This document shows positions 1-64,000 of a stretch of DNA of 64,000 nt, piece after piece. Under the pieces are notes generated by a model. The model was not told where the DNA came from, did not search any database, and saw only the letters and a list, made by a program, of their open reading frames with translations. Every line of letters begins with the position of its first letter. Positions within the stretch are counted from its first letter, which is position 1. The stretch is from Octopus sinensis. Lineage: Eukaryota. The stretch lies in assembly GCF_006345805.1 (NCBI RefSeq), contig NC_043002.1, positions 36,394,001 to 36,458,000 on the forward strand, written 5' to 3'. The position numbers and the translations under genes were made by a program.

Positions 1-1444
1 TCTTTATAATTTTTGCTTGAATTTATTTCTTATCCTCTTAAAAATGTCTGCTTCAGTATGAAAGTATACTTTTTTTCTTTTTTTTTTAGCTTGAAAATGA
101 CGTCAGCTCATGTATTTGACAAAACATTTGTGTCATTTAATGAAAATATCCTTGGACTTTGGGACCTGTTCTCTGGTTATTTAATGGCATCTATTTATTG
201 TTCTAATATTTCTAGCGTCACAGTTTTCCATTCTGTCAATCAATTATGGCTTATAACAAGTCAGAAAGGAGGATGCATACACTGGTATAGCTCATAGCAC
301 ACTTTGACAATGTTTTAAGACATAAGTGTCTGGTATATGATATTGCAAACTTTCTTTCTTTATCAAGAAAGAAAGGAACTCACCATTACAATTTCTCCTG
401 AATTTCAGTTCTGTATATATAAAATCATTTATTTATAGAGATATATGTAAGTGAAAGTGGAGGAGAAAGAACAGAGGATGAAATATAACAGCAATGCAAT
501 GTTAGTTTCACCTCCTCCTAGAACAGTTTTTGTTTTTGTTTTAGTGTCATGAAATTTTAGTTTTCTAATGAACTTATCTTCAGTAGTTCCAGTACAATTA
601 AATAAAACTTTAATATTATGATCACTAAGAAAGATTCAAATATTTGGTAATTATTTCAAACTGTTAAGGAACCATTAAAAAAAACAAAACAATTTTGTTG
701 TATAGATTCAGGTTATATTTTGATTGAGCGGTCTTATGATGAATGATATTCCAGCCATCATAAGTTTTTTTTTTTTTTTTTGGTATATCATGGACTTGTC
801 CAATGATTTAAAAAAAAAAAAATTTTTTTTTTAATTCTTTGAAATGATTGGGTGGAAATTTGGGTGTTATTTCTAGCAGGTTGAGCATCTTCATAGGGAT
901 GGCCTGTGGAGTTTTGTTTTGTTGTGTCTTTAGCAAGATATAACCCTACTTGACTCAGTCTGCTGGCCTGATATATTCTCTTAGACTGGGTGTTTTGAGG
1001 TAGAAAAAAGCAGTCAGTTGCTCCAATTTGTAAATCAGTAGGGGAGGGAAAGAATGATCAGTAGAAGGTGCAGAGAGATAGTGCCAATGAGATGTCCCAG
1101 TAGCCCCTTAAGGTATGAGGTGAGAAGTGGATGGGGTGATTTGCGAGATTGTATGGGGAAGAGGAAGGGATGGGAGGTATCTTACAATTATTTATTTCTT
1201 TATTACCCACAAGGGGCCAACATAGAGGGGGACAGTACAACATGATTGGAGTCATGTTAAAATGATGATGTAAAACATTAAATGATGGTAAAAATACAAT
1301 GAAATTACAATTAAATCGAAAATCGAATGTTACACATTTGACAAAATAACACAAAAAGGACGCATGAAGCAGAAAAAAACAGGATTGCCGACTCCACGAG
1401 CCGTTTTTCCCCACTGAAACCTTGGTAGTTGACTTATGGCATGT

Positions 1445-4400
1445 TCATGCAGTGACTTTCACTCCCAGCAATCGTGCAACACACTTCCATCTTTTTTGAA
1501 ACTTGCATACTGACAGACACCTTTTCTCTAACTCAACCTTTCTTTTTAGGTGGAACTTAAAGAAGTTCACCAAGGCGAGGCCAGAGATCATGGTGTCTGT
1601 CATTATACCTTTCGTTCTGGTCTTCCATATAATCTCTTTCGCGACTGCTACTATGACGAGAAAGCAATGCTTACCTTCATTTGTCAAGAAACTAGGCGAG
1701 TCAATTTTTAGAATTGTCTCAGCCGATAGCTGTACTCTTCCGTCCGACAACAGGTGTTCTGCATAAACCCACACGTCCGAAATTTCCGGGCACTGAACAA
1801 TAGCGTGCGGGACTGTTTCTGCATCCCGCTCGCATCTTGGACAGTTCGATGGTCCATCGTGACCATGTCTTGTGAGCTTATCCCGAACGGGTAAGGCTCC
1901 TCTGTAACATTGCCAGGCCAAAGACTTCTGAAAGTTATCCAGTGTCCTCGGTCCGAATGTCCTTTGGAACAGGCTGTCTAACTGATTATTATCGAGACCC
2001 AAAGTCCTTCCCAGGGCATCGTCATTTCCGGCCTCTACCAACCTACTACAAAGGCTGCGGTGGTACCAAAGCCACCGGCATTGCCCGACTTGCGGAGGTG
2101 GAAGAGGGCCTTACGGCACTCTGAATACCACATGCTCGACCTATGTCTGCGACGATACCAGGTTTCTCTACCACCAAAACTGGCAAAGCTGGGGAACATC
2201 TGCCTCGCAAGCGGGGACCACACCCGTTCACCATCCAGGTAGAGCCAAAGATGCCTCAATCTCGGCGCATGTCTGCGCATCAACAGCCAAGGCATCCCTA
2301 GCCCACCCTTTAACAGCTTCTGACAGCAAATAGAACGTCTCACAAGAGGAGGGTTACCCTTCCACAAAAAGTGAAAGATTTGCCTCTCCAAGTTGCTTAA
2401 CCACGAATCCGGACAAGGAACGACGGTTAGGCGGTAAGTGATGACTGATGCTATAAACACATTGGCCACCTCTGCCCTCCTTTCAAGGATAGCCACCGCC
2501 AAGACCAAGTCTTGACCGCGTGGGCCACCTTGCTCGTCACCTCCGACCAGTTCTTTTCTATCTGGAGATCTGGACCAAACCAGATCCCTAGCAATTTAAC
2601 CGGGCCCTCCGTCCAGCATCCCATGATGCTATTCGAAGGCATCGATATGCCCCTCCAGGTGCCGAGTTGCAAGCCGACTGACTTTTCCCGATTAACTTTT
2701 GCTCCTGTCACCGTCTCGTAAGCCTTGATGGTATCTCCCACATTCTGTAGGAGTTCCACCTTGGTCACGATGATGGTGATGTCGTCCGCATACGCTGTAA
2801 CAGATCCTCCACCTCCTGGATTCGTCGGGATGGTGCTCAGCTTTTGCAGTAATGGCTCGAGAGCTATCACATATAAAAGCGGGGAGAGCGGACACCCTTG
2901 ACGAGCTGACCGTTTGATGCGGAACGGCTTCGAAAGGAAGCCATTCACCCGAACGATTGAGTCGATGTTGTCGTACAACTGTATAATAATAATGTTCGTC
3001 CTTCGGGTTCGAAGATGACCATTGACATCATTTGGTGGAATTGCTGCTATGAGACGGAGGTGGCTGGTGAGGCCTATCCGGGCAAGAAAGCCCCTCCCAC
3101 AGGTGGCACAGAAGTGGGTAGGGGCTGTGCTATTGGTGCAGGTGGCTCTGGCTTTCCGCATCTGGCGTTTCTGTTCGGCTGACTGAATCCGTCTCTCCTC
3201 GGCTGTCTTTGCTCCTGTGGTGATTGCGCTGCGCCAGGATGAGCGGTCGGCAGCAAGTGTCTCCCAAGGCTCTGTGCCGATGGAGAAGTCATTGAGAGAG
3301 ACTTTGAAACTGTCCTTGAAGCGCTTCTTCTGCCCTCCGACTTTGCGTTTGTCCTGGCTGAGTTCACCGTAGAAGAGCTGTTTTGGGATGCGAGTGTCGG
3401 ACATGTAGGAGACGTGGCCTGCCCATCTCAGCTGGGCCTTGCGCATGATCGTGATGGTGCTAGGGAGATCTGCCTGCTTCAGAACTTCCGTGTCTGGGAC
3501 TTTGTCCTGCCAGCGGATGTGAAGGAGGTTCCGAAGACACCTGAGGTGGAAGTGGTTTATCTGGCGCTCGTGCCTTCGGTAAGCAGTCCACGTCTCGCAG
3601 CCGTATAGTAGGGTGGTAAGCACGACTGCCCGGTAGACTTTCAGCTTGGTGTTGAGGCTGATTCCTCTCTGCTCCCAGACTTTCTTTCACAGTCTCCCAA
3701 ACATGCTGCTTGCCTTGGAGATTCTGTTGATGATTTCAGCATCTATGTTGGCATTGCAGGAGAGAGTGCTGCCCAGGTAGGTGAAGTTTTCCACCGCTCG
3801 TAGGATCCATCCGTTCACCTTTATCTGAGGCTCATGGTATTGTTTGCCGGGGGCTGGCTGAAACATCACTTCGGTTTTCTTGACACTGATGGTGAGACCG
3901 AAGTTGTCACAGGCTGATGAGAACCTGTCCATCCTGTGCTGCATCTCCTGCTCATCGATTGCGTTAAGGGCGCAGTCGTCAGCAACGAGAAAGTATCTGA
4001 TGACTGTCTCCTTCACCTTTGTGACGGCCTGCAATCTTCTGGAGTTGAAAAATTTCCCGTCCGTCCTGTACTTGATGTCGATACCGGACTTGCAGTCCCT
4101 GAAGGCATTGGACAGCATTGCTGAGAACATGATGCTGAACAGTGTTGGGGCCAGGACACAGCCCTGCCTGACTCCGTTGGTCACCTGGAAGACTTCAGAT
4201 GAGTTGCCGTCTTCAAGGACTCTGGCTATCATTCCGTCGTGGAACTGGCGGACAATTGCAATAAATTTGCTGGGGCAACCAAATTTTCCCATGACCTTCC
4301 AGAGTCCCTCCCGACTGACTGTATCGAACAGCTCACCAGCCTGTTCCAGTCGATGTGGGACAGGGAATAACTCCCTCAAGATTTCCGGGATGCAACAATC

Positions 4401-6481
4401 GTCCACATTTATAAGCGGAAAGGAGATCGGCAGTCCTGCAACAACCACCGAGGAATCTCCCTCTTTTCCATAGCAGGCAAGATCCTGGCCCGAGTCCTGC
4501 TTGACTGCCTTCTGGAACACTTGGAGCAAGGCCTTCTCCCTGAGAGCCAGTGTGGCTTCCGCGCGGGTCGAGGGACCACTGACATGATATTCGCCGCCCG
4601 CCAGCTCCAGGAGAAATACATGGAGCAGCACCTTGACCTTTGTTGACCTCACCAGGGCTTTTGATACAACTGTATAATCCACCTGAGAAAACCAATGCCC
4701 AGACCGAACTGTGCAAGCACAGACACCAGGTACCGATGGTTCACCCTATCGAAAGCTTTACTCTGGTCTAAATGGACCAGTGCCCCACCTTTGCCAGAAT
4801 TGTTCCCGAACCCTTCTATGGTGTAGTGTATAAGGTGAAGATTATCCTGAATGGTCCTTCCGGGGACTGCACAAGTTTGTGTCTCCCCGTTTAGGCCATC
4901 TGCGACACACGTCAAGCTTTTCGCTAACACCTTGGTCAAAATCTTCACCTCTGCATTCAGCAGGGTGGTGGGCCTGAAGTTATCTATTGTAACCCCCTTG
5001 CTCGAGTCCTTCCTGATCAGCGTCACCACTCCCCGGCGCACAGATCTGGGAATGAACCCATTCTGCCGCCAGTACATACCCGAACAAGTCTGGCATACTT
5101 TTATATAGTTCGTAGGGCAAACCATCAATTCCCGGCACCTTACCTCTGCCGCAGTCGGCCATGGCTTCAGCTACCTCCTCAGGCGAGATTGACCCTTCAC
5201 AGCTCTCCGCGTCCTGCCCTGAGAGGCGCAGCAGCCCGGCGAGGAGGTCTGTAAGGTCCGTCCTCTCACCCGGCCCGCCGTCGCTCCCGAAAAGCCGGGC
5301 AAAGTGCTCCTGAAACGTCCGACACATCTCTGGTTCGGTTACCACATCGCCTTGTTCGTTCGTCACAGACTTGATTGTGGAATCGTTTCCATGTTGAGGT
5401 TCCACAATTTGTGCCCATCCGGCAGCCCTAATACCCTCACACCCCATTGCGCGGATTCTAGCTCTGACGATACAACCCATGTGTTTGGCTTCGAGGTGCT
5501 GGTTTAATTCCAGTCTTTTCAGCCTAACCTGGGCTCCATCGCCAGATCTCATGGCTTCCTCTAAGGCCTTAACTAACCCCATTTCTTTTCTACGCCCACT
5601 AGCTACAAGTCCTATGCTGTATCTAATGGACTCGTATTTAATGGCTCTCTTGAGGGCGTACCACCATTTGTTGTTAATAATGGAACCGGTTAACGCCCTC
5701 TGATTTAATAACTTAATCCGGCTTCTGAAATCCTCAATAGCCAAAAGGGACTTATTGAGTTTCCAGTAACCGGATCCCTTTCTACATAACTTATCTAGGT
5801 GCAGTTTGCCAGTGACCATCTTGTGATCACTGTAACTGACCGGGTGAAGCTGTGGACACTTAACTATGTCTTTATCTATTTTTCCAATAAGAATTCTATC
5901 TATATAGGACCTGACAGACCCGTCGCTATTTGACCACGTCCTCTGTGGAGCGTTCGGGAATTCAAGTCTGTAGGGATCTACCAGCTGAAAGCAACTAAGT
6001 AGATCCCGGAAGCCACTGTTTGGTTTCCTATCTTTAGAGCCAATGCTATCAACACACGCATTGACTATAGCGTTAAAGTCCCCTAGCATGACTATGGATT
6101 TTGACGTGCCAAGAAACTTCTCCAGGTCTTGAAAAAAATCAGTCTGATGCGAATTGGGTGCGTACACCGCCACCAGCCTGATGTCCTTGCCACAACTGAA
6201 CGTCAGATCTAAGACGACCAGCGTACTTTCTCAGTCAGAAAAAATTAACTTTTTCCCAGAAACTCGATTTCTTTTAAGCAGGACCCCCCCCCCCGCCGGC
6301 CAGGAGAAATAAATTTCTCGTAGCCATCCAGGAGCAAGAGTAGATCTCTTGGACCTTCCACTCGAGTCTCAGTAGCGACAACAACATCTAAATTCTGCGA
6401 CCTGATATCATTTAGGAAACGTCCCTGTTTCCAGTTTGATATCAGGCCGCGCACATTCAAACAACCTACATGAACTGCCAT
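1445..6481 (-). pseudogene. Tx1 copy A ORF2 (APE endonuclease, reverse transcriptase, zf-RVT), disrupted
   Basis: Motifs GCLNVRGL, ETR, GDFNA, SYIDRILI, SDH (EN); DQSKAFDRV, RQGCPLSPLLY, YADD (RT); CPRC..ETVPHAIVQC. Frameshifts and an RTE insertion at 2988-4664. Confidence 0.92.
2988..4664 (-). mobile_element. 5'-truncated RTE-clade LINE with inverted 5' segment (4326-4664)
   Basis: 14-bp TSD tacaactgtataat at 2974-2987 and 4665-4678; (ATT)n tail. RT motifs GVRQGCVLAPTLF and VADDCAL, C-terminal CATCGRGF. The plus strand of 4326-4664 encodes the preceding RT region (NHRGISL, ESQCGFRAGRGTTDMIF, FVDLTRAFD). Confidence 0.93.
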
Positions 6482-6488
6482 AATTCAC

Positions 6489-7868
6489 CTACCTTGTTTC
6501 ATCTGGGTCCGGAGGACGGGGGGAACCCATCCCTTCTGCTTCTTGGGCTCGTGGAATCGGCAAGTTGGTGTTATTACTGTCTGCGTCCTTTTTAGCATCC
6601 TCCGCACTCATTCTCGAGGGGCAGACATCATTTCTGAAGTCATTCACCAATAGATTGAACATCTTCTGCCCCATTCTGTAGCTTCTCCATTCGCCTGCCT
6701 CCTCTGTCTCCACTTCTTCTATGTGGTGCGTTTCTATCCTCCTCATGATTTCTCTGTTGGAAGATTTTATCGCTGCATACACTTGGTTGTCTTTCTCTGG
6801 CTTCTTCGCTTTTTTTTATCTCTCTCGTTTTTCCACTTTTTGTTTTCTCCGGGGAGGGATTTTTATGTTTTCTTTTTTTTGTTTGCATCCACCCCTCCCC
6901 TTCTTCGGGTATGGGTGCTATTATCGGGTGTACTACCGGGGTAGTAGACTCTTGCGTCTTTTTCCCTTCTTCCACCGGTTTACAGTTTTTCTTCAGGTGC
7001 CCCTTTTTTTCCACAGGCGAAGCTCCTGGGCTGTCGGCCCTCAACCATCACTGGTAGTCTGTTGTCATCAACTTCAATTATTTCACTTATTTCTTCAAGT
7101 GTGGCTGGTTCCGCCTGCAAAATAATTTTTACTTTTTGACCTTTCCATTTCTCCGTTTCTTCGACTGTGGCATCTCTTATTTCCAGCCTTTCTTCTAATC
7201 CCAAAGTGACTGCTGCCACTATCTTCTCCGGTTCGATCTCCGGAGGGATGTTTGCTACTGTTATTTTCGATATCCTGCCCATATAGACGGGCCAAAGTGT
7301 CACCGTTTCTGTTCTGAGCGGATTCATAGAGTGAAGTCTCGCTTCCTCCTCGGACATGAACCTCACCTCTACAGTTCCGTATCTCTTTCCTCTTGCGATA
7401 TACTTCACCTTGTCCCAGATGGGCTTGAGACGGTCTTCTACTTCTTTTTCTGCTGAGAACTCAATTCTCCTTTCCTTGTTTTTATACGTTTTGTAAATGA
7501 TAGTCTTCTTTTCAATGTCCTCTTGTATTTCCTTTGTCTGTTCGATTTTTGTTTCATACCCCTCCTTTTTCATGTCTTTTTTTAGCTCGTCCAGGTTTGA
7601 GAGCTCAATCTTCTCCTTTGTGCCTGCTGCCTCTGCAAAATTAAGTTGTTTTTTTGCCAGACTCGGCACGTCAATGTTCCTTCGAACGTGCAGCTTTTTT
7701 TTTTGTCACATTTTCCTTCTCTTCGTCAGAGTCCGAAAAAAGCGGTATGCCGATTATTTCCGGCTCTTCTTTTTCTGGGCTAACCATTTGGCTAGCCGTT
7801 CTTCGTGGGCTTTGGTTTACTCAGCTTGCCGTTTTCGCCTCACTTAGGTCTGCCGTCGGGCTTGCCAT
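6489..7868 (-). pseudogene. Tx1 copy A ORF1 (RRM-like region YIARGKRYGTVEVRF, degenerate zinc knuckle, basic tail), frameshifted
   Basis: ORF-track pieces 6980-7669, 6640-7044 and 6489-6782. ATG at 7866-7868. Homologous to the other ORF1 copies in the window. Confidence 0.85.
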
Positions 7869-8409
7869 AATTTGGCCTACCCTCACGTACAGTTCCTTTC
7901 AATAAAGGTAACAACAATAACGATCGACTGAGGGTCGATGCTCCTTCTATAAAGTAACGACACGCAGCAACAAGCGCCTCGCACAATTCAATCCCGTTAC
8001 GTCTCTTTCTACAATTTTTCACTTTCTTTCACTCTTCCGCTCAAAAAATATCAGCTCAGGTTGTATTACTCTAGCAGCGACAGTGACAACTTTATATAGG
8101 TAGCTTACAATTATTATAAAAAAAACAGGTGGACAGGCTGAAGATTGATGAGTCGAGGCAGATAAATGTAGGGTGGGGTGGGGAGAAATGACAGTAATGG
8201 TGTAGTTGAGTGGGAGAATAAGAGATAAGGTGGGGTATACTGCAGGAGCATTGGGGGAAGAGGTAGATGTAGTGCATGATGAGAGTAGTTTAGTTTAGTG
8301 GCAGTAGAGTGAATCAATGGAGAGTACAATATACACAGTGCGTCCAAAACTCAGTTTTACTGGGGTGGGCATATCTTTCTGAGAACTTCATGTCTGACAT
8401 CTCAGTCCT

Positions 8410-8560
8410 TATACACACACACACACACACGCACGCACGATTGCTTACCAGATCTACTCACAATGCTTTGGCTGAAGACACATGCTCAGGTTGCTATCCA
8501 GTGGGACTAAACCCCAAACCATGTAATTGGGATGCAGATTTCTTAATCACTCAGTCATTT
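8410..8560 (-). mobile_element. tRNA-derived SINE fragment ending in (CA)n
   Basis: Reverse complement has a degenerate tRNA-like head (tgagtgattaagaa...ggtttagtcccactg) related to the copy at 9060-9217. Confidence 0.6.
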
Positions 8561-8619
8561 CTGCACCTGTATTATGTTATTGATAATACCTAGAAGGCAT
8601 TTCTTTTCCATTCACCAAA

Positions 8620-9005
8620 GTGAATGTCATCAGATGGTATCCAACAATCATTGGGTGTTTTGTCTCTGAACTGTGATATCCTCCTGTTGGTGGGTCAGCA
8701 AAAGTGGCGAAATCACTGCTCATCATCTCCTGGCTTCCAGGTTAATTCCTCTCTTTTGCTCTATAACTAGCAAGAGATTCCTTCTGCTGCCTTTTCCATC
8801 CTGTGCACAACCACTCTTCACTCCTTTCCTCTCATTCCAGTGGTTGTAAGCATCCTTCATACTGACCAGCAGGGAATCCCCTACAACTAATCTTGACTGA
8901 GAAAAGCAATAACTATACTTCTTCCTGCAATCCTGCAGAAGGCTCTTGTATTTGGCTGACTTCCATTCAAAGGACTGATCACACCCTTCTTCACACAGCA
9001 CTGCC
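8620..9005 (-). mobile_element. 3' end of an old HERO-like RLE-endonuclease LINE
   Basis: Manual translation: EEGCDQSFEWKSAKYKSLLQDCR / LFSVKISCRGFPA.SV*RMLTTTGMRG..RMEKAAE.SSC*L*SKREE. This resembles the ELTVPWEE..K..KY / EVGCRGF / SCWLW C-terminus of HERO-type elements as I recall it. Confidence 0.65.
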
Positions 9006-9059
9006 AGACATTTTGCTTATGAGAGACATACTACTGCTGAAGTGATGTCAACAAGAATT

Positions 9060-9217
9060 GCATGTGTGCCCACATGTGAGGGGTTTCTGCCTACCAAATT
9101 ACAAGGCATTGGAATTGAAATTTGATAGAGGGTATAGTAATTTGCCCAAAGTAACATGATGGGTTTGAACCAGAAACCATGTGTTTGCAAAACGAACTTC
9201 TTAACCATGCAGCCATA
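9060..9217 (-). mobile_element. tRNA-derived SINE fragment
   Basis: Reverse complement atggctgcatggttaagaag...ggttcaaacccatcatgttactttgggcaa carries A-box-like and B-box-like motifs. Confidence 0.55.
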
Positions 9218-9588
9218 CATGCTTGTGTATATGCATGCATGTTAACATACATGAGCTAGCATCAGCTGTACAGGTTCTCTTGCTTTCATCATTCTAGTGC
9301 TTTTAGTTTTTTATTAACTTGGCATTCAAATTGCTCTTAATAATTCTCTCTACTTACACACTCATGCTGTGATATATAATTCTAAAAATAAGTCTCTTAA
9401 AGGCAGGGAGAGTTTGCTGCTATTTCTTGTTGGTTAAACAATTGCATAGAAGCTCCCTTGTTGGTTTAACATTGCAAGGTTACTTTTAACCATGTCAGCA
9501 GAAAGTGTCTATAAATTCTTGTTTATTGAAACTTGAATTATATCTATTGTTTTTCCTGTGTTCATTACTGTAGTCAGTGTTATCATCA

Positions 9589-9800
9589 AGGTGGTGAGCT
9601 GGCAGAATTGTTATTGTGCCAAGTAAAATGCTTAGCTGTATTTTGTCTGTCTTCTCATTCCAAGTTCAAATTCTGCCAAGGTTGACTTTACCTTTCATCC
9701 TTTCAAGGTCAATAAAATAAGTACCAGTTGAGCATTGAGGTTGATTACATTCACTTACTCTCTCCCTTGAAATTACAAGCCTATGCCAAAATTTGAAATC
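9589..9800 (+). mobile_element. CORE-like SINE of a family typical of Octopus
   Basis: ggtgagctggcagaattgtta...aaatgcttag...cctttcatcctt...gtcaataaaataagtaccagttgagca. The same head is at 63509-63568. Confidence 0.7.
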
Positions 9801-9899
9801 AACATCAGCATATGTAGCCTAATGTTGCTATAGGCTCAGAGTAAGACATATATCTACAGCCACCATTCATAAATTTCTGGTCATCAAACAACTTCATGT

Positions 9900-11690
9900 G
9901 TATCCTGGGCCCTGATCAATATAGTATAATAGCTGAATTTGTTTGGATGGCATCACATTTAAAACTCTTACTGGTATGACTTACTGAAGTTAGAATACAG
10001 TAGTTTCCACTGTCAGTCTTTTTGTGGGGTGTTATCTTTGTAGATACTGTTATCATGGGTTACAACTTGCCAGCCTTCTGGATACTGCACATTTGAAGGC
10101 AGCTTGTATAGCACTATCTTTGATTATTTCCTTGAACTCTCAATAGACACAATCTGGCCCTGCTGTCTTTTTTTGTATTGAGAGAGGAGGCTCTTTACAG
10201 AGCCTCTGAGACTGGAGGGAAGAAGGTAGCCTCAAATCAGAGGTCTGGCACTTGAATGCTTCTAACAAAATGTCAGCTGATGTTGAACTGGGTAATGGTT
10301 TTTACTTGCTCACTCTGAAAGATGTTGCAATACCCATGACTCTTATATGCCTTCCAAAATTGTAATATAGATCCCATTTTCTGTTTAAACTGTTGCAGGT
10401 CAGCATCTATGGGTGACACTTGAGCAGGTGGAGATAGTCCAGAGGGTTGATGTTCTGAAGAAAGGGCTTAATGGTTAATGTGGGGTTGGTGGGTGGATAC
10501 AACAAGGGTAACAAGAGAGACATCTGAGTAGTGGAAGTACAAGGCCAACTAGCTACAAGTAGCAGAAGCCATTATAGTGTACTGGCTCTGGATTTGGTCC
10601 AGGATGTCAGTATGTATAGCAGCTACTTCATCCCAGATATAAGAAGTACTCCATTGTGGGTCTCACTTAAGGCTTGGGGAACAGAAATATTGCTGGTCCT
10701 AAAGAGAAGGGTTAGTTTTGGGGTTGTGGTCTTAATTATGTATTTTTTCCCCCAAAGAAATCTTTAATGACAGTGAGGCCTGACGCTTGCAGTGACTGTG
10801 CGAGCTCTTATTGGAGTGCTGCTCGTGTTTAGAGGGGACTGTGGTGTAGTAATGTTTTCTTGATATGAGTAGTGCTTGAGATTTTGCTGCATGACTTCAC
10901 TGGAGGATGCTCTCAAGGTCTCTATTTATGGAATCGGTGAAAATTTGGTATGTGGTATCCATGTGTGTGTGTGTGACTGAGGAAGGAACAAAAGGTTGTA
11001 TCATCTGCATAAGAGTGGACATCGCTGGATGTGGTGGTGAATATGTAGAAGGAAGAGATTAGGGAACAAAACTGAACCCTGAAGAGTTCCAGAATTAAGA
11101 GTAGGGGAGAAAGAGCTCCATCAATATATGTTCCAGTGGTGTAATCTGATAGAAAGCTACTTGTCCAATAAGTTAAAGATGGGTGGAGACTGAAAATGTT
11201 TTTTTTTTTTAGATTTGAATACCAAATATGCTGCTAGCTTTGCTAATCTCAAGAGCAACATTGTCAGAATCCACTGATGTGTGATGTAAGAAAGTATTTT
11301 CTCCAGTGGATAAGGTTCTGCAAAAGCTAAACTCTGCAAAAGCTAAGGAGAGAGAGAGAGAAATTCAAGGTAATGGAAAACATTTTTAATAGCTGTCTCT
11401 ACTATCTTGCAGATGTTAGCTGAGTTGGTGTTTCCTTTCTTTAGAGTAGGACACACTGAAGTCTATTTCTAAATGCCTGGGCATATCCCCTTAGAGAGTA
11501 AGAGATGAGTTAGGTGATTATAGGGGCAAGTTCAAGGATGCATTGTTTATGTATAATGGAAGGGGCATTGTCAGTGATTTGTTTAAAGTAGTGGAAAGTA
11601 CTTCTGCACACGGCATGTGTTTAAACAGTGGGAAGGTTGTTAGATTGGTCATGGGTATGTAGAGTGGGCTGTGAGGGTAGGTGCTTTCTC
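9900..11690 (-). mobile_element. Old, degenerate Jockey/CR1/L2-type LINE RT region
   Basis: Manual translation: KQCILELAPII (~11510-11550), VALEISKA (~11240-11260), NSGTLQGSVLFPNLFLL and DVHSYADDT (~11000-11100). The 9900 boundary is approximate. Confidence 0.65.
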
Positions 11691-14190
11691 TGTGGACTCT
11701 TAGCTAGGTTTCTATCTACCTTTCTAATTAGTATCCTGTCTATGTATGACTTGGAAGATCCGTTGCTGCTTGACCATGTCCACAATGGAGCGTTCTGATG
11801 TTCCAGTCTATATGGATCTACCAGCTCAAAACGTCTTAGTAGATCCTGGAAGCAAGCATTTCCTTTCCTATCTGTATGCGAGCCTTCAGTCTACCCGTGC
11901 ATCGCATATTGTGTTGAAGTCTCCTAAAATTACTAAAGGGTGCAATGTACTCAGAAACTTTCCAAGGTTCCGAAAATAATCACTTTGCCCCTTTTGGTTG
12001 GGTGCGTAAATCGCAACCAGCCTGATTGTCTTACGACTACTGAACGTCAAATCAACGACGACCAGCCTACCTTCTGGATCTGAAAAAAATTAACTTTTTC
12101 CTAGACAGCCGGTTCTTTTTACAGAGGACCAACACCCCGCTTCCGCTAGACGAACGGCTCGAAGAGATAATTCCCTCGTAACCGTCAAACAGCGGGAGCA
12201 GATCTCTTGGCCCCTTTAACCGGGTTTCTGTGGCAACATCTAAATCTCGTGACCTGATGTCATTTAAGAGGTGCCCTTGCTTCCAGTTCGACATCAGGCC
12301 ACGCACATTTATACACCCTACATAAATACGAGACATTACTTACCTTTTTAGTTGTTATTTTTTCCCTGTTGGTCGTGGGGGGGGGGGAAGTCCGCTTTAA
12401 ATAGTGACTCGTGAAGGTCGAGTCGCGGACCATTAATATACCCTGAGTACTCCTCTCTTATAATGTTAAAGTTCATTCTATCTATTTCGTAGATTTCAAC
12501 ATTCTTGGGAAGTATTTTATGTGTCTGTATTTTTTTTGCTGTTGGTATTTTCTCTATTTGATTTTTTAGTCTGTCATTATCTTTGTTTATAGAGACAAAT
12601 ACTGTCTTGAATTCAATAATCTTTTTAGGGCTTTGTGGGGGTGATGGGAGGACAGCGGGGAGTATGATGGGGGGGAACACTGGGAGAAGTTTGGGAGGGG
12701 AGGGAATTCTCAGCACTGCTGGGTGGGGGTGGTTCGGGTTGGGCTGGGGGGGTCTTCTCTTTTTCCTTTTTGTGGGGAACCGTGGTTGGGTGGGGTAGAT
12801 TTTCCCCCCTGGGTGTTTGTTTTCTTTGTACATGGGATGGGTGGGTTTAGGTCATCGTTCTTCCTTTTTTTCTTTTTCCTCACCAGTGTGAAGGCATTTT
12901 CATCTTCCTTTATCTTTTCTTCTGTCTCTGTGCTCTTCTTCGCCTCTTCAGTCTTTCTTTTTACCTCCTATTTCTTGCGGGTGGGGTATTCCGCACGGAT
13001 GTGGCCCTTTTCGCCACACTCATAGCATCTTGGCTTTCGCCCCTCCACCACCACCCACAAGTTTATTTCTTCGTCAAAATTTATATTCTCTGGGACCTCC
13101 TCCAGAGTTTCTGGGGCTGTCTGCACTGTTATCTGCAGCTTCTGGCCTCTCCAATTTTCTTTTTTATCTTTGTGATATTTACCACTCTTATTTTTCTCTC
13201 CAGCCCCATTAATAAGGCTGGAAGCAGCCACTTCACCTCAATTTCTGGGGGTATGTCTTCGATCCTTATTTTTGATGTTCTTCGCCCCAAATAGGAGGGT
13301 AGAAGAATTTTCTCGCTCGTTTTGATTAGGGTTAAGGAATGCTTTTTCGCCATTTCTTCGTCTCTGAAGTACACCTCTATAGTGGCGTACTTCTTCCCCC
13401 ACGTCACATAATCCACATCGTTCCATACTGGTTGAAGGCACTTCTCCGCTTGTTCCTTTGACACCTTCTCGATCTTTTTTTGTTTATTATATATGACTTG
13501 TAAATTATAATTCTTTTTAAAGTTTCCTCTCTAATTACTTGTGGAAGGGCTGCTTTTACATTGTTCCCCTCCCTTGTGAACATGGTTTTATAACACTCGT
13601 AGTCTATCTCTTCCATCTTAATTTCTTCCGTTTTCCTTCCTGCAGCGGCTGCGAAATTGTATGTTATAGTCTTATCATTTTTTTTTCCTTTGGCTGCTTT
13701 CACAGCTTCATCAGAAGGCGAACCTTCAACAACTTTATCTGTTATTACATTTTTATCAGAAGGCGAACCTTCAACAACTTTCAATTTGGTTGCATCTATT
13801 TCAGACGTATTTTTGGCAATTTTTGATGTAGGTGATCCTACTAGTTTCTTTTGAAGGCGAACCTTCGTCAGACATTTTTTTTCCAGACATTTTTTCAGAT
13901 GAAAAAATGTTTTCTTTGTTCATTTTTTAAAGAATTGTGTGTGCTTTTTTTATTTTTTATTTTTTTTTATTGTGCTACAATGCACAGCACTTCCCCTCCT
14001 TATGGAGGGGAATAACAATGTTTTTCTGGTTCAAAGCCAGTAACAGTTCAAAATAACACTTTTTAACAAAACAATTTTTTAACAAGAGTTCAACACAAAT
14101 TCATACAACAATAGTCAAGAAACAGACTGACAAAGACTTGTGTGGATTTTAACAAAGCTAAAAGCCAACTGCCTTTACAGCGATTTATGA
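11690..14190 (-). mobile_element. Tx1 copy B: 5'UTR, ORF1 and endonuclease only (3'-truncated)
   Basis: ORF1 pieces 12348-13784 (NFAAAAG, GKKYATIEV, EGRKPRCYECGEKGH). ORF2 starts MSRIYVGCINVRGL at 12336 and breaks at ~11690. Confidence 0.88.
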
Positions 14191-14699
14191 TGTCTATTTA
14201 TACAAAAGTATCAGCAGTGATGTTTAGCCAGTGTCCAATAGAATGGCAGGTAGGTAGCTTTTGTCCAATGAAAGGTCAGGCAAGTCGCTGGGGGTAGTTG
14301 CTTTGTTTTCTCTGGTGATGGCAGATGTATTTCCGATGTCCTGGCAAGTTACTTCCGGTGACTGTATAGTACCATAGGGTCCAGAGGGAAGGAGTTGTGT
14401 AGTATGTGGCTGTATGGTGGGCAGTTGTGATGCAGTGGTTTTAGTGTCATATGTGCAGAGACAGTTATGGTTTGGTAAGAGAGTAGCGGTCTTTTGAGTT
14501 ATGTAGGAGATGAAATGAATTGGTGTAAAAAGTTCAGAATAGCAAATAATTTGGTTTCTTTACTGACAGCACTAGTGACAGAAGAGTGCGAGAGCTATGA
14601 TGAATTGTGAGCGTTGAAGTTACTGAGGCTGATAACTTCAGAGAGGGCACAAGTGAGATAGATGTTCTCAATACAGGAGGAGATATAATCAAAGAGTTG

Positions 14700-16700
14700 C
14701 TGATGATTTGAGGAATTAAAGTACCCTATTCCCCCAAATACATCTATCTAAAGTTTTGTTGAGTGAGGAGACTTTTAGCCAGAGTGAATGGAAGTCATTG
14801 TTGCTGAAATCTAAAGGAGATTAGGGTCTGCATATGTTCAGGCACCACCTTTCGGAGAGAAAATTGACTAGAGGGTGTATCCGAGACAGTAAAAGGATGA
14901 TTGGTTTGCATGTGAATAAGAACTGATACGTAGGATATATGTTGGAGCAAATTGATTGCTTTGATGATTTCAGATTTTAAGGGAAATTCCAGCTGGTATT
15001 TATTTAGTGACAACAGGTTGTCTTTCATTGGTATGGAAATGTTTCTAACTTTCCTTGGTCAAAAGTGAGTTACCAGCCTCATCTTTAAGATTGGCACAGG
15101 TTGTTATTTGTCTGCCAATCAGATGGTCTGCAGTATCAAAATATCTGTGCAGATCGTTGGTGTTGGAAATATTCTCTACATCAACCTGATCATTTAACCA
15201 TGATCTAGATTTGCCATGCAGACTCTCCTCTTTGCGTTAATGAGGCATTGATGGTCAGTTTGTGAAGAGAGTTGTGGTTTGCTTTTACTGTTCTCTTCTG
15301 TGTGACATGTTCTAGCCATGATTCTTTGTGATGTGACTGCTTCTTTCTTTTTCCCCATGCAGGCTGTTGCCTTTCAGTATTTTGATGATTGACAGCAGCT
15401 GCTTTATTAGTTGATGTAATTATCTGGATGTTGTAGAAAAGATGGTGGTTGATGTAGAAAGCTCTAAAGGAGCAATAATCAGCAAACTACAAATGCAGTT
15501 TTGTGGGGACATGTATATAACATTATCCATGTTTTTCACTTTGAGTCCAAATGATTTTTTGGTCTGCACATTTCTTAATCTGGTACATCATAATCAGGCC
15601 AACAGTTGCAGAAATTGAAAATACCACAGCAACTAAAGTATTTAGTGTATGCATAGAAAAATGAATGATAAACTAAGTTGATGGTTGGAGACAAAAACTC
15701 CTCCACAAAACTAGAAGTGATGTCAGGAGAGCCCAGATGTGTGTTGTTGATGAGAAGAAAATGGCTTGCATTTTTTCTGGGGATGGATGGGTATCGTCAG
15801 AATTTAATTTCTCTACTTGTTTTGAATTCAAGTAAGAGTAGTATTTTTTCTCTACGTGCACCTTGGAATCTCTGCAGAAGGTTGATATTCACAAAGGTAG
15901 AATGAGATGGTTTGTTAATGTAGTTTGTGACTGGCTTCCTTCATTACATTTTAGTAGAGATGCTGTAGTTGCCATATATTGGAACCATGATTGTGGTAAA
16001 TTTGGTAACCAGTGATAGATTATTAAACAAAACTCAAAATCTTGCAGCAGTGGCCACGATGGGACAGGGTGTAGTGAGATGACATAATTTAAGCAGAACT
16101 AAAAAGTGGGACAATTGAACATTCCAATAGGTGTTTTAAGTGTTGAGGGCCACATGTGGTCAAGGAATTTTGAGAGCCCAGCCTAAATTGTTTTACTACT
16201 GATGGAATAGAACAGGTTTTGTAGCTAAGGATGTGATCAGTCTTGTGCCAAGAGCCACCCCATCATCAAGTACAGGCATTTCTTTATTGCCCACAATGAA
16301 AGTTTTGGTGAGGGGGAAGGAGGGGATCGAGTACTCTTGATATGGATTGCATAGTCACTACAATGACTAAAGATGATAGATAGCTGAAGTGCGAATAGCA
16401 ATATAAAGGCAGCTGTTGGAAGATATGTTGTCCTGTAGAGTGAATAGTACTGAAATATGAATGTCAGTTCTGGTAATCATAATTATATGTATTATGATTG
16501 CAGAGATTGGCAGTTGATGTGACACTAAATCTGTGGCTATATGGGGAGATTAGGGTAGAGACTGATTAAATATATCAGGCCCTGAATTACATTTCTTTGG
16601 CAAGAGGGGCCCAGTGAATGAGATATTTACAGACAATTGTAGCACATATCATTCAAAATTACTGAAGGGTTGCTAAACAAGTGGAATTTCAAATAATTCT
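14700..16700 (-). mobile_element. Possible very old LINE remnant (RTE-like endonuclease traces)
   Basis: Only a short WHKTDHIL-like EN motif near 16230-16260 and compositional asymmetry support this. Confidence 0.3.
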
Positions 16701-17770
16701 TTAGAGAGAGTGGGAATTGTTTCTTAGAAAGAGACATCATTGAACAATTAAGGCCAAGGTTGAAAGTATATATATCTTTGCAATTAAAGCAGTGCTTTGA
16801 ATGTTACCTAAGTGAAGGCAGATGGAACCTCTAAGAATGATGTATGAATATGAGTCTAGTAATGTTGGGCATAGAAAAATGAGAAAGACCTATATTTGTC
16901 TCTGTTGGGGATGAGGTTTGGTTGAGGCCCCCTTGATGCCTGCCATACATTTCAGTGGCACAATGAACAATATTTGATAGAATGCCATGTCATATTTTGA
17001 CTGTCTATAGCTCATTGAAGATGAAGATAATGGCGATAGTTGAAATACAGACAAGGCCAACATTGTAGCACTGCAAAAGTTACAGAGGGAATGATGTCCA
17101 CCTTGGTGAACAAGTGGCTATGAAATATGTGGTGGTGATAGGTTAGAGTGAATTTTTCAATTGTTGAAAGGTATACATAGAAATGGTTGTTTATTAATTT
17201 GTTTTTGTTAACTTGGTAAGTGATCTTTTGATGAGGAGTGGGGATCATGTTAATGTGATGAGCATGGAAATAGGAGATAAAAAGATGGGAGTGACCTAAG
17301 GAGAGCCAAATTCTTGTTTGGAGTTGTTGAGGAAAAAAAAAAGAACCTGCATCTTTTTCTGGCATTCATAATTTAAACTCTAATTTTTGGAATAGGATAT
17401 TTTCTAAAGTAAAACCAATTCAGTTGTCTTCATTTACTTATTCACTCACTAAAACACTTGTTCAAATTATTGTGATTTCTAAAGCATCACCTTATAATAT
17501 CTTATTGCCTTTATGATTTTGATTTTTCTAGTGTGTTTGTGTATGCACATACATGCATACACCAAGCATTTGTAGATGGTGTAGCAGTGAAACTGCTGAA
17601 GATAATTCAATGATTATTCTCTGGGGATGATGACTAATGTAGTAACTTACCTTGGTGATCTCCAAAGAATCTCCTGACCTCTTTATTAAACAAGTGAGGT
17701 CTTTTAAAGCCCAGATTATAATAATACTAGCATTATGACCCGTCGTTGCCAGGTCATAGTGCTAGTGCAT

Positions 17771-17914
<144 letters not shown>

Positions 17915-17954
17915 GTGATAACAATACTCAAAATATATAACAAACTGGAATTGT

Positions 17955-18786
17955 AGGCTCGTCTCTTGCAATTTTTATCAATTATATCTTGTCCTCCCTC
18001 TTGTATAGAAGTGTGGCTACAATCCAGCCTACCTCTACTTCTGGGGGGACATTTTAAATTTTTATCCGGGACGTCCTACGTCCCAGATATAAAGGTAAAA
18101 ATAAAATATTTCCATTTTGCAATGTTTGAGTCGAGGTCTCCCTTGCACGCTCCGTTGACTCGAACCTTGCTTCTATTGTGGCAAATTTACCGCCTCTGGT
18201 TAGATATCTTTCATAGTCGCACCAAGACACTTTTCGATGGTGCTTTCCTCCAGGTGTTCAAATCTTTTTTGTCTCTACATTGTATACTTTATAGACAAAA
18301 GTCTTTTCTTTAATTTAATTTTTTATTTCGTTTGGCGGTGTTATCCTAGATTCACCGTCTTTGTCGGTGATCAATCCGAAATAGGTTTGTATTTCTTCCA
18401 TTTTAATTTTAATGAGTTTGCGCCCACTGATGGCTGCAGCGAAATTCATTTTTGGACTTTCTTCTATCGAAAGCATTTTAACAAAAATGCTTCCGTATAA
18501 ACGGTGAAAATATTGTCAATTTCCCCAAACAGGGACACAATTCAATTTTTAAACAATAACCAAAGCTCCTTCTCCCAAAGGGGGAGGGTTATAGTTTACA
18601 ATTATTTAACAAATGCAACACAACAACGCTTCTCTTATGAGGAACCAACAAACGTGATAATAGTTAAACAGTAATAATAATAATGACAAACCTTACGGTG
18701 AATCAAAAAGCAGTACGCAGTTGAAGCTATGGTCCTTTATGTATAAGAAATAAACCAACAGCAGTACTCAGTAGAAGCGGCTGTGA
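17955..18786 (-). mobile_element. Tx1 copy C: 5'UTR and N-terminal ORF1 fragment
   Basis: MNFAAAIS at ~18428-18451; nucleotide similarity to ORF1 at 51.5-52.1 kb; 5'UTR hairpin at 18568-18588; terminal motif shared with the 5' end of copy A. Confidence 0.7.
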
Positions 18787-21650
18787 TTTTTTATTACCCA
18801 CAAGGGGCGAACAAAGAGGGGACAACACAATCTGATTTGGGGTCAGATGTACGAAAGGTTTTACATAGAATATGAATTTTAAAATTTTAACACATAATTA
18901 TGAATCACAATAAAATTGAAAAATCGAATGATGGGACAGACCGGAGGACATTACAGATGGAGTGGGGGGCAGGTTTAGCTCGGATCCCACGAGCTCTGCC
19001 TCGCCACTGATACCTTGGTTTCATCCTGTCCCACATTTATAAGGTACCATTCATATGCAACATCTGTGCTACGTTCTTCCATCGTTTTTCGAACACTTTC
19101 TCAGTCAAGCATTTTCTCTCCAGCCCTATTTTCCTTTTCAGGTGGAAGATGAAGTAATTCATCAATCCAGGGCCAGAGATGAATTGCCTGACTCTATCCC
19201 TTTCAGCCTTGTCTTCCAAATCACCTCTCTTGCAATTGCAACTACACAGAGAAAACAATTCTTACCTTCTTTCGAGAGGAAATCCGGTGGGTCAATTTTT
19301 ACAATAGACTCAGTCGACAGCTGTACTCTTCGTGTGTTTGACAACAGTTGTTCAGCACAAACCCACACCTCTGACCCCTCCGGACATTGAACAACAGCAG
19401 GACGGTTTCCCTATCCCGCTCGCATCTTTGACATGTCGGATTGCCTCAGCCACCATGCCTTGCGAGTTTGTCCCGAACAGGTAGAGCTCCTCTGTAACAC
19501 TGCCATGCCAGAGACTTCTGAAAGTTGTCCAGGGTCTTTGGCCCGAATGTACGTTGGAACAGACTGGCCAGCTGATTATCATCGAGACCTAGGGTTTCCC
19601 CTAAAGTATCATCACATTCCGCCTCTACCAGCCCTCTATAGAAGAATGTGGTGGAATCCCCCACAGCAGGACATGAAATATAAAAGCCACTAATCCTATG
19701 CTATATCTAATAGACTCGAATTTTATGGCTCGCTTGAGAGCATACCACCATTTATTATTAATGATGGCGCCCTCTGAATCAGTCCTAATCCGGTCTCTGT
19801 ACTCCTTAATCGCCAAAAGGGATGTATTAAATTACCAATAACCGGAGCCTTTCTTATATACCTTATCTATGTCAAGCTTACAGGTGACCATTTTATGGTC
19901 ACTGTAGCTGACCGGGTAAAACTGTGGACACTTAGCTATTTCTCTATCTGCTTTTCTAATTAGTATTCTATCTATGTAAGACCTGGAAGATCCATCGCTA
20001 TTTGACCATGTCCACAATGGAGCATTCGGAAATTCTAACCTATAAGGATCTGCTAGCTCAAAGCGTCTTGGCAGTTCCAGGAAGCCAGGGTTATCCTTTC
20101 TATCTGTACACGAGCCAACATAATCTACATCCGCCTTGTAAATTGTGTTGTAGTCTCCTAGCACAACTAATGAATGTGAAGTACTAAGAAACTCCTCTAG
20201 CTCTCGAAAATACTCACTTTGCCCAGATGATGATGAGGGTGCATAAATTGCAACCAGTCTGATAACTTTACTGTTACTGAACGTCAAATCCATAACGAGC
20301 AGCCTACCTTCTGGATCTGAAAAAATTAACTTTTTCTCAAAAACCTGGTTTCTTTTTAATAAGACCAACACCCCACTCCCGCCAATAGGACTGCCTGGAG
20401 AGAAAACAAACTCTCATAGCCATTCAACAGCGGGAGCAGATCTCTTGCCCCCTGTAACCGGGTTTCTGTAGCGACAATGACATCCAAATTCTGCGACCTG
20501 ATATCATTAAAGAAGCGACCCTGCTTCCAGCTTGATCTCAGGCCACGCACATTTAAGCAACCAACATGAATGTTAGACATTACTTACCTCAGTATCAGTG
20601 GTTCGGCGTTCCTTCATCCTCTTTTCCTTTTCCTCGGACTCGTGGCGTATTTGGACGTAGGCCCTCGTAAATATATGAAGAAAAATCCATTCTTAGAGGG
20701 CCTACGTCGTGGAAGAATTCGGATTTAATCCACCTGTAATCATTCCAGCCTATCTTGTAGATAAGGAAGTCTTTCGATGTAGTTTTTTCAACTCATTTTG
20801 CAGTTGGGATAACTGCCAAACGGTTGACTAGTCTGTTGTTTGAGGCCTTTATGGCCATGTATGTATTGTCTTTCTCTTGTTCATTTTTCTTTTTTATATT
20901 CAATTTGGGAGGGGCTGTCTGTTTTTTTTTCTTTTTCTTAGAAGTAGTCGACCATCCCTCCTCTCTGTCTTTCTCTTCACTTTCTTCTGTTGCTGGTGAT
21001 GAAACATCTTTAGGTGTTGGTGCTGGTGTTTCTTTTGTTGGTACAAGTGTTGTCTCATCTGGTGTTTCTTCTTTCCTTCTCTTTTGGTTGGCACTCGGCC
21101 CTGATATGTCCCTTCAGCCCGCAGTTGAAGCATCTCAGTTTTCTGCCTTCCACATATACTATCAGTCTCTCACCTCCGCCAACATTTATGGCTTCTGGAA
21201 TTTCTTCTAATGTTGCTACCTCCACTTGAATTGCCATCGTCAAGCATTGCCCCTTCCAATGCTCTTCCACTGAGGCCTGGAGAATATTTATTTTTTCATC
21301 CAGGCCTAATGTTATTGCGGCCACTAAACAAGTGGCATACACTTCAGGGGGGATGTTATTTATTTTTATTTTTGATGTTCTTCTTCCCATGTATATTGGA
21401 AGAAGAACCACCTCCTCTGTTTTGAGTGTCTCCAAGGAGTACTTTTTCACTGCTTCTTCTGTTTTAAATCTTACTTCCACTGTACCAAACCTTTTTCCAC
21501 GGTTGATGTAGGTAATTTCGGGCCAAATTTGTTTCAGGCATTTTTCTACTGTTATGAGAAGCCTTTTTGATTTTTTGATAGGTTTTATTTTTAATCCCTC
21601 TAGTTGCCCACATATTGTTCTCATCCCAAGGAATTTACTAGGGTTCATAA
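18787..21650 (-). mobile_element. Tx1 copy D with a large internal ORF2 deletion
   Basis: Tail at 18787-18830 nearly identical to that of copy A. C-terminal ORF2 at 19037-19664, EN at 19832-20580, ORF1 at 20600-21648 with CFNCGLKGHIRAEC. The RT core is missing. Confidence 0.88.
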
Positions 21651-22359
21651 CTGTGAGATGGGCTGTATATTAAATGACATTGACTCCAGGCCAATCCTGA
21701 TTAAGCAGATCTATGTTCAAAGGCATTTCAGTCATTTTAAAAGTATGCCTGGTATCACATACATTAATCAGTGTGTCCTTTCCTTTTGCAAAGCAGTAGG
21801 GTGTGATTTGAGGAAGACTTGGTTTCTATTTCTAGCAGGTTGAGCAAATACATTTGTTGAGGCTCTCTTATTTTCCTGCTAGTTATATGGTGTTGGTAAT
21901 AGGTAGAACTTGACAATAGGAAAGTGACATACTAAAAACAATGTAAGTTTTTTCTCTATTTGTTAATGAAAGATCTAAGTTAGTGAAGATAACTTTTAGT
22001 TCAAAGAACAGTATAGACCTTAATGCAAAGCAGTGAACAGACAATGATTAAATATACTGAGGTGATTTTAAGTTTCAATTTCACACAGAGAATAGGATGT
22101 CTCATTTTGATCCATTCCTCTGTTGATAGAACTTTTATCTTAAAATGCATTTATAGAGTGCTTTGCTTGCTGGATTATGATGGTTATTCTGGATTTAGCC
22201 GTTGGGCAGCAGTTGAAAAAAATATTCAGAAGGCCCATAAGGCAGTCAGCAGTAAAAATACATCATTTGCATTGTGAAACCTGAATGGTCTGATTGAGAA
22301 GTTAGTCTGTATAGCCACAATTTTTAAAGTTATGATTCGATATAAATCTTTAGAAATTG

Positions 22360-23454
22360 TGACAATAGCCTTGTGACATGGGGCATTGTCCTGCATGAAT
22401 ATGGGTGGTCGCTTAGTTGAATTTCTCAGCACAGGCAAGACATGATCTTTTACAAGTTGTTTATAAACTCCTGCATTTACCTTTCCATGTAATTGCACCA
22501 AAGGGCCAACACCATCTCCAGATATCATCCCCCAAACCATGACATTTCCTCTACCGAATTTAACACTAGTCTTAAGGCATTTAGGCGACAATTTTTCACC
22601 TACTTTTCAACGAATGTACCTTTTCCCATCTGAGCCAAATAACATAAACTTAGATTCATCACTGAAATGCACCGTTTGCCATTTTTCTTGAGACCACAAC
22701 ACATGTTCGGTTGCAAAGGTAAGACGACACTTTTTATTTTTGGAGCTGATCAGTGGCTTCACTGCTGGTGATCTTGCTTGTAGGTTATGTTCAACTAAAC
22801 GATGAGACAAGTTTTTCAAGATAACATTTTCTTCAGTACAATGCTCATTTCCCGAGAAACAGCAGCAGCAGTTTTAAATCTGTCCTTTTTAACCAACTTT
22901 ACTATAGCACGATCTTCTCTCTTGGTCGTTTTTCTTGGCCTATCTGTAGACTTTCTTGCTTCACACGAACCACAATCATTGAAGGCCTTAAGAATACCGT
23001 GAACAACACTTTTTGACTTGTTAACAATCTTTGCAATAGACCCAATACTTAAATTATCCTTCTTTCGAAGCTTAATAATCTGCTGACGAATTGATAACGG
23101 AGTAAGTGGCATTATATTAACAAAGTACACTGCAGATATTCTTACTAATGTTTAGTAAACAAACCGTCACGTAAACAAATTCAAAACATTAGAGTTTGCC
23201 AGTTAAATATACCAAAACATGGAGTAAAAGCAACCGTTCTGATCCTTTTGGCCGCCATGGGTTTTGCAGTAAATCACTAAATCATCCATAACTTTTGTAT
23301 TATCCTCTCAAATTACACCAAAATCTCATACAATAACAATTAATATCGTATTTATTGTCTGTAAAAATTATAGAATATAAAACAACTTTGATAAAAACTT
23401 ATACTTACTTTTCTGGCGAAAACAATGCTGTTCTGAACATTTTGGCTGCAACTG
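22360..23454 (-). mobile_element. Tc1-family DNA transposon, truncated after the second catalytic Asp
   Basis: Paired-like HTH at 22816-23130; VHFSDESKF and FMQDNAPCHK motifs; TA|CAGTTGCAGCCAAAATGTTCAGAAC terminus at 23430-23456. Confidence 0.9.
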
Positions 23455-23722
23455 TAGTTGAACAAAGAAAGTTTGATATAAAGTTGGAACTTCCATTTTG
23501 AATTGGTGAAGAGGGCTAAAGAGAGAAAAGTGTGAAATATTATCCCTTGTTCTTTGTTGGCTGTAGTCCTTTCCCCAGTTGTCATTTGCACCAGTCTTGT
23601 GCTTCTTACCATCATCTTATTCTGAATTTGTCCAGATCATCCAGTCTGTTGCCAAATATTTTGCTTGTAGTTTCTAGAGTCTAGTAGATTAACCTTGTCA
23701 TTATTGTTACATAACATGTTTA

Positions 23723-24520
23723 TGAGGGTCAATTGAAAAGTTCATAGCTTGATCAAGATACTCATGGAATGTGATCAAATTAGGTTTATGTCTCAACATA
23801 TTCCCCTTTGTGATCCACACACTTCTTCCATTGATGTTGTAGTGCTTGGATCCTATTAGTGAAGAAGCATTCATCCTGTTAGTCAAAAAAGCCATCAACA
23901 GCAGATATGACATGATCATGGCTGATACTGGTTTCCAGCCAAGTGTTTTTTTATGTTGGGAAACATGATAATCAGACGAGGCCAAATCAGGAGAATAAGG
24001 AGACAGATCAACCAGTTCAAAGCTACGGTCACATACAGCAGCCATTGAAAGCAAGGATTTGTGTGTTAGAGCATTGTCCTGATGAAACAAGATGGCTTTC
24101 ATCGGTTTTTCTGGGTATTTGGTCTTGATAGCCTTTTGTAACTGCCTCAGTAAGTTGACCCTTTTGAATATAGTCAATAAACACAATGCCTTTTGCATCT
24201 CAAAAAAAACTGAGGACATCCCTGAAAATGAAACAACTTTGGCCTTCTTTGGATCATGTAAGGAGAGGTGTATCCACTGCATGGATAGTCACTTTGTCTC
24301 TGGTTCAAAGTGATGAAGCAACATTCATCCTGGTTTAGGATATGCTTAAAGAAACCAGTTGGGTCTGCCTTAAACTGTCAGATTTTCCTGTGATGTGAAC
24401 AGCCTGGTGCACTTTCAATCAGGTGTCAGAAGATGTAGCACCCATTGAGCAAAAACCTTCATCATGCCAAGTTCGTTGTACAGAATATCTTCAACACACT
24501 CATGGGACATGTCTTCAAAA
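23723..24520 (-). mobile_element. mariner-family transposon fragment
   Basis: ILFHQDNA and PYSPDLASSDY motifs; TA|TGAGGGTCAATTGAAAAGTTC terminal repeat at 23721-23743. Confidence 0.82.
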
Positions 24521-24559
24521 ATGTTGCAAATGCACCATTCTTATGCCTTTCTTTATAAT

Positions 24560-24820
24560 ATTGAACATAATTTTTTTGTAAGATTGTTGCAGTATTCATA
24601 TTTTGCAGCTGAGTTTTTTGTTGTTAAATTCCAGCTCTGAAGTACATGGGACAGTTGGAATTGTAAAGTTTTGTAATTTGCTAATTTCATAAGCACTGGT
24701 ATAGGAACAAAGATCAAATAGCTGTCAGCTGCAAAATTTTTATCTTGCTGTAGCAGAAGCACTATCAACAGCAGAACATATGAGAAGGGGTAACAACATC
24801 AACCATGATCCGATAGCAAT
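24560..24820 (-). mobile_element. Degenerate Tx1 5'UTR and ORF1 N-terminal remnant
   Basis: KNFAADS at ~24725-24745; aaggggtaacaacat (24785-24799) resembles the 5'UTR hairpin flank of the other copies. Confidence 0.4.
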
Positions 24821-24837
24821 GGAATCAACTGTTGATT

Positions 24838-26500
24838 CTTTATTGTTTAAAAGGGGACTAAACAAAGAGGGGACAATACAGGACATTACAAAGTGGGGTA
24901 AAAATTGAATGAAAAATGATTATATAAAGATGAAATAATGGTTACCTGGGCCCCACGACCTAGGTAACATCACTGGACATTTTTAAAATTTACATAATTT
25001 TCAAGATTTTCTTTTTTACTTTGCTTGGTGTTGTTTGTGAAGTCACTACAGTTTTTTATCTTTTGTTTTTTGAGTGTTTTCATCCATCTCTGGTGTTATT
25101 TGTTCTTGTGTTCATGTTTGTATATTTTTGTCTTTAAACTTTGTTTGTGAAAAAGAGAGAATGAGCATTTTTCTTCTTTCTCTCCCTCCAAGCAACCTTC
25201 CATTCACTGCCACTTACCTCTGCAAACAGTACAGGACATTACAAAGTGGGGGTAAAAGATCGAATAAAAAACGAGTGATCATATAATGAAAAAGATAAAA
25301 TGATGGTTACCTGGGCCCCATGACCCAGGTAACATCATTGAACAGTTTTACAATGTACATAAATTTTCAAAAATTCTCTTTTTTACTTTGCTTGGTGTTG
25401 CTACAGTTTTTATCTTGTCTTTTCTCAGTATTTTCTGTTGTCTCTGATGTTTTGTGATCTTGTGTGTTCTTGTTTGAATGTTCATGTTTAAAAATTTTTT
25501 TGGTTTGTGGGTGGGAGAGAATCAGTGTTTCTGTTTTTTTTCTGTTCTTTTCCTCCCAGCAACATTCCATTTACTGTCACCTCTGTAGATGTTGATGTTA
25601 ACTGTCCTCCCTTGTCATGACCATCTCTCTCTCCACCATCACCTCATCCTTTGTAGACATTGAAGTTGACAGTGTGTCTTCCTTTGATGAAACCATCACC
25701 TCCTCTTGCTTCTCCTTGTTCCTCCTCTTCCACTCTCTCCTGCTGCACACTGGCCTCCTGCCTTTCTCCCTGTGCTTCAGATTGTAGGACCTGGGTGTAC
25801 GTTTTTCTTATGTGCCCTTTCTGTCCGCACCCAAAGCACTTTAGAATTCTGCCCTGTACGGCTACCTTCAGCTTCGTATCATCCAAAAGAATGATGAATT
25901 CTGGTATATTGTCAGTGTCTGCTGGTGTGGCTTGAATTGTTGCTCTTATGACCCTGCCACACCAGTTCAGGACACTTCTCTCCTGCATCTCCATAAATGT
26001 CACCTGTTTTATATTAGCGAAGGTGGCTTCCAAGAGCAATGTCAGTTTGATTTCCGGTGCGAACCCTTTTATAAATATTTTTGTTCTTTTACCGGGGTGT
26101 GTCCACAAAAGAGCTTGTTCATTGATCTGCAACAATATTGCAAAGTCGACCCATGCATCACCCTCAATTATTGACTGAGCCTCCACTGTACCATATTTCT
26201 TTCCACATTTTACAAAAGTTAATTTTATACATAATAGGCTTCAATGCCTTTACTATTTCTTCTATGGATGCTACCTCTGTCTTTTTGGTCTTCAGAGATA
26301 GCATCCTGTATAACACCATTAGGGTTTGGAATTTCTTCATGGACTCTGGCTTGATGGATAACCATTTTCTAATAGACGTTCATAGTCTCTTCCTTTTTTT
26401 AGAGTGGGCGGTCCCACTTAATGCCTCGTCCATCGTGACGCGCACAGGATACAGGCATTTTAGTCATAGCCAGCACGAACCCACTGTCCCTTAAAATATT
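24838..26500 (-). mobile_element. Tandem ORF2-less (HAL1-like) Tx1 derivatives: E1 (24838-25228) and E2 (25229-~26500)
   Basis: ORF1 (25644-26470, CFGCGQKGHIRKT) is followed after ~250 nt by the Tx1 3'UTR hairpin, with no EN or RT sequence. The 3' part is present twice as diverged copies. Confidence 0.75.
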
Positions 26501-26782
26501 AATATGATAGTTTTAAAAAAGGTAAAAAATATCTAAAAACATCTTATTGAACGGGTTTCTAAATTGTCTAGTCCGGTGTTCTTTTTAATTTTTCTTTTCT
26601 TATTTAGGTCCCGTCCCCACCGAAACAAGGCCTTAAATCCTTGCTACCCCTTGTAGAAAATTTATAAAATAAAATAAATTAAAAAAAAAAAATACTGCAG
26701 GGTCTCCAACAAACCAACCGCTCGGTCTTCAAAAAAAAAAAAATTAGGTTGAAGACTTCATGGAGTCGGTAGGGACACTTGT

Positions 26783-28510
26783 CTTTTTATTTTTTATTTA
26801 ATCCTAAAGTTTATGTACTAGGTTTAAGACCCTATAATGAGGGCTAGTCTCTCAGCATATATGTACAAATGAGAGCCGTCCGGCTAAGAAGTCGTCGAAA
26901 TGACCTGTCTTTTATGCCCAAGGCGTCCAGTGCCTGACTTGCAGGTCGGCACCACAGGCACCAATTGGGAGTCCATGCACCTCTACCGGCCGGCCGAACT
27001 CCTGCAAAAGCAATTGCACGAGCGGTTGGTATTTGCGCACTTTCTCGAGGGCAGCCTCTTTCAAGGCTTCCCTCTGCTCCAATCTGACAGTCACGTCAAT
27101 GACCACTACCCTTTCTGGACGGCTAAAGACCAGGTCAGGTATCAGCCTAGAGCCGCTTATGATATAAGACGGCTCCACACTGACGCTCCAACCATGGTCT
27201 ACAGCTTCCTTCACCACCAGGCCACATATTTTATTATGCCTTTAAGAGCACCCTTTAAGGCCCTTTAAGAGCACCACATACTCCGCTGACGTGAGAGATA
27301 GTCTCTGCTCCTAATCTACATCTCGGACACGTGGAATCACCACAGAGACCACGTGTCAGAGTTTCACGGGTAGGAAATACGTTAGAGTGCATCTTGAGCA
27401 AACTCAAGAAGCACCCCTCCGTAATCCTACCCGGCCTACTTATCCAACTATGGCCTATTGCGTCCCCATGGTACGCCGCTGCACACATCCCCTGCACCGG
27501 CTGGGCCGCCCATCTATGGGAGTGCACCAGCCGGATGTCAGGGTCGTATTCAGCCGTGCACGCAAGTAGCAAAGGCAAATTGTAAGATACTATCAGTTGC
27601 TAGTTCTGTTCGGCTAATCCTGCAGAATCAGCAATCTAAACGAAACTTCCGACTTGAGATCAAACTCCACGTGGAGATGTTTACACCTAGATAAGATACT
27701 CTCTCCCCCGGTTCTACCTTTTTAATAGTGACACCATCGTTATTCGGCGGGATGTTCTCATTGACGAGATAGGACTTGCCCCAGCCGCGGATGGAGAACT
27801 TTCTGACATTAAGCCCCAGTCCAACTGCGCGATAGAACTCCAGACATCTGTCTATAAGAGCCTGGAGACCATCGTGCGATTTTGCAACTAGGGCCATGTC
27901 GTTGGCGTATGCAATTCCATCCATCCGGATCCCCTCAACTTGCAAATCCCCACAGCCGGATAACACATCTAGCAGCGGGTGAGTTACCATGTTGAAGAGG
28001 ATTGGCGGGAGCGCATCCCCCTGTCTAACACCCCGACGAATCTCTATGGGTTCACTAAGTTGCCCACCGACTGAGAATCTGGTAGTACTGCCTTTGTTGA
28101 TCCCCTCCACGAGTGCTATAACGTGTTTGTTGAACCCAAGTCTCCGCAGTCCCACATACACTAACAAGTGCGAGACTGTATTGAAGGCCTTGGAGAGATC
28201 CAAGAAGGCAACCTCCAGCCGCGGTATTCTCAGTCGTGCTGGCTTCCCCATCGCGCGACTGACGAGCTGCCGAAGGAGAAATGAATTCTCACTGCAGCCG
28301 TCAGTGTAGATAAAGCCTCTTTGGCTTGAGTTAAGGGGAGTTACCTGAAGCATGCGCTTGGCGACCATTTTCGAAAATAAATGATATGCTGCAGAACATA
28401 TCGTAATTGGTCGCCAATTTGCAAGATCGTAGGGGTCATCTGCCCTCTTTGATACGAGGACAGATCTACCCCGCTTCAGGATATCGGGTACCTTACCTGC
28501 CAGCAACATG
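26783..28510 (-). mobile_element. 3' half of an R2-clade non-LTR retrotransposon (RT, CCHC knuckle, restriction-like endonuclease, short 3'UTR)
   Basis: LANWRPITI, AFLDLSKAFNTVSH, RGVRQGDALPPILF, AYANDMAL; CPRCRLGAETISHVSGVC; IPDLVF..VIDVTV..KVRKY; C-terminus ALDALGIKDRSFRRLLSRTALICTYMLRD* (stop 26844-26846); A-rich end at ~26783-26800. Confidence 0.9.
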
Positions 28511-29893
28511 TGTTAGCTTGTCGCGTAATACAATAATCCAAAGGATTGAAGAACTAGCCGAAAATACGGAAATGCAGTTGAACAAACTTTGTAAAAACTT
28601 CGAAACTTACAGCATTGCCATTGACGAATCTACTCACATGACTGATACACCACAACTGGCGATTTTCATGAGAGGTGTTGATTCAAGTTTTAATATCACT
28701 GAAGAATTACTTTCTCCATGCCCCATGAAAGAAAATTGCACAGGTGCTGCTGTTTTCAAAGAAATCGATATTGCACTCGAAAAGGCGGGACTGACTTACA
28801 ATCGCCTGGTGGGAATTGCTACCGATGGTGCACCGACCATAATCGGCAAGGAACAAGGCTTGCATGGTTTCATCCAGAGAAAACTGGAATCCCTGAAAGT
28901 GAGTAAAGACCAAATATTGTGGTACCATTGCATTATACATCAGGAATCACTTTGCTCCAAAATCATTAAGTTTGATCAAGTCATGGATAATGTCATGAAA
29001 GCTGTCAACTTCATTCAGAGTTGCGTGTTAAATCATCGACAGTTTCGAAATTTTCTTGATGAGATAAACGCCGAATTTTCTGGCATTCCTTACTTTACCG
29101 GGATCAGGTGGCTCAGCCGTGGACGTACTTTGAAACGCTTTTACGATATTCGAGAACATGTGGCAGCATTTCTTGAAGCAAAAGGAATTTATGCATCAAA
29201 TTTGATGACGACAAATGGATGAATAATTTTTCCATTCTGGTGGACATTACAGACAAGCTGAATGAGTTGGATGTGCGGTTACAAGGAAAAGAAAAACTCA
29301 TCCATAATTTGTTTGGGGAGGTGACAGCTTACCAAAAGAAACTGGGTTTGTGGATTACTCAAATTGCTGACAGCAATTATGTTCACTTTCCTTGCCTTTA
29401 GGAACATTTCAGCACATTTCAGCCATAAACCGGGAATTTTTTGTGAGCTAGTTAAAACGGATGCAGGAAGAATTTGCCAGGAGATTTAAGGATTTCCGTG
29501 CTTGTGAAGACCAGCTGAAAATTTTTTCAATGCCTTATGATGTGGATCAGACAGACAGACATTGAGCTTCAAATGGAAATGAATGAATTACAAAGTGACT
29601 TTGATGTCAAGAGTCAGTTTTTAAATAGGAATCTAATGGACTTCTACAAATACGGTCTGCTGCACACTCAATATCCAAATCTTACTTGCTACTCAAAAAG
29701 TTTTCTCGTTTTGTTCGGTTCGACATGGATATGTGAATACCTCTTCAGTCGCATGCAACTGGTAAAATCGAACAAAAGAAAGTATTTGAGTGATGCTCAT
29801 CTCGAAAATGAAATCCGACTGGCTTTAACAAATATTCTGGCAGACATTGAAAAGCTTCTTGATGACTCGAAACAATTTCAAATTTCTCACTGA
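28511..29893 (+). mobile_element. hAT (SPIN/Charlie, GTF2IRD2-like) transposase fragment without recognisable TIRs
   Basis: LSRNTIIQRI, SIAIDESTHMTDTPQLAIF, TDGAPT, HCIIHQESLC, IRWLSRG, FGSTWICEYLFSRM. Confidence 0.9.
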
Positions 29894-30203
29894 TATTTTC
29901 GTTCATTACCGGTATACATTTTCCTTGCAAGACGGAAAAAAGTGGTCAACAAACAGCCACAGATCTCAAATTTTCATCTCTCAGAGACCAGTTGAGCACT
30001 TTATCGTTAAGCCAAATTACAATTCCGTTTCTCAGAGATGGGGGTTCGATTCAAGTGACTGTTGATAATTGGGTAATAATGCCCAATTATTTTATGGTTT
30101 TCATGGCAATACTGCGTTCGAAATATAACTTTGAATGATAAAATACACTTTCCACGTGTTGTTGTGGGATAATCTACGTCAACAAGGAGCGAAGAGGACT
30201 GCT

Positions 30204-32645
30204 GGATAGCTGGGTCCATTGATTTAATCTCACTAATTGTGAGACCATCCAGACCCGCCGCTGAGATCTTCATTTTTCTACGACTAATTTTAACCTCCTC
30301 CATTGGAGAACGGTCTCAAAATAGAGCCGTTCTCAACCTGGGAGGAGGAAGGGTAGTCAGTTAGATCGACCTCAGGGCCTGGAGCAGATAGCCTCCCTCT
30401 ATAGAAGTCCTCTATAGTGTAGAGTGGGATTGGGCATTCCTGTTCCGTATCCTCGCCTAAGACAACTGCAACGAGCCTCTCTTATCTTTTTTAAATAAGT
30501 ACTGGTGGTGAGCGTATGCAAGTCGCCTACCCCGCCGCCGAAAATTGGCTTTATTTTTAGTAGACCTAACACTAATTCTCCTGGTGGTTTCTTCCCTACG
30601 TGATTTGTAGTGCTCCACCCAGTCCTCTACTCTCAAAAGAGCCTTGAGCAGCCGAGGTCCCGTTTTCTACGAGTTTCAATAGGGCCTCGGAGAAGACCGC
30701 GGACCAACGGGTGTGTCCGGGACATGCAGCATTGAGGAAGCAATCCTTCCAGTCTAAGTTAGACTGGGGTCCTCCCTCGATATGTGGCTGGGAATCGACC
30801 GCAGACCGTTCTGACCCTTGGTGACTCACACAAGTCTTTTTGGCCAGAGCAGCCCTCTTAGATCCTACCTGTTTGGCAGTCTTGCCAGGTAGGAACTGTG
30901 CGATGGCTGCATTTATCTGCCTTACCCCTGCCTTCAAAAGCTCTGCCTCCTTCTCAACGAGGACCACTACTTCTTCGTCTGACCAACAGCCTCTGCGTCT
31001 TCGACCCGATGCCTCAGCAGCAGCTGCCCGATCGGCATGCTTTTTCGCCACTTGCTCTATGTGAGCAGCAATCCTGCATGCATTAGCAACCGCAGGATGC
31101 TTATAGCGTACGTGCTGTGATCGGCCTACAGCCGTCAGAAAAGAACGGCCGCATTGGTCGCATTGGAAGGAAAACAGAGCAGGACTAGGGGTAGGTGCTC
31201 TAGATGCACCATCGCACAAGCTGGCGTGGCACCTCATTGAATGCAGGTGTCAACTTTCCCTACCACATTTGCTACATCTGTAGACAGGCCTCATGCCATG
31301 TCTACATTCTAAATGTTCTCCCCATCTTGGGGGAGAAGAGAAGCGCAGAGGACATAGCGGACAGGCTATGGAGCACAACGCGCAGGGAATTGTCAGCGAA
31401 AATTCGCTCCCTACTGGAGTGAGGCTTGATACCCTCACTACCTCCTCTCGGTCCATTTCTAAATTAAGAGAATGGACGTCATGGGGGAGGTCCCTAGCAA
31501 CCCCATCTCGGTCCATTTCTAAAGAAAGAGAATGGACGTCATCGATGGGGTCCAGTGCTAGGTCTAACGGGAGCTGAAAGCCTTTAACCACCAGGGAATA
31601 ATGCCCGTAGTTTAAACTAAAAGTGCCCTGTCTATTTCTGTAATACGTCAGTGTCGGGCGCAAAAGAGAGCGCCTGACACCGGTCCAGTCATTGTTGGGT
31701 GAGCCACCAGTACTACCTTGCAGAGGAGATGGCTCATTGTCCCCTGCAGGGGAAGGTCACAGTACGGCCAAATGCATCTGGGCAGTGCGTTCAGCCTGAC
31801 CTGCGGGCCCCGTCCCGGACCCACAGTCCACCAGTTTGGCGGCGACTGGCTGCCGTTTGTTTTTTAAACTTATTCTTCATATCCATATGTCTGAGTGGCA
31901 ATTTCCATGGGTCCATGGCTGAAACGATTAAGTTGAACTTAAAGAAGGCGCAACACCACCTCCACCGAGTAAGGCAAGCAAAACCACTACTCCAACCGAC
32001 TAGAGTACCCTCCGGCCCACTAAATCGCCTCCCAACAGCAGACCGCGAGTGGCTCCGCCCGTCAGTGACTCCACCCCAAGGGTGTATCCACCTGCTGAGT
32101 AAAACCCAGCGGAAAAACCACTGAGTCCTGACAGGTCGTAGTATACCAGACCTCCCTGCTGGTGTACTCAAGCCTGAGCACAACCAGCCAGGTCCCAAGG
32201 GGGTAATCAACGCCAGGCACGGCCTGTCAGTGCATCCACCCCAGATCAGCAGCGGTTTTCGATAGCACCGCTGGCTGGGGTCATAAAAGACAGGCCCCTT
32301 CACTCGGGCCCAATAGGGATCCAGTGGCCCCGCCCCCACAAGGAACCACCCAAACATCTCTCCTGTACTCTCTCCTGAATCAATGGAATATTCCGAGTCT
32401 TCTTTGCTCTCTCAGAGCTCACCAAACATATTGTTTTTCCTTTTGTGCAGGCACACCCCCTCACAAAATGTAAATAATTAGCCCCTAAACATGGCTAACA
32501 GCAGGAAACAAGCCTGTAAAAGCCAACTTGCAGTTATATTTGATGTGGACAAGGAGGAGGAGTCTCTTGTTTCCATGGCTGAAATTAAGTTGTTTTATAG
32601 AGGCAAGTTCTCCAGTCCAGACCTGGAAGTAGATTGAAGCATGTA
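30204..32645 (-). mobile_element. 5' half of the R2-like element, unit 1 (three zinc fingers, Myb, pre-RT region, GC-rich leader)
   Basis: CPLC..HLECRH, CSKC..HASLC, CDQC..HVRYKH; Myb RGCWSDEEVVVL..LPGKTAKQV; AAGLDG pre-RT motif. Consensus start ATG at 31914-31916. Confidence 0.88.
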
Positions 32646-35600
32646 TCAGGTACCTTACCCGCCAGCAACATGCAGTTGCAGATATTTGCAAGGATAGTTG
32701 GGTCCATTGATTTGATCTCACTAATTGCGAGACCATCCGGACCCGCCACTGAGGAGATATTCATTTTTCTACGACTAATTTTAACCTCCTCCACGGAGAA
32801 CGGTCTCAAAATAGAGCCGTTCTCAACCTGGGAGGAGGAAGGGTAGTCAGTTAGATCGATCTCAGGGCCTGGAGCAGATAGCCTCCCTCTATAGAAGTCC
32901 TCTATAGCATAGAGTGGGATTGGGCATTCCTGCTCCGTATACTTGCCTAAGACAACTGCAAGGAGCCTCTTCCTATCTTTCATAAATAAGTCCTGGTGGC
33001 GGGCGTATTCAAGTCGCCTACCCCACCGCCGAAAATTGGCTTTATTTTTAGTAGACATAACACTAATTCTCCTGGTGGTTTCTTCCCTACGTGATTTGTA
33101 GTGTTCCACCCAGTCCTCTACTCTCAAAAGAGCCTTGAGCAGCCGAGGTCCCGTCTTCTACGAGTTCCAATAGGGCCGCGAACCAACGGGTGTGCCCGGG
33201 ACTTGCAGCATTGAGTAAGCGATCCTTCCAGTCTGTCAGACTGGGGTCCTCCCTCGATATGTGGCTGGTAATCGGCCGCAGAACACTCTGACCCATGATG
33301 ACTCACACGAGCCCTTTTGGCCAGAGCAGCCCTCTTAGATCCTACCAGTTTGGCAGTCTTGCCAGGTAGGAACCGTGTGATGGCTGCATTTATCTGCCTT
33401 ACCCCTGCCTTTGAAAGCTCTGCCTCTTTCTCGACGAGGACCGCTACTTCCTCATCTGACCAACAGCCTCTGCATCTTCGGCCCGATGCCTCGGCAGTGG
33501 CTGCCCGATCAGCACACCTTTTCGCCAATTGCTCTATGCGAGCAGCAATCCTGCGTGCATTAGCAACCGCAGGGTGCTTATGACGTACGTACTGTGATCG
33601 GCCTACAGCTGTCAAAAATGAACAGCTGCTGTGGTCGCATTGGAAGTAAAACAGAGCAGGACTAGGGGTAGGCACTCTAGATGCACCATTGCACAAGCCG
33701 GCATGGCACCTCATTGAATGGAGGTGTCCACTTTCCCTACCACATTTGCTACATCTGTAGACAGGCCTCACGCCATGCCTACATTCTAAATGTTCTCCCC
33801 ATCTAGGGAGGGGTAGAAGAGAAGCGCAGAGGACATAGCGGACAGGCTATGGAGCACAATGCGCAGGGAATTGTCAGTGAAAATTCGCTCTCTGCTAGAG
33901 TGAGGCTTGATACCCTCACTACCTCCTCTCAGTCCATTTCTAAATTAAGAGAATGGACGTCATGGGGGAGGTCCCTAGCAACCCCATCTCGGGTTCATTT
34001 CTAAAGAAAGAGAATGGACGTCATCGATGGGGTCCAGTGCTAGGTCCAGTGGGAGCTGAAAGCCTTTAACCACCATTGAATAATGTCCGTAATCTAAGCT
34101 AAAAATGTCTTGTCTTTTCCTGTGATACGTCAGTGTCGGGTGCAAAAGAGAGCGCCCGACACTGGTCCTGTCTTTGTTATGTGAGCCACCAGTATTACCC
34201 TGCAGAGGAGATGACTCATTGTCCCCTGCAGGGGAAGGTTGCAGTACGGCCGAACGCAACTGGGCTGTGTGTTCAGCCTGACCTGCGGGCCCCGTCCCGG
34301 ACCCACAGGCCACCAGTTTGGCAGCGCCTGACTGCTGTTTGTTTCCTAGCTTATTTTTCAATTCCATATATCTGTGCGGCAATTTCCATGGGTCCCTGGC
34401 TGAAACGATTAAGTTGAACTTAAAGAAGGTGCAAGACCATCCCCACCGTGTAAGGCAAGCAGTACCATTACCCCACCTGACTAGTATACCCTCCGGCCCA
34501 TTAAATTGACTCCCAACAGCAGACCGTGAATGGCTCCGCCCGTCAGTGACTCCACCCGTCAGTGACTCCACCCCAAGGGTGAGGCCTGGTAGCGCATCCA
34601 CCTGCCGTGTAAAACCCAGCGGAAAAACCACTGAGTCTCCCTGCTGGTGTACTCAAGCCTAAGTACAACCAGCCAGGTCCCAAGGGGGTCATCAACACCA
34701 GGCAAGGCCTGTCAGTGCATCCACCCCAGATCAGCAGTGGTTTTTCGATAGCACCGCTGGCTGGGGTCATAAAAGACAGGCCCCGTCACTCGGGCCCAAT
34801 AGGGATCCGGTGGCCCCCACAAGGAACCACATAAGAACCCCCAGACCCTCCAACAATCAAACAAAATAATGTAAGGACCCTTCCAGTGACACTTCAGGTA
34901 CCCCCAAAGTATATCAGAAGAGGACCCAACCGAACTCCTAAAGTTCCCAAGTGGGAACCCCCATGACCTACCATCAGAAGACAAAAAACCAAGCCGGGCC
35001 AGCCACTATTTGACCAGCACAGGACTACTAGGGGCAGGCCAGCGGCCACCTACCCACCCTAGCGGGGAGGCTAACACATCCCAATCAGGATCACCCATGT
35101 TCCACATGGTCCCCACCAAATTACTTGGCACCGCTTTGGGGAAGAAGGACACGTTTAGTTTATCCAATGTGAGGGCCTCATCCAGCATCGCACGAAGCAT
35201 ATCCGGCATCGCCCCCACATGGACGTAAGCTCTTTCACCACGCCATGGTAGTGTCCATAAGGGTGAAGTCTGGCAGTGCATCCACCTGCTGAGTAAAAAA
35301 CAGTGGACAAACCACTGAGTCCCGACAGGTCATAATATACCAGACCTACCTGTTGGTGAATCCACCTCATAGAGGTCATAACCAACAGGCCCCATGAAAG
35401 AGTGCATCTCTCCTGTACTGTCTCTCCTGAATCACTGGAATATTCCGAGTCTTCTTTGCTCTCCCAGAGCTCACAAAACATTGTTTTTGATTTTGCGCAG
35501 GCACACCCCCCATAAAATGTAAACAATTCGCCCCTAAACGGGGCTAACAGCAGGAAACAAGCCTGTGAAAGCCAATTTGCAGTTATATTTGATGTGGACA

Positions 35601-35696
35601 AGGAGGAGGAGTCTCTTGTTTCCATGACTGAAATTAAGTTGTTTTATGGAGGCAAGTTCTCCAGTCCAGACCTGGAAGTAGATTGAAGCATGTATC
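32646..35696 (-). mobile_element. 5' half of the R2-like element, unit 2 (tandem duplicate, longer leader)
   Basis: Collinear with 30204-32645 and with 28487-28510; contains an extra ~480-bp block at ~34800-35280. Confidence 0.88.
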
Positions 35697-35905
35697 TGGC
35701 CTCCATCAAAATGGGCAACAGCATGCTTTTAAAACCACTCACTCTTTTTGAGGTTTTGGTTGTATATTGTGACATGAGATCCACTTCTGCAGGGCCAGAT
35801 GGGGTAATGTTCAAGGTGGTTCAATCATTGGGTCTTGCTGTCCTTGTTAATATATTTAACAGCATGTTGCTGGTTGGGAAGATTCTTGATGTCTTGAAGC
35901 TAAGC
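35540..35905 (+). mobile_element. Older, divergent R2-family fragment in the opposite orientation
   Basis: Plus-strand AVIFDVDKEEESLVSMTEIKLFYGGKFSSPDLEVD..LLKPLTLFEV..STSAGPDG..LVNIFNSMLLVGKILDVLK aligns with the minus-strand AVVLGKYTEQECPIPLYAIEDFYRGRLSAPGPEID..ILRPFSVEEV..SVAGPDG..LANICNCMLLAGKVPD. Confidence 0.75.
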
Positions 35906-38099
35906 ATAATACATTCTATATCATATTGTTCCTTTCCAACTGGGTGAGATGTATGTGGTTTTCAGACCAACATCCTTAACTTCTAGTTACTCTCGCTCAC
36001 CCCTACATTGTGCATGGTCACTGTGTATCTCTTCTAGAGCAAGGTACTTTGTCTGATTCTATCAAAAGTCCCTCAATACCTAACATAAAGCAACCTCCCC
36101 CTCTACTACAACCCAACTCAGTTGAGGGGGCTTTTTCTTTTTTCTTTTTGTTTCTTTGTCTTGAAGGTTACTTAGCAAAAAACACTAGTGTTGGTATTAT
36201 GGAAAAAAGCACTCAGTACACTCTGTAAAGTGGTTTGTGTTAGGAACCAACCATAGGAGCCATGCCAAAGCAAACATTGGAGCTTGGTGTGGTCTTCTGA
36301 TTCATTGGATCCTGTGAAATTGTGCAATCTATGCCAGTATGGAAGACAGAATTTAAATAATGATCATCAGTATCTCACACACACACTCATATGATAAAAA
36401 TATGTAAGGATTAAAACTATTGAAGGTTATTGGTTAAGAATTGTGGGGTAAGAGAAAAATATGTCTGATAAATTCCTCTTAAATCAGTTTTTAGCAGAAG
36501 GAGCAGCGTGTAGAGATATACTGAGCACATTATGCATTGGGGTGGTTGCTAATATTTAATATTGTTCACACTACAAATGTTAAATGTTATGTAATACCTC
36601 TCTTATGCCAAAATAAGTGAAATTTAATCGCATTAATAAAATAGAATTTGTGGGGAATGGCTTGAGATACAAGACAGTGTTAACACAAAGTAAATGGCCT
36701 ATTTTATGAATAAAATTAGTATTTGTAACATTGAGCAAGTGGAGAGTGCAATAAAGCAGGTTTCCATACACAGATGAATGAGATAGTATTTATTTTAGAA
36801 GAGGCTAAACAGAAAGATATACGAGACAGTAAAAGTGAGCAGTGTCAAATTATAGATCTTTGGTAACAAAAAATCTGAGATTGTGTTGTAGGCTGTAGTG
36901 TAATCAACAAAAACTGTTTTTGTAAATTTTAGGTATTTGTTTTCGATTTTCCTATTTCATCAAGGCCAATAGTTTTTGCAGCAGTGAAGTAATGTTATCC
37001 TTTACAAAAACTGTTTCTGAAACATTTGTTCACTGATATGACTGGAACCAGTCCGTTGTCTTTCTAGCAACATCAGAAATTTAATGCACCCCTGGAGAGA
37101 AATATGTCTTTGTAAATTACCTCTCTACTGAACATTGTCCTTATTTATTTCCATTAGATATTTTTTGCTGTTATTTTTATTTTTACTTGTAAATGTTTTC
37201 ATTGTAATATGCCTTTCATAATATTTCTATACAATATGAATATTCAAGGGAAGGATAAAAGTCTGGAATAAATCTATCAACTTAATTGAAACCAATTATA
37301 AATTAACTTCTTGTGTATAGTCCAGAACAGGTTGCCATACTCATAATAATCTTATTCCTTTTTATGTCCTTTGCCATACTTGAGAGTCATGAGGACTATC
37401 CAAAATCAGTTTTTAGTTACTTCCTTACATCAATGTTACAATTCTATTGTTTCTGAGATAAGGATTTTATATTATGTACAATTTACATTAGTCAGACAAG
37501 ATGTCCTCTTGATTGTTGCTTTCATTACGTTTTTCAGGTGTCTTGTATTGAACGCTGTTGTTATATCAGAATTTTGAACTTGGCCCATTATTTGATCTAA
37601 GGGGGAATGCTTCTTATTTTGCTCTCTTTGTTTTATGATATTTTTTGTGAATTCATCTCAGTGTCTTGCCTTTCATTGAACTCAGAACCTCTAGGTGACG
37701 GCACTGCATTAACAAACACCTTTATCCACTGTGTTGTGCTTGTAGGCAGTGACTGAATTTTTATGGATTGTAATCTTCATGTCTAAGCAATCTATTATCA
37801 CTATTGTGGCAATCTGTTCTTTTCTTTCTTAATTATTGGTTCCAATATTATTTTCATCTCTGTGCTTGGCCTGATTAGGAGGTTATATATATATATAACC
37901 TCCTAATATATATGTCTTAGAAAATGCATTGTTTCCTTAAGTTTTCTGATTTTTCACTGATGCACTCTATTATTTTGACCTCCTCTCACAGACATATATA
38001 CTAGGTTATATATTAACAAGCACACCCACGCAGGGGAGACCTTCAACAATCAATAATAATCAATTAACAATGGAACTCACAATATCAAAAATTAACTCC

Positions 38100-38786
38100 A
38101 ACACTTTCTAGCCTTCTGCCTGCAATTACGGCTGACCTTCCTCTCGCAATCATAGCTTCTTCCTGGCATTACAGCCTTTCAGACCGTATTCTACAAGCCT
38201 TCTAACAGTTCTGGTTGATATTTGTGAAGTACTAGCCTTGTTGAAGTCCACACAGTGCTCTGACGATGTTTTTCTTCTGTTTCTGAGTGACTAACGGATG
38301 ATGGAGCTGTCATCATAAGGTGATGTAACCTTTTTTCTACCTGTTCTTTGTATTTTTCTACCTGTTCTTCACATCTTGTGTCTCACTGAAGTGCTTGAGT
38401 CATTTGCACTGCACATCGAGAACATTTCATCTTCTAAATGATTTGCCTTTGAGACATTCCGTCTTCATAAGCTACGATTTGACCTTGCTCACACTTGCTC
38501 AACTCCCTTGTTTTAGGCATTTTACTGTTTATTAACTGTATTTACAATGTATTTTTGCATAAAACTCTGAAATAATCAAGGAAATATAAGTTCATTTTGG
38601 ACGTTTGTCTTACTCATAATGTACAGTATAAAAGTGGTAATTGGTGCTAAAGGAGGGTCAACCAGATATTGAACCTAATGTATATTGTGAAATATACCAT
38701 AATCTACCATGTGTACGAGTTTCATTAACATTGAGATAGCAGAACCCCAAAACATTGGGGTGGCCTAATACTTTTGGCCAAGGCTG
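38100..38786 (-). mobile_element. Degenerate Tc1 transposon 5' portion
   Basis: Manual translation RTGRKKVTSPYDD..RNRRKT..ISTRTVRRLVEYGLKG..RKK; TA|CAGCCTTGGCCAAAAGTATTAGG terminus at 38764-38788. Confidence 0.75.
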
Positions 38787-38820
38787 TATCAGTACCTATT
38801 CTGAAGTAGGTTGGGCACTT

Positions 38821-39256
38821 CTTAAATACAGAGCTCCTGATGCATCTATGTAATGATATGAAGCGGGGTAATCTAGTTTTACCAAAACTACTGTTAATAA
38901 CGTAAGGGGCTCAACAATGTTTTCAATCTGTTTTTACAGTGCACGCTCTTTAGGGTTTAGTTGTTAGTATTAGGTGGTGAGCATGTGTTTTACCTCTGCC
39001 CATTGTATGATATTGTGATCATCTCTTGTGCTTGTGTCAGCAATAAATGTCACTAAAATGTTTTGTATGTAACACACCATAACTTTTGAAAAAAATTCTA
39101 CCAACTTCTTCAGATCATTTGCAATAGCTGTAACTTGAAATATATCCATTTCAACTTAGACAAGAGCTGCTTATGTGAAGTCACAGTAGTTTCGGTAATA
39201 CTAGATTACCTCCCCTTTATTTCATTAAGTAGATGCATAGGGACCTCTGTATTTAA
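38821..39256. mobile_element. MITE-like element with ~75-bp imperfect terminal inverted repeats
   Basis: 38821-38894 is the reverse complement of 39183-39256; the outer 13 bp (cttaaatacagag / ctctgtatttaag) match perfectly. Confidence 0.7.
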
Positions 39257-39269
39257 GTAGTACTGTAGG

Positions 39270-40140
39270 TTGTTTCTGTGCAGAAGGTCAGCATTTCCAT
39301 CAAGTCCTCTGGTATCCTAGTATGTTTCTTTAGAGAGGTGTCTGCAACTAGTTTGTCACAAATCACTAATGTTTCATCAGTTGAGACTTTGGTGAATAGT
39401 TATCACAGCTAGACTCACCATCTGGTTGGATCCCATGGCAATACCTTTGATCAACTCTGTGATGTGAGTGGACTTCTTCACACGTAATGCCAACTTACCA
39501 GCTAACAGATTGATTATATCTACAAGGAAATGGTTCAGTTGATGACACGTTGAGCCTTGATAGCTTGCTGTAGATCTTAATGGAATGCCATCCCTGTGAA
39601 TCTTAGGGAGACTGTACATGTGTGGAAGCTTACTGTAATGTTGGATCAGTTGTCTGTATTTCATTAGTGTGAAGTGATCCTTGTACTTGGCTAAGATCTG
39701 TGACAATAACAACAACTCTGTTTTCGGAGTTGGATCTTTCTCCACTTTGCTGTAGCTTCTATCTCTGATGAGGCTTGCCACTTTTTCAAAGTATCCAGAC
39801 ATGTCCATCACCACCGTAGCATTATCCTTGTCCAGTTGGAACATAATACTTGGAAGTATTCTGATGGTACTGTCACTCTGTAGGGTTTTGGTAACCAACT
39901 TTTCTTCCCCAGTGATGTTTGGTTTTGGTGGTTTGGCTTTCTCTGCTACCTGTCTCGCTTTCCACCTTAGTTCATCTCCCTGGGTCTTGAGCGTCCTTAT
40001 GGCTACCTCCTTGATGGGGGCTATCCTGTCTAAGTATGGAATGCACTTGGTAGTTGTTGCAAAGTTGAGACTGTTTAGAACCATTTCCTCAGAGTTATCC
40101 AGATGTTGACTGTGTAGCAATATCGTTTCCCTCATTGCTA
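39270..40140 (-). mobile_element. Penelope-like (Poseidon-type) RT fragment
   Basis: LNFA, DKDNATVVMD, Y.KVEKDPT, MYSLPKIHRDGIPLR, VKKS, then LFTKV.TDE..LTFC in the next frame. No GIY-YIG domain is seen. Confidence 0.85.
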
Positions 40141-40258
40141 TCTTTACTGTTTGAGAAGAGTATTAAGAATAATCTCGTTCGAGATTACAAACATCTTTGG
40201 CTAGTTTAACATTGTTATAAACACTAATCCGATTGGTTGACACGTGACGCGATTTGTC

Positions 40259-41592
40259 TCTACCTATTTTCGCGCCACTGATTGACATGTGACACGAGTG
40301 GTCTCTACTACGTTCGCACCGCTGGTTGTCACATGACGTGATTTGCCTCCGCTTATTTTCGGGCCATTTGTTCCAAGCAGCCAATCACAGCTTTCCATTT
40401 CTGAAGTTCGTTTGAGCCACCCAAACAATATATAAAGGAGGGTTTTCAAACACCTTTGGTCTTTGGTTCTAGTCCTTCTCAGGGCTAACCTCTGACCACA
40501 GAGTTCGTCTTTGGGTTCTAGTCCTTCTCAGGACTAAACCTCTGACCACACAGCATACTCGACCATGTTCCAGTTCGAAAGGCAGGTGACCACCATTATA
40601 TCAAGAGAAAAATAACCAAACAGACCATATAATACATACAGCGGCAATAGAACACAAGTGGAATGACAACAAGGTTTCTTTTTGAGACATATACATTATT
40701 TATTTTACATATGTTACAATTGTGTCAATGTTAAGAGTTCGTAAGCGTTAGCATGTTTTTGTGTCTGTGTGTTCGTGAGGCATAAAAGGTACTGACTATA
40801 GAATTAACCATGGAATTCGGTTTGGTTCACGATTCATGTTGTTGGTATCAGCATAGCAGCAGGTAGTAGCAGAGACAATCACATATCTCTAAGTTGAGCA
40901 GCAGGTGGCCTAAGTTAGTTCTTAGAAGAACTGGAACTCAAGACAGATAATTGATTTACCGTTTATGAGGTACACGGAGTGTAAGAGTTCCATATCAAGA
41001 CGTTGCATCTCGTAGTTGAGATTAATTGAATCACTTGTTGTGTTTCATCTTTCTCTTGATATGAATATACTTCCAGATATATTAACTGTAGCCGTTTTTC
41101 CCGTGGTGAGATTTTCACCTAACCGCTAGAGTTGAATCCGTAGTTGTCTTGTGTACAAATTAAATCTTCGTAGATAAAGACGATGTTGGCGATGACGTCG
41201 TGTCTGTCACTTGGTTTTTGCAGCGTCTTCATTATATGTTCTGCTTGGTTATTTTTCTCTTGATATAATGGTGGTCACCTGCCTTTCGAACTGGAACATG
41301 GTCGAGTATGCTCTGTGTGGTCAGAAGGACTAGAACCCAAAGACGAACTCTGTGGTCAGAGTTTAGCCCTGAGAAGGACTAGAACCAAAGACCAAAGGTG
41401 TTTGAAAACCCTCCTTTATATATTGTTTGGGTGGCTCAAATGAACTTCAGAAATGGAAAGCTGTGATTGGCTGCTTGGAACAAATTGCACGAAAATAAGC
41501 GGAGGCAAATCACGTCATGTGACAACCAGTGGTGCGAACGTAGTAGAGACCACTCGTGTCACATGTCAATCAGTGGTGTGAAAATAGGTAGA
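40259..41592. repeat. Long inverted repeat: arms 40259-40633 and 41231-41592, ~600-bp spacer
   Basis: The arms are reverse complements with about ten substitutions and two short indels by eye. Each contains CCAAT, TGACGTGA-like and TATATAAAGG motifs and an internal ~47-bp tandem duplication. Confidence 0.92.
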
Positions 41593-42784
41593 CTGTTTAC
41601 ATTAGATATTGGAATTTTTTTTTCCACTGACCTTTGAGCTTCATGAACTTTCACATTCTCAAATTCTTCCTTGTACAACTTATTCAGATCTTGTTGAATT
41701 CTCTCCCAGCTTTACCCAATTAAGACACTTTGTTGTGCATCTCCATTTATAGCAAATAGATGTTGCTAGGTCACTTGTGAAACGGCAAATGGTCATAGTA
41801 TCTCATCTGAATACTGATAGATACAACTGATTAGTAATGCCATTCATCTGTAGAAGAGTAATGATCATTCTAGTTTTGCAAAATTAAAATTAGTGCAGAA
41901 CAAATTAATTTGATACTGCTCTTGATATGCATTACTTGCTAGCAAATTATTCTTTTGACAGTGAACTAGATAATTATAAAATAAAAATTTATGGCATGCA
42001 ACAGAAAATTATATACAATCCTGTACATTCTCCTTGACTAGAAAATGAGCAAGAGATGCCTATCACTCTCCTCTGTATTAAATATATTCTAATGTACTTA
42101 CTGGTTAATGGGGTTTATATAATAATCTTTGCTGTTTGAAGATAACTCTATTCCATCTCTTCAAAAAATCTTTTATGATACCTAACATTATGGTTAGAAT
42201 GTTGAATTTAAATATCTTTGCCTGCAAGGTCACTGAGTTTGTTAGACAGGATTTCTTGCTGTTGGTGTTGTATGAATATTAGCAATACTAGTTTGAATAT
42301 CTTTGGCCATAAAGGTTGTCATTTTGATATCTGGAATTTGATTACTTGTTCATTTCTTTTACATTCTTATATGAATTACTTGCCACTTTAGAATGTGAAG
42401 ATCTTCTCAGTCTAACCTTGTTGATCTCAGTTGAGATAGATTGGATACAGCAGGCTACTATGTTTGACAGTCTCATTGCTAGTGGCCTGTCATTCTGAGT
42501 TGTGTGGTTTTATGATGATGTGACTATTTACATATGTAGGATGCATGTATCTGTTGAATAGTTAGTTGCTTACATATTAATTTCATGAGTAAGAAATCAG
42601 TTTGTTGAACTGAATTCTTATTGTTGAGACTGAGGAAAATTCAAGCATTGTTTTCTTCTGTGTCAACATTTTTTAAAAATTCTGTCCCCCATAGATAAGG
42701 CACCATTGTAGTCAGCTGCAGACTAAAAGAATATTTAAGTTGCAGCATGTTTTGAAAATCAAAAATCAAGTGGTTTTTTTAACT

Positions 42785-43560
42785 ATCAGGCTGATACATT
42801 TTGAAACATGAAATTCATCTCAATATATTTCAACAATTTGGAAATTTTATTCATCAAAGTAAGTACCATTACAATGAAGACTTTTGCTCATGAGTATCAA
42901 GGCACTTGAAAAAGTGGTAGTCAGGAGAAAAGTTTGGGGAATAATCTGGGTGGGGAAGGACTTCATAGCCAAGTTCCCTCATCTTATGGAGTGTCATTAG
43001 CAAAACATGTGGTCAAGCATTGTCCTGAAGAATGGTTGGCCCTCTTCTGTTGACCAGTCTAGGACAGAGTAGCAGTTTTTCGTTCATTTTGGCAATTTCA
43101 TGGCAATATGTTTCTGCAGTAATGTTTTTTTCGAGGTTTTAAGAAGTTATAATGGATGAGTGCAGCAGTACACCACCAAACAGTCACCATAACCTTCTTT
43201 TTGAAGAGCTCGAATTTAGGGAAGGTTTTCAGTGTTTCATTTTGGTCCAACCACTGTGAAGAACATTTTTTCATTATTGTACAGAATCCACTTTTCATTG
43301 CAAATTACAATATGGTTGAGAAATGGATCAGTCTGGTTACAGAGAAGAAGCGATGAGCAAATTTCATATCTGTGCATTTTCTGATTTTCATTCAAATTGT
43401 GTGGTACCAATCTGTCGAGCCTTTCTGATCACATGCAAATGGTTGTAGGGCAGTTTTCTGCCTAACTTGAAATTCTTTTGCCAGCTCCCGAGTGGTTTAA
43501 CGTGGATCTTTCTCAATGATGGTCTTTAATTGACCATCATTGATGACTGATGGGCATCGA
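42785..43560 (-). mobile_element. Degenerate mariner transposase fragment
   Basis: KCSSQWLD..KTFPK..KKVMVTVWW..LIHYNFLKP; LQDNA near 43010-43030. Confidence 0.75.
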
Positions 43561-43574
43561 CTATGCTCACGATC

Positions 43575-44610
43575 TTCAAGGCTCTGCTAATGACACTCCA
43601 GTTGCTGCTTTTTCAGGTTTGCACTCTGCACTAATGTGGCCTTTTTGACCACACTTGTAGCAATGAAGCATCCTCCCCTCAACTGTGACTTGCAGCTTAG
43701 TCTCCCCCACCTGGATACTTTCTATCATATTTTCTAAATCAGCCAGGGCAGCCTGTGTAATTATTTCGAGGCCCTGCCCCTGCTAATTCTTCAGTCCAAG
43801 CACTGAGGCTTGGGGAATTGTGATCTTATCCTCCAAGCCATTTATTATGGCTTCCACCAGCCAAGCAAGATCTACTTTGGGTTTGGATGTCTCCTACCTT
43901 AATCTTGGAATTCCATCTGCCAAGATAAATAGGTAGGAGTACCACCTCCTGTGTTTTTAATGATGCTATCTATGCTTCTTTTGCCTTTTCCTCGGTTTTG
44001 AATTGGACTTCTATTATAGCATACTTCACTCCTCTTGCGATGTATGTCACGTCATTCCAAACTGAACAGAGGCACAGCTCCACTGCCTCTTGCGTTATCC
44101 ATTTTTTTTTTTTGCTTTGGTCACAAATGATTTATATATCATGGTGCACCGCAGTGCATTCTGCATCATTTCACTGGGAGGGGTAATCACTGTTTCACTC
44201 CCCATCCTTTTTCATCATATCTTTGTATTTTCTAAGCTCATCGCCTCTGCAATTTGTCTTTTTTTGTGACACCAGCTGCTGCTGCAAAATTGCTAGCCTT
44301 TCTTCCTTGCATAAACTCTAATCCTGTCAGCATGCCTTCTCTGCTTCTGATATCTTCACTTGTACCAGGTTCACTACTGGTCTTGGTTTTAATAGGTGAT
44401 TTGTTTTACTTTGGAAAATACAACATTTTCCCCCTTCGCACAAGGGGGAAAACGCTACCTATACTGCTTGTGGCAGACTTTTGTTGTTTAAAAAACACTC
44501 AACAAAAGTTCAACAACATAATAAATCAACAGTGCAAATTCAACAAACAGAAATATTACAATTTATGTCAAACCTTTCAAACAACACACAAAAAAAATTA
44601 CGATCAACTT
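43575..44610 (-). mobile_element. Tx1 copy F: 5'UTR and ORF1 fragment
   Basis: SNFAAAAG at 44271-44294; VEGRMLHCYKCGQKGHISAEC at ~43620-43685; 5'UTR hairpin at 44426-44452. Confidence 0.8.
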
Positions 44611-45572
44611 AGAGGTGATTGTAACAATTTCTTTGTTGCTTATAAAAGATGAACATAGAGGGGGACGAACATGGACACCACAACACATAATGTTTGTTAT
44701 AATTAAATTGTGATTAAAAATTCATAAAAATATGAAAAATTCAAAAAAACATGAAAAATTGAAAAATCAGAAAAAACTGAGATGAATATATAAAATTGAT
44801 GAAATTGGACAAATAAATATGGGGTTCTAATCAACCCACCAGTTGTTTCCCCCCACTTTGTTTTTCCTTTTTTTCCTTCAGGACTGGCTATACCAGCTCG
44901 ATACCTTCCGCTCACATTATTCTTACTATAAGCGTCCATCTTTTTTGAAACATACCTTGAGACAGGAACTTCCTCTCCAGATGGATCTTACTCCGCAAAT
45001 GATAGTTAAAAAAACTAATCAACCGGCATCCAGAGATGAAGTTACCTGTCTCAGTTCCTCTTCTGCGCATCGTCCATACTGTGTCTTTCAGTATGGCCAC
45101 TATGCAGAAGAAACTTACCTTACGTTCCTTGTTAAAGGAGGAAGGTGGTAGAATATTTATGACAGACTCAGCCGACAGCTGTACTCTTTCTGTTTCCGAC
45201 ATCAGTTGTTCGACATAGGCTATCAGCCCCTTTAATTTCTCACAATACACAAAGGCATGCAGAACAGTTTCAGTGTTCTGCGTGCACCTTGGGCATGTAG
45301 GAGGGATGCCAAAACCATGCCATGACTGCTTCTCTTGAACTGGTAAAGCCCCTTGATAGATCAACCAAGCCAGGGATTTCTGGAAATTATCCAGGTACCC
45401 CAGCTCAAATGTCCTACCAAAGAGACTGGTTAATTGGTTTCCATCGTAGATTAGTTTCCCCTAGGATGTCATCAGACTTAGCCACTACTAAATCACTATA
45501 GAAGTCTGCAGTAGTAGCCTCGTTGCCAGTATTGCCTGCCTGAGAGAACAGCATAATTGCCCGTCTGCACTC

Positions 45573-48500
45573 GATTTCTTTATTACCTATAAAAGGCTAC
45601 ATAGAGGGGAGCAAAACAATCCCGAATGATTTTTACGATTATGATGCATTTTGGGATCAATAAAAATTTGGATGATAGTTATAAGGTTTCGAATGATAGT
45701 ACATATACATTGGACAATTTTACAAATGGAGTGGGGTGGGTCTACGGACCCCACAAACCCCGCCATGACACTTGGTCTTATGTTTTTCTTTTTTTTTTCT
45801 GTCCTATCTCGTATTTATGAGGGACCTTTTACTCACGACATTTTCCCACCTTTCATTGAACACTTTCTTACTCAGGCCCCTCCTCTCTAGTTCTATTTGT
45901 CTTTTCATGTGGAATTTAAAAAAGACCACCAGACTAGAACCAGAGATGAAGTCGCCTGTTATCCCTTTCATCCTTGTCTTCCATACTACCTGTTTCGCAG
46001 TTGAAACCACAGGAAGAAAACAATTCTTACCTTCTTTCGTTAAGAAATCCGGTGGGCTGATTTTTGCAATGGATTCAGCTGACAGCTGTACTCCTCCTCC
46101 ATCTGACAACAGCTGTTCGGCAAAAACCCACATATCTGCCACCTCCGAACACTGTACGATCGCGTGCAAGACGGTTTCCCTGTCTCGCCCACACCTCGGG
46201 CTGACTTGGCCTCCATGCCTTGCGAGTTTGTCCCGAACAGGTAAGGCACCTCGGTAACACTGCCAAGCCAAGGACTTCTGAAAATTATCCAGGGTCCTCT
46301 GCCCAAATGTACGAGGGGCGTTCAATAAGTAATGCCCCTGACCCACTTCCCATAGCAGTAGAGCAACGAAACATGGCACAGTTATTAGTCTTTTTCTACA
46401 TAGGAACCACCCAGAGTTACGCATTTCTACCATCGTTTGATACAGCTCTGGAGACCGTTTTTATAGAAGACCCCAGCTTGGTCCTCCAACCACAACGTGA
46501 CTTCAGAAATCAAGGCTGCATCATCTGGGAAACGCTTTCCTTTCAAAAACAACTTCACGGCTGGGAAGAGGTGAAAGTCTTTTGAAAAATTTTGACTCAT
46601 CTTCTTGGCACATCTCCAAATTTATCCTTGAGCACTCGACGCGTTCTTGCTTCTGGAAAGGTGTGAGCAACCTGGGAATCCATCTGGCAGACACCTTTTG
46701 CATATGCAAATGGTCATGAATGATAGTTTCCACAAACCCGGTACTAATCTTGACCTCATGGGCTATTTGGCGAATAGCTATGCGTCGATCTTCCAAAATG
46801 GCAGCCTCAACTTGATGGACAGATGCCTCATCAATGGCAGAAGGGGGGGGGGGGGGCGACCAGATCTGGGAGCTGTTTCCACTGAGTTCTGACCATATTT
46901 GAATTCATGATGCCAGCGTTTTACGAGGTCATATGATGGGGCATCATCACCACAAGTTACTTTCATTTCATCAAAAGTCTCCCGTGGTGTGCGTCCTTTC
47001 AAATACAAAAACCGGATCACTGCTCGACACTCAACAGGCTCCATTTCACACTTGACTCAGTTCAAACACCTGTAAATCAGAAACCACAATTAGTTCAGAA
47101 CTGTAATTTGCCACTTAATCTATAGAAATATAAATAATTGCCCATGCAAAATTTCAGCTGGATCAAACAACTGCAAGTGGGTCAGGGGCATTACTTATTG
47201 AACGTCCCTCGTATGTTGGAACAGACTGGCCAGCTGATTATCGTCGAAACCTAGAGTTTCCCCTAGTGTATCATCACAACCGGCCTCTACAAACCCTCTA
47301 TAGAAAACAGCGGTAGAACCACTGCCGCAGGCATTGCCCGAGCAACGGAATAGGCGGAGTGCCTTGCGACACTCCGTATACCAACTTCGATCTGCGATTA
47401 AACCAGTCTTCCCGTCCACCGAAACTGGTGAACTTGGGGAACATCTGTTTCGCCAGTGGAGACCACACCCGTTCACCATCCAGATGGAGCCACAGATGCC
47501 TTAGCCTCAGTGTATTTCTGCGCATAATTAGCCACGGCATCCCTAGTCCACTCTTTAACGGTTTTTGACAACAAATAGAGCGTCTCACAAGTGGTTTCGA
47601 GCTCTTCCACAAGAAGAGAAAGAGCTGTCTTGCCAACCTGGTCAACCACGAATCCGGGAAGGCGGTAGGTGATCACCGATGCGATAAACACATTGGCTAC
47701 CTCTGCCCTACCTTTCAGGGATAACCACCGACAAGACCAGGTCTTGACTATTGCGGCCACCCTGCTCGATACCTCGCTCCAGTTCTTCTCTATTTGGAGG
47801 TCTGGTCCAAACCAAACCCCAAGCAACTTAACCGGACCCTCCGTCCAACATCCCACGACGCTGTCTGGAGGCATCGACTTGCCTCTCCAGGTGCGGAGTT
47901 GCAAGCCAACTGATTTTTCGCGATTAACTTTTGCTCCTGTCACCGTCTCGTAAACCTCTATGGCCTTGCCTACTTTACGTAGGAGGTCCACTTCAGTCAC
48001 GATGATAGTGATGTCATCCGCGTACGCCGAAACCGACATCTCACGACCTGGCTGCCTCGGGATGCCACTCAGTTTTCGCAGCAGCAGCTCAAGAGCCACT
48101 ACATATAAAAGTGGGGAGAGTGGGCATCCCTGACGGACCGAGCATTTGACTTTAAACGGCTTAGAAAGAAAGCCGTTCACCCGAACTACCAAGTCGACGT
48201 TGTCGTACATTTTGATGATCCACCTGAGGACGCCAAGACCCAGGCCGAACTGAGCCAGAACGGACACCAGGTAATGATGGTCGACCCTATCGAAAGCTTT
48301 TGATTGGTCTAAATGGACCACTGCCCCTCCCTTGCCAGGATCGTTATTAATTCGTGGACTCTTAGCTAGGTTTCTATCTATCTTTCTAATTAGTATCCTG
48401 TCTATGTATGACTTGAGAGATCCGCCGCCGCTTGACCATGTCACAATAGAGCGTTTGGATGTTCCAGTCTATATGGATCTACCAGCTCAAAGCGTCTTAG

Positions 48501-49435
48501 TAGATCCAGGAAGCACGCATTTCCTTTCCTATCTGTACACGAGCCTCCACAGTCTACCCGCGCATCGCATACTGTGTTGAAGTCTCCTAACATTACTCAG
48601 AAACTTGCCGAGGTTCCGAAAATAATCACTTTGCCCTTTGTTTTCGTTGGGTGCGTAAATTGCAACCAGCCTGATTGTCTTACGACTACTGAACATCAAA
48701 TCAACGATGACCAGCCTACTTTCTGGATCTGAACTTTTTCTCAGAAACCCGGTTCTTTTTACACAGGGCCAACACCCCGCTTCCGCCGGACGACAGGTTC
48801 GAAGAGATAATTCCCTTGTAACCGTCGAACAGCGGGAGCAGATCTCTTGGCCCCTTTAACCGGGTTTCTGTGGCAACAATAATATCTAAATCTCGTGACC
48901 TGATGTCATTTAGGAGGCGCCCTTGCTTCCAGTTCGACATCAGGCCACGCACATTTATGCACCCTACACAAATACGGGACATTGCTTACCTTTTAACAAG
49001 TGTTCTTATATCCCTGTTGGTCGTGGGGGGGAAGTCCGCCTTAAAAAGTGACTCGTACAGGTCGAGTCGCGGACCCCTGACATCCCCCGAGTACTGCGCA
49101 CTTATGATGTTATAGTTCAATCTATCCATCTTGTAGACTTCCACGTTTTTGGGCAGTATTTTAAAGGTCTGCACTTTTTCGGCAGTTGGCATGTTTTCCA
49201 TTTCGCTCTTCAGTCTATCGTTTTCCTTGTTTATCGAGACAAAAACTGTCTGAAACTTGGTAATTTTTTTGGGCTTTGTGGGGGTGATGGGGAGTATGTT
49301 GGGGGAGAACACTGGGATAAGTTTGGGAGGGGAGGGTATTGCTCGGCACTGGGGGGTGGGAGTGGTTCAGGTTGGACTGGGGGGGGTCTTCTCTTTTTTA
49401 CCTTTTTGTGGGCAACCGTAGTTGGGTGGGGTAGG
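45573..49435 (-). mobile_element. Tx1 copy H (same subfamily as B), 5'-truncated in ORF1, nested in copy G
   Basis: 14-bp TSD gcc(c/t)gtctgcactc at 45559-45572 and 49436-49449. AATAAA tail; EN-to-RT internal deletion at ~48354. Confidence 0.9.
46312..47211 (-). mobile_element. Internally deleted mariner with intact TIRs, nested in copy H
   Basis: TA TSD at 46310-46311 and 47212-47213; ~33-bp TIRs cgaggggcgttcaataagtaatgcccctgaccc. HTH and WIPRLL linker present, catalytic core absent. Confidence 0.95.
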
Positions 49436-52400
49436 GCCTGTCTGCACTCTTTGTACGAATCACCCATTCTAGGTCTTTGCATGATCCATGGACCCAAGTC
49501 CCGCAGGGACTCCAATTGCAGAAAGAACTTGACCACACCCATTCATCATCCAGGTAAAGCCAAAGATGTCTCACCCTCAATGCATCCCTAACCCACCCTC
49601 TAACGGGTTTTGGCAGCAGATAGAGTGCCTCACAAGTGGTGGTCTCCCACTCCACAAAAAGCGGAATAGAAGCCGTCCAAACTTGTTCATCCACAAATTG
49701 GGGCAAAGCACGACGGTCAGGCAGTAGGTTATTACAGATGCAATAAACACCTGTACAACCCCTGCCCACCCTAGCAAGGATAATGTCCTTCCAAACCAGG
49801 CCTGGGTTAGGGCAGTCACCTTGCCTGTGACCTCACTCCAGTTTTTCTCTATCAGGAGGTCTGGATTGAAACAGACCCCGAGCAATTTAACAGGACCCTC
49901 TGTCCAGCGACTCACGGTACTGTTGGGAGGAGTTGGCTTGCCTCTCCAGGTGCTGAGCTGCAAACCAACTGATTTTTCTTGGTTAATTTTTGCACCTGCC
50001 ACCATCTCGTATCTTTCGATGGTGTCTTCTACCAAAGGTAGCTGCCCTTCGTCTGACATGATGATGGTGACATCGTCTGCACATGCCATCACGTCTCTTC
50101 CATAACACAGATCACGAGGATGGCCCTCAGTTGCCTCCAACCTCCACAGCAATGGCTCAAGAGCCAGTATGTACAGAAGTGGAGACAGGACAACCCTGTT
50201 GAACCGAACACTTGATTGCAAATGGCTCCGAGAAGAAACTATTCACCCAGACCACAGACTTGATGTTGCTATACATAGCACTGATCCAGCCACGAAAGGT
50301 AAGCTGCTGTGAGGACAGCCTCCAGATACCGATGGTCCATTCTATCGAATGCCTTAGACTGGTCCAAATTCACCAGTGCACCAGGAACTTTACTAACCCG
50401 ATCTAAGGTGTAGCGTATAAGATGAAGGTTATTGTGTATCGTCCTTCCTGGGATGGTACAGGTTTGCGCCTCCCCAATCAGGTCGCCCACCACAGCCAGT
50501 ATTTCCCTGAACAAGTCTGGCATACTTTTATAAAATTCGTAAGGCAAACCATCAAATCCTTGAGACCTATCCCCGGGGTCATTGAGGAAACAGGCCTGCT
50601 TCCACTTCGAATCTAGGCCATATACATTCAAACAGCCTATGCTAAGCGTAGCCTTTTCTCAAAAGGAAAAGAAACGGCTTACCTTTCCCAAGGTATATGC
50701 CTGAGGGTGACTGAGTTAACTTTGCCACTTTCTCCAGGCTTGGTTCATCCAGCGGGTTGATTATTTTTTGCAGTGACCCAAGCTCTGCAATGTCTTTTGG
50801 GTGTATCTTTTTCATGTCATTGTATAACTTCCTTGAGATTCTTCTGTAAGTGAGGACTCCTTCAACATCACTCTGGAAGATTCCTTATTGCATATTGGGC
50901 ACAATCACACCCACCAAATAAGTGTTGGTGTTTCTAAACACTACCATTACCGTTTCCGTTTTTTTTTCCCCACAGGTTTGATGGCCTGTACCAGGCCACC
51001 TCTTCAGTTGTTCCTTTACTTTCTATCAGTTTTTCAGCTGTGGTCCTTCTGGCTACCTTTATGATTTTCTTTTCCCTTTTTGGGAGGGGGTTTATTCTTT
51101 TCCGGTATTACTGCTTTTGGTCTTTTTCTTGAGACCACCTGGAACTCCATTTTGCCATCCTCTTCCTGGGCCGTCACCCCGTCACTGCTGGTGGTAGCCC
51201 CTTGGTTAATGGCCTCCTTGGCCTGGGCTACCACCTGCTCCTCACTGGTTACTTTTTTACTGGTGGTAGCCCTCTGGGTAATGGCCTCCTTGGCCGGGGC
51301 TATCACCTTCTCGTTGTTGGTCTTACTGTTGGTGGTAGCCCCCTAGGTAATGGCCTCCTTGGCTGGGGCTACCACTTTTGCCACTTTCTCGTTGGTGGGG
51401 AGAAGGAAGTTCTCCCCACCTTTCACCTTGGGAGGCCCACACACGGCCCTCTGGTGTCCCTTCCTTCTGCACCGGAAGCACCAAGGTTTTCTCCCTTCCA
51501 CATTTATGATTAAGGCTGACTTCTCTGCAATCTGTATTCTATCGGGGAGCTCTTCTAAGTCTGCAGGTGTAGCCTGTACCAGGATTTCCAAAGATTGTCC
51601 TTTCCAATTCTGGGAGACATCTTTTTATCTGGATTACCTCCAGTTTTTCTTCTCTATTGAAGAGGAGTATGACAACAACCCATGCTACCTCAACACCAGG
51701 AGGGATATTCATGATTTTTATCTGGGATGTCCTGCGTCCCAGATATAATGGTAATAGTGCCATTTTGTCATTCTGCAAGGTCCGAGCGGAATAATCCTCA
51801 GCCTTTCCAGCTGACTCGAACCCTGCTTCGACTGTTGCGTACTTGTTACCTCGGGTCAGGAAGGCAATATCCTTCATTACTGACCCGAGGCACTCCTCTA
51901 TCTTCCTCCTCAAACCGTCTCACTTTCTTTCTTTTTAAGCAGAACATTTTATATATTACAGTTCTTTCCCGTCTGCAGGTAGTTATTTCAGGGGGCGGGG
52001 AATTACTTTCCCTGTTGCTTTCAGTTATTTTGCCAAACAAAAGTTGTATTTCAGCCTTTTTCAAGGTAATGATTTCCTCTTGCTGACCAACGGCAGTGGC
52101 GTAATTAATAGGTGCCGGCGTGGCTACTGCTTCCGCAGTTGATGCCATAGTGGCACTCAAAATTTATCCGTTCCCTCTACAATGAGGTAAAAAAAATCAG
52201 TTTATACAAATCCTTCCCCCGTGGAGGAGGGTAACAACAATATTACAAGCCATTAATTAAAAACTCAACGGCTACAACAATAAAACAACAATGAATCCTG
52301 CAACAGGCAACAATTATTTAAACCCGCCTACAGATCTCTAAACGTTATTCAATACCCAGAAAAACAGATGATTGTTACAAAAGTGAAAAATGTCAATTTA

Positions 52401-52619
52401 AATTTATTGATGCATTTGGGCAAGTCTGTATAATCAGACAATTGCAAAAAAATGTTACAAAAAAAATTCAAAACTAGCAAAAATCTGGTACAAATTCTTC
52501 ATGGTTCAAAACGTTGCTTACCTTTTTACTCAACCTGATATATTGTTGATAATGTGTCTGGGGTAGTTTCACAAACTGTATCCTACTCCACCAGATATTT
52601 TAAGCATCTCAGCAGCAAT

Positions 52620-53050
52620 TCCTAATAGGTTTTTCCTTTATCTTCATATCTTTTTTGATTTATCATATTGCTATCAACTTGGATAACTGGTATCTCTGTT
52701 GGATCCACACTGGGAAGATCCTCTTTCTCATAGACAATCTCCATTTTTGAAAGCCTTTCATGCTTTTTCTTTTCAGGATCACTAAATGCAAACATACCAT
52801 TATCTATCTGCATACACTTCTCATCTATGACATCTTGATTTTCTGAGCTACACTATCTTGCAATCTGAGCACCTTGAGCCTCTGATACTCACACTGTAGA
52901 ACATAGCAAAATTTTCTTTCTACCCCTTTTTTTGCTATGTAAACCTGTTGCTTGGTTTCTCTTATCTGGCATATTTCCTTATTGCTCCCATTCTTCCAAT
53001 CCTGTTTTTTCATTTTTATAGTTCTATTCTATCTCACTGTTGCACTACAT
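52620..53050 (-). mobile_element. RTE-X-like LINE fragment (EN-RT linker)
   Basis: NQDVIDEKCMQIDNGMFAFSD..EDLPSVDPTEIPVIQVDS..GK resembles an abundant Octopus RTE-X family as I recall it. Confidence 0.6.
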
Positions 53051-53234
53051 CTCCTTCAGTCTAGTGTGGTCTTTGTTCCAGCCACAGATTTTGTAGGTTG
53101 TCCTGTAGGAACTTCCAGTTGTCTGCCATATTCTATGCCTGTATCACCTTCTTTTTGCTAAAAAAACTTTGACTAGAATGTTTCTAAATTTCTGACTGTG
53201 GTAGATCTTTGAGTTTCCATATCTTTCCTTTCCA

Positions 53235-53545
53235 GATGTAGAGGTTCTGGTTTTGTTTTTGGCACTTCTCTTGTATCTGCCGTGCTGCAAAGACCATATC
53301 AATTGTCCCACTGTTGTTCCTAAATTCACACTAGCTCTCTGAGACCATGTCATCCAGCAGGTGGTGTGTGATGCGGTTCATAAAAACACGGGCCATGATC
53401 TTTCCTGCAATGCTTAGCAATGAGATGCTTCTGTGGTTGTCGCATGAAGCTCTGTCCCCCCGTGTTCTTGTACAGATGCACGATGTTGGCATCTTGAAGT
53501 TCTGTGGCACTGACCCTTCATCCCAGAACTGCTGTATCTGCTCAG
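53235..53545 (-). mobile_element. RTE LINE RT fragment
   Basis: SCDNHRSISLLSIAGKIMARV..ESQC..TIDMVFAARQIQEKC; homologous to 4326-4664. Confidence 0.85.
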
Positions 53546-53907
53546 CATCTTTTCTAGATGATTTGTTTCTCTGAATTCTTCTAGCTCTAAGTTTGGAGTC
53601 ACTAACATATTTCTTATAGCCTTCCAATAACATTTTAAAACCTCTTTAAACCTAATAATGTAATTCACTATATTAAATAAAATTGATTTAATGAAATAAA
53701 GATAACATTCTATTAATATTGAAAATGCTAGAAAGTGAATGTGCTAACCATTTTCTAGAAGTCAACCTGAGGATAAATTGCCAAGATTTAATGTATCAAT
53801 CTTTTTATTTTCTAATTCTCTTTCCTTTTATTATAATTTTCACATCTTTTTAATATATAGTACTTTGTCATGGTTCTGTTCTATATTGACACAGAATGGT
53901 GTGTGTA

Positions 53908-54210
53908 TGAAGGCACATGGCTCAGTTGTTAGTCAGGCTCACAATCATGAGGTAGTGTGTTCGATTTCCAGACGGGGCTGTGTATTGTTCTTGGGCAAGA
54001 CACTTTGTTTCATGTTGCTCCAATTCACTCAGCTGTTGAAATGAATTATGATGTCACTGGTGTCAAGCTGTATTGGTCTTTGTCTTTCCCTTGGATAACA
54101 TTGGTGGTATGGAGAGGGGTGGCTGGTATGTATGGGCAATTGCTGGTTGTCCATAAACAACCTAGCCTGGACTTATGCCTTGTGAGGGAACTTTCTAGGT
54201 GTAATCCCAT
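53908..54210 (+). mobile_element. tRNA-derived SINE
   Basis: tggctcagttgtt A-box and gttcgatttc B-box; collinear with the copy at 63061-63400. Confidence 0.8.
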
Positions 54211-57200
54211 ATAAAGGGGTTTGTATGATTGTGTATAGAGGGATATATATTATTTAAAGGAATTCCAACTCTGTTTTTGTTTTATTTATATTCTTTATAA
54301 AATTAATATAGAATATATAGTAAAATGAAATGAAGTATTGTCTTATTGAATAGATGAAATATTGAATATAAAATATTAAGGGACTTGTATACTTTCTTGC
54401 ATTCTATATACTTTCTTGACTGTATTTTACCAATGCTTAAAAAAGTCTCATAGAGGAGAAACCGGTATAAAAGTAAAAAATTTAATGTTTTTAGTTAAAT
54501 TATGTAATTCACTTGGCTAGTCAGTACTGAGTCCTTTTGATAGTTTGTGGTCTACATTGATCTTTTTAACGAGCATTAACAAAAAATTTATATATTTATT
54601 GCCAGATTGATAAGTGAGGCAATTCAAATAGGAAATCAACTGCTAAAATACCAATATATGAAGAAAATTAGAACAAAAAAAAAAATCTTATTTTTAATGA
54701 TTAGTATTTAGCTTTCTTTCATTTGAGCCAATTTTTTCCATAGCTGCAAAAAAGTTTGATTATATTGAAACAACAGTTAAAACACTCCTATACGAAAAAT
54801 CCTTGCTCTGTTCGATTCCTTTATTTTTAAGGCACTAATTGAATTGTTTGATATTACAGCTGAAGCAAAAACTGGATGTTCATTAATTTTTTGTTTTAAT
54901 AAATGTTCTGTTCAATTAGAACATTTATGTGTATCAATTCTAGAAATTTAATATTTGTCAATAGACAAATATTTCGATGAGTGAGGAAGTGAATTGCTAT
55001 ATGTGAGTCAGTATGTCTTAAATGTGTTGTGTAGAATCGGCTTACGAAGGTCTATATACAAGTACAGATCGACCATATGCTTATGTATTTAAGAAAAAAA
55101 AAAAAGACTTCACAAGGTTGAGCTCACATGCCTTTATCAAAGCGTTTGATTGAAATTGAAAGAGGTGAATGGCTCAAGCAATGCTAAGTGACAATAGAAT
55201 TATAGGTCCAGAGACATAGCTGTAAGGTAGTGGTATGTGAAAACTCACAAGCTAAATGATAACAATATGTGTACTTATGAAAGAAAAGCTTAAATCTATT
55301 GTTGCATTCAATTTTGTATAATTTGAGACTCTAGATCAACGCATATGGTTTTATTTTGCAAAGTGTGGCCATTATTGCTTGTATTCTATTAATTGATGTG
55401 TTGTGTGCATTGACAAGAGTCTATCAGTAGAAGGGTAGGTACAGATGGCTACTGCAAGCCATAGGAATAGTGAAGTTGAATCATCTCATGAGTGTTGTTT
55501 GATAAGTGTTGGATTTGTCATACAGTTTTATCATGTTTAAGTTATCAAACGATGCCTCTGAATAGGGTTAATGACTGGAATTAACCCTGCTTGATATTAT
55601 CATCAATTATATAAGTTGTCTACAATATTGTTAGTCTTTATCATTTTTTTTTTTTTCATCTGATAAGATTAGGTAAGAAAAATGTGACCGAGTTTACCTT
55701 GGTGGTCTTATCTATCATGTATCTTAAACATCTTTTCATGAACACAGTTAAGCCCTACCGAAATAAAAGGCTTGATTAAATTGACTGAATTGTCTCTCAA
55801 AATATGTGATTTAGTACCTATATGGAAAGCAATTATATTTCTTGTGTAAATTTTCACATATTTAGAACAAGATATGTCTATCCATTACTTTAGTAAACAA
55901 GTGAAATTGTCGAGTAGCTAAGATAGTGAACATTGTTGATGGTTTCTTTAGAATTGAGGATCTTGTCATTAAATACTTCTTTACCACTAAGAGAATTGAA
56001 GCTAAGTTGTGATAGTCTAGAGTACTTATCTAAGTGCTTACTGGAGTAACAGCCAGAGTTTTAAGTGCTGGACCTAAATACTTTTTTTAATTCAAGTATA
56101 TATTTTTAGGAAGAAAATAACAAAATTTGTAATATTACATTTCAGTTTATTTCCATTTTGATATTTAGCAAGACAAGACTTTTCTCCCAGCAGTGAATGG
56201 AATGTAATGTAAACATATACTCAAACACACACACACACACAGCAAGGCAAAAAAAAAAATGAAACTATAACTTGCTACCTCAAACTGATATATTTCTAAT
56301 TTATCATTTACTCAATGCCATTTAACCCAATCACTTTTACATTTTTAAATTCTTCAAAATGAAAACAATTCAGATTTTTGTTGATAATTTGTATGTTGGA
56401 TTATTGATATTTATTTGTTTTTTTTTAACATTAATATCAGACAAGAAAAACTGAATTTTAAAAAATGTAATTTTTTTTTTTTTGCATTGTTATCAAAACT
56501 TCAAATATTCAAACAAGTTTTATTTACAATCTTTTGTATTTCATATGTAAAGTCATTCTAAATTACTAATGAGATATCAATTTAAAAAAATATTTTGTAA
56601 AAAAAATATCTAATTTGTATGTTTTATTTTTATGACAATGTTAATTTTGTAAAAAAATACTGAATATTTGTATATATGTATATTTTAATTAACTATTATT
56701 AAAATTTACACTTAACCTTTTCCTGTTCATCAGTTTTGAATTTGGCTCTTTGACTAAAAAATAATCTCAACATTACTCATTGCGCAAATGTCTAATATAT
56801 AGTAATATGAATGGATAAACATCTCACTTGCATAGAAAGACTGTTGCAGCATTAAAAAAAAAAAAAGTTTTATTTTTATCTCTCTAGTCAACCCTATCTG
56901 CTCAAATTACTGCTTGCATATGTGGTAGAATCTATGACGACAACCTAGCTCATCTATAAAGTATCTTAGGCCACACCAGAGTAATGACATGACAGACATG
57001 GTAATACCAAATAAAATACCTTTGTCATGTTTTGATTTCACATCCTTCCACCCCTATAAATGTTTACCTTTTTAACCACTTGGGAGATGGAAGAAAGTTG
57101 ATAAAATAAGCACTTATATATTATATTGAGATCAGTTGTACTCCGCTTGGTTAGTAATCAATGCTGATACCTAACCTTGACATATAGCTGCAAATTTGAG

Positions 57201-59215
57201 GAACAGGCATATCCCACTCTGTTTCATAGGTACTTTATTTCACTGACCTCACACTTTCTGGAAAGGTAAAATTGGCCTTGATAAGATTTGAACCCAAAAT
57301 GCAAAACAGACCTAATTAAATACCCCAAGTCACTATCTTTGATGTCCTCTTATTTGAGCTTACAATTGGCAGTCGCTTTGTTCTAATGAAGATGTGTATG
57401 TTTGGGGAGAAGTTAGTTACTCAATACTAAATAGAAAATTCTGTGATTTCTTTGTGTTGAATGCAAATATATGAACCTAATTTCAAAAATCCCAAATATG
57501 TGTATAGAGGATACAACCGAATCCTCATGCCCCTAAGTTAAAACTTAGTTCAACTATAATAATGCATACATCCAAACTTAACCTAATTCTTAAACAAATT
57601 TGTTTTCCATGCCATGTGATGTTCAACCCTATTTCAAGACAAGTGATCAAACTAGGAATTGAAATTGGGTCACAGACTTTGTTCCCTGAGATTTTACAGT
57701 AGCACTAAAATAACCACTTATTTTTTTTTAATATATAGAAACCATATTCTAATCATTAAGATAGCATCTTTATAAGATACAATTGTATATACACAGTGTA
57801 TTCTCTTCACATCTACTAATGAACAATCTCTTCCATATTCTTAGACTGATAGGTTAAGGCCCCGAGCAACACAATAAGCTTGATAAAAATTACAAAATTA
57901 AATAAAGAAAAAGGTTCTCCATATTTTCCTAATGAAACAAATAGAGTAGGCATTTATGTCTTTACTTTTCCTTTGTTGTTCAAAGTTAAATATTGTGGAT
58001 ATTTTACCTCAATCAGTACTATTGTTGTAAATGAATCAAATCTGCAACTTGGTTTATTTTTTTCAAGTTGCACTTATTTCTGTCATTAATATGGCTGAGT
58101 AACACCTATCACTAAAGAAAAAAAAAAATGCACTTAACTTTTGTAGCTATGGTAAAGAGTAAACTCGAAATAAGATAAGATGTTTCTGAAAGGGTTTATT
58201 TATTACTTATGGTATACAGTGATTAGACTGTGTGTCAACATTATTTTCATTTCAATTGTTTTATTCTCTGATTGTCATAAGATCTCTCTCTTTCTGTATA
58301 CAATAATCTACGTACCATTCAGCTAAAATTAAAACTTAAGTTTTTAAGCCTTAGCCAAATCAGACAATATAGTAGCCTTATTTTTAAACAGTACCAATGT
58401 AATCACTGCATAGCATAAGAAGCAGTTTGGTACCTTGCACTCTTGGCAAGTAAAACACACAACTAAAAACTTAAGCCTTGCAATCTATCAAATAGTGCCA
58501 GAACTAAGATAATACCAAATAGTACCATCTTAAATAAAGAGAACACATTGGATAATCTAGCTCTTGGAGAAGAAAAAAAATTGGCTATGGATTGGATACA
58601 TTTGATCATAGGTCCTGGGGTTATACAGATAATTTATCAATGTAGGTATGAAGTGGATGATTAAATGTCAGAGATGAGTTAATAAGATTATATTTCTGTA
58701 ACTAACAACCTAAGAAATATCCTTATTGTAAATATTAAAAGTATAACATTATCCACCAGGTCTTTAGTTTGAATTCAGTTCTATTTTTGTACTTTCTTCA
58801 GTCATTTGACTGTGGCCATGCTGAAGCACATTGAGAAATAAGATATTTGATCAGAGATCAAATCAACTGTAACATAATGTAGATGCAAATAATGAATCTG
58901 AAGAGGAGATTAGTGGTTTGGAAAAAATATCATCTTAGAAAATGGAAGAGTTTAATAATCCAAGTAATGCATACCTCTCAATAAACTGAATATACACACA
59001 GTCCAGTTGTTTGAAAATAATTTTTTTTTCTCAAGTGTTTTAGTGAAAATTAAAAAAAAGTAACAAAACAGATTCAACAAATTTAAAAAATTACATATAA
59101 AAATATTATCATATGCAATTTAAAAAAAAAGTCACTGGATGGTATCAGATATACAGCCAAAGCCAATAAATTACAGTAGAAATGACTAAGGAGCCATAAC
59201 AGAACTAGATTAATG

Positions 59216-59336
59216 TCACTGTTCTGTGACCAGATCAGCAGCTTTTGCCAAACTATAAAAAAGACTGTCTTTGTTCTGTAGAAGTACTGCAGGTGAATCA
59301 AACTCACATATCCTGCCTTTGTCCATTACTATTATC
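59216..59336 (-). CDS. ABCC1: ABCC/MRP1-like ABC transporter, final coding exon ([39 protein letters not shown])
   Basis: Acceptor tttctctcag at 59337; frame continuous with the previous exon (AA|G = Lys); TGA at 59216-59218. The exact paralogue is uncertain. Confidence 0.88.
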
Positions 59337-59630
59337 CTGAGAGAAAAAGAAAAAATACAAAATAACTGTTAAGCCTATATAATGCAATATTTTCATTTTA
59401 CTTGTAAAGAAAAGAAATTGACAGCCAATTTTTTTTATTTATAAAAGGATTAGTAAATAAACTGTTAAACAATCACAATTTCTTGCCATTTTCCTTCACC
59501 ATGAGGTAGAAATAGCAATTCTGAAAGTTTGCTGGTTCAACTATTAAACTTGTCTCACAAATATAAGCCACGATAAGGATATTATACAATAAATGCTTTA
59601 AAACAATTTCCCCCAGCTAAATCAAAGGTT

Positions 59631-59866
59631 GTGGAGGCACAATGGCCCAGTGGTTAGGGCAGCGGACTTGCGATCGGAGGATCGCAGTTTCGATTCCCAG
59701 ACTGGGCGTTGTGTGTGTTTATTGAGCGAAAACACCTAAAGCTCCACGAGGCCCCTGTTGTACTGTTTTGCCCCAACTTTCTCTCATTCTTTCTTGTGAC
59801 CCATCCAGCTAGGGGAGGAGGGACATACATATGCCATGGCTAGGCTTGAAAAAGGCGCAAAAAAAA
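59631..59866 (+). mobile_element. Young tRNA-derived SINE in the last ABCC intron
   Basis: 12-bp TSD aaatcaaaggtt at 59619-59630 and 59867-59878; A-box tggcccagtgg, B-box gtttcgattcc; poly(A) tail. Confidence 0.9.
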
Positions 59867-60441
59867 AAATCAAAGGTTAGCCTTGTGAGTTCTATTGAAC
59901 TTATCAGAGCTCCCTAAGTAACATTTTACAGCCAAATGTACTTTCTTTTGCCTACCTTTTAGTTACCTGTTACAACATGTAGGAATATAGTATATCTATT
60001 CTAAAACCAGATGCATATAGTAATGGTCTAATTTTTTTTTTTTTTTGTAATCATAAACCGAATGCCAGAGAATTTTAATGGCTAACTGATAAATGAAGTT
60101 TCACACAGTGACCTGTATCTATTAAACCACAGAGTGCACTTTAGAAGGTTTAATCAATGATCCTGCATTTATATTATGGACAAAGGAAAGACATGAACAT
60201 CTTGTCTATACCTCACTTGTTATATTTAGTCTGTACTAAGGCAGTTTGAACATCAAAAATAAAATTAACTGGTGATTAGTTTGTAAATTTGCAACAAAAT
60301 GATTTTTATCACCCACTGATTGCAATATAAAAAAAATAAGATGAAGGGGAAATAGAAAAAAAATATTAACAACATACAATATGAGAAACAAAACAAAGGC
60401 TATGATGGTGAGTGTAAAATAGATAAATGGGAAATGGCTTA

Positions 60442-60711
<270 letters not shown>

Positions 60712-60899
60712 CTATCATATCAATTTCTTGCACTGTATTTAAGACCAAATTCTAAAGCAGATCTACACTAAACTCAATATCAATGGGCATCACACTGAAG
60801 CACTTGTGAATTATTGATTCCAAAGGATAGTTCTGCTGGTGCTACATAAAAAGCTTCAATACTGTGAAATGGCTGGCATTTGGAAGGGCATACAGATGT

Positions 60900-61048
60900 A
60901 AAAAATCATGCCAAAACTGACCTCATCAGTGCTGGTTCCATGTGCAAAAACAGACAAATCTGGTGCAGTCTTCTGCCTGGCCAGCTCCCATCAAACTGTC
61001 CAACCCATGCCAGCATGGAAGACAGATGTTAAACGATGATGATGATGA
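60900..61048 (+). mobile_element. LINE 3' tail (RTE-X-like) ending in (GAT)n
   Basis: ccaacccatgccagcatggaa..gttaaacgatgatgatg; the reverse-complement homologue is at 63818-63880. Confidence 0.7.
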
Positions 61049-61390
61049 ATCTTCTAAACTGAAAGATAATTTCTTATTTTGCCATGGAGCTATTTACCCA
61101 ATTTGTATGTCTTTATTTGGTATCCCTTTTTTTAAAGAAGCCTGTGACATAAGTTTCTTTGAATGCTTTAAACCCTTTAACTTTGATTAGTAAATTATAT
61201 ATTGCAGATATTACAAGTAGTGTAAATTCCTCCACATTTTTCATGTTTTTGATCCTAACTTTGTTTTACTTGAATTGTTTGATCATTGTAAGGAGCCTCT
61301 TTTACCTTCTTTTACTGTTTTTAGAATTTGTGACCATACAGAAACATTGCGCCCAAACTATTTTCTTTACTTACTATCTCTTCCATTGTA

Positions 61391-61868
61391 CAGTGATCCC
61401 TTGTTTATCATGGTAGATTGGTTCCGAGGCCAGCCGTGATAACTGAATTTCTGCGAAGTAGGGACACCATATTTACAGTATTTATTTAACATGTATTTGG
61501 ACTTTTATAATCCTCCCTGTACTGGTAACAACCCACCCATTACAGTAGTCTATTAATAACAAAGACAACTGTTAAGCAATAACACTTTAGATTTACAAAA
61601 ATAAAGATTGTTACACAGGCCAGATTACAAAATAGAAAGCTGCGATTCGTTGCCTCTCCATTGCACCAATCACTGCTCGTCTTAAGTTCAAATACCCCTG
61701 TAAATGCTTTTTTGCTATTTTACACTTGTTTTGTTGTTCCTAGACTAGGAAATAATATTAATATTTTAATGGATTTAATGAAAAATTTTAGGTGTTCATA
61801 TATATTTTAAAAATCTACGAAGTCATGAATCTGCGATAGTTGAACCGCGAAGTAGCGAGGGATCACTG
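61391..61868. mobile_element. Tc1/pogo-type MITE
   Basis: TA|CAGTGATCCCT...AGGGATCACTG|TA; ~24-bp TIRs with CpG decay. Confidence 0.9.
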
Positions 61869-62430
61869 TACTTAATTTAGTGATCTCTATAATTTGAAGG
61901 ACTAAGTTCTTGGTGTAAAGGAATGAAACTCAATATAATATTTTTATTCAATGCATCATCACTATATGCCCATTTTTCTATGCTTGCATGAGCAGTTGCA
62001 CTCCTTTGTCAACCTTCAACACTTCATTAGTTCCATCTTCTATAGGTTTTTACCACTTGAATTGCTTGGAAATTCTTTATCCAACAGTCATCTTTGTATT
62101 TAGTTGTAAACCCTTCACATTTTGTGAAGGTCAGTTTTGTTTTTCATCCAAATTTCATCATCAGAACCTTTTTTGGGTCGATGAATTTATAGCACCAGCC
62201 AAATACTTGAGTTGTTTAATTGACTGCACTCTCTTCCTAAATCTGTGGCCTTGTGCCAATGTTAGAAATTAATATAGAACAAAAAGAATGAATTCTACAG
62301 ATAAAATTCCCTTAAAATGAGAATTATTATGGTAAAGTCTTTTGTACAGATTTTTCTATTCTCTATATGTGATGCTGAATAAAGACTCACAATTACACTA
62401 ACTTATTACTATATTAAACAAGTTACATTA

Positions 62431-62607
<177 letters not shown>

Positions 62608-62823
62608 TCAAATACTAGTGACATCACAGGAATAGGAGATATAAACAATATACTAGCATATCACAAACACTAATGGAGATAGTACTTTAGCATGGTCTTA
62701 GTTATGATAGATAAAATAAACTTAAGAAAAATGTAAATTGTAAAATGTATTAACATTTTTTGCTTGATTCAAAGTGATGCTCATACTTCTGAGTTAGGGC
62801 AACTGCCACAGTTAGGGGTTTAA

Positions 62824-62991
62824 CCCTTTTGCTACCATATTTCTATTCAAAGACACTACCATTGTTTAAATTAATTTTGAAAGTAACAAAGAATTTAGCA
62901 AAATAACTCCATCACTATTAAGTTAGTGTTTGGAACAGAAATTAAGATCATAGAATCAAGGGTGGTCTGAAGTTGGTTGATATCAAAAGGG
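62824..62991. mobile_element. piggyBac-type MITE
   Basis: TTAA|CCCTTTTG...CAAAAGGG|TTAA. Confidence 0.88.
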
Positions 62992-63060
62992 TTAAAAAAA
63001 ATTAGAGTTGACCCACATTAGATGCTTTTACTGATTTTTAAAAGTGGTACTTAAAAACTA

Positions 63061-63400
63061 TGAAGGCACATGGCTCAGCAATTGGAACATTATGCTCACA
63101 ATCATGAGGTAGTGAGTTTGATTCTTGGACCAGGCTGTGTGTGGTGTTCTTGAGCAAGACACTTTATTTCACATTGCTCCAGTTCACTCAGCTGTAGAAA
63201 TGAGTTGCTTGTCATTGGTGCCAAGCTGTATCAGCCTTTGCTTTTCCCTTGAATAACATTGATGGCATGGAGAAGGGAGGCTGGTATGCATGGGCAACTG
63301 CTGGTCTTCCATAAACAACTTTGCCTGGACTTGTGCCTCAGAGGGACCTTTCTAGGTGCAATCCCATGGTCATTCATGACCGAAGGGAGTCCTTACCCTC
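63061..63400 (+). mobile_element. tRNA-derived SINE (same family as 53908-54210)
   Basis: Collinear similarity over about 300 bp. Confidence 0.8.
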
Positions 63401-63508
63401 TTACTTAAGAATTACAGCTAGTTAATTTGTATGATAGTGGTCTGTGTTTCTAGTACCACATTATGTCTCTGGCAGGGATATTTCACTTTCAATAACCTAG
63501 GAGATAAA

Positions 63509-63800
63509 GGCAGCCAGCTGGTAGAATTGTTAGCACACCAGGCAAAATGCTTAGTGGCATTTCATCTATTACTCTTTTTACTCTTTTACTTGTTTCAGTC
63601 ATTTGACTGCGGCCATGCTGGAGCACCGCCTTTAGTCGAGCAACTCGACCCCGGGACTTATTCTTTTCGTAAGCCCAGTACTTATTCTATCGGTCTCTTT
63701 TTGCCGAACCGCTAAGTGGCGGGGACGTAGACACACCAGCATCGGTTGTCAAGCAATGCTAGGGTGACAAACACAGGCACACAAACACACACATATATAC
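63509..63800. mobile_element. Composite SINE: plus-strand head (63509-63568) interrupted by a minus-strand SINE 3' part
   Basis: The head matches 9589-9650. The segment ttactc..cagtcatttgactgcggccatgctggagcaccgcc..aagcccagtacttattctatc is a reverse-oriented tail; a fragment of it also lies at ~58798-58830. Confidence 0.7.
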
Positions 63801-63817
63801 ATATATATATATACATT

Positions 63818-64000
63818 ATCATCATCATCATCATCATCATCATTTAGCGTCCGTTCTCCATGCTAGCATGGGTTGGACGGTTCAACTGGGGTCTGTGAAG
63901 CTGGAAGGCTTCATCAGGCCCATATATATATATATATATATATACGGGACGTAGTCAGTCCACCTGTGCATACCTTCCTTCTTGTGACACTTGTGAAGAC
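63818..64000 (-). mobile_element. LINE 3' tail with (ATG)n, interrupted by (TA)n
   Basis: (cat)n + ttagcgtccgttctccatgctagcatgggttggacgg; homologous to 60900-61048. Confidence 0.7.

Follow-up and report, generated by a model that had tools for sequence, protein, structure and literature searches.

Drosophila flamenco and flam-like clusters are dense arrays of truncated and nested transposable element (TE) remnants with nearly uniform orientation, which extend over tens of kb or more and are bordered by a protein-coding gene. What defines flam-like clusters is their content of antisense Gypsy/ERV remnants together with a promoter and strand-specific piRNAs (PMC10643416). Outside Drosophila, single-strand (unidirectional) piRNA loci of up to tens of kb, defined by small-RNA mapping, are reported for Aedes aegypti, as a flamenco-like locus (PMC7161354), and for the pearl oyster (PMC6342924). 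In human, intronic L1 elements show an antisense bias (62.1% vs 37.9%), which is partly made at insertion (PMC5717806). Moreover, both replicative and transcriptional strand asymmetries of L1 and Alu, as well as a preference of clustered Alus for direct orientation, are reported (PMC10030826).

The TE field analyzed here occupies about 52 kb of a window of 64,000 nucleotides (the whole stretch of DNA under analysis). It resembles the flam-like clusters in its dense, truncated, and nested remnants of one orientation next to a gene, but is devoid of LTR/Gypsy domains and consists of L1/Tx1-, CR1/L2-, and R2-like LINEs together with Tc1/mariner elements. As in human genic L1, the bias is mainly LINE-borne, whereas here no plus-strand host exon was found. 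On the other hand, the T-run asymmetry of its LINE DNA could favor direct orientation, as in TE nests and direct Alu clusters, although here elements that are not nested, and DNA transposons as well, take part in the skew. In contrast to the Aedes and oyster loci, this field is known from DNA orientation alone.

The neighboring, ABCC/MRP1-like gene is represented by its last three coding exons (59216-62604, minus strand; ABC_tran, exon reads), located at approximately 62604-62430, approximately 60640-60445, and 59335-59219, with a TGA stop codon at 59216-59218. The joined exons aligned over 98-100% of their length to MRP1 proteins at about 70% identity, and the best identity in the exon search did not exceed 87%. 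Identity of the joined exons was about 70-76% alike to annelid, mollusc, arthropod, and vertebrate MRP1, and this level among the best ABCC matches is the basis for regarding the animal lineage as poorly sampled. Given a minus-strand gene with a stop codon at this position, the TE field is intergenic DNA downstream of ABCC, and the TEs have the same strand as the gene. Thus, any plus-strand transcript would be convergent with ABCC, as the original prediction had assumed. Read-through from ABCC as the shaper of the field was rejected, because the TEs are sense to the gene, whereas the known effect of transcription goes the other way. The abrupt end previously placed near 53.6 kb is correct for the coding TE sequence (about 53,745), but ABCC coding sequence is reached only at 59,216, beyond a spacer of about 5.5 kb with 29-32% GC. 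The left limit of 1193 is the exact 3' end of a full-length LINE; therefore, the field may extend to the left of the window. The ORF and Pfam scan found no host exon in the field on either strand, in agreement with the earlier reading.

The Pfam scan took in every stop-to-stop ORF of 60 aa or longer from the two strands. Matches on the minus strand comprised RVT_1 at seven places, zf-RVT and Exo_endo_phos (three each), HTH_48 (Mos1), Transposase_1, HTH_Tnp_Tc3_2, and zf-CCHC, and those on the plus strand were only a weak N-terminal piece of RVT_1 (4371-4643) and a weak DUF4371 (28407-29219). A symmetric six-frame tblastn scan likewise confirmed that the coding TE pieces of the ABCC-adjacent field lie nearly all on the minus strand. 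By using the window TE proteins as tblastn queries on both strands, 22,430 bp of TE-coding bases were assigned to the minus strand and 1,932 bp to the plus strand (92% minus), and 380 repeat pairs inside the window had the same orientation vs 12 with opposite orientation. Self-comparison of the window gave 12,587 bp of direct vs 1,051 bp of inverted repeats at the DNA level. Once nested insertions, a tandem duplication, and a split element had been resolved, 15 tool-supported independent insertions were counted on the minus strand and two on the plus strand (two-sided binomial p = 0.0023), or 17:2 (p = 0.0007) if two minus-strand ORFs without tool support are included. Retroelements alone gave 11:1 (p = 0.006). 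The skew ranges from 88 to 92% on one strand, in a field with at least 17 insertions across 52 kb and 24 kb of recognizable TE coding sequence.

The concern that nested pieces are not independent, already voiced with the original prediction, was justified: de-nesting reduces the count to 15:2, and a realistic non-independent null yields about 1-3% per window. The window was chosen after inspection, and at this rate many such windows would arise by chance in a large genome. The orientation skew is real and modestly significant, in an ordinary TE nest. Most likely, this same-strand skew is without function. Ordinary insertion mechanics and chance account for it about as well as a piRNA-type transcript does, and the orientation count alone cannot tell whether the long plus-strand transcript deduced earlier (a piRNA precursor or an intron) exists. 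In favor of such a transcript, the 88-92% skew greatly exceeds the approximately 62:38 antisense bias of human intronic L1, and the DNA transposons share its direction (4:1).

Eight of the minus-strand insertions belong to a single L1/Tx1-like LINE lineage (LINE-A), which has an AP-endonuclease, an RT, a C-terminal zinc-binding domain, and an ORF1 with a CCHC knuckle (Exo_endo_phos, RVT_1, zf-RVT, zf-CCHC); in PDB, it is matched best by human L1 ORF2p (E = 3.6e-17, from copy A8). All copies of this lineage are on the minus strand. The full-length copy A1 (1193-8103; Exo_endo_phos, RVT_1, zf-RVT, TSD, 3' end motif) contains, in broken frames, ORF1 with the CCHC knuckle at 6983-7705, the AP-endonuclease, the RT, and the C-terminal zf-RVT, and is flanked by a 12-bp TSD, CTTACAATTATT (1181-1192 and 8104-8115). 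A2 (11624-13919; Exo_endo_phos, protein map) is cut on its 3' side and retains only ORF1 and, of the endonuclease, the N-terminal half, and A3 (18786-21669; Pfam, self-blastn, protein map) has ORF1, endonuclease, and the 3' end, its RT having been removed by an internal deletion (junction 19685/19670). A4 (16278-18452; tblastn E = 3e-16, TRF, 3' end alignment), composed of an ORF1 fragment (17958-18452), a (TA)69 microsatellite (17772-17909), and the LINE-A 3'-terminal motif at 16278, could represent either two fragments or a single copy with an internal deletion. Divergent LINE ORF1 fragments were found at 25806-26225 (A5; tblastn E = 1e-15 vs A1 ORF1) and, with a CCHC knuckle, at 43612-44122 (A6; zf-CCHC, tblastn E = 4e-23).

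The 5'-truncated L1/Tx1-like copy A8 (45574-49435; RVT_1 E = 3.8e-20, junction reads) sits in the same orientation within an old L1/Tx1-like copy, A9/7, with a 14-bp TSD, GAGTGCAGAC(A/G)GGC, at 45559-45572 and 49436-49449. It separates the 3' part A7 (44627-45572; zf-RVT) from the 5' part A9 (49436-52163; protein map and a weak RVT_1 below the Pfam cut-off), in which ORF1 and RT are present and the endonuclease is largely deleted; the reading frame of A9/7 runs on across the A8 insertion. An exact 9-mer search found no TSD for A3, A4, or A9/7. LINE-A as a site-specific element was rejected, as the 3' flanks differ between copies. A search with the LINE-A endonuclease ORF gave no match at E<=1e-20, a strict threshold that makes this weak evidence.

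Two CR1/L2-like pieces were also assigned to the minus strand. LINE-B1 (2978-4660; RVT_1 E = 2.6e-28) is nested in the RT of A1, ends in an (ATT)n tail, and is flanked by a 14-bp TSD, ATTATACAGTTGTA, read from its junctions against the uninterrupted copy A8. Its 3' part is on the minus strand and its 5' part (4344-4643), which contains the RVT_1 N-terminal piece, is inverted onto the plus strand; this looks like twin priming. LINE-B2 (53147-53745; tblastn E = 4.5e-27 vs LINE-B1), an N-terminal RT fragment, is the final coding TE piece ahead of the AT-rich spacer. TSDs thus document three TPRT events: A1 (12 bp), A8 in A9/7 (14 bp), and LINE-B1 in A1 (14 bp). These clean TSDs indicate real, separate events without segmental copying. 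In both LINE-in-LINE nestings the orientation equals that of the host; further nesting cases are a mariner in A8 and a hAT in an R2-like element.

The R2-like LINE Ra (26915-31800, minus strand; R2 proteins in PDB E = 8.6e-45, RVT_1) is split by this hAT into the RT with the C-terminal region (26915-28512) and the N-terminal zinc-finger region (30010-31800), where a weak C2H2 match was found in Pfam. Judged by its R2-type RT and these putative N-terminal zinc fingers, Ra fits the R2 clade. No 28S target site was recognized at Ra: Rfam matched no rRNA anywhere in the window, and a 28S target motif was not found. The Rfam and tRNA scans were empty, which rules out rDNA beside the R2-like element and tRNA-derived SINEs. 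The hAT (28513-30190, plus strand; DUF4371, Dimer_Tnp_hAT, Ra-Rb comparison) is internally deleted, and its domains, DUF4371 (E = 0.003) and Dimer_Tnp_hAT (E = 0.026), both below the Pfam cut-off, follow the correct order on the plus strand. It accounts for one of two insertions on the plus strand and interrupts Ra relative to Rb, a tandem duplicate of the R2-like 5' part (32355-35699, minus strand; self-blastn). The other is an N-terminal remnant of an R2-like RT (35576-35893, plus strand; tblastn E = 7e-17), which has a duplicate at 32518-32646 within the tandem unit. The original prediction had listed only the hAT and the R2 remnant on the plus strand, but this duplicate and the inverted 5' part of LINE-B1 are two further plus-coding pieces.

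The tandem matches of Rb (30204-32349 vs 32692-34830, 88% identity; 32355-32650 vs 35405-35699, 93%) define a unit of about 2.49 kb, and Rb was not counted as an independent insertion. This true tandem duplication is the one observation that would favor multiplication of a single oriented block, whether by segmental or tandem duplication or through an artifact of assembly. Such an origin is barely credible for the field, as the other copies are only 67-84% identical, lack flanking homology, and have their own TSDs; segmental duplication explains common orientation nowhere but in the R2 5' tandem repeat. With this sole exception, the level of DNA identity and the unrelated flanks of the copies point to old, separate insertions.

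Among the DNA transposons, minus-strand pieces include a Tc1-like transposase fragment (22229-23151; HTH_Tnp_Tc3_2 E = 3.3e-12), the C-terminal half of a mariner transposase (23710-24495; PDB Mos1 transposase E = 9e-5, extent by tblastn), and a middle fragment of another (43101-43428; Transposase_1 E = 8.4e-11). The fourth is an internally deleted mariner nested in A8 (46310-47213; HTH_48 E = 1.8e-6, A8 protein map interrupted), with 51-nt inverted repeat arms that are 88% complementary and include the terminal inverted repeats. The predicted minus-strand lean of this class was upheld, but recounting gave four of five insertions instead of five of six. This ratio of only 4:1 (p = 0.375), in elements that TPRT feedback cannot orient, was counted for an ordinary nest; the four minus-strand elements also lean as a strand-selective process predicts, which was counted against it.

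A foldback element (40259-41592) could not be assigned an orientation; its inverted arms (40259-40633 and 41231-41592), separated by about 600 bp, are 93.6% complementary over the whole arm and 97% in its two blocks without gaps. Two minus-strand candidates were left out of the supported count. One is a 261-aa open frame (39380-40162) without a Pfam or PDB match, which we take to be retroelement-like (Penelope-like) in appearance, and the other is a YADD-like ORF (10925-11233), also without Pfam or PDB support. The unannotated segments at 8.1-11.6, 13.9-17.9, 35.9-39.4, and 40.6-43.2 kb contain no repeat found elsewhere in the window and no Pfam domain. Ten ORFs of the window were absent from a collection of 15 billion proteins.

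That the field is an ordinary TE nest downstream of the minus-strand ABCC/MRP 3' end, built slowly by at least 17 separate insertions, is a tentative reading with somewhat less than an even chance of being right. Several processes may have contributed. Dominance of the single L1/Tx1-like lineage would by itself supply eight insertions. TPRT into existing LINE DNA would add to this, since the LINE sense strand is A-rich and the opposite strand offers about 2.8 times as many T-runs to nick, so that a new LINE would tend to match the orientation of its host and the bias would feed itself. Same-family neighbors in direct orientation may also survive better than inverted ones, with a presumed loss of inverted pairs, and chance may have played a part in a window picked for looking extreme.

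Composition is consistent with the feedback step. In LINE DNA, TTTT runs number 421 on the plus strand vs 151 on the minus strand (2.8x) and TTTTAA occurs 17 vs 6 times, while TTTT runs are symmetric in the non-TE flank of ABCC (214 and 233). Three primer ends were mapped from junctions; two are AT-rich (...CAATTATT-3' and ...TGTATAAT-3') and that of A8 (...CTGCACTC-3') is not. A preference of the endonuclease for T-rich or AT-rich sites is an inferred step; if real, it would favor the minus orientation in further LINE insertions, and the probability of such a skew by chance would then rise to about 1-3% per window. In a simple feedback simulation at the observed T-run ratio, P(>=15/17 on one strand) increased from 0.002 to 0.009-0.03. 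Against an ordinary nest, feedback still yields such a skew in only about 1-3% of windows, and the oldest layers (A9/7, divergent ORF1 fragments, R2-like) are already all minus, although pure feedback would begin from random orientation.

The other main reading is a unistrand, flamenco-like piRNA cluster, in which a long plus-strand precursor convergent with ABCC would give rise to piRNAs antisense to TEs and selection would have kept insertions antisense to the precursor. It is rather unlikely on the evidence of the sequence. A dense, nested, multi-family array of at least 52 kb that stops near a protein-coding gene, with a bias that reaches the DNA transposons and every age layer, agrees with such a cluster, and unidirectional loci of up to tens of kb are reported outside Drosophila, in Aedes and pearl oyster. 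Gypsy/ERV, the class that carries the bias in flam-like clusters (PMC10643416), is however absent: the Pfam ORF scan found no integrase, protease, RNase H, gag, or env domains on either strand. In addition, a promoter is not seen; transcription of the plus strand would presumably begin to the left, outside the window. A LINE-based variant, in which L1/Tx1-like, CR1/L2-like, and R2-like elements plus Tc1/mariner replace Gypsy/ERV along a plus strand running toward the ABCC 3' end in a poorly sampled animal lineage, is similarly doubtful. If a plus-strand piRNA precursor did exist, the locus would be a LINE-based flamenco analogue outside arthropods and a handle on the origin of antisense TE arrays. 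If the skew is ordinary, which is slightly more likely, the window is a calibration case of a one-LINE-lineage nest reaching about 90% same-strand, in which counting pieces naively exaggerates their independence. In that case, strand bias by itself would be unfit for calling piRNA clusters.

The plus-strand AATAAA count (23 observed vs about 20 expected from base composition) gives no sign of poly(A)-signal purging, which speaks against both a piRNA precursor and a very long intron. The latter, or a non-coding unit of a plus-strand gene, in which sense LINEs were blocked by transcription-coupled repair at insertion or purged for their poly(A)/splice signals, is distinctly unlikely. It draws on the established antisense bias of intronic L1 (PMC5717806) and on the retroelement ratio of 11:1 against the putative transcript, but this ratio is far above 62:38 (P(>=11/12) = 0.027 at p = 0.62). 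Moreover, in place of a moderate bias (about 60:40) confined to carriers of poly(A)/splice signals, the DNA transposons were found to lean likewise. A plus-strand gene spanning the window, raised earlier as a possible source of the transcript, did not emerge: no plus-strand exon or non-TE domain was found in 1-59 kb, where short or poorly conserved exons could escape the ORF and Pfam scans, as would exons beyond the window. For such a gene, the room left for a terminal exon would be the spacer at 53.7-59.2 kb, ahead of the 3' end of ABCC or in overlap with it.

Replication of the whole 50 kb in one direction, with LINE endonuclease nicks favoring one template strand, is very improbable as the cause. 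The LINEs carry most of the bias, and replicative strand asymmetry of human L1 and SINEs is reported (PMC10030826), but the DNA transposons would be left unexplained. The size of the human effect is reportedly modest, which also weighs against replication direction. A transcription-type composition skew was considered and rejected, as the skew sits in LINE DNA, the transcribed part of ABCC is without skew, and the ABCC flank is symmetric. At 10-18 kb the GC skew is positive, apparently owing to low-complexity sequence, as judged from the ORF translations.

Both strands of the window were handled identically, with every stop-to-stop ORF of at least 60 aa scanned against Pfam (165 minus-strand ORFs, 17,726 aa; 169 plus-strand ORFs, 14,697 aa). 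Minus-strand matches included RVT_1 in seven places, zf-RVT and Exo_endo_phos in three each, a Mos1 HTH (HTH_48), a mariner DDE piece (Transposase_1), a Tc3-type HTH, and CCHC knuckles, and the only two plus-strand matches, both weak, were an N-terminal piece of RVT_1 (4371-4643) and DUF4371 (28407-29219). By tblastn with the window's own TE proteins, TE-coding coverage reached 22,430 bp on the minus strand versus 1,932 bp on the plus strand. All ORF-to-window matches divided into 380 in the same and 12 in the opposite orientation, and DNA-level repeats were direct over 12,587 bp and inverted over 1,051 bp. The minus-strand skew of the TE field (1193 to ~53745) claimed in the original prediction is real, and its counts and anatomy are corrected here.

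The field was resolved into insertion events by protein-coordinate mapping, 3'-end alignments, and junction reads. The dominant lineage, LINE-A, is L1/Tx1-like (best PDB match human L1 ORF2p, E=3.6e-17) and comprises an ORF1 with a CCHC knuckle, an AP endonuclease, RT, and zf-RVT. All eight of its insertions lie on the minus strand: A1 (1193-8103, full length, 12-bp TSD), A2 (11624-13919), A3 (18786-21669, RT deleted), A4 (17958-18452, perhaps reaching a 3'-end motif at 16278), A5 (25806-26225), A6 (43612-44122), the old split copy A9/7 (49436-52163 and 44627-45572), and A8 (45574-49435; 14-bp TSD GAGTGCAGAC(A/G)GGC), which was inserted in A9/7 and across which the A9/7 reading frame (..SYKECR|RAIML..) runs on. 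The fragments at 11624-13919, 17958-18452, 25806-26225, and 43612-44122 have lost the 3' part, and what is left is the 5' part (ORF1 alone or together with the beginning of the endonuclease), the reverse of the usual 5' truncation, which suggests later deletions or unresolved nesting. A LINE ORF1 fragment is followed immediately downstream by a (TA)69 microsatellite (17772-17909), and the A9 ORF1 is flanked on its ORF2 side by a 72-bp tandem repeat of 2.7 copies (51184-51375). No database protein matched the 416-aa LINE-A endonuclease/linker ORF (4983-6230, minus) at E<=1e-20, and ten other window ORFs were absent from an exact-sequence index; the TE families of the window appear to be without close representatives in public protein sets.

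Among the other LINEs, the CR1/L2-like LINE-B1 (2978-4660, minus) sits inside the A1 RT between the copies of a 14-bp TSD ATTATACAGTTGTA and carries a terminal (ATT)n tract. At its 5' end, 300 bp (4344-4643) are inverted onto the plus strand relative to the 3' part, a structure expected of twin priming, which accounts for the plus-strand RVT_1 match. A second fragment of this family, LINE-B2, occupies 53147-53745 on the minus strand. The minus-strand R2-like LINE (RT 26915-28512, N-terminal region 30010-31800; E=8.6e-45 to solved R2 proteins) is broken up by a plus-strand hAT (~28513-30190), in which DUF4371 and Dimer_Tnp_hAT follow in the right order, both below the Pfam cut-off. The 5' part of the R2-like LINE is tandemly duplicated (30204-32349 versus 32692-34830, 88%; whole unit ~2.49 kb, 88-93% identity), and the element and its duplicate were scored as one event. 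A plus-strand R2-like remnant lies at 35576-35893, and its copy at 32518-32646, inverted relative to the LINE, is part of the tandem unit. The R2-like LINE has no rDNA context, as neither an rRNA match nor the 28S target motif was found. The hAT and the R2 remnant, originally listed as the only plus-strand pieces, were both recovered as insertions, and the inverted 5' part of LINE-B1 must be added to that list. The remaining DNA transposons are all on the minus strand: a Tc1-like fragment (22229-23151), mariner fragments at 23710-24495 and 43101-43428, and a mariner nested in A8 (46310-47213) with 51-nt inverted repeat arms that include the terminal inverted repeats. Two minus-strand ORFs (10925-11233 and 39380-40162, the latter 261 aa) had no Pfam or PDB support and look, in our impression, retroelement-like. 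The 261-aa ORF adjoins a foldback (40259-41592) with arms of ~375 bp, 93.6% complementary overall and 97% in two ungapped blocks, and a spacer of ~600 bp.

The tool-supported insertions number 15 on the minus and 2 on the plus strand (two-sided binomial p=0.0023, as for all tests of this kind here), or 17:2 with the two unsupported ORFs (p=0.0007), although insertion events need not be independent. Retroelements alone give 11:1 (p=0.006) and LINE-A alone 8:0 (p=0.008). DNA transposons, which have no insertion polarity, also lean to the minus strand, at 4:1 (p=0.375) instead of the five of six originally counted. Segmental duplication does not explain the common orientation, because copies are only 67-84% identical, their flanks are unrelated, and three insertions have their own TSDs; duplication or artefact is accordingly considered very improbable. 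This and the other weights given to the readings are our subjective values, with a small share left to unnamed explanations.

Strand composition skew was concentrated in LINE DNA. In the LINE DNA of the field, T4 runs number 421 on the plus and 151 on the minus strand (2.8:1) and TTTTAA 17 and 6, whereas T4 runs in the non-TE flank at 53.5-64 kb are symmetric (214 versus 233). L1 nicks T-rich or AT-rich DNA. If the LINEs here behave likewise, copies landing in older LINE DNA would be biased to the orientation of their host. In both documented LINE-in-LINE nestings the inserted copy has the orientation of its host. Of only three LINE primer ends that were mapped, AT-rich sequence was seen at two but not at the third. 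In a simple urn-type simulation with the 2.8:1 ratio, the probability of at least 15 of 17 insertions on one strand rose from 0.002 to 0.009-0.03. An ordinary intergenic TE nest, its skew a product of chance, LINE mechanics, and the dominance of a single lineage, is given the largest weight, somewhat less than an even chance, its prior being high and its likelihood low (about 0.01-0.03). With a rate of 1-3% per window, equally skewed windows would be numerous in a large, TE-rich genome, and this one is reported because it looks extreme. A bias set by the direction of replication was considered quite improbable.

A strand-selective process is favored by the strength of the skew, which far exceeds the 62:38 ratio reported for antisense over sense L1 in human genes (PMC5717806); at p=0.62, at least 11 of 12 has a probability of 0.027, as against 0.44 at p=0.85. 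The 4:1 lean of DNA transposons also favors such a process. Outside Drosophila, piRNA source loci that are unidirectional and tens of kb long do exist (PMC6342924, PMC7161354). A unistrand piRNA cluster, with a high likelihood and a low prior, may be a candidate, albeit a doubtful one; it is specifically Gypsy elements that bear the strand bias of flam-like clusters in Drosophila (PMC10643416), whereas no LTR/Gypsy/ERV domains were found by Pfam on either strand of the field. A plus-strand intron or lncRNA, intermediate in both prior and likelihood, would seem unlikely. The plus-strand gene that the original prediction proposed to look for did not emerge, no plus-strand exon or non-TE domain being found in 1-59 kb among ORFs of at least 60 aa. 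Plus-strand poly(A) signals are not depleted in the field, since 23 AATAAA were seen against ~20 expected from base composition (minus strand, 39 against ~40). Judging by the ORF translations, low-complexity sequence appears to be the source of a positive GC skew at 10-18 kb, and the transcribed part of the neighboring ABCC gene had no transcription-type composition skew usable as a yardstick. The possible sequence-level checks lend no support to a plus-strand transcript. The locus belongs to known kinds of thing, being a TE nest and perhaps also a piRNA source with a strand bias.

A minus-strand ABCC/MRP1-like transporter gene reaches into the right end of the window with its final three coding exons (~62604-62430, ~60640-60445, and 59335-59219; stop codon TGA at 59216-59218). 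Once joined, the exons align with MRP1 proteins from many phyla at ~70% identity, with 98-100% of their length covered, which confirms the exon model. The TE field lies downstream of this gene, with its elements on the gene's own strand; ABCC read-through is thus excluded as the cause of the skew, since elements sense to the gene are opposite to the known transcription-linked bias. The spacer at ~53.75-59.2 kb (29-32% GC), with many minus-strand poly(A) hexamers and no coding TE matches, probably holds the ABCC 3' UTR and downstream flank. The field has 37-53% GC, and GC content alone outlines it, because TE bodies (47-53%) are far richer than the ABCC introns and spacer (29-33%). A ~310-bp direct repeat (82% identity), present just outside the field (53906-54210) and in an ABCC intron (63059-63367), has no detected tRNA-like part and looks like a SINE or MITE. 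Among 5.8 billion proteins, the closest to the ABCC exons are only ~70-76% identical and come from annelids, molluscs, arthropods, and vertebrates alike, indicating that the source lineage is poorly sampled.
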